In this document: piece by piece, positions 1-64,000 of the stretch | Numbering within the stretch: position 1 is the first letter of the stretch | Layout: the number at the start of each line of letters is the position of its first letter | NCBI GenBank assembly: GCA_964188305.1 | Contig: OZ076897.1 | Direction: 5' to 3' (one strand) | Length of the DNA: 64,000 nt | Source: Podarcis bocagei | Lineage: Eukaryota | Notes under the pieces: model-generated | What the model was told of the DNA's origin: nothing | The model's input: the letters and a program-made list of their open reading frames with translations, nothing else | Database searches by the model: none | Made by a program: the position numbers and the translations under genes

Positions 1-387
1 GCCATCTAAGCTCCTGCTTCTAATCCTGTCCTCAATACCCGAGTATTTCAGCAAGCAGTACAGCAGTAGCCTGGATCTTGTCAACAAGAATGCAGCATAG
101 AAGGGGGGTAATGGGTGGAAGGGGAGCAACTCCCCCCCCCCCATGCTCTGGACAAATTATGCCTTTGGTCTCAAGAAGGGACCCGGAAGCTGACTTTATA
201 TTGAAGGAATTTAGCCTCAGAACATTAAGCAGTCAAGTGGCTTAGATGGCTTTGTGAAAGAGATTACGCTAGTTCGTGGGGGATGGAGGGATCCAGCAAC
301 AGTTCTTTAACCACCGCAGGTTAACGGAAGTTGTGTATTCAGAGCTAGTGCACCAAGCACTACCTGGTACACATGACAGACAGTAAG

Positions 388-415
388 GTGTGTGTGTGTG
401 TGTGTGTGTGTGTGT
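388..415. repeat. (GT)n microsatellite
   Basis: Read directly. Confidence 0.95.
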
Positions 416-989
416 TGCGTGTACACTTTCACACGCAGGTCGGCCGCGAGATTCCTGGAAGCACCTGGCTGGCAACTGCGGGTAACAGTAGCCCCAAGCC
501 CGATCCAGCCGAGTCCGCTCTCTTTGTTCTTAGGAGAGCCCCCGGCCCCAAAACGGGAGACCGGCCTCCGAAGCCCAGGAAGACCCCAGCCAGTTCAGCA
601 CTGCGGAGAGACAATGGCCGAAAGGCGAGACGCTTCCTGGGATCCCCCAAAAGTCAGCAGCCCCTTTGCTGAAGGCGAGCCCAGCAGCCCCCCCCCCCAA
701 TACACAACAACCCCGCAGAGACGCCGGCGGGGCGAGAGGGAGCCCCCGCAGAGGCGCAAGGGCGGGAACCGGGCAGAGAAAACCCCTCCGGCCTTCCGAG
801 GCGGCGAGAAGGACAGCCGCCTGCACGCCCTCGACCACTAGGCCGCCCCACCACCATTATGATTTCCCCCGGGCGCAGGGCGGCCACCCCGCCTGCAGCC
901 TCGCCCGGGTCCCACCCCGCCGCCGCCGGGCTGGGGCCAACTCGAGGCGCGACCGGGAAGGGAGGGAGGGCAGGCCGGGCCCGTCTCAC

Positions 990-1240
990 CTGCTGAGGAA
1001 GGGCCAGGAGCGGCGCGCGGGGAAGAGGAGGAGGAGGACGGGGACGGGGACGCAGCTCGACGCGGCCTGCGCCTGCCTGCAGCTCCCGGGCCGGCGGCAC
1101 CTCAGTCTCTGGCTGGCGGGCGCGCCCTGGTCGAAGCCAGCTCCTCCCGCTCCTCCTCCCGACGCAGCCGAGGCGGAGGAAGGGGGCGAGGCGGGGCCTA
1201 AAACAACCCAACGCCGCCTCCTCCTCGAGCGCCTTCCGGG
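990..1240 (-). other. Putative non-coding first exon of a leftward gene (RALA expected from amniote synteny; no coding sequence in the window)
   Basis: Consensus donor cctcagcag|gtgaga at 990/989 inside the CpG island. Gene identity is synteny inference only. Confidence 0.45.
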
Positions 1241-1269
1241 CCGCTTTCGGGGGCGGGAGACGCGGCCGC

Positions 1270-1350
1270 GGTTCTCTGAGGCGGGGCGGGCGTCGGCTTC
1301 TCCTCAGGCGCCGCTGGGCTCCGTAGGCCCGTCCTGAGGGAGGGAGAGAG
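1270..1350 (+). other. YAE1: Putative non-coding first exon of YAE1
   Basis: Donor gagag|gtaagg at 1350/1351. Downstream acceptor tttccctgcag| at 7515/7516 precedes the YAE1 ATG. Confidence 0.5.
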
Positions 1351-1893
1351 GTAAGGGGGGCCCCGCGCGCCAAGCCGCCTTCCCGCCTCAGGCGAAGGCT
1401 CCGCCCGCAGCCGCCGCCGCTCTGCGCCGCCGCCGCCGGGGGAGGAGGAGGAGGAGGGGAATCGCCCGGGTTTTAATGAACGAGGCGTCGGGGTGGAGCG
1501 AGAGGAGGAGGAGGAGGCCTCGAGCCCCGCAGCCCCCGCCCCCAGGGAGGCCTTCCGACGGGGCCGCAGGAAAGACGGCTACCCCGCTCGCCTCGGGAAC
1601 CGCGACCCTCCGGGCGGCGGCACCAGGACGGCAGCCGGTTGAGCCAGTGACTGGAAAGGCAGGTATCCCTTTCCGACCGCCAGTCCGCCATTAAGCGACT
1701 CCCCCGCCTCAGCAAGGCGTGGGGTGGGAGAACTGGGTCCCCCCCCCCCCGGCTAGCCTAAAGGCCGCCGTCCAGTGGCAGCGCACCTGCCTTGCGTGCA
1801 GAAGGCCCCCGCTTCGCTCCCCCCGTGGCAGGAGAGACACTCCCCGCCTGAGGCCATGGAGAGCAGCTGCTGCTGCTGCCGGTCAGTGTAGAG

Positions 1894-2083
1894 CAGCCTT
1901 TCTCAAGCTCGGGCAGCAGCAGCTCTCTAAGGCTTCAGGCGGGGAGTGTCTCTCCTGCCACGGGGGTTCCCAGGTGTTCTCGAACTACATCTCCCATCAT
2001 CCCTGGGGCGCTGGCCCTGCTGGCTAGGGATGATGGGAGTTGTAGTCCGGCCACACCTGGGGACTCAAGGTTGAGAAAGGCTG
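1894..2083. mobile_element. Small palindromic hAT-like MITE (related copies about 20239-20375, 47561-48112 interrupted, 52699-52835, 59810-59948)
   Basis: TIR CAGCCTTTCTCAA...TTGAGAAAGGCTG with internal actaca.tcccatcatccct/agggatgatgggagttgtagt palindrome. Confidence 0.7.
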
Positions 2084-2780
2084 GGCAATACTGTACTGAG
2101 CAAGACCAGGGCCTGCCTGGCTCCAGTATAAGTATAATAAGTATAATATTGACCTGCTAGTGCATCCAGCACTGGCTTTGGTTCCTATGCAGAGTAGCAT
2201 CTCCCTCTCTCTCTGTCTTTGCCACTCTGTGGTCTCCAAGCCTTCGGCATGAGAAATGCTAGCTGCAAACAATTCTGTTCAATGCCTGGTGCCAATAAAT
2301 GTGGGGTAGGGTCTGTCGATGGGTGAGAGGCCAGAAGTGTCTTGGGTCCGTGTTGGGGCACTGACTCTGAGGGAAAGCAAGCAAGAGGGCTCCGTGTTGG
2401 GGCTGCAGCTGGCTCCCTTCTTCCAGTGCCAGCAATACAGGGAGGGCAAGGAGAGCCATAGTGGGGAAGACCACAGACCATGAGAAGATGGCCAAGAGAA
2501 AGAGCATCCCTCGCCACCACTGAGTCAAAGACTGCTGGGGTATCCAGGCTTAAAAGAGAAGGCATTAACTGGACCACTTGAAGCAGGGGGTCTCTGGAAT
2601 GAAAAGAGACAGACTAATCTTGGGGCTAAGGAAGTGTCCATGTGTCAATTATCTACAGTATTGTCAAGTGGTCTTTTATAGGCAGCGTTTTTAATTCTTC
2701 CTTTTCTTGACTCTGATGCTGATACTGTTTGTAGGAGCAACAGTCTGACGGCTTATCCTTTCCATCCTGTGTTAGCAGTA

Positions 2781-3027
2781 CAGTGGTACCTCAGGATGCG
2801 AACGGGATCCGTTCCAGAATCCCCGTTCGCATCCTGAAGCAAATGCAACCCGTGTCTGCGCGGGTCGCGATTTGCTGCTTCCGTGCGTGCACATGACATC
2901 ATTTTGACAATCTCTGCATGCGTGAGCGGAGAAACCCGGAGGTAACACGTTCCGTTACTTCCAGGTCGCCGCAAAGCACAACCCAAAAGTGCTCAACCTG
3001 AAGCAACTTCAACCTGAGGTATGACTG
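2781..3027. mobile_element. Tc1/mariner non-autonomous MITE
   Basis: TA|CAGTGGTACCTC ... GAGGTATGACTG|TA. Confidence 0.8.
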
Positions 3028-3286
3028 TATACTGTATTTTAAATGATATACCAGTGAAGGCCTGCCACATATACTGGTGAAAGGGATGCTGTTGACATGC
3101 CTGCACTAGTGCAGTTGCACCATGGAAGATAACACATCTCGGAGGTAGATAAAGGAGAGGCCAAGTTAGCTATAATTCTAAACAACACTCAGAAGGGACA
3201 ATCTCCACCTATCGCCCACAGTTCACCATTTGCCCATCGTGCACATGATGCATGTATTTATTATTTAACACTTATAGCAGATAGTA

Positions 3287-3534
3287 CAGTGGTACCTCGG
3301 GTTACATATGCTTCAGGTTATATACGTTTAAGGTTACAGACTCCGCTAACCCAGAAATAGTACCTCGGGTTAAGAACTTTGCTTCAGGATGCGAACAGAA
3401 ATCGTGCTCCGGCGGCGCGGCAGCAGCAGCAACAGGAGGCCCCATTAGCTAAAGTGGTGCTTCAGGTTAAGAACAGTTTCAGGTTAAGAACGGACCTCTG
3501 GAACGAATTAAGTACTTAACCCGAGGTACCACTG
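3287..3534. mobile_element. Tc1/mariner non-autonomous MITE
   Basis: TIR CAGTGGTACCTCGGGTTA, TA target duplication. Confidence 0.88.
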
Positions 3535-3562
3535 TACCCACATGAAGGTTCATAGTCTAACA

Positions 3563-3821
3563 CAGGGGTCAGCAAACTTTTTCAGCAGGGGGCTGGTCCA
3601 CTGTCCCTCAGACTTTGTGGGGGACCGGACTGTATTTTTTGGGGCGGGGCGGGGAAAATGAACGAATTCCTATGCCCCACAAATAACCCAGAGAGGCATT
3701 TTAAAGAAAAGGACACATTCCACTCATGTAAAAACATGCTGATTCCCGAACCGTCCGTGGGCTGGATTTAGAAGGCGATTGGGCTGGATCCGGCCCCCGG
3801 GCCTTAGTTTACCTACCCATG
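3563..3821. mobile_element. hAT non-autonomous element
   Basis: 8-bp TSD GTCTAACA (3555-3562, 3822-3829); CAGGGGTCAGCAAACT...AGTTTACCTACCCATG. Confidence 0.85.
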
Positions 3822-6800
3822 GTCTAACAAATACTATACAAAAGGAAAAAGGATTGGGGAAGTAAGAGGAAAGCTAGCATTTCAGAAGCTGCTCCTTTGC
3901 TGACTGATGGATACGACATTGCTAAGATTTTCTTCTTGAGAGGAAATGTGTGTAGGCATCCAGTGATTCTTGGCCACCTAGCTGCTGGCAGAGCCCTTAG
4001 ATTGCCTCCTTTCAGCTCTACAATCCCAGGTAATGGCAGTTGGAGCAGTGGGTTCTTTTATGCATAGAGGGTACGGAAGCAAGTACCCTGCATCTGCTCT
4101 GGCACCTTGCTGTGATCTTCCTGGGAGGCAGAAGAGGTGGCTGCCTAAGGCTGTGATGAGTAAGAGAGTGTGCTTTCCTTCGGTTCTTCAAAAAGCTCAT
4201 GCTAGTTTGAGTTATATGTTGTACAGGTGTGAACAACACTACAACCATGAAACAAACAGCCACTCTTCAAATGGCAGACCAAGCAAATAAAAACTCTCCC
4301 AAGTAGGAACAGGAAACAACAATCAAGAGCCCAACAACTAAAGTAAAGGATGATGAAAATGTCTAGCTTTTAGGATCATGAAACTTACAAGTCAAGGACA
4401 GGATTGAGACTAGCTCCTTCCACAGGCACAAAGTCATTTCTCGCACAGCAAACTGTTGCACTGTGGAACCAGATGCATTGCACTGGTAAAGATGAAGGTA
4501 CAGTTCTGTCTGCTACAGGCTTCTCTTCCCCAAAAACAGATTTGGAGTCTTAGCATTACTGGAACAGTGTTGCATTTTATATGCATACACATTTGAACAC
4601 TAGTCTTATAAAATAAAGAGTGAATCATAATGCTAGGAATTGACTGCAGTTTAGCAACACCATTCAGTGGAAATGCCTCTCTACCCACAGAAAATGACAG
4701 GTGCATAATTTATACATTTTATGTTCAGATGTGAGTTGTTATGCTGCCCTCAGGAGCTGTCACTCTCTATTGATGAGGGAAATGGAAAAAGTGAAGGCAA
4801 CTCCTGGAAAACAAAGGTTTCTCTGTGAACTATTTCTCCATTCACTTGAACCACCAGAATAACCAGAGTTGAAATTAGTTTTAAATTATGTACACCTTGT
4901 ATAGACATTGTGGGCTATATGAAGGAGAGCTTTTTCTAGAGGCAAGGTTTCCGGAGCTTCACATTTTAGGCTGTGTGGCTTGCAAATAAGGAATGGCTTC
5001 AAATCCTGCAAAGTTGTGGGGGTGTTGTAAGTCTTGTTTTTTTACAAGCCTGTTGTGTTGTACGGACACTCTTTACCATTGTTATGGCTTCTTGGTAGCA
5101 GGAAGTAGAAGGTTCCTGTGCTCCTTGCTGGAAGAAAAATGGTGCTGCTTAGGAGCTCCCCATTCTGACATTAATTCCACCAAGGCAGATGGCAGAAGCA
5201 AAATATGAATTAGGATAGTGTCAGATAAAATAAGTTTGGCGTGCGGAAGCTCCTCAGCTGAATCCCCAGCATATCCAGGACTGATTGTTGGTGGGTGGGG
5301 TGGGGCTTGTCTGTTGCCCTGGAGAGCTGCTGCAGTAACTGATAGTACTGAGCTAGATGGACCAATGGGTTTGACTTGGAAAAAAGGTAGTTTCCTAACA
5401 TCTTAACAGTCCTTTTGAAAGACTGAGATAAATAGGTTTCCCTAAGAAAGGAGTTTTATAATTGTATAGTCACCATGAATAATGCCATGTACAAAGTTTA
5501 AGCTACAAAGGTTTCCCCAAATAACTTGGACAAGAGAACTTAATAAAAATTTTATTATACCTAGAAACAAGAAGTTGGACATGTCTTTAATTGTTGAACA
5601 GAAATTACCTGTGGATCCCCTAATGGGTGGCACACTTAAAGAGTGGCAAACACCACAGTATGTACCAATCCAGGATCTTCTATTGCTTTTAGATGATCAG
5701 CTCCCCCCCAAACCAAATGTATGCCTAAAATACTCTGGTGAATTGCAAGGGATTCTTGAGCATATTCTTAATTTGCACAGGAATATCCTTGCCTTGTCTC
5801 AGACAGTAACTAACCTTGACGCAGGCTTGTCCTCTGCGATTGTCACATTAGCTTGCTTGCTTACCTGGAAGACCGACTAAAGACTGGCCCAACATGTTTA
5901 GTCGGTCTTCCAAGTAAGCAAGCTTTCAGTAAACACGCATAAGACTGGACTGCAGTTCAAGGACAGTAAGTGCTATAAAGCTATAGATTTTTTAGCTGCT
6001 GATAATCATTGTGTTCTGTCCTTTAAATATCCCAGCACAGGGTTTTGAGAATAAAAACATCAAAATGATGTAATAGTAACAAAAAATCGATATCAATCCA
6101 GATGCTCCTAACTTGTTGCTAGGGAACACTAATCTTTTGGGTAGGCTCTTCTTAAATTGCCAGGAAATTGCTCCTGAAATTCCTGCTGGTGGTGGGGAAA
6201 CGTCTTAATAAACTGGAGCAACTGGAGCATACTGAAGAAAATACTATTTTTCCACTCTGCTACACTTAGCTAAACAGAAAAGAGTCCCTTTCACCTGTAA
6301 CAGTAAATTGGACAGTTGATCCAAGAGGAAGCCAGGTTAACTACTGGCAAAAAAAACCCAACCCAATTGGGAACAATAAAATGAATCATGCAGTGGATAA
6401 TTAACATTCACACTGACTTTTGCTACACCTGCAAATTAACTTCCATACTGACTTTCTCTATATCTCCACTGTACACTTATTTCATATAAGCCGCCCAGAG
6501 TAGCTGGGGAAACCCAGCCAGATGGGAGGGGTATAAATAATAAAATTATAATTATAGATAGAGTGAGAGAATATTGAAGAACCTTTATTTGTTCTGCACT
6601 AGTCTCTCAATCCTTTAAAAAAAAAAAAGTTTTGTTATATGTACTACAGGAAACTACGTGAAATTGCATAGATTTGGAAAAGCCAGCAAACACCCTCTAA
6701 ACCTCTGGAAACCCTTGGAAACCCGTTTAAAAAACAAGAACACCTTTTGGTACATTAAATGCTGACAGATTTACTCTGCTATAAATTTCCCAGATGGAGC

Positions 6801-7604
6801 CCACTGCAACAGCGCAATGAAGTGTTCTTCTTAGCTGTTACACCTGGATATATGGAGGGGGGGGGCGGCCATGAAATCCATGAACTTTTGGACCTCTTGT
6901 TTCCTATTTATTTTCTCTCTTCCCATATGTCAGCTGAGAATGAGACTTCCATGCATCTGATAAGGTTGGCTGTAGTCCGCAAACACATCTGTCATAATAA
7001 ATTCTGTTAGTCTTTAATGTATTACAAAGCTTCTCTTGGGGTATGAAGACACAGCAGTTGGGAGTATCTGCTACCTCAAAAGTGACAAAGTTGGGCTGCT
7101 GGTGGCCATTTCTTGAGAAAACACTTTATTCTCCCCTCCCTCATCCTGCCAATAGTGCAGCTCACAAACAAGCTGCCTCGTAAGTCATGGCTTTGATCAA
7201 CATAAAGTCTGTTGTGACCCTGCAAGGAGTGTGAAGGTTTTAATTTCCATTGCCTTTTTCTCTGTTCCTTGAAGAGAGGAGTTAATAAAAGTATACAGCT
7301 ATACCTCGGAAGTCGAACAGAATACGTTCCAGAAGTCTGTTCGACTTCTGAATCGTTTGACTTCCAAAGTGTGGCTTCTGGTTGGCTGCAGGAAGCTCCT
7401 GATCATGGACCCTATTCACCAGCAAAAGTTGGGTGTGGGGATTCTCAACATACACACATTATCAGATGTATTTTATATGCAAGCATTTGTTTCAATAGGT
7501 GTCATTTCCCTGCAGGTTTCAGTCTGATTGCTGAAGCTTACCACCCTGCTAGACTTCAGCTGCTTCTGCCCATAGCCCTCCTCACGGTTATTAGCACAGA
7601 GAAG

Positions 7605-7721
7605 ATGTCCTGGGTGCAAGCTGCAGTCAGCCAGCACAGCGAAGATGTGTTTGATGAAGATGCAAATGAAATGGACATAGCTCAGAAAGAATGGAAGAGC
7701 ACCATGGAGAAACGACTCAAA
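7605..7721 (+). CDS. YAE1: YAE1 coding exon 1
   Basis: ATG at 7605; donor AAA|GTAATT. Confidence 0.93.
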
Positions 7722-10283
7722 GTAATTATATGGTTTGGGTTGGGGATTGACCACATCAGTGACATAAAAATTAGCTATTGAGATCCAAGATGGATTAGCC
7801 TTCAGAATAGCACTAGCAGGTCCACACACACCCCTCCCCAGACACACCTCAGTCAGCTCAGAGGCAAATAAGGTGTAGGGAGGATGTATTGGTTGCAGGG
7901 AGAAAATAATCCATGTTGGGGGAAAGGGAGAGCCTTGGCTCACTGGCCTTCACTGCAGAGTTGCTGATCAAAGGATTAAGGGTCAGCTATAGTGTTCTGT
8001 TTGGGAGAAACATAGTTCTGGAATTAAGCAGAGAAAGTCATTTCCAGATGAAACTAATGGCAATTCACAAGGATAGCTTAACTGTTAATAATGCACTGTC
8101 TTGTGTCATGCTATATAATCAAAGATTCAATTTTCCTCTTTTTTTTTTTATTTGTTCAGTCCATGCAACTGGAAGGGCTGAAAAAGATCTCACCCTTTTG
8201 TTATTGTGCCGAATATCCTCTGTCTACTCCAGAAGCACTTTTTTCATTATGAGGTTGACTTTTTAAAGCTACATGATTGGCACACCTATTATGTGTAAGC
8301 CACACCTCTAGAGCAAACATTTTTATAATTGCAGGTGGACCTCATTTCATGATGGCTTATTTGAATAAGCCAGGCAGATACCGATGAGTACTGTACTGTT
8401 TCTTTTTACGTTCTAGTTGTTAATGTGATTTTGATCTCTTTGCTCAAAGGAAGGCTATAGGGAGGGAGCAGAAGCTGGAAAACTGCTGACAGTTCAAGAG
8501 GGTTTTAATCAGGGGTATAAAGAAGCAGCAAGGAAGATGATCTCATGTGGCCAACTCAAAGGAACCATAAGGTATGTGGTAAAGCAGCATTTTAAAAAAA
8601 GGAATGGAAATTAATTGTACAAGTTGTTAAATTGATAGACCTCCACCAGAGAAATATATCTATTAATATCCTCTGCTAATATAGTGCCCATTTAAATTAT
8701 GAACACTTAACTTTTTATTCATTCTTTATCGTCACATCCTGCAGGGAACTGGGGTGCGCAGCCAGCACAGCAAGATTTAACACTTTGCTGATGGGGGGGG
8801 GCGTTAAATCCTACTCAGTTCGGTAGGATTTAATTTAAACCTCTTCACGATTAAGAAGGGTTTTGCATTGAAATTCATCTAACAGAATCCCCTTCCATCT
8901 TACCAGCACCTTGCTGCCTGCAGGTTACTTTGAAGTTCTGACAATGGGACTTGTCACCAGATCACCTGATGCCATTGTGATGTTTGGTGATTGACAGGAG
9001 GACAGATAAGGATCTCTCCTGTGAAGCCAAAAAGGCTCCCCACCCCTTAATATAGCCACTCGTCCTGATAAAATTTCACACACTGTTGAACTTGAGCTAC
9101 TGGAGAACAGAAAAAGATGGCAACAGTAGTCCGATTGGTTTGTAGCATTTGAAAGCTACAGCCAACTTCTCTCTCCGTGCTGCTACGAAACCCGGAGGCA
9201 GCCTCTTCCACGTAGACCTCCATTGAAGGTGCCTTATAGGATGCACTGTCGAACGAGAAAATTTTCAGACTACAGTGGTATCTCAAGTTACAAATGTCTC
9301 AGGTTACAAACTCTGCTAACCTGGAAGAGTGACCTCGAGTTGAGAACTCTGCCCCAGGATGAGAACGAAAATCGTCTGCCAGCGGCGCAGTGGCAGCAAG
9401 AGGCCCCATTAGTGAAAGTGCGCCTCTAGTTAAAAACAGTTTCAGGTTAAGAACAGACCTCTGGAACGAACTAGAGGTACCACTGTACTCCATGCCGGCC
9501 ATTTCTGAGCAAAGACTTGTCTTCTGTCTCTTGATTTCCCCCCTCAACCATCATGGGCTGTAGGAACTTGATTCCATTATAATGAGTATCTCAGGCATTT
9601 GCTAGATAGAAAGCACGAAATGATACACCATACTAGAAAAAGGTTATTTGATTGGTGCCATGGTGATATCTAGATTTCTTATATGGCGCTCCAAATTGGA
9701 ATACAAAACTATTCTAGGTTAATGTTCTGCTCAGTTGCCCTTTGTGAATGAGAATAAATATGGGAGGGAAAAAATGTTTTTTTAAAAAGCTGTCTTATTT
9801 ACATTTGGTCTCAGATCCATTTTTAACTTTCATTGTTTTTATAGTGCTCTTTCGTTCTGGTGTCAGCACAATGGATGCAGTTCTGGAGTGCTGAGCGAGG
9901 TAACTGACCTGCTGAACGAACTGGGAAAATACGAAGAATCTGTGTTTAGAAGTCTTAACTCTACCCACCTGCAGCCCCATGTTGAAGACTTGATGGATAC
10001 TATTGAGGACATGGACCTTGGTCATGCCCTCTTACCTGCGAAACAGCATGATGGAACTACAGGTGGAAGAATCTCTGAAAACGGCATTGAGTTTAGTGGA
10101 CAGTGTTGCAGAAATGATAGCAGGACTGGATCCTTCCAAGAAGAATGTTGCAGAAGGAGAAAAGGTGGCACTGATTCCAAAAAGCCAGTGTTTAGTTGGC
10201 TAAAAGAAAAAACTATCAATTTAGTAGATCAGCTAGGTTTGCCACCAGACACAATTGAACACATTCAATTATTGCAAAGTTAA
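7605..10283 (+). CDS. YAE1: YAE1 maturation factor of ABCE1 (Yae1 domain protein), join(7605..7721,8450..8571,9845..10283), 225 aa
   Basis: MSWVQAA..EDVFDEDANEM..QKEW..KRLK / EGYREGAEAGK..QEGFNQGYKE..GQLKGTIS / ALSFWC...QLLQS*. Contains the Yae1 GYxEG..GK..QxGFxxGY motif. GT-AG introns with consistent phases; 678 nt. Confidence 0.95.
8450..8571 (+). CDS. YAE1: YAE1 coding exon 2
   Basis: aag|GAAGGCTAT...ATAAG|gtatgt; encodes EGYREGAEAGK. Confidence 0.95.
9273..9485. mobile_element. Tc1/mariner MITE
   Basis: Same family as 3287-3534; TA flanks. Confidence 0.8.
9845..10283 (+). CDS. YAE1: YAE1 coding exon 3 (terminal)
   Basis: tttttatag|T GCT CTT; in frame with ORF 9888..10283; TAA stop. Confidence 0.92.
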
Positions 10284-11164
10284 TTCATTGTGTAGAATTT
10301 GTAAAAGTTTTTTTTAAAGTATCGTTTCCCCCCAGATATGCAACTACCTCAAAACTGGCTGAAATGCAGAGATTTTGCTTTCAAATATTGCTTAATGTGC
10401 CCTTTATATAGTAGATAAAATCCTGTGGTATTACATGGATATGGCTTATGATTAATTTGTACACTGTCTAATCTCCTTTAACAAACTTTGCAAACACATC
10501 TTATGTTAGTAAATCATTCCAGGCACTATAATCTATGTTACATCGCTGTTCCAGAGATGTGAAATACAGCCTTGCAAGAGGGGATTATTCTCTCTCCCCT
10601 TCTCTGATACATAGGAAGAATGGGTGTTAAATGCAATTTGTAAAGATATCTTTAACATTTTATTTGCCTTTTTAAAATATGTACGGTGGAAGGATCCCAG
10701 TTATTGAGATGAACAGGCATAAAGCTGGGAAATTAACTCATTACTCCCCTGCTTTGTTTCAGGAATTTTTCTGAAGCTAGGATTTGCTTTGAGGAAGAAA
10801 TTCTTCGTTGGTGCTGGCTGATGCATTTTTTAATATCTGAAATATAAAGGTGCATTTAATGTCACCTTGAGTTTGGCCTTCAGATATTTACTGAAGCATT
10901 TCTTAGCTGGTAAACTAGTCTGTACATAGTACAGTTCTCTCTTCATATGCTTTCTGGGGAAAACCTTCTTGCCCAGACGTCAGTGCTGCACTAATCAGGG
11001 GCAGGTGGACAACGCGAGAAGAGGCAGACCTATTCAAGAGAACAAAGAAATAGAAATTCCTCTTCAAAAGGAATTAACGTTTCTTTCGAACAGGGGTGAC
11101 AAACTTGTGTCCCACTTCTGTGACCTCCAATACCCTCACAAAATTTGACATCACTAAATTTAAT

Positions 11165-11199
11165 AATAAAAACGACTTGATAGTGTAAAATAATTTATT
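11165..11199. terminator. Candidate opposed poly(A) signals (YAE1 on +, MED1-like on -)
   Basis: AATAAA on + at 11165-11170; AATAAA on - at 11199-11194, between the two convergent stop codons. Confidence 0.4.
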
Positions 11200-12144
11200 G
11201 GAAAGCAGCCTCGAGAAGTGCAGTTCTTGCTACTCACGGGAAGGTTGACTATGGGTCAATGTGGCCCCCCGAAAGATTAGCCTCCTCTCTCCCAAATAAT
11301 GTGAGTTTTATGGGTCTTTTGCTGCCCTTACTTTGCTGTACTATAGCTACCACTACTTAAACTCTACCTGGTTCAGACCAAGAGAAGTCCTGTGTGTGAG
11401 ACACACACACACACAAACACAATCATGTAAAAATACTTACTTCACCTTACATGTAGAGCAAGGTGAACATATTGTCTGTGCAAGGGCAGATTTCAGGAGA
11501 GAGATTCATACCTCTATCCAGTAGAGACTGCACACAGAAGAGTATAATTATGGGAAAGGGCTGGGGTGCAAAAGTTTCATTGTAGTGTAAAGATGGTTCA
11601 TTTATCTTTTAATTTTAACTATGTCCCCAAGTATTCAAATCAATGCTACCTGGAAAAAATGTCCCTATGTGACTAACATTTGATGGAATCAAGACCCTAT
11701 TTTAAAAGATCACGTCTGGAAAAAAGGAAGCTTTAGTGTTAAGAAAAAAGCCCAATTTAGACAAAATTTCAGGTGGACTAGAGTTCTGCTACAGGGTGTG
11801 ACCAGTATAAAGATAAAAGTTGAATTAAAATAACCCACCCACCCCTGCCAAAAAATGTTTATCCTACTAAAAAAAAGTTCCTAAAGCTTTGTTTAACATA
11901 CTACTTCAGAAAACCTACTTTTTCTAAACATTCACTATAAAATAACCCTTACAAAGTTGAAACTTAATGTTTAATAAGGTGGTAATCTCTGCATTCAAAT
12001 TGCTTTTGTGACTTAAAACGTAACTTTTTCCAATGTTTTTCACTAAGCAGAATTAGTTTTGCCCAGTTGTAACTTGTGAGAGAAAGAAACCAAGTATTAT
12101 ACAAAAAATAATAATGCTGTTGCTCAGTTTCACAAGTAGCCACA

Positions 12145-12283
12145 TTACTGCTGGTTATGTTCAACTTGTTGGTCTTTGCAATTTTCCTCACAGACTCCGT
12201 CTTTGCTCAGAGAAGTTTCCTCAGCTTTTTGTTGGGTGGCTTTCTTGAAAATTGCTCTCATGAGAACCGGAATTGACATACAC
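12145..12283 (-). CDS. MED1-like terminal exon 17
   Basis: CMSIPVLMRAIFKKATQQKAEETSLSKDGVCEENCKDQQVEHNQQ* (TAA at 12147-12145). Confidence 0.9.
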
Positions 12284-14733
12284 CTAAGAGAAGGGCCAAG
12301 TCATCCAATATTTAAGGAACTGCTAATTCACTAAATATAATCTGGCTGCTCCATATGCAGAACTAACTGACTGGTGGATAGAGCAAGCTGCATTTGCCAC
12401 TGTCTCCAAAAAAGTCAGCGCAGTGCAGAAAGCTTTATAGATTACATAAAATAAATTTCTACAGTTCCATGCCAGTTCTTCTGTAAGGTGACATAAAGGT
12501 ACAGGTACCCCTGACGTTAAGTCCAGTTGCGAACATCTCAGGGGTTGCAGCGCTCATCTCTCTTTACTGGCCGAGGGAGCCAACGTTTGTCCGCTTCCAC
12601 AGACAGTTTTTCCGGGTCATGTGGAAATTATGACTAAACTGCTTCTGGCGAACCAGAGCAGCGCACAGAAACGCCGTTTACCTTCCTGCCGGAGTGGTAC
12701 CTATTTATCTACTTGCACTTTGATGTGCTTTCGAACTGCTAGGTTGGCAGGAACTGAGACTGAACAACGGGAGCTCACCCTGTTGTGGGGCCTCAAACCG
12801 CCGACATTCCAATCTTATTTTGCATTGCTCACTCAACAGGAGCAGTTTGAATCTTTAAAGTTGCATCCCACCACACTGCTGAAAATCCTCCTCATGCTTG
12901 ATGTTTCACAAGTATTTCCTATCCCTCCACCACCCATTTCTTTCATCAATCTTTCCTGATCCTTCTAACTAATAATAATCATTTTATTAGTTGTACCCTG
13001 CCCATCTGACAGGGTTGCCACAGCCACTCTGGGCAGCTTCCTGCTATAACAACATTGTTTTACTACCATTGTTGTTGTCGTCAACAACAACAACAACAAC
13101 AACTATCAGCCTTTTAATTTCCTTCAACACTTCAAGCTCTTTCCCGTCAGAGCAAGGGAGACCTTGCCCACTCCTGAACCTCTCTGTCTCCTGGCCACCT
13201 TTACTCTGCATGCAGAGTTGCTAGTGTTGCCGTTGCTCCAGCCAAAAGGCTATGGCAGGCAGTGATACTGAGGCCTACCTGAAAGTGGTCCAAAGACCAC
13301 TGCTGAGACTCAGCCCACTGGTGCAGAAACACTGGTCTAAGCTGCCCATTATCGAAGCAAAGGAGCCTCTATTTGCGCTAACTATTAAAAGATGGAGGAG
13401 ATTTTAGTTGCCATGAGTTCCAGAGAATGTCACACTGACATACAGGGCTCAACTAACTCTTCTGACCATCTGGAGCTAGACATTTATGGAGCTTGTAGGT
13501 AGGTTATTTTGGTTGCCTGTTTCTCACGTCTTAAGCCTGATGGAGTTATTCCACTGTGTTGTGCTTTCCTATGAAAGCTTACTCAGTATTATTAAGGTCC
13601 AGTTCCTCCAGCAAACTGTCTAAATGCATGCATCATTTGAGAATATCCTTTTTAAAAAAGCTGAATTGGCCCGTGAAACCCACCATTTTTAATAAATTCT
13701 TCATTACAATGTTTATATGGTATTGTTTCTCCTGCCCCAATGATTATTCAAATACTGAAAAAAAATTCCCGTTACATGAAATAATTTTTTTATCCTTTAA
13801 ATTACTTAAAAGTTTCTAGCTGCTGTACAAAGTTATTAAATTTATAGATAGCCACCCATCGGTTTACAAACCATTCCATTATACATGACACAAAAGGAAA
13901 GGGGATGGGAGGGACAGAAGAAAACTTGGCCCTTATATATTATAGAAGTGTTACCTACCGCTTCAGGACTCTTGTGAGATAATCATTGCTGCAGATTAAT
14001 GCTCCATCTTCAGAATGTGTATGAAGAGTGCATATAACGTCCCTTGAACTCAGAACATCGACCATCACTAAACAGAAGAGGGAAAAATGCTCTAAAAACA
14101 AGTGTGACATTATAGTAGAGACAACATTAAGAATTATCAACAACCACCAAATCTATTCAATCCTTAAATAGGAATTCTTTCTGATCACTGCATTGGTTTT
14201 ACTTATTTTCCTGAAAGCATGCATGCTTCGTGGGAAGAGGTCACATTCATGCTCATTCCATGCTGACTGTAAAAATGAGCAATTACAAATCGCTACAAGA
14301 TAAAAAATATATGTCACCAATAATTTCAAAAGGAGTCCATTCACACATCTACCTATGAGTAACAGGCATTTGAACTGGCTCCTGTTATCCCATCACCAGC
14401 CCAATCCAAAGATGTGCATCTTGAAAGGATTAACAAAACAGTAAACAGGCTGTTCACCTGTTGCAAGTTTATCCCAAGCCATCTTCAAAGCTGGTGTGGT
14501 TAAAGTTTAATCCATAGATTATGTGATAAAGTGCAACATCTGCTTACTTTTTAATATTCCCAACCATAGTATAAAACTGGGAATTCAGATCCAGTTTATA
14601 CCCAGGTTTCAAAATATGTATTTCCACCCTGGGACCATAGGGTGAAAGATGGACTGTAAATGACATAATGTGCTACTTTTTGTACCAATAGCCCCCAAAC
14701 CAATTTAACAGAGACAAACACTAGAAACGCGCG

Positions 14734-14768
<35 letters not shown>

Positions 14769-14930
14769 TGTGCAATAGTAGAAAAGAGTTAATATAGATG
14801 GCTAAGTAGTAAATGGGAAGAGTTTGCCAGTTTCTTCAATGTGTGCTAAAGTAAGAGCTCACTTGTGTATAACTATAACCATATTGTACATCACCATGAG
14901 ACACTTGTGTAGAAGACTAATAAATAATAA

Positions 14931-14985
<55 letters not shown>

Positions 14986-15129
14986 GCAGCCCTGCTTAGG
15001 GAAGCTTTTAATGTTTGACGGACTATTGTATTTTAATATTTTGTTGGAAGCCACCCAGAGTGGCCGGGGAAACCCAGCCAGATGGGCGTGGTATAAATAA
15101 TAAATAATAAATTATTGTTTGTTTGTTTG

Positions 15130-15176
<47 letters not shown>

Positions 15177-18100
15177 CACCTCTTTTCAGACCTTATTTAT
15201 GAATATGTGGCAATAGGTCACAGATGTGATCCAGCTCCTCCTCTCTAGTTCCTTGCCTCTGTGTGTTCAGACTGCATGGGGAGATGGGCAGGTTAGAGGA
15301 AGGCAGGAATTGATTAAGCAAAATTTGGGGTGTTGGTTCTAGCAGGGGACTATTGGGGCTCCACATGAGGCACAAAGTGTCTTAGGCCAGCGCTTTTCCT
15401 ATAAATATTTGAAAGCAGTCACAAGAGCCAGCTATTTAGGGCTTTGCACAGTGCTGCTCTGGGAAAAGGGAGGTAGCTTTGCAATGTGTGGTCAATGCTT
15501 TGTGTCAATGTGTGGTATGGACATCCAGTCTGTTCTTAACACTGAAACACACATATACACATTCACACGTTCTACCCCAGCCTGAGCCAAATGAGGCTAC
15601 ATGTGTAGTGCAAAATGCAGCGAGTGCATTTCTGCACCACGTTCCCTGCTGACTTTTTGTATGCCTGTGTGAACCCAATACACCTTTCCTTTGGAGACAT
15701 ACCACAGGCTAGGTTCTCCTCCAATGGATGCTGGAATGTTACTGAAAAACTAGTGGCTTTTTGCTGAAAGACGTCAAAATGAAGCAAGTCTGATGAATCT
15801 GGAAGGAAATAACTGTTTAGTGACTGTTTGGGCTAACCCTGTAGCAATAGAGCTAAACGTTTAATTTGAACTAGAGATATAAATTAGTGGGTGTAGTCAG
15901 AAAACATTTGTATTGATTTCCAAGTATTCTATATCCCTTAACTTAAAACATTACCATCGAAGTAGGAGTGGGTTGGTTTTTGCTGGACTCAAGGAGTCCT
16001 GCTTTGTACAAGCTCATGAAGTTTCATGGTACAAACATCAAATGAAATACAGTGGACTCTCGGGTTGTGAACATGGTCCGTGTGGGATGCATGTTCACAA
16101 CCTGCAGCAGCGCGTCTGCGTACACAAGGGTTGCGATTCAGTGCTTCTGTGCATGTGCAAAGCGCGATTTAGCGCTTCTGTGCATGCGCGACTGCTGAAA
16201 TCCGTTCCAGTACTTCCGTGTTTTGGCAGTCCATAACCTGAAAAAACGCAACCTGAAGCGTCAGTAACCCGAGGTATGACTGTACAGTTGCTGAAAATTT
16301 CCTTTTCCGTTTCACTATCTCCAAAAGAAATAAGTTATAAGGTGTCAACATTGTTGGTTGGAATCCAAACAGTCCCAAGCACACCTGAAAGCAAGTCCCC
16401 ATGAATACTTCACTCATTTTTAAATCTCTGCCTGCAGGAACTTTTGCTGAGAAGGGAGGGCCGTAGCTCAGTGGCAGAGCATTGAGTGCCTTGCACGAAG
16501 AAGATCCCACGTTCCACTCCTGCCATCTCCAGATCTGACTGTGAGAGAACCTCACCTGACACCCTGGAGAACTGATACCAGCTGATGTGGTGTAGTACTG
16601 AGCTATGTAAGAAAAGGGGGCAGGGGCCGAAAACAGAGTATATAGTTTCAAGATGGGAGTTGCAAATGAAACAAAGAAGAAGGGGGAGAACATTGCAGAA
16701 AATGCACATTCGATTTGCGTGATCTGTTCTACGCTATTCATATTGTTGCACCCCACCCTCAATCTCCAAGGTTTCAGGGATTCCAGGTGCTTACACAGGG
16801 TTTGTGATTTCTTTTGGGAATGAGGCACAATGGAGACTGTGGTCTCTTTATGATGTATGGTTTATCTACACGTATATACAAACTGAGCCTACAACATTAG
16901 TTTCTCCCACGGCAGCAGCCTTGGATTCAAACAGAAATCAAGTATTTCTCTTTGACCCTGTCTCCAGATTGCTGCTTTTCTTCCTGGTCACTTCACTGCT
17001 TCTCTCAACTCTGGCTTTATCTGTGAGAGGGGGCCCCACCCATTTGCCATCTTGCACCTTAATCCCCCTTAATGGCTCATTGCTCAGATTTATCACCTCA
17101 CGAGGAGGCTAGCCTGGCTATTCCTTGGTTAAATTCTAACACTTGCTAGATCTAAAGATTAGAGGGGTCTGGCACCCAGCTTAACCTCCACAGATATGAT
17201 GGGCTCACAATTTTCCTAGCCACTTTCAATGAATTGGATCACAAAAATGCTGAGAGGGGAGCAGAACCAGTATGCTGTCCATCACACCTCCTTATTTCGA
17301 ATGCCTGAATATCTTGTCACCACCATCCAAGGTGGACCTAACTTTACATGCATCCAACATACAAATCCCAATTGATATATTTGAGCTTCACAGCAAATAC
17401 TGAAGATAAACTCTTCCCAGAATTCACTGGTAGAAACACAGCAGAATCAGAAAGAGGTGTGAGCAAAAGATGTGCGAACATCTTACCTTCACACTCAGTT
17501 GTCTCAGACACACAGCTGCTAATGAGGGTGTTATATGCTGCTTGAAGTCTGAGAACTTCAATCATATCAGGCACACATTTGGGATGGGTGAAAGGGATTT
17601 TCTTGACCATTGCTCCAGCCAGATCAGATTTTTCTATGCCTTTATCTAGGAAATAGCTGTGTTTTGGGCAGCCTGGAAGAGACTGATCATAAACCATACA
17701 AGATTTGTTCATGGATGTAGTAGCAATTGTTTCCTGCATTGATTTTTTTAAAAAGTAGTGAATAGGAAACATGAATAAAAGGAACTTCCCTTCAAAAACA
17801 TACCCTATTTACTTGAGTCTAATGTACCATCAAATCTAATGCGCACCTCAATTTTCAGAACCCTGAAACCAAAAAAAGTATTTGCTGGCGAATGTAAATG
17901 TGCCATCGAATCTAATGCGTACCTTAATTTTCACAACAAAAAGGGTGAGCATTAGATTTGAGTAAATAAGATAGTTGTCTAGAACAGTACAAAGAATGTG
18001 ACACTGGACTTTTAAGCAAACCTTGAAATAAGCTGCTTATATTATAGATGCCTCGACCACCCATTTTTAAACAAGTTATTAAATAGAGTAGTCTCTGCAC

Positions 18101-21100
18101 TTGATCTGAAGAGTTGCTCAGCTCTCAAGCCCAATGGCACCGTGGGGAAAAACCAACCTGTCTGTGTATACATGGTAGTTTAAAGTGGATTTTATGCATT
18201 TTATGTGTGTTTGTTTTTCACCTTGTCCACACGACATTGTCCTCATCTAAGTAGAAGTCCACACTTCCCTCTGCCATTTAATTCAGAACTTCCCAATCCA
18301 TGTGATAAGGGGCGGAAATCCAATGTAAACTCAGATGTTACCCAGACACACTGAAGCACATTGTGAGGGCCACTTCTTATGTGACAACGTTTTGCTGGGT
18401 GTACTGCCACCTATTCCTGCACCCCTTACTTCCACTGGTGAGGTTTCCTTGGTGGGCTTTTATTGGGGCTGAGACAGAGACGCACTTTGGGGGGAGGGGG
18501 TGAACCCACAAGTGTGGTATACTGGAAAACTTGTATCTCAGTAATAATAAATATTGGCCACTCACACAGGTAAACAAATGATTGACATACCCACAGTGGA
18601 CTTCAGTTTTCCAGAACTCAAGGGGAGGGGTGGGAAAATACTAACTGAGAGGAGAGGACAGCGCATCCCATGAACACATCCCATAAACATCAAGACGGAG
18701 TTCAGCTGAAAGTGCCCATGTATGGATGAATGCACATGGACAGAAATGCACGTGGACAAATGGTGTCTGTGTGAGCCATGTGCACATTAAGCCTCTGGTT
18801 TGTATACCAGTAGTGCCAGTTTCCGCATAGTAGGATTTATCACACACAGCTGTTTCAAGGGCAACTTGTACCAAAAAGAACTGAATATAAACTAAAAGCA
18901 TGGCCAAGAAGATGTAAGAAATAAATATAATCCACCAACAGGATTCACTCCAGTTGGATCTTTCTACCAAGTTATTCCCCACAATGAATTCATTCTATGC
19001 TATCTTTATGAAACTTTCCCAGCTATTATGAGACCATGTGTGCAAATGGTTTTAACCTGAAACAAGACTTTTAAAAAAAGTTGTTATGGGTTAGTATAAG
19101 GCCACATTTAGTTTTTTAATGACATCTCATGGATGACAGCCCCACAATTTTGCACATTAGAGTCACTGAATTGAGTGTAATTTTGTGTGTGAGAGAGGGG
19201 GAGAGTAAGGAGAGAGAGAGAGAGAGAGCGCACACACAATTTGTGTATGTTGTGTAAAGGCCAACCTGGGCAAAGAATTGCAACTTAGGTCATAATCAAA
19301 TTTAGCAGTGTTAAAGTCATCTACTTCAGAAAATTCATGTGACTTCCCAGAATTCAACACACAGCTTTCAGTAAGCTGTAGAATTATGACTCATTTAGCA
19401 GCTTCATTCCTGACCTCATAACTGGAGTGAATACCAACAATTGGAGTATAATTACCACAATGAAGGAAGAAGTACTTGTTATCAAACCATGCGGATGATT
19501 TTCTGAAAGGGCAAACTGAACAATCAGCTCATGTAGAGGACCTGGCTTCAACCTAGCAACTGGAAGCCCTAAAACCAAATAATTTTTTTCCATTAGTACT
19601 GTACAAGAGCATCATTAAAGATGGAATGCATTTGAGAGAGACAGCATCACATGAGAAGAGGCAAAGAGAGATGTGATCACACAATGGTTATCAATAAATC
19701 AGTGGGATGGTTGCCAACAGAGGGACAGGGCTATTCAGATCAGCAAGCACTTGTGCTCCTGAATGGGCCAGTTGCTCCTGGGAAGGCTGAGACAAATACC
19801 AGCATGAATGCTATACTCCTAGTACAGAAGCAGCAATACTTGGTTCTCATTTTACGCTCCTGCCACTTCTCCCTTTCTAACTCCACCCTGGGGCCCCATC
19901 AGCCTTCATACCCCTGTAGGGGAAGAATTAACCAAATGTTAATTAGGGTCTATTGAAATGCTAGCATGTTAGGAGGGAGGGTGGAGGTACAAAATTATGT
20001 ACTTAATTAAATTAAAGCATGCCTGTAAGCTCCTGTAGTTTGTGAATACTGGATGAAGACAGAGGAAAAGGACAGTTCTGGTAAAACATCAGGAAAAAGC
20101 AAGCTGATAATGGTGCAGAAATTACTTCCTTCAGAGGCAGGAATCTGGGGCTGCTGAAGAAAAGGGTTCAAAGTTAAGCATCAGGTAAAAGGAAGCTAGT
20201 TTGACCAGTACTCTGGTAGCACAATCTTATAAGTTAAGCCAATGTTTCTCAAGCTTGCGTCCCCAAGTGTTGTTGGACTACAACGCCCATCATCCCTGAC
20301 CACTAGTCCTGCTAGCTAGGGATGATGGGCATTGTAGCCCAACAACACCTGGGTACCAAAGTCTGAGAAAGGCTGTTCTAGGATCTCAGACAGGATCTTC
20401 CTTTATCAGATCCGGAGGATCTGTGGCCCTCCAGATGTTGTTGGACTTCAACTCCCACCATCCCTGACCATTGACCAGGCTCACAGGGGCTGGTCAGAGC
20501 TGGAGACCACCAGCACTGCTCACAGTAGACAGCACCTTCAAAGGGAAACATCAGTTGGTGAGGAGAGGGGGCAGAATAAGAGTTCAGCCTGGCCTGAATC
20601 CAGATCAAAAGCACATACTGGGTCATGGATTGGCAGCAGCCTTTTCTTCAGACTGAAAATGGCCAGTTTAAGCATGTACTCTTAAGAAGTGTGAAGAACA
20701 CAATGTGTAATTTGAGGACGCACTTCCAGGTTTTGTACACATTTTCCTACCACGTTCCTCACAGTGTCTTAAAATGACAGACTATTAAGAAGTGAATTTG
20801 ATGTGCTATCACACACCCATTAGCGAGGGATTTCCATGTTCAGTTATACTGATAGGAGCATGAATGATGCCCTCAAGTCTTACCCATCTTCACCAGTCGG
20901 CGAATTCACAAGTGAGGGTGCAAGAGGGAGTCGGTGAACGGCATCAGCCCCTCCTATTATGACAAGCACCTTCCTACCGTCTATTTTCAAGCCTGATGGA
21001 AGGAGAAGACACAAATATGTCAGACTGTGAAGATGATACACAAATGGCCTTGAAGTCTTTGTCCAGGAACATTGATTTCCCCCAATACTTAAGTGAATTG

Positions 21101-23250
21101 TGATTCTAAGTTCTATAGCCGGTGATGTTATCCTGTCAGAGAACAGAAGGTTGCATGATGGATGCCTTGCTTGCCATTTGAACCCATTTTGTCTTTTGTT
21201 ATTTCAAAGCTAGTTCTGGACTAGTCTGAGGGAAGGCCCTGTGGCAGTATCTATTTAGGCCCCCTGGGAGTTTCCATGGTGACAGCTGTGGGTCTGGGAA
21301 GCCGGCAGCCATTTTAATAATAAAATGGCCGAGATTTTAAGTCCCCACAATGCCTTGGATGGATACTATGTGAACCAGTCCAGGGCACTGATGGGAAATT
21401 TAATATGGTGGTCCTCTTCCATTTGTTGTTGTCAGTAAAAACTAAAGTGGGGGAGCAGGTGGGCCAAGCTGGGGTGGTCAGCTCTGATGGACTCTGCTGA
21501 AATGCTAAGCACTGTCTTTAGTCCTCTGCCGTTATGACTGATGGTTATTGGGGGGTTTTGACCCAAGCAGATAGCAGGACAAATAAAGCAACAGGTCACC
21601 ACCAACTCTTAAACTTGTCCATCTTCTCACAAAATGACCACATCCAGACCAGTACACTTCATTTTTCTCCCTCATTGTTCCAGTATTTATCTTCACATTC
21701 ATGCATTGCAATATTAACACAGTTGTGTGCCATGTAAAAAGCATTACATAAGACAGTTTCTTTTTTAAAAAACCACACATCCCGGAATGGATATTAGAGA
21801 AATGGAAAACTGTAACGGGTTTTAGTGTTTATACTGTGTTGTAAGCCACTTTGAGTCACTTTTGTGAGTAAACTGACAAAATAATAATAAATACCTGGGG
21901 TGAGTTGTTCCTCTAGAATTTGATACTGCGATAGATAAAATTCAAGGTTCATAGGGCTTCCTATAGAATTTGAGAAAATTAGATGGATTAAACAGAAAAA
22001 GCACATAGCGGATAGCAATGTAAGCTATGTAAGCTTAGGATGTTTGATCCCCTTCATCATTTTTGTTTGCTTCCAATGCAAAGGACTCAATACCCCAGGG
22101 CCATATTGTGTGACAGGGGACCCAAACAACTGCTTGGGGTTGCAAGGAGATTGTTGTGGAGAGCTAGTTATCCACTAAACAGTTTAAACATATAAAACAA
22201 GTAAGTTCCTTTTTACAAATCACAGAATTGTAGCATTGGAATGGACCACTTGGGTCATCTAGCCCAACTCCCTATAGTGCAGGAATCTTTTTATCCAATG
22301 TGGAGCTCAAACTCACAGCCGCGAGATTAAGAATCGAATGCTCTACCAACTAAGCTATCACTCCTAGGGTGAAATTTCTTCCTGATAAATCATGCATACA
22401 ATTCATGCATAAATATTGAGGAGCAAGCTGCAGGACACCCTAAAATAAAGTACAGTGGTACCTCGTGTTAAGAACTTAATTTGTTCTGGAGGTCCGTTCT
22501 TAACCTGAAACTGTTATTAACCTGAGGTACCACTTTAGCTAATGGGGCCTCCCACCGCAGCCGCACGATTTCTGTTCTCATCCTGAAGCAAAGTTCTTAA
22601 CCTGAGGTACTATTTCTGGGTTAGCAGAGTCTGTAACCTGAAGCGTATGTAACCTGAAGCATCTGTAACCCGAGATACCACTGTATTCAAGAAGGTTGTA
22701 CAAATGGGGGAGGAGCCCCAAGAGATGCTCCAAAGTGCCATTTAGGGACAACTCTGCACACTGCACATGGTCAAGTAACTACCAAAGAAAAGAAGAATTA
22801 TAGGCAGAAGAAAAAGGCATTGGGGGAAGCAGTGGTCCAATGATCGGACACCCAGGAAATCACTAGCTGGTCTTGGTTTTAACCTTTAAGGCAGTTGTGC
22901 AGAAAGTGCACAGTTTGATCCTTTATGCTGATTGAAAGGTCGGCGGTTCGAATCCCCGTGGTGGGGTGTGCTCCCGTTGCTCGATCCCAGCGCTTGCCCA
23001 CCTAGCAGTTCGAAAGCACCCCCGGGTGCAAGTAGATAAATAGGGACCGCTTACTAGCGGGAAGGTAAACGGCGTTCCGTGTGCTGCGAAGGCTCGCCAG
23101 ATGCAGCTTGTCACGCTGGCCACGTGACCTGGAAGTGTCTGCGGACAGCGCTGGCTCCCGGCCTCTAGAGTGAGATGAGCGCACGCACAACCCTAGAGTC
23201 TGTCAAGACTGGCCCGTACGGACAGGGGTACCTTTACCTTAATACATAGA

Positions 23251-23294
<44 letters not shown>

Positions 23295-26200
23295 CCGCAA
23301 CAGGACTAGCACCTTATCAGGAAACGTAAGTCAAATGGGGGAGGGGAAGCAGCATTACTCATAAACAAGGAGAAGTGTATGTGAAAAGGGACCAAAACGC
23401 AAGAAGAAGAAGAGTTTGGATTTGATATCCCGCCTTTCACTCCCTTTAAGGAGTCTCAAAGCGGCTAACATTCTCCTTTCCCTTCCTCCCCCACAACAAA
23501 CACTCTGTGAGGTGAGTGGGGCTGAGAGACTTCAGAGAAGTGTGACTGGCCCAAGGTCACCCAGCAGCTGCAGGTGGAGGAGCGGAGACGCGAACCCAGT
23601 TCCCCAGATTACGAGACTACTGCTCTTAACCACTACACCACATTGGCTCTCCAAGGAGGAACTAGTCAGGACCTCTCCTCTATTTTCACAGCTACCTAGA
23701 AAAAGACTCGGGGACAAGAAAGGGGTTGTACACACTCATGTTGGACTCACCGTCATCTCTAGTCAAAAAGCGGTTTTGGAGCACAAAACTAGAAAAAGTG
23801 GTTTTGGAGCGGTTTTGTGAGCAGAAAGTATACTGGGATGAATGTGCTCACAGAACGCTTCAGGTAACGAGCTCCACTAACCCAGAAGTAGATGCTCCTG
23901 GTTGCGAACTTTGCCCTGGGATGTGAGTGAAAGTTGTGCACTGGTAGCGTGGCAGCAGCGGGAGGCGCCATTAGCGAAAGCGCGCCTTAGGTTATGAACA
24001 GTTTTGGGTTAAGAACGAACCTCCGGAACGAATTGAGTTCATAACCGGAGGTACCACTGTACTACAAACAACAATGCTTCTATCATACATGCTACCTACA
24101 AAGTCACCAGAAAGCAATCCCAAGGTATTACTATTCTTTAGCATTCTTAAATTATGCTTGGCTACCATGATCACACAGATATCTACTTCAGTCTGGAGAA
24201 AGAAAGAATAAACAGTTACCTCCACTTCTTGGGTTCAGATATCCAACTTTTCCACATAGTATTTCAGTGACTCTGTCCATACCTGGTGTTCTGTTTTTAA
24301 AGTATATACAGTAATCAGTAAGATCATGCACTTAAATGCCTTAAAATATTTTTTATTATTATGGCAACCTTAGGCTGGAGTGCAAACATTTGAACTTGCA
24401 CCTTCCCCAACCACTGTCAAACCTACCTGCTCAAAGCAGACAGTGAGCAGAGGTCTTTTTCCAAAGCCAGGAAGGCAGCAAACACCTTGGACTTTGTTTC
24501 ACTAGAAAAGAAAGACCTTATTGGAGGAAGGGGGTTTAACATACAATATAATAATTTAAGTAATTAAGTTGTAACAAACAAACCTGCTTCCTGGAATCTG
24601 ATAAATATTTAACATGTCTGCCACCATGTTTCCAAAGGCATCAAAATTTTCCATTCTAAAGAGCAAAATACATGCAACAATTGTCAGTGCTGATAAGGCA
24701 AATATTTGGGAAAACACCACCACCGAAGTGAATCTGATATTGGCAGCATGTTGACATAGAAAGCAGTGGGATGCTCTTACCATTGAGCTACCATCAAACA
24801 AGACATCTAAAAAGCAGTTAAATAACTTTGGAAAGTGGCTCAAATTGGTCCTGGTTGGAGGGCAGGCAGGGATGGAAGCAACAGTTATTAGAACTATCTA
24901 TTCATTTTTTACTTCAACCACAGAAAACGATATGGGAGCAGTGGCAAAGGATTTTTATTTTATGAAATTAAAAATTAAAAAATTATGTGTGCTAAAAATC
25001 CACCCAGCGCATATGTACCTCAGAAGCTGCAAAAGATCTTCACAGGTCTAGAAGACGAAAGAACAGAGGTTATGGTTTTCTAAAGAGGGGCACTATTTTC
25101 TTAAAAACAAAGCAGAAAGGAGAAATGACATAAGCCGAACCTTAGTCAACACGAAACTTTAGCAGACACTATGAGGAATATCCAAGGATGTTTTCCCCAG
25201 GATCTATTCAGGAACAGTCACTTTTGGTTGTAAACCAGAATCTATAAAGGCATATATTTCCTACTCTTCTCTCACCCATAGTTGGAGTGTGATTGCATCA
25301 TTTTGAAAGCCCTTGGGGTCCCTTCCAACTCCACAATTCTAGGATTCTATGTAACCTCCCCCCCCCCACCATGTGCTTCACTGCATCCACATATTGCATT
25401 TACTTCCTTTATTGGACTACCCCCCTCCAGACTAGGAAAATTCAAATTTAACGGGGGAAATTGTGGGCTAGCAGTTGGATGAGGACTTTATGTGAACGAG
25501 GAACAACCAGCTTCAAACCCGCATTAAGTTCCCCATGTGGACGAGCCCATATAGTTGCTACTTCATGTCAAGCAGTCTCATCAGATGGGGACAAATTAAG
25601 GAGGAATTGTCACCCAGCTATAAGGAATTTTAACAGTCTTTGTGCAATTATTTTGCAGTTCAGCATTTGCTATTCCCACAAATTTTGCATTTGCAAATGC
25701 AGATGTTTAGTTTGGTTGTAGCAGCAACAGAATAAGTGTTATAACTAATGTAAAGTTGTCCCTTTGACTTGTTTGTTGTTGTTTAGTCATTTAGTCGTGT
25801 CCGCCTCTTCGTGACCCCATGGACCAGAGCACGCCAGGCACTCCTGTTTTCCACTGCCTCCTGCAGTTTGGTCAAACTCATGCTGGTAGCTTCGAGAACA
25901 CTGTCCAACCATCTTGTCCTCTGTCGTCCCCTTCTCCTTGTGCCCTCCATCTTTCCCAACATCAGGGTCTTTTCCAGGGAGTCTTCTCTTCTCATGAGGT
26001 GGCCAAAGTATTGGAGCCTCAGCTTTAGGATCTGTCCTTCCAGTGAGCACTCAGGGTCGATTTCCTTAAGAATTTGATCTTCTTGTAGTCCATGGGACTC
26101 TCAAGAGTCTCCTCCAGCACCATAATTCAAAAGCATCAATTCTTCGGCGATCAGCCTTCTTTATAGTACAGTTCTCACTTCCATACATCACTACTGGGAA

Positions 26201-27001
26201 AACCATAGCTTTAACTATACGGACCTTTGTTGGCAAGGTGATGTCTCTACTTTTTAAGATGCTGTCTAGGTTTGTCATTGCTTTTCTCCCAAGAAGCAGG
26301 TGTCTTTTAATTTCGTGGCTGCTGTCACCATCTGCAGTGATCATGGAGTCCAAGAAAGTAAAATCTCTCACTGCCTCCATTTCTTCCCCTTCTATTTGCC
26401 AGGAGGTGATGGGACCAGTGGCCATGATCTTCGTTTTTTTGATGTTGAGCTTCAGACCATATTTTGCGCTCTCCTCTTTCACCCTCAATAAAAGGTCCCT
26501 TTGACTTACATGCAAGCATCCCACTTGCTCCACAGGGTTTATTATGAAGCTATAGATATTTTAGAAGAACAAGAAAAGCAGGATTATATTTCATCAGATC
26601 AGAACACCCAAAGGAAAAATAAAATAAAATTACCAGGGGTTTTTTCCCAGGGTGAGCCAACCTGACATCCACCACTTTTCCATCCGTCTCCAGGTGAATC
26701 TCAATGTAGAAGGATTTGGATGTTATATAGCAAACTGCCCCACTGGGGCTCACATAATAATTAAGTCTACAGAGGAAAGAAGGAAGAAGAAAAAATGCAT
26801 TGCTTATTTAAAAGTTACAGTGTGCAATGGAAGCCTAGCAGGGCTGGCCCAAGACATTTTGGCACCTCAAGTGAACCACAAAATGGTGTCCCCCCTCTCC
26901 ACCAGGAAGGAAGGGTGAGTGAAGATCTACGTCAGGAACAAAGTGATGAGGACTAAAGATCGGCAGAGTGGCTGGGGAAACCCAGCCAGATGGGCCGGAA
27001 A

Positions 27002-27056
<55 letters not shown>

Positions 27057-30000
27057 ATATTTTATTATTATCTGCTGCTGCTGCCCCTGTGGATCCTGCC
27101 ACATGAGGCAGGATGCCTCACTTCATGGATGGGCTGACCCCGAATGCAAACTTTTTTCTTTATCTTGGTTGATGTATACGGGTTCTACAGAAAGGAGTGT
27201 TTGCACCCAGCTTTCCAAACGGCTGTGTTTCAGTTCCTGATTAAACGTCAGCAGCAGCAGGTCTGTACATCAGTGGAAGACCACATGCTTTGGACTGAAC
27301 CCCCCACCCCACCCCACCCCAGGTTCAGCCTCCAACATCTCCAGGGCTGGGAAAGGCAGATGATGCAAGGCGACACAGAGATCAAAATACTAATAGCTGG
27401 ATTTGGCATAAAGCGGCTTCCTACTCCTGCATTTTCTGAAATGCCACTTTGTAGTGGCATTTATCTACGCTTTGTCAAGAGGCTGAGGTGAAGTAGTAAT
27501 CATTTCACAGGCCCCAGTATAGGCAATGTCCCAAAACTTTCCACCCGAGGGGAACTCCTGACCTGCTCATGCTCATCTCTTTCAAGGATATCGCAGGAAA
27601 AGGGCAGTAAGCCGCAGCTTAGAGGATGCATTAGCCACTGAATATACCGAATGGCATGTACGCATGTCATGTGAAAATTATGCAGCCGTAGAAACATACC
27701 TAGCAGTCCCACTGCTGCGGGAAGTGAAGAGAGCGTGTTTAGTAGATGCATAGTATACTTACCCCTTTCGATTTGACAAGAGTGACAGCTTGTTCATTGT
27801 TGCAGCCAAAGGTCCTGCTGCACACATGAAAAAATAGGGAATAAGGTTCCATCACACAGAATCAACGTGTTCAGTAAAAGCAGTCAACAGATCCCATAAG
27901 TTTAAGAGCAAAAGACCAAAGATTCTTGCTTAATTGCGCTATATTGCTCATCGTACCTTTTGTAAAAGGAAGGCATCTAGGGCCCAGACACATTCGTTGC
28001 ACAAGATGACAAGACAGAAGCTAGACATTGTTTCCATCAAACATAACAGAAAATCAGGCAATCTTAGAGTTGATTACCGTGCAAGGTTCTTTGTATTTTC
28101 TCAAGGCAAATAGATATGGGAGACTCTGATGCCTTACTTGAAGTCCAAGAATGTTTGTCCTCATCAAGAGAGAGAGAGAGATACATATACATATATTTGT
28201 ATCATATAATCTTTACATGCAAGTCAGAAAATTGGCTGGTATGTTCAAAGCAATATAGGGAATTCAGCACTCTCAGTCAGGCCTCTTATATCTTGACCTT
28301 CATTGCCCTCTTTGGGGTGCCAGATCAAAATGCTGCAGCGGCAATGGAAGCTACAACTGGCAGAAGACACCCCCCCACCAGGCTTTATAACAGACCAAGT
28401 AACCCCACATCCCAGTATCAGCTGGGGGTGGATTGGAAAAAATATAAAATCAAACGGGGGAAATTTGCCTATTCAATTTTTCAATCCATAAGGGATTGAT
28501 TAGCTTTGTAATTACAAAGCATTACAACACTGCCATTTTTATTTTCCATTCTCACCATGGAATTTGCATCACTCTCCCAAGACCACACACAAACTATCCA
28601 TTTAATTGAATTTAGTTTCTTCCTCGATAATCACAATCAATCAGTATTTTGGGGAAGTTAAGAATCCCCTCCATTATTCCCACCTAGAGCCATCTTGCCA
28701 AATTTCCCCCTTCAGAGTTATCCATCCAAGATCAAGAGTGGAGATGACAGGGCAGTAAAATAACCACCTCACATGTTAAACTTTGGCCCGTCAGGCAGAA
28801 AATAAGATGGAAAACATATACACACGTTGACTCACTTTCCCTTCTACTTTCAATTATTCTCCTCAAGAAAGCATTTTTTTTATAAAAAAAAGTTTCTCCC
28901 ACATTACTCCTCCCCAACAGAACTGATTTCATTACAATTCTTACCATGGAGAGACGAACCAGCTCCATAGTTTCACTCCATGGCTTCTGTGAGAATTTTA
29001 GACGTAGCTTTTCCATTATGTCATTTGTAGACCCAGATTTCGCAGGATCTGGAAGAAGTTAAGAGTTTAATTAGCTGAGAGTGCAGGAAACCTTTTTTCA
29101 GTTCAAGGGCCACAGTTCCTTGCTTGAAGCCTCCTGGGGGCCATGGGCCAGAAGCAAAAGAGGGTGGAGGAAGAAATGGGAGTAGCTGGTGTCTTCACCT
29201 TCCCTAGATCCCTCTTTATCTTCCAGGGAAGCCGGAAGCTTTCTCAGAGTTGAAGGAAGCTTTCCACCCAGCAAAACCCTCCAATGGGCTGACAAAAGGT
29301 GTAGTTTGGGAGGCTGTATGGCTTAGGGAAATTTGAGGGCCAGATGAGAGGCTCGAGGTCCACATTTGGTCCCTGGGCTCAAGGTTCCCCACCCCTGATA
29401 TAGCAAAACAGCCAACTATTATATGACTTAAACGAACAGCCCATACTGCAACAATAGTCACTTTAAATTAGGACTATTTAGTCCCAGATGGGTGAGGTAT
29501 TTCAGATTAACCGACTCATGAACTTGGCTACAATATAGGTACTAATATTAATGGACCTGTGTTTGGCTTAATTCCCACTCTTCCACCTGTTGAATCTCAT
29601 AATCTGAAACCTACAGCTATTTTAAAAGTTCAGTTTTATATCTTNNNNNNNNNNNNNNNNNNNNNNNNNNNNNNNNNNNNNNNNNNNNNNNNNNNNNNNN
29701 NNNNNNNNNNNNNNNNNNNNNNNNNNNNNNNNNNNNNNNNNNNNNNNNNNNNNNNNNNNNNNNNNNNNNNNNNNNNNNNNNNNNNNNNNNNNNNNNNNNN
29801 NNNNNNNNNNNNNNNNNNNNGTACAGGAATGTAGGTTTTGGTGTCTTCGGGTGTCTTCCCGTGTAAGAGTTGGGGTGTCTAGGCGACGTTTCGACGAGGT
29901 CTCACTCGTCATCTTCAGGCTGGTGCTTTCGGCTTCTTGTTACTAGAACAGAGCAGGATCTCAGTGTTTGAGTTCCTATAAATACTGTTGAGGGGGTGTG

Positions 30001-31759
30001 GTGTATAGCCTCCAACGTTCTGGGCAGAGAGGAAGTTCCCAGGTTAGTGTGCCTTTTCTTCTTTTGTTCATTAATTACTTGAGGGATATCTTGAGTGATT
30101 ACTTGAGTGATATTCTGAGTACCACTTAGGAGGGTCATTAGGTGTGAATTAGTTGCTAAAGCTTTCGTGTCTTGACCTCTTGACCTTGTAAAGAGTTTTT
30201 CTGAGAAGATGGCTGTACTGCAATTAGTTGTGCTCTGGCTTGGCTTCGTGTATAGGGGCGAGCTGTGGTTTTGTGCCCTGTGCCAGCCAGATCTGTGTAG
30301 GGATTGCAGGGGGGTGCAGCAACCAACTTCCCTTCCTTGACGTCCTAATCTACAAAAAACCTGATGGCTCCCTAGGACACACTATCTACCGGAAAAAAAC
30401 ACACACCAACCGCTACTTACATGCACAATCACACCACCACCCTGCACAAATAAACTCCGTAGCCAAGACTCTCATCTCCAGAACCAAACGCCTGGCTGAC
30501 AAAGACCACTTGACAACTGAGTTACAGAATCTCTCAAATGTGTTAATCGCCAACGGATACCAGCAAAACAGGGTTACGAAGCTAATCCAAAAAGAAACAC
30601 CCCCCAAAAACCAAGACACAGAAGAAAACAATGGCATGGCCCTCCTTCCTTATATCAAGGGCACTACAGATAAAATTAGCAAAATCCTCCATAAACACAA
30701 TATCAAAACAGCCTTTTGCACCAACCAAAAAATAGCCAATATCCTCAGAAACCCAAAAGATAAAATCCAGTTAGAAAACCAAGGGGTCTATGAAATACCC
30801 TGCAAAGTCTGCCCAGCCACGTACATTGGACAAACAAACAGACGAATAAATGCACGTATCGCAGAACACAAGAATGCCGTCAAAAAAGAAGAAAAAACTT
30901 CCTCTCTTTACCAACACATGAAAGAAACAGGACACGAAATTAATTTTGCAGATTCCAAATTGCTCTTTAACATGGAACATCACCACAAGAGAATAATCAT
31001 GGAAGCCATCGAGATAGAGAAACACCCTCACAACATGAACAAGCGTGACGACACGTCCCGCCTGCCAGACATCTGGAAATTAGCCCTCCCCACAAAAACC
31101 GACACCAGAACCAGAGGCACACAGAACGCCATCTCCAATCAACCACACCAGACCCAAACCCAGACCCTCTCCACAGATAAATTACAGACACCATTTCAAC
31201 TAATTCACACCTAATGACCCTCCTAAGTGGTACTCAGAATATCACTCAAGTAATCACTCAAGATATCCCTCAAGTAATTAATGGTTCACTTGAGGTGCCA
31301 AAATGTCTTGGGCCAGCCCTGCTAGGCTTCCATTGCACACTGTAACTTTTAAATAAGCAATGCATTTTTTCTTCTTCCTTCTTTCCTCTGTAGACTTAAT
31401 TATTATGTGAGCCCCAGTGGGGCAGTTTGCTATATAACATCCAAATCCTTCTGCAATAGGAGTAATGGGATGGAGTCCTCAACCTCACCCAAGGGCAGCA
31501 GGGTCATTATGGAGGTAAAGGACAGGTCTTGGGGCAGACATAAATCTATCTTACCAGAGCCAGGGACCTCAGGGGCAAACAACCAGCAGCTTCTACAGCC
31601 GGAGACGGTAGCCTTGTTCAACCTATAACATCCTCTCTGTGGTGACAATACAGCATAGTGGTGTAATCCAGCCACACCTTCCACATTAGCACCTGCCTGG
31701 AAACCCAGACCCTAAGTGGCTGCAAATACAACAGCCCAATTAGCAACTTACTTACCCAT
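12145..31759 (-). CDS. Mediator subunit 1-like paralog (Med1 domain only), about 527 aa, 17 coding exons
   Basis: complement(join(12145..12283,13959..14067,15703..15798,17487..17682,19456..19568,20023..20153,20884..20992,21895..21960,24220..24290,24427..24501,24584..24655,25019..25047,26634..26766,27763..27817,28078..28159,28945..29048,31756..31759)) = 1584 nt with no internal stops. Collinear with MED1 residues ~1-530: KPWSETMELVR~RPWSETIKLVR, CYITSKSFYIEI~CYITSDMFYVEV, VGYLNPRSGG~VGYLTPRSGG, QAAYNTLISSCV~QVAYNTLIGSCV, FSVTFQHP~FSVSFQHP, RCMSIPVLMRAI~RCMSIPVTMRAI. Confidence 0.92.
12496..12810 (-). mobile_element. Sauria SINE
   Basis: aaaggtac..cccctgac...gccgtttaccttcc..gtacctatttatctacttgcac.. 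hallmark sequence. Confidence 0.85.
13959..14067 (-). CDS. MED1-like exon 16
   Basis: VMVDVLSSRDVICTLHTHSEDGALICSNDYLTRVLKR ~ DALICTDDFIAKVVQR. Confidence 0.93.
14727..14767. repeat. (CG)n(CA)n microsatellite
   Basis: Read directly. Confidence 0.9.
14920..15176. repeat. (AAT)n + L2-type 3' tail + (TTA)n
   Basis: gccacccagagtggccggggaaacccagccagatgggcg.ggtataaat tail; related copies near 6490-6550, 12985-13040 and 26965-27060. Confidence 0.7.
15703..15798 (-). CDS. MED1-like exon 15
   Basis: DSSDLLHFDVFQQKATSFSVTFQHPLEENLAC. Confidence 0.93.
16050..16282. mobile_element. Tc1/mariner MITE (subfamily of 2781-3027)
   Basis: TA|CAGTGG...GAGGTATGACTG|TA. Confidence 0.75.
16454..16610 (+). mobile_element. 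tRNA-derived SINE
   Basis: A box gtagctcagtggcagagc and a degenerate B box; similar heads near 37000-37085(-) and 55938-56070. Confidence 0.6.
17487..17682 (-). CDS. MED1-like exon 14
   Basis: SLPGCPKHSYFLDK...FTHPKCVPDMIEVLRLQAAYNTLISSCVSETTECE. Confidence 0.94.
17802..17971. mobile_element. pogo/Tigger-like MITE
   Basis: Imperfect TIR cc.tatttact.ga.tctaatg / cattagatttgagtaaata; TA flanks. Confidence 0.55.
19456..19568 (-). CDS. MED1-like exon 13
   Basis: GLPVARLKPGPLHELIVQFALSENHPHGLITSTSSFIV ~ APLYELITQFELS. Confidence 0.9.
20023..20153 (-). CDS. MED1-like exon 12
   Basis: SPRFLPLKEVISAPLSACFFLMFYQNCPFPLSSSSIHKLQELT ~ LPACFFLKFPQPIPVSRAFVQKLQNCT; donor is GC (AG|gcatgc). Confidence 0.85.
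20884..20992 (-). CDS. MED1-like exon 11
   Basis: GLKIDGRKVLVIIGGADAVHRLPLAPSLVNSPTGEDG ~ VTIEGTSAVYKLPIAPLI. Confidence 0.88.
21895..21960 (-). CDS. MED1-like exon 10
   Basis: GSPMNLEFYLSQYQILEEQLTP ~ HLMNLKYYVSPSDLLD. Confidence 0.88.
22222..22360 (-). mobile_element. tRNA-head SINE with CR1-type tail (also 38305-38420, 62690-62793)
   Basis: Reverse complement reads gatagct.agttggt.agagc..., then cagggggttggactagatg CR1-like 3' end. Confidence 0.6.
22453..22683. mobile_element. Tc1/mariner MITE
   Basis: CAGTGGTACCTC TIRs, TA flanks. Confidence 0.85.
22930..23240 (+). mobile_element. Sauria SINE
   Basis: aaggtcggcggttcgaatccc... ending ggggtacctttacctt. Confidence 0.88.
23252..23293. repeat. 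(CA)n microsatellite
   Basis: Read directly. Confidence 0.95.
23403..23650 (-). mobile_element. CORE/MIR-like SINE with L2-type tail
   Basis: gtgactggcccaaggtcacccagc core; tRNA head reads gtggtgtagtggttaagagc in reverse complement. Confidence 0.75.
23855..24059. mobile_element. Tc1/mariner MITE (partial)
   Basis: Ends gaggtaccactg|ta. Confidence 0.75.
24220..24290 (-). CDS. MED1-like exon 9
   Basis: TPGMDRVTEILCGKVGYLNPRSGG. Confidence 0.92.
24427..24501 (-). CDS. MED1-like exon 8
   Basis: SETKSKVFAAFLALEKDLCSLSALSR ~ KLKTKMYLALQSLEQDL. Confidence 0.9.
24584..24655 (-). CDS. MED1-like exon 7
   Basis: MENFDAFGNMVADMLNIYQIPGS ~ EKNFDEFSKHLKGLVNLYNLPGD. Confidence 0.9.
25019..25047 (-). 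CDS. MED1-like exon 6 (29 nt)
   Basis: TCEDLLQLLR ~ SCPELVQQLR; ttctag| and |gtacat. Confidence 0.85.
25773..26500 (-). mobile_element. BovB (RTE) LINE 3' fragment in MED1-like intron 5
   Basis: VKEESAKYGLKLNIKKTKIMATGPITSWQIEGE..., MRREDSLEKTLMLGKMEGTRRRGRQRTRWLD; (CAA)n tail. Confidence 0.95.
26634..26766 (-). CDS. MED1-like exon 5
   Basis: LNYYVSPSGAVCYITSKSFYIEIHLETDGKVVDVRLAHPGKKPL. Confidence 0.93.
27763..27817 (-). CDS. MED1-like exon 4
   Basis: AGPLAATMNKLSLLSNRKG; NAGNAG acceptor, donor gtaagt. Confidence 0.82.
28078..28159 (-). CDS. MED1-like exon 3
   Basis: DKHSWTSSKASESPISICLEKIQRTLH; acceptor is GAG, donor gtaatc. Confidence 0.8.
28945..29048 (-). CDS. MED1-like exon 2
   Basis: DPAKSGSTNDIMEKLRLKFSQKPWSETMELVRLSM; ttccag| and |gtaaga. 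Confidence 0.9.
29821..31283 (+). mobile_element. Penelope-like element: inverted 3' segment (29821-30320) followed by 5'-truncated RT-thumb/GIY-YIG ORF (30321-31214)
   Basis: QLPFLDVLI..IYRKKTHTNRYLHAQSHH; GVYEIPCKVCPATYIGQT..RIAEH; MEAIEI..MNKRD. Confidence 0.93.
29877..29926 (-). ncRNA. Minimal hammerhead-ribozyme-like motif in the Penelope pLTR
   Basis: Reverse complement reads CUGAAGA-u-GACGAG(ugagac)CUCGUC-GAAAC-GUC. Confidence 0.6.
31282..31452 (+). repeat. 171-bp perfect inverted duplicate of 26708-26878 (MED1-like intron 4/exon 5 junction)
   Basis: Base-for-base reverse complement. Confidence 0.95.
31756..31759 (-). CDS. MED1-like putative start exon (ATG G)
   Basis: gagaaATGG|gtaagt strong donor; phase 1 matches the next exon, giving M-D-P-A-K. 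Confidence 0.55.
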
Positions 31760-34700
31760 TTCTCTTTCTGCAGCTGTTTAAATGGCTGAAGCCAGTAGAC
31801 AGGAAGAAACCTCCTAACAGCTTCTCCTGTTTTCTCACTTCCTCCCTCTGTCTACCTAAGAATGGTAGTAGCAGTACCTGGTTGAGATACCCTGGATTTA
31901 AGTAAACCAAAACCTCAAAGGCCACATGTGCAGTGGGAGAGAATCTTAATTGACAGGGTTGCCAACTTCCTCTATTTTTACACCGCATGTGCTCTTATGC
32001 CTTTAACATCAGCCTAGCCCACAGAGATTTAGCAGGCTGATGGGGAAGTAAGAGTTCATCTATATATTTCCTTTCTCTCTTATGTGACCAGGTGCAAACT
32101 GGTGCAACGGCTCTTGTGGATATGAGATTTATGCATATTTCTGCAAATGGTTTGGGCTACTGTACCCTTAAATACTGCCTAGAAGAGATAATTTTAATAG
32201 GTGCACGGAATAACAGGGGATGTGCAGACACATACAGTCACAGCACCCACCCCAAAAATACTGAGAGCTCTAGTTTACTCCTTACGCAGCTACAATTCCT
32301 ATCACCCTTAATGAACTTCTGCCCAACAATTTAAGATAAAGAAGACTTGTCCTCCTTTGTGCTTTATTGCTCCACCATAACAACATGGTGATTGTGTGAT
32401 GGGGGTGTGACATAACCCACAAAGAGCAGAAAAAGAGACAGGAGCACAACATTGTTGTAATACGTGTGCATGAAAGTATAAAATTGAGCCCTGAACACAA
32501 GCTGCAAGTGGGTGTGACTTTGCAGCCTCTAGTCTACACCCTCTGTCTTCTCAGTTTTTCTCTCTTCCGGCTTCCTGGAACAGCAAGGAGCCCTGTGGCC
32601 AATGGCTTCCAACTGCAAGAAACACAAAGTGAACTGAATCTCTCCAAACAGAAGATTTTATAGCATGCATCTTTGCTAACCCAACTTAAATAGCTGTCTA
32701 TTCAAATAAAGCTCTGAGGTGGATTCTGGTTAAGAAATTGTGTGGGAATATGCACACAAATATGCACACACACATACAGTCTTACACACAACACCCAGAT
32801 GGCATTATATTACACTGTCTGTTTTTTATATTCCAATGTTATGTCAATGGCAATATTAATACAATATCAACTTTTCATTTAGCTTGGCAGCCTAATCAGT
32901 CTTTAGTCACCATGGTTTCATGGAGTAAGATCACTAGCCTACACTGTGACATTTTCAAGATGTTTGGAAAGGACTGTAAGTAGAGTAGTATCAGCACAAG
33001 AGAGGACAGATCAGTTACTATTTGGTGTTGTCGTTCCATGTGCCTAGTATGTATTGCAGTTCAGTGTTGACTGTACAAGGGAATCAGGCTGAACTGCATG
33101 GAAAGAGGACAAGAGAATGAAGTGATAATAGGAAAGATTGAATACCAATGTCAATTAAATTGAATCCTCCACAAAAAATGAGGATGTTCAGAGGATGTTC
33201 TTCACAACCAGCTCAGTATGTAGAGGGAATGTTTTCATTTCATTGCAATCGTAAATTTCAAAGGCACAGAGAGATAAAATATTGGCATTTCAATCAGCAC
33301 AGCTTCACACACCCACTGAGCTCAGCCAACTCTGCATTGAAAGCTTTAAGAAAGAAAGCCTATAAGATATCCATGAGATTACTTACAAGATTTTAAGGGA
33401 TGGAATTTTATGAAATCCTTATAACTAAGCCTGGTGCCTTTGAAATATCCTTTGAGCTCCCCTGAGCACATATAAGAGGAATGGAAGCAGCAGAATAAAT
33501 ACATATGCTTAATAAATAAAGTCAGAATCACAAAGCAAACATGTGTTCATGGGGAAACATGAGGAAACCGAGGCTCTCTGAAGCAAATATAACATTGACT
33601 TGCTCTGACTGGTGACGGAATACTTAGAAATTTAACAAATCTAAACTCTTTCTTAGCATGTTCGTCAAAGGGAAAGAGGTTTCTGGATTTGTTGTTGTTG
33701 TTGCTATTTTAGCATGTCTCCATATGTGCCGTCTTAAGCAATAAAGGACAAGTCCTTGGCTCAAAGAACTTGCAACCTGAACTTTGACGAATGAAGGGTA
33801 AAAAGAGATGAGCGTGAACAAACAGAATTACAGCACGGTCCTGTGCATGTCTACATGTAAGTAAATCCCATTGAACACAATAGAACTTACTCTCAGGTAA
33901 GTGTGGATTCTTAAACTAGGCTTCACCTAACAGGGGATTGCTGCCATGGATCTCCCCCCCCCCCGGCCCTGATCTCGTTTGCTCCAGCTGCACCAGCTAA
34001 TTATTATTATTAAATCTTTCCTACTAGGACTATCCATGTGACAAACATCATATCTAATTTGGCCCAAAGGTTGATTATTTTAAAAAAACCTTTTAGCTGA
34101 TTTATCAATTAACAAAACATTAGTTTATGCTTGGCTGTGAAACTTTTGCAAAAGGAGAAATTAAATGATTGCAAATGCATCCTGAAGTNNNNNNNNNNNN
34201 NNNNNNNNNNNNNNNNNNNNNNNNNNNNNNNNNNNNNNNNNNNNNNNNNNNNNNNNNNNNNNNNNNNNNNNNNNNNNNNNNNNNNNNNNNNNNNNNNNNN
34301 NNNNNNNNNNNNNNNNNNNNNNGCATCAGCAAGAAGTACATGGGAGAAGCTATGTCTTTAATTTGCCATATTGCCCGGGCACCCTAGCCCTATAGTGCAA
34401 TGAAACAAAACAAACACAAATCGGAACATTTGTGGTATGAAAAGTGATGGGACTTCAGCAGGAAGCTATGGGCTATGCACAGATCATTAATGATGCCATG
34501 TGACTCCCCCAAAATGTTATGAGGGTGCAAATGAATGTGTGCGTGTGTATGACACCCCCAATAGTGTCAAGAACAAAAATAACCCTGAATGCATATTCAG
34601 GAGGTGCCTTCAGTTAATCAATTAGATTAATTGCCTGAACCTTCTTGAATGAATGTGCTCCTTGTTAGCTGAGCAGCAGATTTTTATTTATTTTTTAAAA

Positions 34701-37700
34701 ATAGTTTTGAATTATTTTTAGTGTGCAATCTTACAAAAAAGGTGGCTGGTGCCATCTTAGAAGAGTGATTCACCCCCTCCCTCCCTGCCTCCCTCTCTCA
34801 CCTGCACACCCCACTTCTAAAACGGAATGTGCTATACCAGGACTTAATCTCCAAACAAAGAAAGAATGCCTTTTCCTCTAGAATTCTTGTTCTTGTATGC
34901 AAATGGCTAACTTCAATGAAGTGCCTTAAAGTTCAAATGGTGAAGTGACCAATGCTTTCTTTAATCAGGGGGCAGCCCTGGTGAGGACACACACGCTTTG
35001 CTGTTCTCCAAAAGGCCTCCTTTGGCAGCTTATAGTTCTGCCTGAGCTGCAGAGTTGGACCAGTTGCCTTCAAGCCACTCGGTGGCCAGTTCTCTCCCTC
35101 CGGGGCAAAGAGCCGGTGCATTTTAACAGTTACATGGGAAAAAGGAACTGAGCAGGGAAACGACTTGCCAGCACTCTGATACGGTGAAGTGAAAAGTTTC
35201 ACTAGCCAAATTCCTGCTTGTCACGCTCCTGTGAACAGTACAGGAATTGCGGGGAAAAGGACATGGCAAAACGGTGGGAATCCCCCCTTGCCTGTGGATA
35301 GATTTCACTACTGGGTCCTGTAATTATTCTCTAACACACGTTGCTCTTCTGGCAGGGGTTCAAAAATACCCATTCAGTTAGGAGCTATGCAACAACAACT
35401 TCATGGTGTGTTTTGATCTGATCATAAGCACATCCACCTGTCTAACTGGTATTATGTTTAAATGTTTCATTGTTTTTTAATGATGATTCCCCCTTCCATG
35501 TTCTTAGCTGTTCTTAGCTGTTCAGTCCCTGTGTGGGAAAAAGGCAGGGTATGTCTGTCTGTCTGAAGAAATAAATGAATAAATATAATTTTGCAGAAAA
35601 TGCTCTGGGCTTCAGGTTGAATGTAAGATGGGCAAGTGGAGCTTGAGAGAGTCTTTTTCAGCCAAGCCAATATGAGCAAAGAGTAGTTCAGCCTCCCCCA
35701 AGCAGTCTACTCGTGTGAGCAATGCACCATCTGAGGAGATGGGGAAGACAGAAGCAGCAGCAGCCATAATCACAGAAACTGATTTGCAGAATCCTTCCAT
35801 TGTGCAGCTATTTGCCAGCCCAGCTAACTTCAAGAACTGACAAGTCAGTTCCATCCAAAATAGACAGCACTGGGCTATGGATCTGACTTGGTGTAAGGCA
35901 CTTAAATTGTTTTTGTTTCTTACTATGTTGTGTATTCTTGTGTTTTAATATTGTGAACCACCCTGTGATCATTGGATGAAGGGCAGTATAGAAAATTAAT
36001 AAACAATAATACAATCCAAGCATCCTCATTCGGAAACTTTTCTGCAAGGAAGTGATTTTGTATTCTTTTTTACAGATGTATAAAAGTGAATACGACAAGG
36101 GGTGGGGGGTGGGATCCAGTGCTTTCAGCCACTTGTTACTTTTTAAACTTGGTGGTGGCGGCAGTGGGGAGTGAGTGAGTAAGCAAGATGAGTCCTAGAC
36201 ACTGGGAGCCCCCTGACCCCACTCCATGATTATTTATTTAAGGTTTTCCTTCAACTTAATAATGTCCTCATTCTTCTGTAGAATATTTCTGCTGACAGGA
36301 TTTCAGCTCCCCCTGTTGCGATGCATTGTATTTTGGTAGCAGTCTGAGACTCTCACGTTTCATCAGTTAGATGGGAAAACAGCAATACCCCCAGTTCAAC
36401 AAAGCCTCTGTTCTGCAAAACATACTATGAAACTATATTCTTCTTCCTATATATTATTTCCAGCTGCAGTTGCTGCTTGGCTGCGGCGCAGATACCTTGT
36501 GACATATGTTAGTTAGGAAAAGTTTGGAGCCCAGCTGATTTTCTGCGCTAAGGATGGATGGGGGTTATAGTGTTTTTTTAAATTATTTACATGGCCGTGG
36601 TGTCTGTGACTTTAAATTATTGATGCAAGTGATAGCAACTGTCAATGAGACAAAGCCAGTGCGGGAAGGAGCGACAGCGGCATGCTGTATATACCCAGCG
36701 CTGGTTCAGATCGGTGCTTCTCATCTTTTCCTAGGCAAGCAGAATGACTGTGGTTCCTGTCTCTCAGTACAAACAAAAGAGAGGGAGGGAAGAGGGAGAA
36801 ATTGTTAGTGGAAGAATTTTCCAGCACAGGCTTTACTACAAAGAAGGTTTCTAATTGCCAGGAATGGAGAACCTGTGCTCCTTCAGGTGTTGGTGGTCTC
36901 TGACCAGTCCCAGCAAGCCTGGTCAATGGTCAGTATTGATCGCCCAGACTGGCAGACATTTGCCAGGATACCAGGCAGGGTTTTTTCCTCATCACTTGAT
37001 CCTTTTAAACTAGAGATGCCATAAACTGCACATGGGACTTCCTCCATGGTCTCTCTCACTGAGCTACGGCTTCTCCCCAAGCCCAGAAAATTTAGCGAAT
37101 GACTATCAAGACAGACCACACTTTGAATCCCTTTTGTGCCCCCTATGAATTTGTTGCCCAGGTGTGATTTGAGGAATATTTTGGGTTAAATTGTGTAATA
37201 TAGTGACAAAAAGACTGAGCTACGAACTGGTAGGCCCCACTTCAAAATTTGACTCTGCCTGGAAGCGATTAAGAGTTCGATCCTATCAATGTCTGCTTGG
37301 AAGATCAATGGACTTACTCCTGAGATAACAAATGGGGCTGACTTTGAACATGCTTAAATGCTGAAGAAATATCAACATTAGTAAATATTTTTAAATGTTT
37401 CATTTTAAATGGCTGCATGACTAGAAAAACAGCTGTAGCAGGGTATCAGAAACAAAGAACAGGAAACAAAACATACCCAATGTCTAGGTCTGTAAAACAA
37501 ACATGAGTCCCCATGAAGTGAGTATGAGAGAAAATTGCAAACAAAATACGGTGGAGCTGTGTGCCAGGCTTGTGATGATGATTGTCTTGAAAATGTTGTT
37601 GTATAAGGAATAAAGCAGTACCTTGAGTATTTCTCGCTCTGCAAATAGGCTTGCCTTTCTCACCCACCTCCCCTGTACCTTAATGCTGCCCAGCAAGCGG

Positions 37701-38962
37701 ACAGCAGTTTCCCCAGCCTGCTTCCATGGAAAGAGCTTCACTTGTTGAATTTCTGACTTTCATATGGCGCTTAAAGGCACAGGAGCTCTCTTAGAAAAAA
37801 GGTTGGCAACCCTATTTGCAAATCTAGCAGGCAGCTGGGTCTTGCCAAATGCCCTCTATATTGACAAGGGTGATATTATTGCAGGCAGAAGGGCAACACT
37901 GCCTTGCTCTCCAGACCAGCATTTATATAGGTTCTTCCTGAGGGTTTTTTTTTCTTTTGCAAATTTGTCTCTGGATACTTTAAAATAAGGCTACAGTCCT
38001 CAACTTGCTTGTTTAGAAGTTTACTCCATGAAAATAAACAGGACTTATTTCAGAGGAGGTGGGTTTAAGATGGTTGCAGTAATATAATTACTGCAGCATA
38101 CCATTATTTCTTGTTTCAGAAATCTAGTATGTGTGACAAGTGCATCAAATGAGATGCACTTGCCCTTTCTGTGTCCATCCCATTTTAATTTTGCTGCTGC
38201 TGCTTGTGTAATTTGACATTAACATTGCAAACAGATAGAAAATGTGCTGTAAGCTAGGGATCTCTCTCCACATGGAATTTTTAAGTTGCAGTTTTATCTT
38301 ATAGGATCATAGAGGAAGAAGGGACCCCATCTAGTCCAACTCCCTGCAGCTGTCCCTTACGGGGATCGAACCTGCAACACTGGCGTTGTCAACACCATGT
38401 CTAACCAGCTGAGCTATCCACTTATTGCACACTTCTGAATCAACATGGCTATTGCTCAGGCTGCACAGGAACTTCCTAATTAATATACTTTTCTCCTATT
38501 TTATTTCTCACGACCATCACCCTCCGTGGATTCAGATTGAAAAGAAGAAATCTTGACTGTAAGCACCAGATGGCGCTAAAGGATTTTAAATACATTTCTA
38601 AACATTGCGTTCTAGCAGTACCACACTCTCTGTGACAGAAAATCTCTATTTGATGTACTAAAAGGTTTTAAAAATTTGACACATACAGCCTTCATAATGC
38701 ACTTCTGTCCTCGGTCAGTTAGAAATGATATCAACATATTAAGGAAGTTTTAAAAAACATTTAGTTATGCATCTTGTGGCCAAATCACTGTTTTCCCCTT
38801 GCAGGCCTTGGAAATCTCTGAAGATTTAAATAAAGGTGAATGGAAAGCCAGTCTTTAAATAACAAGGTTTAATATATCTTTGTTACATGAATGACGTTCT
38901 TATTTATTCATAGGCCCTGGCGGGATGGGGTAATGCAAGAGTTTCTAAAATGTTTCCAAGTA

Positions 38963-39183
38963 CAGTGGTACTTCGGGTTACAGATGCTTCAGGTTACAGA
39001 CTCCGCTAACCCAGAAATAGTACCTCCGGTTAAGAACTTTGCTTCAGGATGAGAACAGAAATCGTGCTCCGGCAGCGGCAGCAGGAGGCCCCATTAGCTA
39101 AAGTGGTGCTTCAGGTTAAGAACAGTTTCAGGTTAAGAATGGACCTCCGGAACGAATTAAGTTCTTAACCCGAGGTACCACTG
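38963..39183. mobile_element. Tc1/mariner MITE
   Basis: Family of 3287-3534. Confidence 0.85.
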
Positions 39184-40416
39184 CATTGCGCTTGTGCCTG
39201 GGCTGCATGCTCAGCTGGGAAGGGTGATTGGCAGTGAGAAGCAAGAACATCTCCTGCCTGTCTCCCAAAGGAAGAGCTGCTTCTGTCTCAGGAAGCAGCT
39301 TGGCAAGTGGGGAAACCCCCCTGGATGGCAAAGTGCCAAGGACCCTTCCTTTCCTCAGCGGAAGAGGGTGGCAGCTAGCCCCACCCCCTCTTTCGCCTTC
39401 CAGGAAAACTATCGGTAATTGTGGATCAAAAATGCATGTTTTCCACATCTGACTTTTTTTTTAAAAAAAAATCCAGAATATTTAAAATGCAAAACTGTTT
39501 TTCGACATCAGAGCAAGAAATGTGTTCGTCACGATACACTCTAAGCAAAGGCCAAAGGAAGCTGAATCAAAATTTGCATTATGATTATTATTCTCATCAC
39601 CACACATCTATTTATACCCTGCCTTTTTCCCCTGACAGCGACTCAAGGTGGATTACGGATAAAATAAGAACATCTAAAAATGTAGGAGGGAAAACAATTA
39701 AACATTAATAGAACTGAAACTATATATGAATCTATTAAAAACATATAGACCATCACGATAAAAACAGCAGAGCTCAGGCTGAAATTGTCTGTCACTTGGT
39801 CTTTTGCTAAGCTGCTAGGAGAGCAGAAAGCTGGCCGCTGACCTAATGATCACTACAGAATTGGTAGACAATATTAAGTCACATTGTTGGACTGATGATA
39901 AACCTCCCATCTATTCTAGTATAGGCAGAATCTGGTGTGTTCTTATTGACTGGTTAAAAACTGCTGTCAAATTGGCAATGCAATAAATCTTCAACTCTCC
40001 CATTGTTCCAAGGGCATACATGAGAATGTTCCTCCTAATGTGAGCATTCTGGCGGAGTCAGCTCTAATTCCACCTTTTCAAGTGATTTTTGTCAATGGCT
40101 CTCCTTGCCTCCTACTTGATTTTGTTTTGCAGAGGATGCAAATGAGGCCCAAGCAACATAGCTTCTGACCCAGAAGGAGAAAACATGGTGCCCACCATAT
40201 ACTGTGGACCACAACTCACATCATCCTGGACCATTGGCTTTCTTGGCTGGAGCTGATGTGAGCTGCGGGCCAAAGCATGTTGAGGGAACCCTGTTGGTAG
40301 CACCCACACAAAAGCAGAAAGATGGTACCCTGGGGTGCTTTCACTTCCCATGCCAAATGGATGGCTGGGCAGAGCTGGGCATAAAATGGCGGTGAAGGGA
40401 TAGCCATAGTGCAAGG

Positions 40417-40670
40417 CAGGGGGCAGAAAACTTTTTCAGCAGGGAGCCTGTCCACTGTGCCTCAGACCTTGTGGGAGGCAGGACTATATTTTGGAAAAAA
40501 ACAAAAAAACCCGAATTCCTATGCCCCACAAATAACCCAGAGATGCATTTTAAATAAAAGCACACATTCTACTCATGTCAAAACACACTGATTCCTGGAC
40601 CGTCCACAGGCCGGATTGAGAAGGCGATTGGGCTGGATCCAGCCCCCGGGCCTTAGTTTGACTACCTATG
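40417..40670. mobile_element. hAT non-autonomous element
   Basis: 8-bp TSD GTGCAAGG (40409-40416, 40671-40678); same family as 3563-3821. Confidence 0.85.
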
Positions 40671-41182
40671 GTGCAAGGGCTGTGGTGCAAATGGCAATAT
40701 GTGGTTTTATGAACTTCAGTTTCTGTGCCTCTTCCCACCTCTTGACCACAGAAACACAACAGTATTTTGTTGTTGCTGTTGGCATCTTTCTGTCTTGAGG
40801 GACAATGATGTGCGCCTTTGGAAGTGAAGTCAAACCACTGGAGGATCACAACACCTGCTGTGGCCACAGAGACTGGTAACTCATAACTGCTCTCTCCCAT
40901 GTTGTTTTCGCTGCATTAGCAGCACCAAAGTGACCTCTTTGGGGTGCAAGCCTGGGTGGCAGGTATGGAGGTGCTGGGCTGCCCAGATGACAGTAACCAC
41001 TGATTTCCTGCTCTTTAATGACATGGAAAATTAGGTGCCTGAGGTGCCCACCTCACTCTACCTAACACAAAACTGGAGTAATCCCATCACGGTTCTTCTT
41101 CATCAAAGACGTGACAGGAAATTTGAAACAGCAGCTCCCCAAGCAATGAGTTCAGTGAGACTTACTCGCAGGGCAGTATGTA

Positions 41183-41416
41183 CAGTGGTACCTCGTGTTA
41201 AGAACTTAATTCCTTCCGGAGGTCCGTTCTTAACCTGAAACTGTTCTTAAACTTAAGGACCACTTTAGCTAATGGGGCCTCCTGCTGCTGCCGCCACGTG
41301 ATTTCTGTTCTCATCCTGAAGCAAAGTTCTTAACCCGAGGTACTATTTCTGGGTTAGCAGAGTCTGTAACCTGAAGCGCATGTAACCTGAAGCGTCTCTA
41401 ACCTGAGGTACCACTG
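41183..41416. mobile_element. Tc1/mariner MITE
   Basis: CAGTGGTACCTC TIRs, TA flanks. Confidence 0.85.
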
Positions 41417-44400
41417 TATAGTATGGTGGGGGAAGTGAAATAGCAGTCTGAGGACCTGATAGGGCCCACAAAGGCTCCTCTGCTTCAGTCCTCCTTGTGG
41501 GCAGAAGAAGTGGGACCGCAGTAGAGGCCTCCGTGGGAATCTCTGCTTCCAGCTGCTGCTGAAGGGGGAGGTGAGTGGAGCTCAGCCGTCTCTGCCTCCC
41601 TGCTGCCAGCTGAGCAGTGATGACCAGGGTCCTTTGGGTTCCTACTTGGCTATGTGTGTATGTGGTGTGGTTGTTATTTATTAAATTTTTATGCCGCACT
41701 TCATAGATATTGGGATGGTTCACACACAAAAAAAAAACACAGCATAAAAAACAAAACAAAATACATGATAAAAACAAAGAACAAAGCAAACCGATATGCA
41801 CATACATGTTGTTTATTTATTTCATAACATTTTATATATGCCATTTGATTGTGAACAACAACAAGAACTCTCAATGCGGTTTACAAAAAGACGAAATGAA
41901 TAAAAAATTAAAACATGCAAAAAGTTAAAATACTAAATTAAAATTCACCTCGACTTTTAAAGCATCTGGGTAGGCTTGTTTTTAGCAGGGACTAAAAAGC
42001 ATACAGTGAAGGTGCCTGATTGATATCAACAGGCAGGGAGTTCCGCAGTGTAGACATACATGCCTGTTGCCTGCTACACGTCTGCATGTACGTCTGTGTG
42101 GTGTACATGTGGATGCAAAGATCTGCCTGTCCCCTGCTAGCTTCACCAAGGCACTCTTTGAGACACCCCACTTTTGTTTGTGGCCCCTGCTGTGAGATCC
42201 TCAGACTGAAAAAAGATCCCCTACCTTTGCTATATACTAGGATTGCGGACCAAATTTAAAGATCAGGCTACAGGACTTGAACCAGCAACTAAGTCAAACA
42301 CAGTCTGTCGTTTATGGTGGCTAGGGATAGGCAAATCTGCCAATCTTGTTTTCTCTCGGTGACTCGTTTTTCTAATCTTAAATTCAGTTCTCCATATTTC
42401 CGTTATCAGTTTGCGGATTTGTTCTTTCATTTCACATCATGAAAATTCACCAGCATTTTCTTGTGAATTTCTCCTAAAAGACGCATTTTTTTGCGAAGCG
42501 ATTTCCCCCACTGTAACGCATTTGTATCCACACTTTACCTCAGTGCTTGCACTTTCGTATGCATTGCTTGCCTGGAGAGATGCACTACAAAATTTGGAGA
42601 AGTGCGAATTTCGGAAGACGAATGTGTTTCGGTTCATGGAAAGTGCAAATTAGGTAGGTTTGCCATTGAATACGTGAAAGGAATCTAATTTCTTCCCTGA
42701 TGACAGCCCACTCAGGGACTTGGCAAACGTATTGTTTTTGCTGTCTGCTCAGGGCTGCGAAAATATGGGGGGTGTCAGGCCCCTGGCAGGTCACAATAGG
42801 CTGCATACGGCTTGTTTGGTCCCATTGTACAGGCCCAGGATAGATAAATAAGCACTTAAGAGGGGCTTAGTGCATCCAACTTTCCTGGGATTGCACCCCA
42901 AAGCTTTGGATAATATCGTTCTGTGCCAGTGCTTGAATGGTGTTTACACTAATTGGAACCACAACGGAGTTAAGTGCAGGTAGGGGGGGGGTTATATATT
43001 AGACATAAAATAACCTCCTCAGCTTTTTGTTCTGTTAGGCAAGGGAAGGAATATTGATTGAAGCAAAAACGACACCTTGCAGAGCCGGCAGAAAGACACC
43101 ACTGGGTGCTACTATCCGCTGTGTTTCTTATTATTGCTTATTCTGCCAGGTGCGCCAAAGCCATGTTGATACAAGGGTTGTACTGCATAGCAGTGAGTTG
43201 ATACACCAATAGACTCAGCCGCGTTAATTGGAATTGTGCGGTGCATATTTTTATGAGTGAGCGTTGCATTACTCTTTTGCTGACAATGGCAAAAAAGAGA
43301 GAAACCCAAGTTGTTTTGAATCCCAGGTTGCTGAGGTCCGCGGAGATCTTTTCATGCGCACACACACACACACAGGAGTAGTCAGGGCATCAGCTAATCT
43401 TGAGTTGTTTAACTTCACCTTTGGTATCCACCGCTCCCCTCCTGCTATAATACAGGTAGACTGCTGTGACTCTATTAGTTCCTCTGCCTGGAATTTCACT
43501 ACAAAATGATTGCTGGAACAAGGAGTGTGGATGTTGCAGGGGGTAAAGAGAGAACCCTGCGCAGATGCTCATGCTGTTCAGAACTACACAAGCTGCTCTC
43601 AAATCAGCTGCCTCAGATTTTCTTTTTCCCCATGCTGAAACAATACAGTCCGGTTCAGATATTCATAAGCTCTTCGCTGTAATGGCAAGGATAAAGCATG
43701 AATTGGAAGATTCTCTTTGGAATTCAGATGTTAGCCTCTGGGACTGATCATTCCTCAGGCTTGCAGGATTGGCCTCAAACCCTTATTCAGTTTACACTTT
43801 GCTGCTGCATTTTTCAAAGAAATGAAAGATGGAAGCAACCTGTTAAAGATAAATCTTGTCCGTCCCCATGAGTACAGAACTTTTGTTGCGGTGGTGGTTG
43901 CTGTTGTGGTTGCGGCATATTTGGACTATGTTTCAGGAGTTGGATTTAATGAATAATTTCTAACCAAGCAATAGCTTCATTTCCCCAGCATTTCTCTCGC
44001 TCCCCCTTCTCTAAGCCACCTCTCCTTATCTATGTTTGATCTTTTGTATACCTGAAATTACACTTTTCACAAGTCATCAAAGAGCTCCTTCTGGGAAAAT
44101 ACCAAAAGCTGCTTCTCTGATCTCATCATCCTGATGGTTTCCTCAGCTGATCACTCAGGTCCGCTGGGCTGCCTCTCTCTGCCCTGCTGCTGCTCGCATT
44201 GCTGCAAAAGCTTTCCTCTGAATAGCACCTCTCCCCTTCATCTGCCCTCTTCATCCCTGAGCGTTTCTGGGGATTCAACTTTTATTCATCTATTTATTCA
44301 TTTAAAAAGAGTAGACCGCTTTTCAAACAAAACGCCCCCCAAAGTGGTTTACAAAAATGTATGCCGACAACAATAACAACTCAAAATACAGTAAAAAAAC

Positions 44401-44652
44401 CACACCAGACATTTAATTACATTTAAAGCAGTACAAAATCAGGGAGGGAGGTTCATTAGGGCAAATGGGGAGGGCACTGCCCCACTGACCTCAACCGCGC
44501 CCCACCTTCCTGCCCTGTATTCTTACTCAACAACTAGTCTAGTATCAAGTACCACAGTTCCAAGCACTTTTTTCTTTATTGTTTTTCTTTTGTTTTGCTT
44601 TCCCTTCATTTTCTCCACCCTTTTCACTTTATTTCTTTGCTGAAAATTGTCA

Positions 44653-44713
<61 letters not shown>

Positions 44714-44788
44714 CTTTCGTAGATTTTCACGGGTACAGGAATGCAGGTTTTGGTGTCTTCGGGTGTCTTCCCGTGTAAGAGTTGGGGT

Positions 44789-44838
44789 GTCTAGGCGACG
44801 TTTCGACGAGGTCTCACTCGTCATCTTCAGGCTGGTGC
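44789..44838 (-). ncRNA. Hammerhead-like motif (Penelope)
   Basis: Same core as 45711-45760. Confidence 0.6.
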
Positions 44839-45710
44839 TTTCGGCTTCTTGTTACTAGAACAGAGCAGGATCTCAGTGTTTAAGTTCCTATAAATACTGT
44901 TGAGGGGGTGTGGTGTATAGCCTCCAACGTTCTGGGCAGAGAGGAAGTTCCCAGGTTAATGTGCCTTTTCTTCTTTTGTTCATTAATTACTTGAGGGATA
45001 TCTTGAGTGATTACTTGAGTGATATTCTGAGTACCACTTAGGAGGGTCATTAGGTGTGGATTAGTTGCTAAAGCTTTCGTGTATTGACCTCTTGAGCTTG
45101 TGAATAGTTTTTCTGAGAAGATGGCTGTACTGCACTTAGTTGTGCTCTGGCTTGGCTTCGTGTATAGGGGCGAGCTGTGGTTTTGTGCCCTGTGCCAGCC
45201 TTGTGCGGCTTTTTTTTTTTGTGCCCTGTGCCAGCCTTGTTTTTGTGCCAGCCTTTTTTTGTGCCCTGTGCCAGGCTTTTTTTGTGCCCTGTGCCAGCCT
45301 TGTGCAGCCTTGTGCGGCTGCACCCCCCTGCAATCCCTACACAGATCTGGCTGGCACAGGGCACAAAACCACAGCTCGCCCCTATACACGAAGCCAAGCC
45401 AGAGCACAACTAAGTGCAGTACAGCCATCTTCTCAGAAAAACTATTCACAAGCTCAAGAGGTCAATACACGAAAGCTTTAGCAACTAATCCACACCTAAT
45501 GACCCTCCTAAGTGGTACTCAGAATATCACTCAAGTAATCACTCAAGATATCCCTCAAGTAATTAATGAACAAAAGAAGAAAAGGCACATTAACCTGGGA
45601 ACTTCCTCTCTGCCCAGAACGTTGGAGGCTATACACCACACCCCCTCAACAGTATTTATAGGAACTTAAACACTGAGATCCTGCTCTGTTCTAGTAACAA
45701 GAAGCCGAAA

Positions 45711-45760
45711 GCACCAGCCTGAAGATGACGAGTGAGACCTCGTCGAAACGTCGCCTAGAC
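45711..45760 (+). ncRNA. Hammerhead-like motif (Penelope)
   Basis: CTGAAGA 45719-45725; stem II GACGAG/CTCGTC; GAAAC 45745-45749; GTC 45750-45752. Confidence 0.6.
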
Positions 45761-45803
45761 ACCCCAACTCTTACACGGGAAGACACCCGAAGACACCAAA
45801 ACC

Positions 45804-45838
<35 letters not shown>

Positions 45839-47622
45839 AAGCAGGTTGTGGGGTGGCAATGGTTGTTAGCTTCCTCCTCCGAATTTGTCAGTGTTGCCCT
45901 TTTAGAATTTAGAAGGGAAGAGGGTGGAGACAAAACTAGAATTATTAGGCTGTGCCTGCCATTGGCTGTGGCTCCACCTACTGTTGGCCTCCTGCATTAC
46001 AGTTTGCCAGCCCCACGGGGCACTGGCGATCTCTGTGCATAGCAACAGCATAAATTGGTAGCACCCAGCACCATGTGACCACAGCCACAGCCACAAACTA
46101 GCCACTAAAAGCTGCAGCTATTAAAAATAACAATCAGGTCTTTAATGTCCATGTAAAAGTATTGTTTTGACTTCACACGGAAATGAGGGGCCACCATGGA
46201 CAGGCTCTGTTTGGACTTCCAGGGAGGCATCACCCACTTTAGATCACTTCAATGGGATGCACATTCTGCCCTAACTAGTCAAGCCTAACTTCTCACAACT
46301 ATAGCTGGACAGGAGTGAGTCTTGCAGTGGACCCCTGGCAGGCAATGACCCACGAGCGTAGCACTGTAAGAGAGAGAGGTTAAAGCTGGAGTGGTTGTGA
46401 ACAAGCGTGGGAAAAGTGTGGAAGGTAGATGCCTTTTCATGACCATTTTGCCCCATCCCCAAAACTCTGCATAGGACTAGAGTGCCATTAGTTTGGTACC
46501 CACCAACTCACCCACCCATCTAGAACTAGTTCCTGCCTTCTGGTAGTACTAAACCATTCAGCATACAATTAGAATAACAAGATGCTCCTGCGAGCCATTT
46601 CCACTAGTATGAGCATTGCGCATATGACCATGTAAGCGCAGGCATTAGGTACAGTGGCTGGATGCGTGCTTTCTTAATTTCTTGATGTATTTGGGATCCC
46701 AGTGCATACTCTCCAGTCCAATAAGCAACTAGCAGAAGTTAATATTTGTGCTACAGCCTTTAATTCTGTAGTTCTTGAGATTTTGCAGCTCTAATTCTAC
46801 CTTTTAAAGAAATTTATTTGAATGGTAAATGCCGGCTGTTTCAAGTGGCCAGACAGAAATGCTATTGGGATAGATTAAGCTGCTGAAGGAGTGATGCATT
46901 TCCTTGGCATATTTTTTCTTTGTAGTTGTCATTTCTTTTTGAACCTTCTACTAGATTTTGTATTAAAAATGAGAGAAAATGGTTAAAAAGTAATACTTCT
47001 GCAGCTGTTGAAATGCCCTTGGCTTCTCTTTGATATGAAAAATAAAAGAATAAAATACATATCTAAAGAAAAGTTTTAAAAACTGTCAGCTAATAATAGC
47101 ACATTCTTCAAGACATCCCTAGAATTAAGTATTTTTGTCAATTATTTAGTAAGTGCCTAATTTGCTACTGCTTGGAAAGAAAATGACATGGTTGCTTCTA
47201 AATTATTAAACAATATTTTGATGGCATTGACAGAACAAGCGGTGAGGTATTGACTGGAGTCATCATGCGATAGACAAAGTCTTTTAGTGTTTCTTTTTAT
47301 GTGAAATTGGAGAGAAGAAAAATATCATTAACTTATGAACTACATACACATACTACGACGGGGAAGTTTAATGAAAGTTCACTTTTCTTTAGAAGATTCT
47401 ATGTAAGATTAAGTGCTCTAAGAAAAGTGTCTTGAACAATGCAACACGCTGTTTTACTTGTCCACAAATGCAACACTCAGTTGTGTCATGGGGCACTTCC
47501 ACACAGCAGTTTATCGTGGACTTAGTGCTGCCCATGCAAGGTTTGTGCAGCACGATGTAGACCAGGGTTTCCCGAACCTGGGTCTCCAAATGTTTGTGGA
47601 CTACAATTCCCATCATTCATGA

Positions 47623-48082
47623 CCACAGGAGGGCAACCAAAATGGTCAAAGGCCTGGAAACGATGCCTTATGAGGAACGGCTAAGGGAGCTGGGCATGTT
47701 TAGCCTGGAGAAGAGGAGGTTAAGGGGTGATATGATAGCCATGTTCAAATATATAAAAGGATGTCACATAGAGGAGGGAGAAAGGTTGTTTTCTGCTGCT
47801 CAAGAGAAGCGGACACGGAGCAATGGATTCAAACTACAAGAAAGAAGATTCCACCTAAACATTCGGAAGAACTTCCTGACAGTAAGAGCTGTTCGACAGT
47901 GGAATTTGCTGCCAAGGAGTGTGGTGGAGTCTCCAACTTTGGAGGTCTTTAAGCAGAGGCTTGACAACCATATGTCAGGAGTGCTCTGATGGTGTTTCCT
48001 GCTTGGCAGGGGGTTGGACTCGATGGCCCTTGTGGTCTCTTCCAACTCTATGATTCTATGATTCTATGATTCTATGATTCTA
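47623..48082 (+). mobile_element. CR1 LINE 3' fragment nested in a small hAT MITE
   Basis: RRATKMVKGLETMPYEERLRELGMFSLEKRRLRGD...; (ATTCTATG)n tail. Confidence 0.95.
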
Positions 48083-48190
48083 TGGTCCTGCTGGCTAGAG
48101 ATGTTGGGAGTTGAACATCACCCGCTTCTAACTGCTCCTTAGTTTTACATTGAGAAATAGCTGGATGATCTGTGTGCCTGGAAGTGTATG

Positions 48191-48454
48191 TGTTAAGTTG
48201 TGGGTGAACATATCAGATGACACAGCGATTCTTCAAACAGCTCTTGTTTATTCACAGGCCAGAACAGAACTGAACTGAAGGGTTCAGCCAGCCTGCTTAT
48301 ATAGAGCTCCAGTACAAAGTAACTGTAACAACTTTCTGTAACTATCCAATCACTGAACGTTACTTTCGATCCCTTATTTGCATATGTGGACCTTAGTAAA
48401 AACTATCTACAGTATCCCCCTGCTGGCCCAGGGTGAGAACTTCAGTACATAACA
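48191..48454 (-). mobile_element. Solo LTR (264 bp)
   Basis: TGTTA...TAACA termini; 5-bp TSD GTATG on both sides; TATA then AATAAA in minus orientation. Confidence 0.85.
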
Positions 48455-49506
48455 GTATGCACGTCTCCTCCTGTGGCTTTTCTGTAACACCCCCTCCCCA
48501 AAATCTGCCACCAGCACCAATAACCTCCCTCCTTGTTTGAGTCCCCCAGTTCTATGAGGGATGGGAAAAAACCCTGAAAGTGGGGAGCGTCGTCTGTGTT
48601 TCTGTTTCCTTCTACCCCAACATCCCTATTCTTTTCTACCTCTCACCCCGCAAGGCAATCCCCCCTCCTTAACAGTCACCCAGCCACTGGCAGAGGACAC
48701 GCCCCCAGAACGCACGCCACACCCCCGTGGGTGGTGTGCCACGCCCCTGGGGTGCACGTCACGGCCCCTGGGGGCTCCAGCCATGCCCCCACCTGCTCTC
48801 CGCCCCCGGTAGTGGAGCATGAAGCTTCGCCGCTGCACCCAGCTTTGTAGGGGCAGGGGACATGTTTCAGGAAAGGACCACGTCCGCATGTGTGTGCTGT
48901 GCTGTGTGTTTCTTGCTTTTCTTCCCACGATAACAAACTATTTCTGCTTGTGTTCTGAATCTTGTTTTGCCCTCCACCCCCAACCCATGTGCACACTAGT
49001 TTTGGGGAAGGCAGGCTGGGGCTGCAGAGCAGTGGCGTTGCTTGGGTTCCTGTTGGTTTGAAAGGGGCTTGTGCAGGAGAACTTCCTGCTCAGTTGTGTC
49101 TTGTGCATTTAGGGCTATTGTGTGTGTGTTATCACAATGATATCCCGTCTTTTCTACAGGGAGCTCAAGGTGGCATTCATGGTTCTCTCTCCCCCCCCAC
49201 CCTGCCGCCACCTCCCCATTCTATTCTCACAACCCTGCAGGTTGTGAGGCCATGACTGGCTCCCAAGGCCATACCCAATGAACCTCATAGCTGAGTGGTG
49301 GATCTGAAGTTGCCCCAGCCCTCTTGGTTTGTTTGAACATTATTCCTGTACTTCAGTTTTCTTCATTCTTCAAAATGGGGCAACCAGAGCTCTTTGCTTG
49401 ATTGCAAAGCCACACATTTAGGAGGAATCTAGGCACAGAAAAAAACAAAACATTGTGAAAACACTTTTAAAAAAAAAGTTTTGAAAAATATATTGAATTT
49501 GCCATA

Positions 49507-50074
49507 TGTGATGGCCTGGGAATCCGATTCAGAGGCTGAACCGGAGGAATCCCAGCCTGAACAGGAGTCCCCGCCTCCAGGGCCGGCTGAACTGGGGCAG
49601 GGCCTTGATTCTGAAGCGCCTGAACCTGTGCCGGATCCTCAGGAGCAGGCACCAGGTGAATCTACTCTGGCTCCGGAGGTGGTTGAGGACTCAACACCTA
49701 CAGGTGAGTCTCCCCCTGGGTCCAATAACCCTTCAGCCTCTCCTGAACTGCAGAGGCTCAGGGCAGAGAGGCGAAGGGAACTGGTTTCTCCCAGGAGGAG
49801 TGCTCGCCTTAAGGCCAGGAGAGGCGGGTCTCCTGGGGGCCGGGACTGCCCCTGGCCTCAGAGAAGATAAAGGCCAGTCAGCCTGGTCCCAGGTTGCGGG
49901 AGCAACGTCGTTGAAGAGCTGTTTCGGCCAGCACCCAGTCCTGTTCCTCGAGAGTTCCTGTCCTTGCCCGGCTCCTTGCTGTGGACCCCGCTTCGCCTGT
50001 GGAGGACTGTCTGCTGACCCTTGACTTAGGTCCTGGACATCGCCCCACGGTAACCTCCTCCCTGGACCAGCACA
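49507..50074 (+). repeat. 5' LTR of the Gypsy element
   Basis: TG...CA with 7/8-nt terminal inverted repeat; TATA-like GATAAA at 49866. Confidence 0.8.
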
Positions 50075-50137
50075 GTTTGCTCCCACCACACCCGCACTCC
50101 CCCTTTGTTGGGGTGCGTTTGGGAAGAGCCAGAGGCC

Positions 50138-50735
50138 ATGGCTGCACTGGTGGCATTAGCCCAGGAGAACCAGGCCTTGAACCACACCGTTCAGCAGCTA
50201 AGCGATGTGGTTACGACGCTTCAGCAGCGGTTGGACGCCCTACCAGCTCCTGGAGCCGACGCCCCAGCTCCAGGCAAGTACCCAGTGGCCTTGCCAGAGA
50301 AATTTGATGGGGACCTGGCCAGCTTTCCCATGTTCCTCGCCCAGGCCAAGTTGTATATTCAGCGGAGAGCCCGGAACTTCCCTGACGACCGCACCAAGGT
50401 GCACTCCTTGATCAGTTTGTTAAAGGACCAGGCGGCCAAGTGGGCTTTGCCACTGCTTCGGCAAGACTCTCCTTTGCTAACAGACTATGTGGGGTTTTGT
50501 AACCACTTAGAGGCTGCGTTCGGCAACCCTCTGAAGGAGAGCCAAGCCAATCGGGTGATTCGTCGGTTGAGACAGGACAAGTCCACAGCCACCACCTACA
50601 CCACAGAATTTCGGCTGTTGGCGCAGGACTTGTCTTGGAATGATGCTGCACTTCGGGACCAGTATCTTGAGGGACTGTCAGACGAGATACTGGATCAGTT
50701 GGCCACGATGGATCGTCCCACCACGCTGGACGCCT
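50138..50735 (+). pseudogene. Retrotransposon gag, N-terminal part
   Basis: MAALVALAQENQAL...LPEKFDGD...LSWNDAALRDQYLEGLSDEILDQL. Confidence 0.9.
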
Positions 50736-51511
50736 GGTACTCAGTGGGGAGCGTTGATGCAGCCTCCTCAGTGGGCGCGGCTGCTAGCATCTCGGACCGA
50801 GCATGAGGACATGGGTCTGGGAAATGCACAGTCCGATTGACCCAGTCAATCTGAACATTGTGAGCCTCCAGCCAGTCCATCCTGAGCACCAGGGGGAAAC
50901 GGGGCGTGGAGGCAATGTCCAAAATTCGCACCTCCCGGTGCTGCTGGAGACACAAGACCAAGGGCTGGGTCTCCCGAGTGATGGCACCTGAATGCAAGAG
51001 CTGTCCATCAATTGCCTCCACCTGTACCGGTTCTAGCTTGTTCTGAAGTGGCACCTGATGATGAGCAGCAAAGGCAGCGTCCATATAGGAGCGGGTTGCC
51101 CCCAAATCTACCAGAGCGTGGGTAAGAATACAGGGCCCACCTGGAGGGTAAAGACACACCGGAACCATGAGATGTCGCAATTCCACTGGTGTGGGCCCCT
51201 CTTGCATGGTTTGGGACCCCAGGTTGCCAGGCCTTTCGGCTACCGAGGTTGGCGGTTTCCCTGCGGCTGGCATCTTCTCGGGACAGGACCGGGTGTAATG
51301 TCCACTCCCACCGCAGTACAGACACAGATTCCCTTCCTGACGCCGCGTCTTCTCCGAGGGGGAGAGGCGAGGTCGCGCAGCCCCAAGCTGCGTTAGCTCG
51401 TCCGGCAACTCAGCTGTGACCGTGGACCTGCTGGGAACGACTGGAGCCAGGAGCTGGGAGTGCTGGCGGTCCCAGGCCTGGCGACGGTCCTCCAACCGAT
51501 CGTCTATCATG
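50736..51511 (-). pseudogene. Inverted gag C-terminus (CCHC knuckle) plus aspartic protease
   Basis: CLYCGGSGHYTRSC; ALVDLGAT; LVLRMDWL. Confidence 0.9.
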
Positions 51512-52690
51512 CTCGGTCCGAGATGCTAGCAGCCGCGCCCACTGAGGAGGCTGCATCAACGCTCCCCACTGAGTACCGGGACTACCAAGATGTGTTCGAG
51601 GAACGGGGGGCAGACCAGCTGCTGCCGCATTGGTCTTTTGACTGCGGAATAGACCTCCAGCCCGGAGCGTCCCTGCCGGTGAGTCGCTTATACTCTCTTA
51701 CAGAGCCAGAGCGCGAAGTGTTGCAGGACTTCCTGTGCAAGAACCTGGAGCGTGGGTTCATTCAGCCTTCTACCTCGCCTACCGCTGCGCCAGTGCTCTT
51801 CGTTAAGAAGAAATGTGGGGAGCTTCGCCTTTGCCATGATTACCAGGCCCTGAACAAAATTACCATCCCAGACCGGTACCCCTTGCCCTTTATTTTGGAG
51901 TTGCTGGAGCGGGTGCAAGGGGAGCAGGTGTTCACCAAGCTAGACCTCCGGGGGGCCTACAATTTAATTCGGATCTGAGCCGGGGATGAGTGGAAGACTG
52001 CATTCGGGACCCGGTATGGGCAGTTCGAATACCTGGTTATGCCCGTCGGATTGTGCAACGCGCCCGCGGTGTTCCAACGGTACATCAACCACGTGTTCCA
52101 GGACTTGCTAGACAAGTACGTGGTGGTGTACTTGGATGACATTCTGGTTTTCTCCCGTGACCCGGCTCACCACGAGGGTCATGTCCGGACCGTGCTGCAG
52201 CGTTTGCGGGAGCACCGCCTGTATGCGAAGCTCAGCAAGTGTGAGTTCCATCAGCGGTCAGTGGACTTCCTGGGTCACCGACTCTCTCCAGATGGGGTCA
52301 GATGGATCCCGGGAAGGTGGTAGCGGTTCGGGAGTGGGCGGCACCTCGGAACCGCAAGGACCTACAGCGATTCCTGGGGTTTGCCAACTATTACTGGACC
52401 TTTATTGCAGATTATGCTCATCATACCACCCCATTGACCAGTTCCGGATCCGCTACATCCCTAGCTCCCAAAACCAGAAGGCGGATGCCCTGTCCCGGAA
52501 AGCTGAAGACACCGCGGACATGGTACAGCAAGCAGTACCAACCACGATCCTACCACCGGCTGCATTCCTGGCCACTCAGGAGGCTGAGCCACTGCAGGCT
52601 CGGGTGCGGGAACAGCAGCGGGTCGACACTTGGGCCCAGGAACGACTTCAGGAACTGGCCAAAGGGTCATGCCCCCAGTCGCCTGTACAT
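51508..52690 (+). pseudogene. Pol RT with stop, frameshift and RNase H deletion
   Basis: TGA at 51976-51978; frame change near 52300. Confidence 0.9.
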
Positions 52691-54979
52691 TGAATAGACC
52701 AGGCTTCCTCAACCTCGGCCCTCCAGATGTTTTGAGGCTACAATTCCCATCATCCCTGACCACTGGTCCTGCTAGCTAGGGATCATGGGAGTTGTAGGCC
52801 ATAAACATCTGGAAGGACAAGGTTGAGGAAGCCTGGTCTACAACCTCCTGAGGGAGACTGTTCCACTGTCAAACAGCTCTTAACTGTCAGAAAGCTTTTC
52901 CTGATTCTGCCCAACCAAAGAAACAAACAATTTGGATAACTAAATTTGCATTCTTTTACTAATTTTCGGCATCAATGTCTGTTTTAACCAGCTTAGAGAA
53001 GTTTTGCCGTCTTAACAGCATGGTAATAAATGGACAGCTGGGAAAACAGGTCCACTTTAGTTTCAAAACCTATATTTTCCTCAAGATTATTTCATTACAA
53101 AGAGGTCTGTGGACATACAGCAGACATTTGAAAAAAGGGGAGAGTGCTTAAGCCCAGCTGAAACAAAACACAAGGAGGAATTAAATGCACTTTGTTTTTT
53201 CCAGATAATTTGTGCTTAATGTGATTTAGATTACATACTTGCTTCTAGGATGCTCATTGTTGCAGCTGCAACATGTTTGCAAAAGAGCTTCTTGCGCGAG
53301 CAGACCTCTCCACTAATTCGATAGCAAACACAGCTTTTCATGCGCAATGCTTCCCTAATGCGCAATTGCCATTCTTTTTAAACGAATGGAGGAGCTAGAG
53401 ATGCTGAATTCCATGTGGACTGAGGTGTTGGTCTTAAGTTCCTAAAGTAAAGTGGCGCTGAGGCCGGTTTTGCACTCAATAATATTTCCTTGTAGACTGT
53501 ACAAATTGGTCCTGCAACAAAATGTGGCTGTACATCCCCATCCCCTAAAAACTCCCTTTCAGAGCTCCAGTCAGCATGGATAGGAGGCTTGTGGTCTTGC
53601 TCAGGCTGTGTGTGAGCATGTGCAGACACACATGCGCACCTATGATTTCTGAGGGGCAAAGCAGGAAATAATACCTTTCTCCCCTACCCTCTAAGGATTT
53701 TATCTGCTGTACTATATAGTGTGAGATGGTTCAGGTTTGGTGCTGGCTGCCATAATATGTGTGTCTGTGTTGGGGGGGAGACCCCTGAAACCCAAGAAAT
53801 TAATGAATGTCAGAATCTAGTTAATATTTGGAGTATTGAAGAGAAGATTCCAGGCAGGTGGAGAAATACAGACTGCGTTTCCTTTCCAAGCCAGGGCCTC
53901 ACCCGGGATAGAGGTGTTAATATGACAAAATGAATCCTTGGGCTTGGGCAGACAGAGGTTGCCAAGGTGTTGAGGGGTGTTGCAGGGCTACCAACTTGAA
54001 TAAAATGAGGGCCCCAGGTAAGCCCCACCTCGCATAATCGATCACAAGACACAGTGCATGTGCACCATTTGAATGGCAATGTCCATCAACATAGGGAGGG
54101 GGGCAGCCCTTCAAATATTTTATTGGGGGGGCCGAAGGGACCTTGGCCTCTAGGAGATGGCTCCTATGGGTGGGTGGGAGAGGTAACAGGAGAAGAGTGT
54201 CATTAGCTGGGTGTGCTGGGAACAAGAAGGGAGGGCAAAGGCAGATCCATCTTGGGCAGGCTGGCTGAAGGCTGGCTGGGAGAGATGCCTTGGACTCCAG
54301 GGCTGCACTGCTGTGTGCAGAACCAGAAGGAGGCAAAGTCAGAGCAATAATTTGGCCACATGTGAGACCTTAATTATTTAATTAATTTGGTTTGCATTAG
54401 CTGTTCTCTCTCTATGCACATGAATGTGCCTTGTCAAACTGTTTGGAAACGATTGCTTGAGAGGATGATTTCAATCACAATTATAATTTCATGGGCTTTC
54501 TGGTGCGGAAAGATTCAATTACCTTTTTTTAATTTAGTGTTTATAAATAGGTGCTTTATAAAAACATATACTTACGGCACTAATATTAAGCATAATTGTG
54601 GGATTCAAGAACAATTTTTGCCCAATGTTTGTACCATGCTGTGGGAAACTGTGGTCATCCCGTAAGTGTGTATGGGGACCTTTTTTCAGCTTGAGGGACA
54701 CATTTCCTTCTGGGTGCCCTGCTAAGGGCAACATGGCAGAGCTGGGTGGAGCCAAGGGCAAATGTGCGCGGTGCAACGATCATTCATTTTGCCTTTGTAT
54801 GGCAGGCTAGTCTCTTTACACTGCCACACACCCTTTCCTACCCTTCATTGGGCCTAGCAAGCATCACTGTCAGAGTTCAATGAGTCCTAGGGTTGACATA
54901 AAATGTTTGGGAAAATCCGGACGTGTGGCAACCCATGTCGGTGGTGTCTTTTTTGGCTCAAAAACTTCCTCTTTTTTCA

Positions 54980-55495
54980 GTTGCTGCCACAACTGCTGCT
55001 CGTATTTTGTTAGCTAAAAAGTGGAAAACCCAAGAACTACCAAGATAGAAGAATGGCAGATGAAGATGATGGATTTTTCGAAGCTACCCAACCTAACCGG
55101 AAGAGTCTGCGACCAGAAGAAGGAGGAGTATCAGGAAGAATGGATTAAATTTAATGATTACTTAGTTAAATATGTTAAGTTAAATTAACTGAAAACAGCT
55201 TGCAGATACTTAATTGGCTTAGGATTTTATTTATGTTAAGTGATGAACTAATATGTTTAATTTCATAATGTGAAGATCTAAGGATGTTAATGTTTAAGTT
55301 AAATTTTATAAGAACTGTGATTTGGAAAACCATTAAAAGGATATGCAATGAAATTCAACCAAGGGGAAGCGAGGAAGTCACATAACAATGTTAATAAGTG
55401 TAATTTTCAATAAGGCTACGATTTATGTTTGTTTGTCTTATGTGTTTATTTGTTTATAATGTTGTGAAAACCAATAATATTTTTTTTGAAAAAAA
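54980..55495 (+). mobile_element. L1-type LINE ORF2 C-terminus and 3' UTR
   Basis: ATTAARILLAKKWKTQELP..EEWQMKMMDF..EEWIKFNDYL; AT-rich UTR ending in an A-run. Confidence 0.7.
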
Positions 55496-58399
55496 CACAA
55501 TAACTTCCTCTTTTTTGCCCCCCGAAAAGCTCAATGGCTATTTTAAATGGCACCCTAATCAACGGCACACTTCAGCCAGACAGTAGAACTGGGAGTGCAA
55601 AGCAAGACTATTGAGGGGTGTGGCCTGAGGAGAGGAGACTTGCAAAGGCCAGATGGAGAGGCATGCCACGGCGGGTCACATTTGGCCCCTGGTTGTGTGG
55701 TTCCCCACCCCTGTGAACAGGGAAGAGCAATAGAAAATAAGAGTTATAGATGAAACTTGTCTCCCACTTCTTAGGCCTCTGAATTAACAGTTAGGTTTTT
55801 CCTTTCCTTTCCTCTTTTTCTTTCACAATATTCAGTTACTGTAGTTTGTTGGCTGTGCAGGACTGGAGTTTGGGCTCCCCACATGCCTGAACCACTGAAA
55901 CATACCATTTCCATTCTTTCAATCCGCTACCAAGGAGAAGGGCTGTGGCTCAGCGGTGAAACATGTCCTTTGCCTGCAGAAGGTTCTGGGTTCCGAAATC
56001 CCAAAGAGATGCCTCCAGTCCATGTTGCTCGTGAGACCAACGGTTGACTCGGTTTTAGGCCAGGTTCCTATGATTGTTACTCAACATGCGGCCTATGAAC
56101 TTTGGGCATTGTTCCCTCTTACACAGCTGTAGGCTGATCGCTTTCCCTCAAGCAAATGGGAAAGCAATAAAGTTGCCATGCTTGCGGAACACCAATGCCT
56201 ACACAGCAACTCTGTCTTCTTGCTCCAGGCTTCGGGCCTATTCTTCAATAACTCAATTTGCTCCGCCATAAGAGCATTCTGATCGAGTGACAGGCCTCAT
56301 AGCTCCTCTAATACGAGGTCTTAAATATGCTTGCCCAAGAGTTCACCACAGAAATGGATGTCTTCGTCTACTTGATAAGAGTCTACGCGCCAAGAGGTTA
56401 GATTCACCTTGGTGAATGTGTATCAGGCAAATATAACAAATATCCAATGTCATGACCCTCCTGTTCCACATATTCAGCATGTCCTTGCGCTGTGAGTGGC
56501 CACAGTTCATGCCCAGAATATATAAACAGAGATTAAAGTGCCCTTTTTCGTCCTAAAGGTCAGCACCTTCCAAGGCTGCAGGTCGTATGGGAAAGAAAGT
56601 CGGCACAAAAGCCACCTGTGAAGCTGGGGCTGATTGTTGCTGAAAATATTGCAGGACATCTGGGAATTTGACACAGCTCAAAAACTTGTGATTATCTCTT
56701 AAAAGTTTTTGTAAAAGAAAACAACAACACACTGTGCTCAGGGATGGAGGAGGGAGTGTTGCTTTATATATGGCCAATGAATTACATTGTCATTAATATT
56801 GCAAGCCTTTTTCCTTCTTTTTTTTTACACTGGGAAAAAAAAATCCCTGCTTTATTTTAAGATTTTTTTTTAGTACAGTTTATTCTGAGATTCGGAAAAC
56901 ACAAGAGAGTCGGGCCTTCCAGACAAATGCATTTGCCTTGACTGAATGCATTTGCAATAGCTTTACGACAATGGCCTAGAGAATACTTGCAATTCACATT
57001 GGGCTTTTTTCTTTTTCCTTTTTCTTTTTACTGCTTGGAAAATGGACCTGGTTCACAGGCCTAATTCTCAGTTACCACACCTACTTTTTCTGCCCAGAGA
57101 GCGAACAGAATGAATGGGTCAATCACCTGACATATTTCCATCCNNNNNNNNNNNNNNNNNNNNNNNNNNNNNNNNNNNNNNNNNNNNNNNNNNNNNNNNN
57201 NNNNNNNNNNNNNNNNNNNNNNNNNNNNNNNNNNNNNNNNNNNNNNNNNNNNNNNNNNNNNNNNNNNNNNNNNNNNNNNNNNNNNNNNNNNNNNNNNNNN
57301 NNNNNNNNNNNNNNNNNNNNNNNNNNNNNNNNNNNNNNNCACCTTGGCAACTCACAGAAGGAACTTTTACTGTCTTTTCTGTCTTCAAGTTGAAAGGAAA
57401 GGAGGGAGAGGCGGAAAAACAAAAGAAAGAAACCACCCAAACAGGAGATAGTCTGTCATTAGTGAGGGGGAGCATTTTGCAAGTTCCTTTTTTGCTTCTG
57501 ATTAAGGCAAAAGTGTGGGTGTGGGAAAGGGAGCAAGGCCTGCTTCACACATGTCTGTCCATCACTTGATGGCCGAGTCTTCAGGTGGTGGCTTGCTTGT
57601 GTGAATGAGCCAGTTCATGCATGCAGTTGGGTCAAGTAACCCTGAGTAGCCAAGCGATAAATTTGCATTCATGAGCTGGCCTTGTTTCCAGAAGAATGCA
57701 TTATTGTATGAATTCTGTTTACAGTGTCGTTCTATTTTCATTGTCACGTCTGTTTTTCATGAAAGGACTGTCGCAACAAATGGGAGTAAATTCTACTAAA
57801 TCAATGGACTCTGAGGCAAATTTCATGTTGAACTTTGGTATAAAAAGTACCAGATTTAAATGGAAAAATGAGTTTGTGGTGCCAACAGCACACATGAGAT
57901 AAGGATGCTCTTCTAAATACACTGACTATAGAGTAAGTCTCATTAACTTAGATTTAATTCTGCATGTGGCCAGATTTCTCAGAGTTCTCTTAGGAAAGGA
58001 CCGAAACCCCTGCCTCTGTTTTGACTGCAAGGGAAGCCAGCAATTTCGCTCCGCTGGCAGTTGCTGTGCATGCAACGTGCCAACTAAGGTTGATTGTGTC
58101 TCAAAACCAAGTTCAAAATGTAAGGTGGGTATCGGCCTTTAGTCACAAATAAGCAAACTTAGAGCTGCCTTCCAAGAGTTGCTTCAGCAACTGTTGAAGA
58201 ATTTAGTTGTGGAGCGAGTCCTGACTGAATCCCATGGAAATGGGGCTGCCAGCCTTTTTGCTCCTGTAGGAAACCAATTCCCTTGAAAATGGCATGACAG
58301 AGAGGAGTAACAGGAGGAACTGCACTTCCGTGGTGGTTCTCTCTCTGCCTGTTACATTTCTGTTTGAAAGGCAATGGGGGTCTTGGAAGGAAAATGGCC

Positions 58400-59700
58400 A
58401 GTCCTGGGGTGGGTGGCAGTTGCGGCCTGTTGCTGGTGGGCCTTCAAGTCATTCCAGGCAAAAAATGGGTGGCTCCATGACCACCCAACTAACGAGTCAG
58501 ATGTGCTCCAATGCCTGGTGCACCTGAAGGAAAAGGGCCTGGCAAGAAAGACCACGATCTTACATCAATCTGGCATTACCAGAAAAAAGCCTGTCACCTG
58601 TGAGGCTCTGCAGTTTATCTGGGGAAAAAATGGCTGACATCCACTGGTCAAAATATGAGGTCAGGCTGCTCTGGGCATTCATTTTTGAATGCTGTGGTAA
58701 CCCTAGTGACTTTTCAGGTCATTCTTTTTGTGTTGGTGCCACAACCTCAGCCTTTGAATGTCAAAACGCACCAAAGCATTGGGCCGGTGGCGTCTGGAAG
58801 TCTACAAAGTATATGTTTGCCCCAGGCCTCGTCCACTCCACCGGTCTCTGTAACTCTTCTCTTTCAAGTTCCCCTTGCACATCTGGATTTGCGGCCATAG
58901 CATTGTATACTGGGCACGAATGCATGCAGGTGCAACACATTGGGATGTGCAACTGGATCTCCAGCCTAGAGTGAATTTCACCTGGATGGGACAGCGGGGT
59001 ATGCAGTAGGATGCCCTTATGTTGGAAGGCGAGATTGAGAAAGTGGCCCTCTGGATCTGTAGCTGGATGAGAATGACCTGGCCACCCAATAAAGTGTCAA
59101 TCTTGTCTTGACAGCAACCTCTGACCTGGAGAGACTGCATGCTGCACATCCAGGCACTGTCATCATATGGTCCAAGCTCAGCAGTCAGCAGTGGTGAGGC
59201 ACAAACAAAGCAGCCTGGATCAATCATGCCCTTGTGAAAATTAACAGGGCCTTACGACAAGCCATGGAGTGCCTTGGAGGCTGTGTTATTCAGCACCTGA
59301 ACATTAAATTTGGCTGATTGGACTTATTAAGACCTGATGGTGTGCACTTCTCACTTACAGGAAATGAGTGTTGGCTGAGGGATTTTCAGAGGGGCATTGA
59401 GGATTGGTTGCAGCTGTAGGTTGGTTTGGCAACTTTGCCATCTCGTGTGGCAGATAAAGCATTGGGTAGAATCCTTTTAGTCTAATCTCAGGCAGGGGTG
59501 AAGTGGTGCACCACCCCCACCTCAAAAGAGGTGCAATATTAGGGTATGCCATTGGGCGGATCTACAGTACTTGGACGTCTCTGTACAAAAGGCAAGGCAC
59601 GCTGCAGATGGGTCATAGAGCTCCCTACGGCGGCTTGGAAGGGCCACCCTGGTAGATGCGCAGCTTGTGGAGGACCCATAATCCCAGGCACAACCCTGTC
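58400..59700 (+). mobile_element. DIRS/Ngaro retrotransposon remnant: tyrosine recombinase plus SGNH hydrolase-like ORF
   Basis: WAFKSF..VLQCLVHLKEKGLARKT; FSGHSFCVGATTSA (~GHSFRIGAAT); GRWRLEVYKVYV; then IWICGHSIVYWA..WMGQRGMQ..ENDL..IIWS..DGVHFSLTGNECWL. Confidence 0.8.
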
Positions 59701-60853
59701 ATCTGTCATCCCTTCTCAGCCTCGAGGTGGAGGGCTGACACATGGCAGGGTTGTGCCTGGGATTATAGTAGAACCTAGCTATGAGTTGGTCAGTATAGGG
59801 GTTTTACTAGCCCCGTCTTTCTTAACCTTGGGTCTCCAGATGTTGTTGGACTGCAACGCCCATCATCCCTGACCACTGGGACTGCTAGCTAGGGATGATG
59901 GGAGTTGTGGTCGGGCAACATCTGGGGACTCAAGGTTAAGAAAGGATGCACCAGCAACATCCTAGAGAGCACCTTCTGAGAACACTAGTGATGCAATGAT
60001 TCTGGGGGGAAACCCAAACCCTTAGGCCAGGGCTTTTCCCTCAGATGCCATGGGGAGGGAGACTTCATGTTGCCCGGCAAGTGCTTAGCCTTCAGACATT
60101 GTCATGCTTTTGGGACTATCACTGCTTCTGCTCTTCCTGTTAAAGATTTAATCATTGAGGGTCTTGGAATGGAAGATGAGCCAGGAAGGGGATGGCTCCC
60201 TGGTTTCTTCAGGTGCCAAGAGGAAAATATTCTGCCAGCCTCCTGTCCATGGGTTCTCGCCAGGCTGTGATGACCTATGTGTACCTTAGTGAAGGAAACC
60301 CTGGAGAGCTGCTACCAATCAGTGTACACAATACTGAGCCGGATGAAATAATGCATGTATTCAGAGGAACCAAAGAGCACTCTCAAAATAGCAATCTGAT
60401 TGCTGAATTAGCAGATATTTGAAGCATCTCGAGAATGATTCAAATCAACCATTTTCTCTGTTTTTCTTCTTCTTTAAGAAACCTTATATTAATTCAAACC
60501 ATTGCTGAACAGCTCTTACAGTATGAAAGTTTCCTCTGCAGTTTAGTCAAAATCTACTTCCTTGAAATTTCCATGCATTTCCCAATGGCAGGCAGCAGAT
60601 AGAGGGTTGTTTCAGCTGTGACACCTAAACTATGGAATAATGTCCCATGAGGGGTTCATGAGCCTCTTCTTTGCTTGCTTTTAAATGGGCTTTTAAGACT
60701 ATTTTATTCAGGAGGGCGTTTTTTACTCAGAGCTTGAGATTTTTTATTTTTTATTTAGTTTGGTGTCTGATTTTTTAAAAACCATTATTGTTCCATTGTT
60801 CCATTTGTTGTATATTTTTTATTTTGTAAGCCACCTTAAATATTATTTACCAC

Positions 60854-62272
60854 AGGGAGATGTGGGCTGGACAAGGTAACTATTAGGTGGATTTGCAGCT
60901 GGTTGACTGACCAAACCCAAAGAGCACTCATTAGGTAAAAGAACCCTGGAAAAAAATGTGACAAGTGGTGTGCCACAGGGTTGTGTCCTGGGCCTGTAGT
61001 TGCTCAATGTCTTTATATATGACTTGGATGAAGGAAGTGAGGGGATGTTCATCAAATCTGCAGATGACACAAAACTGGGAGGGGTAGCTAATGCCACAGA
61101 AAACATAATCCAAATTCAAAATGACCTTAACAGATTGGAGAACTGAGTGCAAGCTAACAAAATGAATTCTGTAGGGACAAAATGTAAGGTTCTGTACTTA
61201 GGCAGGGGGAACCTGAGGCACAAATATAATATGGGGGACAACTGGCTTACTAGTAAAGTAACGGGACCCCTGACCATTAGGTCCAGTCATGGCTGACTCT
61301 GGGGTTGCGGTGCTCATCTCGCTTTATTGGCCGAGGGAGCCGGCGTACAGCTTCCAGGTTATATGGCCAGCATCACTAAGCCACTTCTGGTGAACCAGAG
61401 CAGCACACGGAAACGCCGTTTACCTTCCTGCCGGAACAGTACCTATTTATCTACTTGCACTTTGATGTGCTTTCAAACTGCTAGGTTGGCAGGAGCTGGG
61501 ACCGAGCAACGGGAGCTCACCCCGTCACAGGGATTTGAACTGCCGACCTTCTGATCGGCAAGTCCTAGGCTCTGTGATTTAATCTGCAGTGCCACCCGCG
61601 TCCCAGGTTTACTAGTAGTACATGTGAAAATGATCTTGGGGTCTTAGTAGACCACATGGTTAACATGAGTCAACAGTGTGATGCAGCAGCAAAAACGGGC
61701 TAATGCTCTTCTAGGCTGCATCAACAGAAGTATAGTGTCCAGATCAGGGGATGCCCTATTCTGCTGTGGTCAGACCACACCTGGAATACTGTGTTCAGTT
61801 CTGGGCACCACAATTTACGAAGGATATTGACAAGCTGGAACGTGTGCAGAGGAGGGCAACCAAGCTCATGGGTTTGGAAACCCAAGCCTTGCTTAGGAGG
61901 AGCAGTTGAAGGAGCTGGGTATGTTTAGCTTGGAAAAGAGGAGACTGAGAGGAGATATAATAACCATCTTCATGTATCTCAAGGGCAGTCATATGGAACA
62001 TGGAACAAGCTTGTTTCCCCCTGCTATGGAGAGTAGAACCCAAACCAATGAAATCAAGTTACAAGAAAGGAGATTCCAACTGAACATCAGGAAGAACTTT
62101 CTGATGGCAGTGGAGTGGACTCCCTTGGAAGGTCGTGGTCTCTCCTTCCTTGGGGGTTTTAAAGCAGAATCTGGATTGCCACCTGCAATGAATGCTTCAG
62201 TTGAGATTCTTGCATTGCAGGGGTTGGACTAGATGACCCTTGTTGTCCCTTCCAGCTCTACAATTCTATGAT
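60854..62272 (+). mobile_element. CR1 LINE RT/3' fragment, degraded
   Basis: SGVPQGCVLGL, KSADDTKLGG, ELGMFSLEKRRLRGD; attctatg tail. Confidence 0.92.
61255..61604 (-). mobile_element. Full-length Sauria SINE nested in CR1
   Basis: Hallmark sequence; TTACTAGTA duplicated on both sides. Confidence 0.9.
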
Positions 62273-64000
62273 TAAATCCAAAAGCAAATTTCAATAAATG
62301 AATAGCATTCCTCCCCACTATGCCTTTGCAGGGTTTCCTATAAGATTGACTCCCATCTTATGCTTCTGATGAAGTCTGTTCTTGTCTACAAAAGCCATAA
62401 AAAATGTTTCAGTCTTTCAAGTGGCACAGTACTCCTTCGTGATTTTGCTACTGCAGAGACTAACATGGCTATTTTTGTTTTTATTCCAAGCATAACTTTT
62501 TCAGTGCTCAATGCAGTTTGCATACGATCATAAAATTGACGTTTAATACAAAATTCAACAATGCAGCCAAACACATCAAAACTGAATCAGAGAAAAAGAG
62601 CAGCTGATAGATAGAACGGCTGAGAGAAAATAAATGTTTGTGCTTGCCATCTTTTGAGAGGGCAGTCTGAAGGTTTCCCTTGTATGAAAGTCCAACCCCC
62701 TGCAAAGCAGGAATATGAAGCTGCCCTATATGGGGATCGAACCTGCAACCTTGGCATTATCAGAACCACGCTCTAACCAACTGACCTATCCAGGGCTTTG
62801 TTCAGCTGGAACTCTCCAGACCTCAGTTTCAGCACTTCTCAGGTGGACGTCATTGCTATTATAAGAGAACGAGGGAGGTGTTCATGGGGAGTTCGGCACC
62901 TCTTTTTCTAGAAAAATAGCACTGTTGGTATCCTATACGCAATCACCTCCTTACCATCTTTCAGCAGTGGACCACACTGGAAGGCAACATTTGCTTCTGA
63001 ATTATAAGCTGCTGACAAAGGGCTGCGTCCTTCTTTCTTAACAGTATGGGCTCCAGACTGCCGCTGGCTGTTCTGATTTGAAGAGGCATCGAAGGTAGTA
63101 TTACTCTCCTGCAAGCCATAGAACTATTTCTGCAGGGTTGGCCCAGTCAGCACGAAAGCAAAACATTTAATTGTTAAACGGAGTTACTTTTTGAAAACAC
63201 TTATTTAATAATCTGTATCAACTATTGCAAACAGCCAAATGAGAAATGGCCTGGAATGCTTGCTGTGGGCATCAGGTGTCTGTGAGTGATGCAGAAAACT
63301 GGGTGGGCAGGGCAAATGGCGTGGCATGTCTTGGAGCGGGGCCTGGCTGGCTGGCGAAGCACGCAGCAGGACACTCCACACAGTTTGTCACAGTTTGTCC
63401 CCCTTGTGATTCCAGTTCCCCTTTCCATGTGTGCACCATGTCATTTCCAGGAATGGGATGACATGAGATGCAAATGGCAACCTTCAGTAAATACGATCAA
63501 CAGCAGTTACCTGGGAACGAGAATGGTGTCATTCTATCTTTTTGATGACACTGTTTTACTTTTGTCAGGAATACCATGAAGGCTGCAGCATAAATGTTAT
63601 TCTCCCTCTTTCTACTTTGGCTTCATCTAAAAGGTTGCCATTAAAGTGAAGGGCCCTTGTGTGAAAAGGGTAGAATGGCAGACTATGTTTAAATTGTTAC
63701 AAATGTTTATGAAAGTACTTCTAAGTATAAAGGTGACGGCTTTAATCATGCATTGCGGCATTTTAAGACAGCTCTTCTTATTGTTAAAGAACTGCTTTGC
63801 ACCCTTAAATCCCCCCTTTCCCCCCTACTTTCATCTCATTTCCCAAAGACATTTTGAAAAGGGGTTGCTTCTATCTTACCTTGTTTTCCGAAAGAGCCTC
63901 GGTACATTAGCAAAGTGCTTTAATAACACACACTTTATAGAAGTCAAAAGTGCTCTATTATGTGTAAGTGCCACGGAAGTAAATAGTGCTTGTCTTAATA

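Follow-up and report, generated by a model that had tools for sequence, protein, structure and literature searches.

The stretch of DNA analysed here (the window) comprises 64,000 nucleotides of Podarcis bocagei (assembly GCA_964188305.1, contig OZ076897.1). It carries YAE1 on the plus strand (7605-10283) and a MED1-like gene, here called MED1L, on the minus strand, which converge tail to tail with their ends 1.9 kb apart (Table 1). MED1L has 17 exons, running from the ATG at 31759-31757 to the stop at 12147-12145. In this model every acceptor is AG and every donor is GT, except for a GC at exon 12, and the frame is free of internal stops. The protein has 527 residues when it is read from ATG 31759, a start that agrees with the N-terminus of Hemicordylus, and 515 residues from the internal ATG 29016, which is the start annotated for the elephant shark MED1-like. 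Exon by exon, the models of Podarcis lilfordi were 93-100% identical to the window gene. A scan constrained by splice sites, together with the exon maps of orthologs, ruled out both the segment 27617-27563 as exon 4 and a boundary of exon 14 at 17733; the peptide GCSDLMK, 24 nt past exon 5, was discarded as the micro-exon, the real one being that at 25047-25019. The assembly gap of intron 1 lies 630 bp upstream of exon 2, beside a Penelope-like repeat, and is not crossed by any reading frame. Across it, order and orientation agree with the orthologs, because exons 1 and 2 join in frame (MDPAKSGSTNDIMEKL) in a way similar to Hemicordylus (MDPVKPASSNAIIETL). We confirmed that the paralog next to YAE1 in the window is a real and intact MED1-like gene.

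Table 1: Features of the YAE1-MED1L locus in the window.
Feature	Position	Strand	Evidence and remarks
YAE1 coding exon 1 (MSWVQAAV...EKRLK)	7605..7721	+	ATG 7605; 80% identity to first exon of gecko YAE1 flanking gecko MED1-like
YAE1 coding exon 2 (EGYREGAEAGK..., Yae1_N core)	8450..8571	+	49-73% identity to gecko, bird, shark, frog YAE1 exons
YAE1 last coding exon	9845..10283	+	Stop 10281-10283
MED1L last exon, 139 nt	12145..12283	-	Stop 12147-12145; 100% identity to Podarcis lilfordi MED1-like C-terminus
MED1L exon 16	13959..14067	-	Podarcis lilfordi model match, gene model
MED1L exon 15	15703..15798	-	Podarcis lilfordi model match, gene model
MED1L exon 14	17487..17682	-	Pfam Med1 positions 388-426; ~45% identity to human MED1 363-428
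MED1L exon 13	19456..19568	-	Podarcis lilfordi model match, gene model
MED1L exon 12, 131 nt	20023..20153	-	GC donor; left out of the one RNA contig seen
MED1L exon 11	20884..20992	-	Podarcis lilfordi model match, gene model
MED1L exon 10	21895..21960	-	Podarcis lilfordi model match, gene model
MED1L exon 9	24220..24290	-	RNA contig shows exon 8-9 junction
MED1L exon 8	24427..24501	-	RNA contig shows exon 8-9 junction
MED1L exon 7	24584..24655	-	Podarcis lilfordi model match, gene model
MED1L exon 6, 29-nt micro-exon (TCEDLLQLL)	25019..25047	-	Counterpart in shark, gecko, bird, loach MED1, lamprey
MED1L exon 5	26634..26766	-	Pfam Med1 positions 41-77
MED1L exon 4, 55 nt	27763..27817	-	Splice-constrained scan, ortholog exon maps, gene model
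MED1L exon 3	28078..28159	-	Podarcis lilfordi model match, gene model
MED1L exon 2	28945..29048	-	Includes internal ATG at 29016
Assembly gap, non-coding	29645..29820	.	Within MED1L intron 1
MED1L intron 1	31755-29049	-	Holds assembly gap
MED1L exon 1, coding part (ATG + G)	31756..31759	-	ATGG|gtaagt, donor gtaagt; 5' UTR continues upstream; in-frame join to exon 2 gives MDPAKSG..., as in Hemicordylus

The Pfam Med1 profile (PF10744, cut-off 25 bits) matched two exons of the window, with 38.4 bits (profile positions 388-426) and 31.4 bits (41-77), and the MED1L orthologs span profile positions 2-427, that is, the complete domain. An exon 14 query (window 17488-17733, 82 aa, 17 of them intronic) still found the family and aligned to residues 363-428 of MED1 in 7emf and 8t1i with about 45% identity, and one MED1L ortholog aligned to human MED1 residues 15-522 of Mediator cryo-EM chains (E = 2e-114). 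The joined translation of the window exons was 65% identical to the MED1-like protein of Hemicordylus, 55% to that of gecko, 51% to that of turtle and 42% to that of elephant shark, and 39-40% identical to canonical MED1. The protein terminates 46 residues into the last exon, which has 139 nt, compared with 3759 nt in lamprey MED1. The last exon being so short, MED1L is devoid of the two LxxLL nuclear-receptor boxes and of the long disordered tail. Its sole LxxLL is LLQLL at residue 119, within the folded domain, and the paired boxes LTSLL and LMNLL/LMTLL, which are found around residues 660-770 in loach and lamprey MED1, were absent from the MED1L proteins checked. MED1L is thus like canonical MED1 (TRAP220/PBP/DRIP205, of the Mediator middle module) in its complete Pfam Med1 domain, its intron positions and its micro-exon, but it differs from it in lacking the LxxLL boxes, the disordered tail and a last exon of several kb.

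The exon ends of MED1L fall at the same residues as those of loach MED1 (69, 96, 114, 158, 168, 192 and 217), a micro-exon of 29/30 nt is common to both, and the exon series of lamprey MED1 and MED1L run parallel one to one, with the exception of the last exon. Considering that the introns of MED1L are placed as in canonical MED1, the gene is a DNA-level duplicate and not a retrocopy, as a preliminary description of this DNA had proposed from its MED1-like multi-exon structure. A processed retrocopy (intronless, with a poly(A) remnant and in a random location) was ruled out by the 16 introns at ancestral positions.

A gene tree was calculated with IQ-TREE (LG+C20), with amphioxus outside the vertebrates. 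The clade of vertebrate MED1 and MED1L was separated from amphioxus with support of 100/100, and within it canonical MED1 (100/99) and MED1L (99/99) formed separate clades. The MED1L clade mirrors the vertebrate species tree, with the elephant shark sequence in basal position, and the MED1L of the window groups with Hemicordylus (98/96). This topology places the duplication node after the split of amphioxus and before the jawed-vertebrate crown.

The position of the lampreys bears on which round of genome duplication could be involved. In the best tree MED1 and MED1L of jawed vertebrates stand together with the lampreys excluded (94/92). A possible but rather doubtful alternative is that the duplication dates from the first round and is common with lampreys, in which case both lamprey genes would be orthologous to canonical MED1 and lampreys would have lost their counterpart of MED1L. 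A clade of canonical MED1 with both lampreys was 6.3 log-likelihood units worse and the AU test did not reject it (p-AU 0.125); moreover, both lamprey genes are long, and nuclear-receptor boxes were present in the one checked. The best tree argues against this alternative, and the placement of the lamprey B gene is weakened because its amino-acid make-up is deviant. The grouping of MED1L with lamprey B was rejected by the AU test (p = 0.004).

The state of the lacertid copy was evaluated with transcripts and protein models. It is unlikely, in our opinion, that lacertid MED1L is decaying, with no full-length protein at present and on its way to a pseudogene or a short isoform. A single spliced RNA contig was found, from a related species and at depth 7; it omits exon 12, and the resulting frameshift would end the product after 259 residues and a shifted tail of 4 residues. 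A GT donor further downstream of the GC donor of exon 12 would read into a stop, the public lacertid MED1L protein models have only 168-239 aa, and no reads over MED1L exons were detected in three other RNA runs. Nevertheless, none of the 17 exons is damaged or contains a stop, their phases are correct, one Podarcis protein model contains the exon 12-13 junction, two of the three listed exonic differences from the related species are synonymous, and GC-AG introns are functional.

We compared the gene neighbourhoods of MED1 and MED1L. The YAE1 of the window showed 29-80% identity per exon to the YAE1 beside MED1-like in gecko, bird, shark and frog, and in these four YAE1 likewise lies downstream of MED1L, tail to tail; the adjacency of the paralog to YAE1 claimed in the preliminary description holds in the window and well beyond it. 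A RAL gene is located upstream in head-to-head orientation, next to MED1L in Labeo (carp) and next to a full-length MED1 in lamprey, so that the linkage with RALA put forward in that description was also found. Neither the window nor the 10 kb upstream of the gene in shark, gecko, bird and frog contained a RAL or kinase motif. In the human genome the POU6F2-YAE1-RALA-CDK13 block lies at 7p14 and MED1 is beside CDK12 on 17q12, CDK12 and CDK13 being paralogs. Canonical MED1 of loach adjoins RPL19, a 17q12 marker, and on human chromosome 17 MED1, CDK12 and RPL19 share one locus (PMC6823490). Canonical MED1 therefore differs from MED1L also in its neighbours, RPL19 and CDK12 in the former and YAE1 and RAL in the latter. 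Neither CDK12 nor CDK13 was seen beside MED1 or MED1L in the loci examined; since CDK13 was not seen beside MED1L, the tie to the CDK12/CDK13 pair rests on mammalian gene order. In the flank of amphioxus MED1 only an EF-hand gene was seen, and a 98-aa "gene" upstream of MED1L in Zosterops proved to be a fragment of a CR1 repeat. Downstream of teleost MED1L there is an F-box/LRR gene whose first exon starts with MGANNGKQ, a start which we take to be FBXL7-like, and on this basis its candidacy as an FBXL20 paralog, and with it a second paralogous pair, was dropped. A single gene pair cannot separate whole-genome from segmental duplication.

Our reading of the window, which we hold to be probable, is YAE1 with a converging, intact MED1 paralog that would be a duplicate from the vertebrate stem, most likely of whole-genome origin, formed only by the domain and apparently lost in mammals. 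In the succession of events that we propose, the MED1 locus would have been duplicated at the DNA level in a stem vertebrate, once amphioxus had branched off but before jawed vertebrates had their last common ancestor. The most likely source is one of the two rounds of whole-genome duplication early in vertebrate evolution. MED1L would have had its home in the YAE1-RALA interval, which corresponds to the CDK13-bearing region at human 7p14, and canonical MED1 would have remained with RPL19 and CDK12 in the block of 17q12 type. It was previously proposed that the paralog is the 2R partner of the MED1-CDK12 pair. Judging from phylogeny and gene neighbours, the ohnolog reading of MED1 and MED1L is largely supported, as the paralog is ancient and the YAE1/RAL and RPL19 contexts differ, but an assignment to the second round, which the best tree favours, is only tentative given the AU result for the lampreys.

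A small-scale origin, by DNA duplication of a segment or of the single gene in stem vertebrates, with the vicinity of RALA and CDK13 being coincidental or due to a later move, appears improbable to us. Only one gene pair was analysed and a second paralogous pair in the flanks was not shown, and full-length MED1 of lamprey is also beside RAL, an adjacency which may then be ancestral; on the other side, the timing suits the window of duplication, and MED1 and MED1L lie in 17q12-type and 7p14-type regions, which in mammals bear CDK12 and CDK13. A recent origin of MED1L from MED1 within squamates or sauropsids, followed by fast divergence, can practically be discarded in spite of the fairly long branch of the window protein (0.42) and its low identity to canonical MED1, because forcing squamate MED1 and squamate MED1L together was 359 log-likelihood units worse and was rejected (p-AU 5.7e-9), and because elephant shark and frog have orthologs with the YAE1 neighbour in a clade that follows the species tree; rooted with amphioxus, MED1L is an ancient paralog not nested in squamate MED1.

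Named orthologs of MED1L were found in Callorhinchus, Polypterus, Lepisosteus, Anguilla, Labeo, Brienomyrus and Latimeria, and also in frogs, salamanders, turtles, many birds, geckos and lacertids. The vertebrate-stem duplicate would thus have been retained in cartilaginous and ray-finned fishes, coelacanth, amphibians, turtles, birds and squamates. The expectation that the paralog was kept in reptiles and probably other non-mammals is borne out from elephant shark to birds, and MED1L appears to have been lost in mammals, as had also been suggested. Neither the 30 clusters, in their named members, nor the 120 homologs listed included a mammalian MED1L, although the hit lists ended at 120-150 rows and a mammalian member could be hidden behind the 50%-identity representatives of the clusters. 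Among the matches listed, the search with turtle MED1L gave mostly turtles and birds and one squamate; with this saturation by birds and turtles it is no proof of absence from mammals, and a complete loss, monotremes and marsupials included, is only presumed. In a table of the mouse locus the order is Cdk13, Rala, Gm5628 and Yae1d1, the predicted gene Gm5628 being the sole entry between Rala and Yae1d1 (PMC7674618).

Regarding function, MED1L is predicted to encode only the folded N-terminal Med1 domain, through which MED1 is anchored in the Mediator middle module. It may fill the position of MED1, and the resulting Mediator would be free of the condensate-forming tail and would not be recruited through MED1 by liganded nuclear receptors. 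It is conceivable, albeit speculative, that most vertebrates except mammals build a second type of Mediator with this tailless subunit, without LxxLL recruitment or a disordered tail. If this were true, MED1L would be a natural competitor or a tissue-specific tuner of hormone-dependent and super-enhancer transcription, and with its loss every mammalian Mediator would have come to bear the MED1 tail. Among Mediator subunits that dock nuclear receptors, MED1 is the standard example, and its disordered tail is a workhorse of condensate studies; to our knowledge, nearly all of this work has been done in mammals, whose genomes carry one MED1.

In frogs and fish, "small" forms of Med1 were noted by Bourbon in 2008 (PMC2475620). 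The lacertid ortholog of these forms, and of the genes annotated as "Mediator of RNA polymerase II transcription subunit 1-like", is the window gene, which falls in their clade. In the literature searched there was nothing on the synteny of MED1L, the timing of its duplication, its presence in shark, bird or reptile, or its loss in mammals. Other pairs of paralogous Mediator subunits, MED12/MED12L, MED13/MED13L and CDK8/CDK19, permit alternative complexes (Bourbon 2008, PMC2475620). MED1 and MED1L resemble them in being such a pair, but those are retained in mammals with full domain sets, whereas MED1L is missing in the mammals sampled and is truncated to the domain. C. elegans MDT-1.2 ("MED1L", a small Med1 form) is likewise a short second Med1 protein alongside a long one; it is probably an independent nematode duplication and not an ortholog of MED1L, the tree presented here being built without nematode sequences.

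These data indicate that nearly all jawed-vertebrate lineages other than mammals have preserved a domain-only MED1 paralog for >400 million years, in a fixed slot between YAE1 and RALA. MED1L would be a natural separation-of-function allele, open to study in zebrafish, Xenopus or chicken, and one more gene on the list of losses in the mammalian stem. As to annotation, the orthologs carry in the databases only the label "MED1-like"; the proper name MED1L is warranted, as the scattered labels "MED1-like" and "MED1" currently mix two genes.

The window is vertebrate DNA with a GC content of 0.38-0.66 and three assembly gaps. By homology to its orthologs, a 17-exon paralog of MED1 (MED1-like) was mapped on the minus strand, convergent with YAE1 at a stop-to-stop distance of 1.9 kb. 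Ortholog proteins served as tblastn queries for the mapping, the shark, gecko and bird orthologs were mapped exactly, exon by exon, to the loci they come from, and the two smallest exons were placed by scans under splice-site constraints. The frame is stop-free from an ATG at 29016 to the stop (515 aa); every acceptor is AG and every donor GT, apart from the GC that follows exon 12. Every YAE1 exon matches the Yae1_N genes flanking MED1-like in gecko, bird, shark and frog. A preliminary description had proposed a MED1 ohnolog beside YAE1, lost in mammals, at 7605-31759; its end coordinate is the MED1-like ATG and the adjacency was confirmed, with YAE1 at 7605-10283 in tail-to-tail orientation.

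Features located in the window, with the position of each
Feature	Position	Strand	Remarks
YAE1 coding exons	7605-7721, 8450-8571, 9845-10283	+	225 aa; start exactly at 7605
MED1-like gene	ATG 31759 to stop 12147-12145	-	17 exons, mapped from orthologs
MED1-like exon 1	31759-31756	-	one codon, ATGG/gtaagt; adds 12 residues equal to the annotated N-terminus of Hemicordylus (cordylid lizard)
MED1-like exon 12	20023-20153	-	131 nt; GC donor at 20022-20021 (CAG/GCATGC)
Assembly gap (Ns)	29645-29820		inside MED1-like intron 1 (31755-29049), beside a Penelope-like repeat
Penelope-like element	30069-31283		in intron 1; GIY-YIG ORF 30228-31214, between perfect inverted repeats of 87 nt
Inverted copy, 174 nt	31282-31455 versus 26705-26878		intron 4/exon 5 junction of MED1-like, 99% identical; abuts the Penelope-like element
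Paired 189-aa ORFs	44880-45669	both	overlapping, same terminal residues; motif present again at 29902-30381, next to the gap
Retrotransposon	49400-52700		ORFs resembling gag and pol, not all in one orientation; GC-rich stretch

No reading frame crosses the gap in intron 1, the exons on either side of it have the same orientation and join in frame, and the intron measures about 2.7 kb in the window versus 2.9 kb in gecko.

The joined translation was used for pairwise comparison and for the gene tree, and the database searches had single exons or ortholog proteins as queries. Its identity to MED1-like proteins was 65% (Hemicordylus), 55% (gecko), 51% (turtle) and 42% (shark), against 39-40% to canonical MED1; Podarcis lilfordi exons were 92-100% identical within the true exonic spans. 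Two window exons passed the Pfam Med1 cut-off, and one had about 45% identity to residues 363-428 of human MED1. The orthologs have a complete Med1 domain and can be aligned to residues 15-522 of human MED1 in Mediator cryo-EM chains. Exon ends in the window map to loach MED1 residues 69, 96, 114, 158, 168, 192 and 217, which are loach exon ends, and exon lengths parallel lamprey MED1 exon for exon, including a micro-exon of 29/30 nt. These intron positions, common to loach and lamprey MED1, bear out the earlier proposal of a duplicate at the DNA level and not a retrocopy. The sole large difference from lamprey is the last exon, of 139 nt in the window and 3759 nt in lamprey. Loach and lamprey MED1 have a pair of nuclear-receptor boxes around residues 660-770 (LTSLL and LMNLL/LMTLL), which none of the MED1-like proteins checked contains, not even the gecko form of 991 aa. 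That form results from a last exon of 1.49 kb (gecko locus L002, 42327-43817), its long tail being secondary and without LxxLL boxes, and frogs have forms of 750-915 aa; therefore, the tailless state varies among lineages.

The gene tree was calculated with 30 sequences and 583 columns (LG+C20+F+G4, PMSF; 1000 ultrafast bootstraps and SH-aLRT) and rooted on invertebrate deuterostomes, leaving out fragments below 330 aa and the majority of the invertebrate sequences. Canonical MED1 of jawed vertebrates is thinly sampled (loach, Varanus, Anolis), being collapsed into few clusters. Vertebrates formed a clade sister to amphioxus (UFBoot/SH-aLRT 100/100), within which canonical jawed-vertebrate MED1 (100/99) and MED1-like, in species-tree order from shark to squamates (99/99), were joined (94/92); the window grouped with Hemicordylus (98/96). 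The two lamprey MED1 genes fell together (96/92). The AU test rejected a single clade of MED1-like with the RAL-linked lamprey gene (p-AU 0.004). Nesting within squamate MED1, the outcome that the preliminary description had itself set against its proposal, was ruled out, the two squamate groups being rejected as one clade (p-AU 5.7e-9). Considering the tree and the AU tests, the duplication of MED1 and MED1-like dates to the vertebrate stem. Of the 2R ohnolog proposed earlier, the stem duplication is upheld by the tree, and either round may be its source, as a clade of canonical MED1 with both lampreys was not rejected (p-AU 0.125). MED1-like evolves faster than MED1, as is common for whichever copy of a duplicated gene is the more derived: its terminal branches are 0.26-0.42 in the two lizards, and those of MED1 in Varanus and Anolis 0.03.

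Neighbours were read from loci fetched around exact ortholog proteins, with flanks of up to 10 kb. YAE1 lies downstream of MED1-like, tail to tail at 2-5 kb, in elephant shark (L001), gecko (L002), white-eye (L003) and spadefoot toad (L007). In the carp Labeo (L006) a 206-aa RAL GTPase lies 3.5 kb upstream, head to head, and in the river lamprey Lampetra fluviatilis (L005, 1-3870 and 10001-30246) a RAL gene is found 6 kb upstream, also head to head, of a 1810-aa MED1 with LTSLL/LMTLL boxes. The best matches of the lamprey RAL exon among solved structures were Ral-A (3e-37) and Ral-B, with Ras at 1e-24. The linkage to RALA looked for in the preliminary description was thereby recovered for Labeo MED1-like and lamprey MED1. 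Taking MED1-like as the plus-strand gene, the three run RAL(-), MED1-like(+), YAE1(-), which is the expectation if MED1-like was once located between human YAE1(+) and RALA(+), both on the plus strand in the human gene order. Since the full-length lamprey MED1 is head to head with RAL, this adjacency is probably older than the tail loss in MED1-like. A mouse locus table gives the order Mplkip, Cdk13, Rala, Gm5628, Yae1d1, Vps41 (PMC7674618). The neighbour of canonical MED1 in loach (L009) is RPL19, and in a human HiChIP table (PMC6823490) MED1 shares a single locus on chromosome 17 with CDK12, RPL19 and FBXL20. In carp (L006 31267-37010) and eel (L008 24162-29848) an F-box/LRR gene of 484-492 aa in the same orientation, and not YAE1, is downstream of MED1-like, so the YAE1 adjacency was lost in both. 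The window (36229-36861) and gecko (L002 4710-5297) also share a co-linear block of about 640 nt with 71% identity, which in each lies 4.5-5 kb upstream of where MED1-like starts. The block is low in CpG and has no conserved ORF; it probably represents a regulatory element conserved in the MED1-like/RALA intergenic region.

An exhaustive profile search with one MED1-like exon as query returned 154 cluster representatives, and organism names were taken from cluster look-ups and one word search. Among the named matches, short forms of about 460-990 aa were found in elephant shark, bichir, gar, eel, carp, mormyrid, coelacanth, frogs, salamanders, turtles, many birds, geckos, a cordylid and lacertids, with no mammal among those listed; two more squamate- or frog-like matches came from Logan contigs. 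The family is known to databases and has been noted once in print. Neither the abstract nor a targeted search of a survey of fish Mediator paralogs from 2026 (PMC13069492) gave any mention of it, and the literature on MED1L, MED1-like and MED1 paralog held nothing further on vertebrates. Its age, fixed position and mammalian absence appear undescribed in the literature searched.

No run recorded as RNA contains the window; 14 small runs contain 5-9% of its sampled words, near its exon share. Window 19430-25100 (5671 letters) was compared with four RNA runs. The sole spliced RNA contig seen (958 nt, depth 7, run X1 of a related species) is spliced exactly at the exon 8/9, 9/10 and 10/11 junctions and joins exon 11 to 13. 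Skipping of exon 12 shifts the frame, which would end after 259 residues and a shifted tail of 4 residues; the next GT donor downstream of the GC donor would read into TAA. Public lacertid models are only 168-239 aa, one of them including the exon 12-13 junction. The genomic frame is intact, and the full-length lacertid product is a prediction. The intronic repeats at 20190-20570 and 22280-23800, for which both strands are very deeply covered in all four RNA-type runs, are abundant transcribed repeat families and not MED1-like expression.

As regards function, what MED1-like retains is precisely the portion of MED1 with an ordered structure in Mediator, without the receptor boxes and tail. The simplest model is that it probably takes the MED1 seat in the Mediator middle module; such a Mediator would be tailless at this position and blind to LxxLL-mediated recruitment.

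At the start of the window, 1-2000 is very rich in GC (0.66) and precedes the YAE1 ATG by about 5.6 kb; YAE1 or a divergent gene may have a CpG-island promoter or an untranslated first exon there.

Follow-up and report, generated by a model that had tools for sequence, protein, structure and literature searches.

A gene on the minus strand of a 64,000-nt stretch of Podarcis bocagei DNA (GenBank assembly GCA_964188305.1, contig OZ076897.1; hereafter the window) encodes a protein that resembles the N-terminal part of Mediator subunit 1 (MED1) and ends soon afterwards, which raises the question of what this gene is and whether its product could serve in Mediator. In all probability it is the intact lacertid orthologue of the gnathostome MED1-like gene, the product of which corresponds to the docking domain of MED1 and would have a role in Mediator. 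The gene is an ordinary member of this ancient and already annotated family.

The gene structure was rebuilt independently. A sequence-only reading of the window had described an intact minus-strand gene of 17 coding exons and 1584 nt without a stop, and the rebuilt model reproduced this gene with the same outer coordinates (31759 to 12145). The 17 exons splice in phase into a frame of 527 codons plus TAA, which contains no internal stop. All acceptors are AG and 15 of the 16 donors are GT; the donor of intron 12 is GC (20022-20021). Exon 2 (28945-29048) encodes residues 2-36 and holds an alternative in-frame ATG (Met13). It is followed by exon 3 (28078-28159), exon 4 (27763-27817), which has a tandem CAGCAG acceptor, and exon 5 (26634-26766). 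Exon 6 (25019-25047) is a mini-exon of 29 nt that encodes TCEDLLQLL. In intron 5, an apparent resemblance of the initial 80 nt to the exon 6/7 peptide was discounted, since that stretch has no acceptor site and the real exon 6 is the one at 25019-25047. Exons 7 (24584-24655), 8 (24427-24501), 9 (24220-24290), 10 (21895-21960) and 11 (20884-20992) precede exon 12 (20023-20153), the GC donor of which is present as the same GCATGCTT donor in Lacerta agilis. The remaining exons are exon 13 (19456-19568), exon 14 (17487-17682), exon 15 (15703-15798), exon 16 (13959-14067) and exon 17 (12145-12283). The last exon opens with (R)CMSIPVLMRAIF, which is followed by an acidic tail of 33 residues, and the TAA (12145-12147) comes after 45 residues; a MED1-like start of this exon and a stop after 45 residues, as read earlier, were thus found in the rebuilt model too. 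In L. agilis the stop lies at the same codon, as TAG in place of TAA.

The 4-nt exon 1 (31756-31759, minus strand), which consists of ATG plus G with the donor GTAAGT, is a putative start exon, as judged from its sequence features. It is the sole ATG..G candidate followed by GTAAGT in the 5 kb upstream of exon 2, and its start context has A at -3 and G at +4. The predicted N-terminus with exon 1 is MDPAK, and the Hemicordylus orthologue begins with MDPVK, so that the MDP start is common to both. A Podarcis lilfordi product that starts with MGLPV corresponds to ATGG spliced to exon 13. The in-frame ATG of exon 2 (Met13) serves as a fallback start. Exon 1 lies beyond an assembly gap (29645-29820) inside intron 1 (31755-29049), the right flank of which is repeated Penelope-like sequence. 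No codon is read across the gap and exons 2-17 are all on the same side of it; residues 2-527 are therefore independent of the gap. Intron 1 also carries a Penelope-like insertion (30069-31283, plus strand), in which 87-nt inverted terminal repeats enclose an ORF of 328 aa that weakly matches GIY-YIG. The end of this element is abutted by an inverted 174-nt copy (31282-31455, plus strand; 99% identity) of the intron 4/exon 5 junction (26705-26878).

Membership of the Mediator subunit 1 family was examined with the Pfam Med1 profile (PF10744; cut-off 25 bits). Exon 5 alone scored 32.8 bits and exon 14 alone 39.7 bits, and the orthologues also carry PF10744. Exon 14 matches MED1 residues 363-449 in PDB chains, and exons 15 and 16 align to a hydrophobic beta-strand stretch of canonical MED1. 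Residues 12-508 of the window protein align with canonical MED1 N-terminal domains at 37-40% identity, and the similarity is collinear over every exon, which agrees with the earlier claim of a MED1-like alignment at well under half identity. The canonical N-terminal domains are 78-80% identical among snake, rodent, and shark. Like canonical MED1 (TRAP220, about 1500-1840 aa), the window protein has a Pfam Med1 domain, a collinear ordered N-terminal domain, and the CMSIPVxMRAI motif at the start of the last exon; the canonical MED1 gene also has 17 coding exons.

The window protein differs from canonical MED1 in what it lacks. The receptor boxes LTSLL and LMNLL are present in canonical MED1 of shark, turtle, snake, and rodent, and neither was found at that position in the short-form family members examined. 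The only LxxLL of the window protein is LLQLL (residues 131-135, exon 6), which lies inside the folded domain, as had been proposed. The giant last exon that encodes a disordered region of about 1000 aa has no counterpart here: the minus strand has no long open frame over the 12 kb downstream of the gene, and searches with squamate, turtle, and bird tails as queries recovered only the in-frame part that the model already has, and no remnant of an extended tail past the stop. The reading of the product as devoid of nuclear-receptor boxes and of the long disordered region was thereby confirmed.

NCBI annotates "mediator of RNA polymerase II transcription subunit 1-like" in birds, turtles, lizards, amphibians, coelacanth, ray-finned fishes, and elephant shark, and the same gene was pointed out as a "small form" of Med1 by Bourbon (2008; PMC2475620). 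Over its full length the window protein is 65% identical with Hemicordylus MED1-like; its identity is 52-55% with turtle and bird MED1-like and 98% with the Podarcis fragments. A maximum-likelihood tree showed a short-form clade (98/97) and a long-form clade (99/98), both gnathostome-wide and each in agreement with species relationships from elephant shark onward, with lamprey outside both (91/85). The window protein fell in the short-form clade, where it was nested among squamates (100/100), and was excluded from the long clade. The branches of the short clade were about 5-10 times longer than the canonical ones. Both a short and a canonical gene were found in seven species (Columba, Mauremys, Melanerpes, Phasianus, Callorhinchus, Pleurodeles, and Nanorana), and canonical MED1 was found in the squamates Crotalus, Anolis, and Varanus. 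No mammalian member surfaced in the family searches, which were not designed to prove absence. Accordingly, and contrary to the sequence-only reading, the gene is not peculiar to one lizard: its annotations extend from elephant shark to birds, and it has been in print since 2008.

The locus was compared between species. YAE1 (8435-10283, plus strand; Yae1_N exon at about 8450-8570, last exon 9888-10283) is the convergent neighbour of the window gene, with about 1.86 kb between the two stop codons, and the same tail-to-tail arrangement was found in L. agilis, Callorhinchus (elephant shark), and Melanerpes (woodpecker). Canonical MED1 of Crotalus lies head-to-head with a large protein-kinase (Pkinase) gene located 3 kb upstream. 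When the window was scanned from end to end for motifs of RALA-type GTPase and CDK13-type kinase exons, none were found; the window gene has YAE1 and no kinase motif beside it, in contrast to the CDK12-type kinase neighbour of canonical MED1. In the human map, with YAE1-RALA-CDK13 on 7p14 and MED1-CDK12 on 17q12, YAE1 would link the locus to the CDK13 region. The tree, together with YAE1 instead of a kinase gene as neighbour, bears out the view that this is a separate paralogue of old origin rather than the orthologue of MED1.

The NCBI MED1-like entries of Hemicordylus capensis (isoform X3, 618 aa), P. lilfordi (CAI5788090/91), and L. agilis (XP_033021989) represent the same gene, as they share the clade and the YAE1 neighbour and, in L. 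agilis, the exon structure and the stop. In common with other members of the family, the window protein ends soon after CMSxPxxMRAI with a short acidic or serine-rich tail. Counted from the CMS motif, the lacertid tail is 45 aa long and among the shortest; acidic, serine-rich tails extend about 37-240 aa past the CMS motif in other species, are much longer than the lacertid one in other sauropsids (79-143 aa), and reach 478 aa with tandem repeats in the gecko Heteronotia. The description of the protein as "tailless" is therefore only relative, since tails in other members run to about 37-240 aa and to about 480 aa in one gecko.

Selection was analyzed by comparing exons 5-17 of the window with L. 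agilis. Exon lengths were identical, all splice sites including the GC donor were kept, and the stop position was equal. The dN/dS was 0.21 (bootstrap 0.12-0.39) at a dS of 0.105, which indicates purifying selection. The ratio was below neutrality both in exons 5-12 (0.15, P = 6e-6) and in exons 13-17 (0.29, P = 0.005). Lacertid annotations (P. lilfordi and L. agilis) contain only C-terminal products of 168-239 aa, and a full-length lacertid protein, which would have ranked near the top, was absent from the searched database; the main lacertid transcripts may thus be N-terminally truncated. However, the coding constraint was stronger in exons 5-12, which are unannotated in lacertids, than in exons 13-17, and this constraint supports the full 17-exon, 527-aa model.

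The fold was assessed on the Hemicordylus orthologue, which is 65% identical to the window protein and was used as a stand-in. The AlphaFold2 model of its residues 1-530 (pLDDT 78) matched the MED1 chain of human Mediator 7EMF (7emf_A) with TM-scores of 0.72/0.81 over about 500 columns (E 1e-43); the orthologue is thus predicted to fold like the ordered N-terminal domain that MED1 shows in Mediator structures. 7EMF is a Mediator structure in which the disordered region of MED1 was deleted. MED1(1-530) without NR boxes sustains some MED1 functions (PMC8091968), and the folded part of MED1 does not include the LXXLL motifs (PMC7921410). These engineered forms, which are incorporated into Mediator and suffice for some functions that do not depend on the NR boxes, have nearly the same extent as the window protein, whereas the window protein is the product of a natural, separately evolving gene and its incorporation into Mediator is putative. 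Zhao et al. (2021) set hydrophobic strands of canonical MED1 against MED24; at the level of the aligned stretch, the hydrophobic pattern is kept in the exon 15 and 16 region that corresponds to those strands. The rate of evolution in the short clade is several times that of canonical MED1, so that the Mediator-contact surfaces of the short forms may have changed.

From these data the following role can be proposed. MED1-like is very probably an old duplicate of MED1 that arose before the split of sharks and bony vertebrates, and it lies tail-to-tail with YAE1. Its 527-aa product corresponds to the entire ordered N-terminal portion of MED1, which Mediator structures show docked on the Middle module, with a short acidic tail, and it would take the position of MED1. 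Neither LxxLL-dependent contacts with nuclear receptors nor the disordered region of MED1 would be available to recruit a Mediator that contains MED1-like, and MED1-like would therefore be an alternative to, or a competitor of, canonical MED1. Expression probably takes place from a CpG-poor, tissue-restricted promoter. The alternative Mediator, the dominant-negative action and the tissue restriction that the sequence-only reading put forward are likewise hypothetical. More speculatively, and with some doubt on our part, MED1-like might fill the single MED1 slot in some tissues of non-mammalian vertebrates and so produce a receptor-blind, condensate-poor Mediator, a switch that would have been lost in mammals.

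A different role would be in keeping with the rate of change. The long branches of the short clade, and identity to canonical MED1 that is only about half of that among canonical domains, are what would be expected if this short protein were functional but had left Mediator, for example to act with off-complex partners of the MED1 N-terminal domain. We regard this as unlikely, since similarity is collinear in every exon, the predicted fold matches MED1 as it stands within Mediator, and the region aligned to the MED24-facing strands retains its hydrophobic pattern. Somewhat less likely still is that the lacertid locus mainly yields the N-terminally truncated products and that the 527-aa frame is rarely or never translated. 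This would explain the short database entries of P. lilfordi and L. agilis, but exons 5-12 keep their frame and splice sites under significant constraint in two lacertid genera, and full-length models exist in other lizards.

The same constraint bears on whether the gene is a decaying duplicate, or a pseudogene that is open by chance. Some features would suit such a history, namely the non-canonical GC donor, the transposon and the inverted exon fragment in intron 1, the CpG-poor promoter, and the partial database models; it is nevertheless largely refuted, and very improbable, in view of 1584 nt with neither stop nor frameshift, conservation of the GC donor in L. agilis, a dN/dS significantly below 1, and retention of the gene from shark to birds. 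A true MED1 orthologue that appears truncated through misassembly or misreading would share the family with the window gene and nothing further, and it is refuted by the tree, the YAE1 synteny, the equal stop position in L. agilis, and the separate canonical MED1 genes of other squamates. Compared with canonical MED1, the window gene occupies a different locus, evolves much faster, and encodes a protein of 37-40% identity without LTSLL/LMNLL and without the disordered region of about 1000 aa. An orthologue of MED1-like with a MED1-docking-domain product is thus the reading that we prefer.

As a discovery the gene carries little weight, since MED1-like is annotated in many vertebrate genomes. 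What it does offer is a pointer to a natural experiment that has gone unstudied, a copy of only the Mediator-docking half of MED1 that is about 450 million years old and is maintained by selection in most jawed vertebrates; no functional study of a vertebrate MED1-like gene was found in the literature. If MED1-like does enter Mediator, tissues of chicken, Xenopus, and lizard would test what the receptor boxes and the disordered region of MED1 contribute. In practical terms, the 17-exon, 527-aa model extends the lacertid annotations beyond their present C-terminal fragments. A second short Med1 beside a long one is also known from C. elegans, as MDT-1.2 ("Med1L", small form; PMC2475620, PMC4344494). 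That gene belongs to another animal lineage, and it and the vertebrate short form are probably independent duplications.

From 12.1 to 29.1 kb, open segments on the minus strand encoded peptides collinear with MED1, and in a PDB sequence search the largest of them aligned with residues 363-449 in the MED1 chains of human and mouse Mediator (E 2e-9). All junctions were read by eye, with related proteins recovered from the database as guides. The resulting MED1-like gene (31759-12145, minus strand) consisted of 17 exons joined in phase into 1584 nt, comprising 527 codons and a TAA stop (12145-12147). This independent rebuild gave the same exon number, length and outer coordinates as the sequence-only reading of the window, and the Pfam Med1 check proposed there was also positive, with exon 5 alone and exon 14 alone each exceeding the cut-off. 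All acceptors were AG and 15 donors were GT, and intron 12 had a GC donor (20021-20022, minus strand); Lacerta agilis has exactly this donor, GCATGCTT. This GC-AG intron may have contributed to the broken-up gene models of lacertids.

The assembly gap (29645-29820) lies within intron 1 (31755-29049), and therefore no codon was read across it; exons 2-17 (residues 2-527) are all below the gap. Its right flank (29821-30320) is a repeat that recurs twice, with 98% identity, at 44.7-45.8 kb, and a Penelope-like insertion adjoins this repeat, so the break is an intronic repeat problem. The Penelope-like element (30069-31283, plus strand) has an ORF of 328 aa, whose weak GIY-YIG match falls short of the cut-off at 20.5 bits, and 87-nt perfect inverted ends; two more copies, inverted and partial, are present at 44733-45808. 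Exon 1, only ATG+G followed by GTAAGT, is the sole exon relying on the scaffold join. Its assignment is putative, with four supports: no other such candidate occurs in the 5 kb preceding exon 2, its start codon context is good, it gives a predicted N-terminus MDPAK where the Hemicordylus capensis orthologue has MDPVK, and a Podarcis lilfordi product beginning MGLPV corresponds to ATGG joined exactly to exon 13. If exon 1 is wrong, Met13 in exon 2 would be the alternative start. Intron 1 also contains, at 31282-31455, a 174-nt inverted copy (99%) of the intron 4/exon 5 junction (26705-26878), immediately adjacent to where the Penelope-like insertion ends. Unless this copy is an assembly artefact, a single pre-mRNA would carry a long perfect hairpin with arms 4.4 kb apart.

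Coding constraint was determined by comparison with the L. agilis locus, which spans exons 5-17 (445 codons). Each exon was equal in length, all splice sites, the GC donor among them, were conserved, and the stop was at the same codon (TAG in L. agilis, TAA in the window). The dN/dS ratio for this lacertid pair was 0.21 (bootstrap 0.12-0.39; neutrality P = 5e-8), with dN 0.022 and dS 0.105, and was not near 1, the value that the sequence-only reading had named, in combination with a lack of expression, as evidence against its model. The aligned flanks and intron blocks were mostly 83-95% identical, consistent with this dS. The window gene is a maintained gene. The searched database held no full-length lacertid MED1-like protein, only products of 168-239 aa, and constraint by exon group matters for this reason. 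The unannotated 5' half (exons 5-12) was under stronger constraint (dN/dS 0.15, P = 6e-6) than exons 13-17 (dN/dS 0.29, P = 0.005). The P. lilfordi and L. agilis entries P0001, P0269 and P0268 are C-terminal pieces only, and the lacertid entry that starts MGLPV equals an in-frame splice of exon 1 onto exon 13 that leaves out exons 2-12.

With exon 14 as query, an exhaustive profile search recovered proteins of 400-970 aa at 58-73% identity, with canonical long MED1 well lower (about 40-54%). These are the same gene, named "mediator of RNA polymerase II transcription subunit 1-like" by NCBI and annotated in very many birds, in turtles, in the lizards Hemicordylus, Paroedura, Heteronotia and Lerista, as fragments only in the lacertids P. 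lilfordi and L. agilis, in salamanders and frogs, in coelacanth, gar, eels, osteoglossomorphs and bichir, and in elephant shark. The window protein showed 98% identity to the P. lilfordi fragments, 65% end to end to Hemicordylus MED1-like, 52-55% to turtle and bird MED1-like, and 37-40% to canonical MED1 N-terminal domains, including those of Crotalus, Anolis and Varanus; snake, rodent and shark canonical domains are 78-80% identical among themselves. The sequence-only reading was right to call a paralogue, but the gene belongs to an old MED1-like family as an ordinary member with existing annotation, and is not the peculiarity of this lizard that had been suggested. Bourbon (2008) described "large and small forms" of Med1 in frogs and fish (PMC2475620); our literature search found no functional study of the vertebrate small form.

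A maximum-likelihood tree of 37 N-terminal domains (short and long forms, lamprey, amphioxus, hemichordates and protostomes) resolved the short forms (98/97) and the long forms (99/98) as separate clades. Within each, elephant shark, ray-finned fish, amphibians and sauropsids branched in the order of the species tree. Lamprey was external to both, a position not strongly supported (91/85), and amphioxus, hemichordates and protostomes were further out. As both clades track the species tree with lamprey outside, the duplication is older than the gnathostome crown; both genes are present in many species. Local synteny fits the old-paralogue call. The short gene and YAE1 are arranged tail-to-tail in the window (Yae1_N exon), L. 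agilis, woodpecker and elephant shark, while canonical MED1 of Crotalus has a large kinase gene as its head-to-head neighbour, which we take to be CDK12 from its arginine/serine-rich first exon. On the human map, YAE1 is near RALA and CDK13 on 7p14 and MED1 near CDK12 on 17q12, which would fit a whole-genome-duplication pair. No mammalian MED1-like protein was among the matches of these searches, which were not built to prove absence. In the window, 1.86 kb separates the YAE1 and MED1-like stop codons; the two 3' ends converge (10284-12144; YAE1 plus, MED1-like minus) with interleaved polyadenylation signals of both strands. The YAE1 and MED1-like gene calls overlap at the woodpecker (Melanerpes) locus, so antisense overlap of the transcripts is possible.

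Canonical MED1 of shark, turtle, snake and rodent carries LTSLL about 100 and LMNLL about 145 residues past the CMSIPV motif; none of the short forms examined had either in that position. The one LxxLL of the window protein is LLQLL, in the 29-nt mini-exon 6 (TCEDLLQLL). Short-form tails are acidic, serine-rich and highly variable (37-242 aa), except in Heteronotia (478 aa), and the lacertid tail, 45 aa from CMSIPV, is one of the shortest. Downstream of the stop no trace of a longer tail was found, and the longest minus-strand ORF in the downstream 12 kb was 272 aa, inside a CpG island. The absence of receptor boxes and of the disordered region, as first read, was thus borne out. In the Heteronotia binoei protein (972 aa) the tail, about 480 aa long, is built of some 20 tandem copies of a 19-residue repeat, showing that a short-form tail is able to regrow into a long low-complexity region.

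Residues 1-530 of the Hemicordylus orthologue, modelled with AlphaFold2 (pLDDT 78, pTM 0.74), matched MED1 in the human Mediator structure 7EMF (E 1e-43, TM 0.72/0.81, 36% identity over about 500 columns), which was solved with the MED1 disordered region deleted. Similarity to canonical MED1 was retained in every exon of the window gene, including a stretch aligning with the hydrophobic strand region; Zhao et al. place MED1 strands (about 437-481 in their numbering, not that of our alignment) against MED24, and the LxxLL boxes lie outside the folded part (PMC7921410). The window gene encodes the ordered domain of MED1 in full and no element for LxxLL-type receptor binding. MED1(1-530), without the boxes, supports some MED1-dependent functions (PMC8091968). 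We infer that the MED1-like protein would dock at the MED1 position, giving a Mediator that lacks both the receptor-binding part and the disordered part, and may act as an alternative to, or competitor of, canonical MED1. Given how fast the short clade evolves, the protein could also have a role outside Mediator.

The surroundings of exon 1 are CpG-depleted (observed/expected 0.05-0.18), which hints at restricted expression of the MED1-like gene. The CpG island at 1-2000, upstream of YAE1 (GC 0.60-0.72, observed/expected 0.62-0.80), is presumably the YAE1 promoter, and no comparable island was found near MED1-like exon 1. The CpG-rich signal at 51-53 kb is due to a GC-rich block (49500-52700) whose long ORFs resemble, by eye, LTR-retrotransposon gag-pol, with zinc-knuckle, protease-like and reverse-transcriptase-like peptides.
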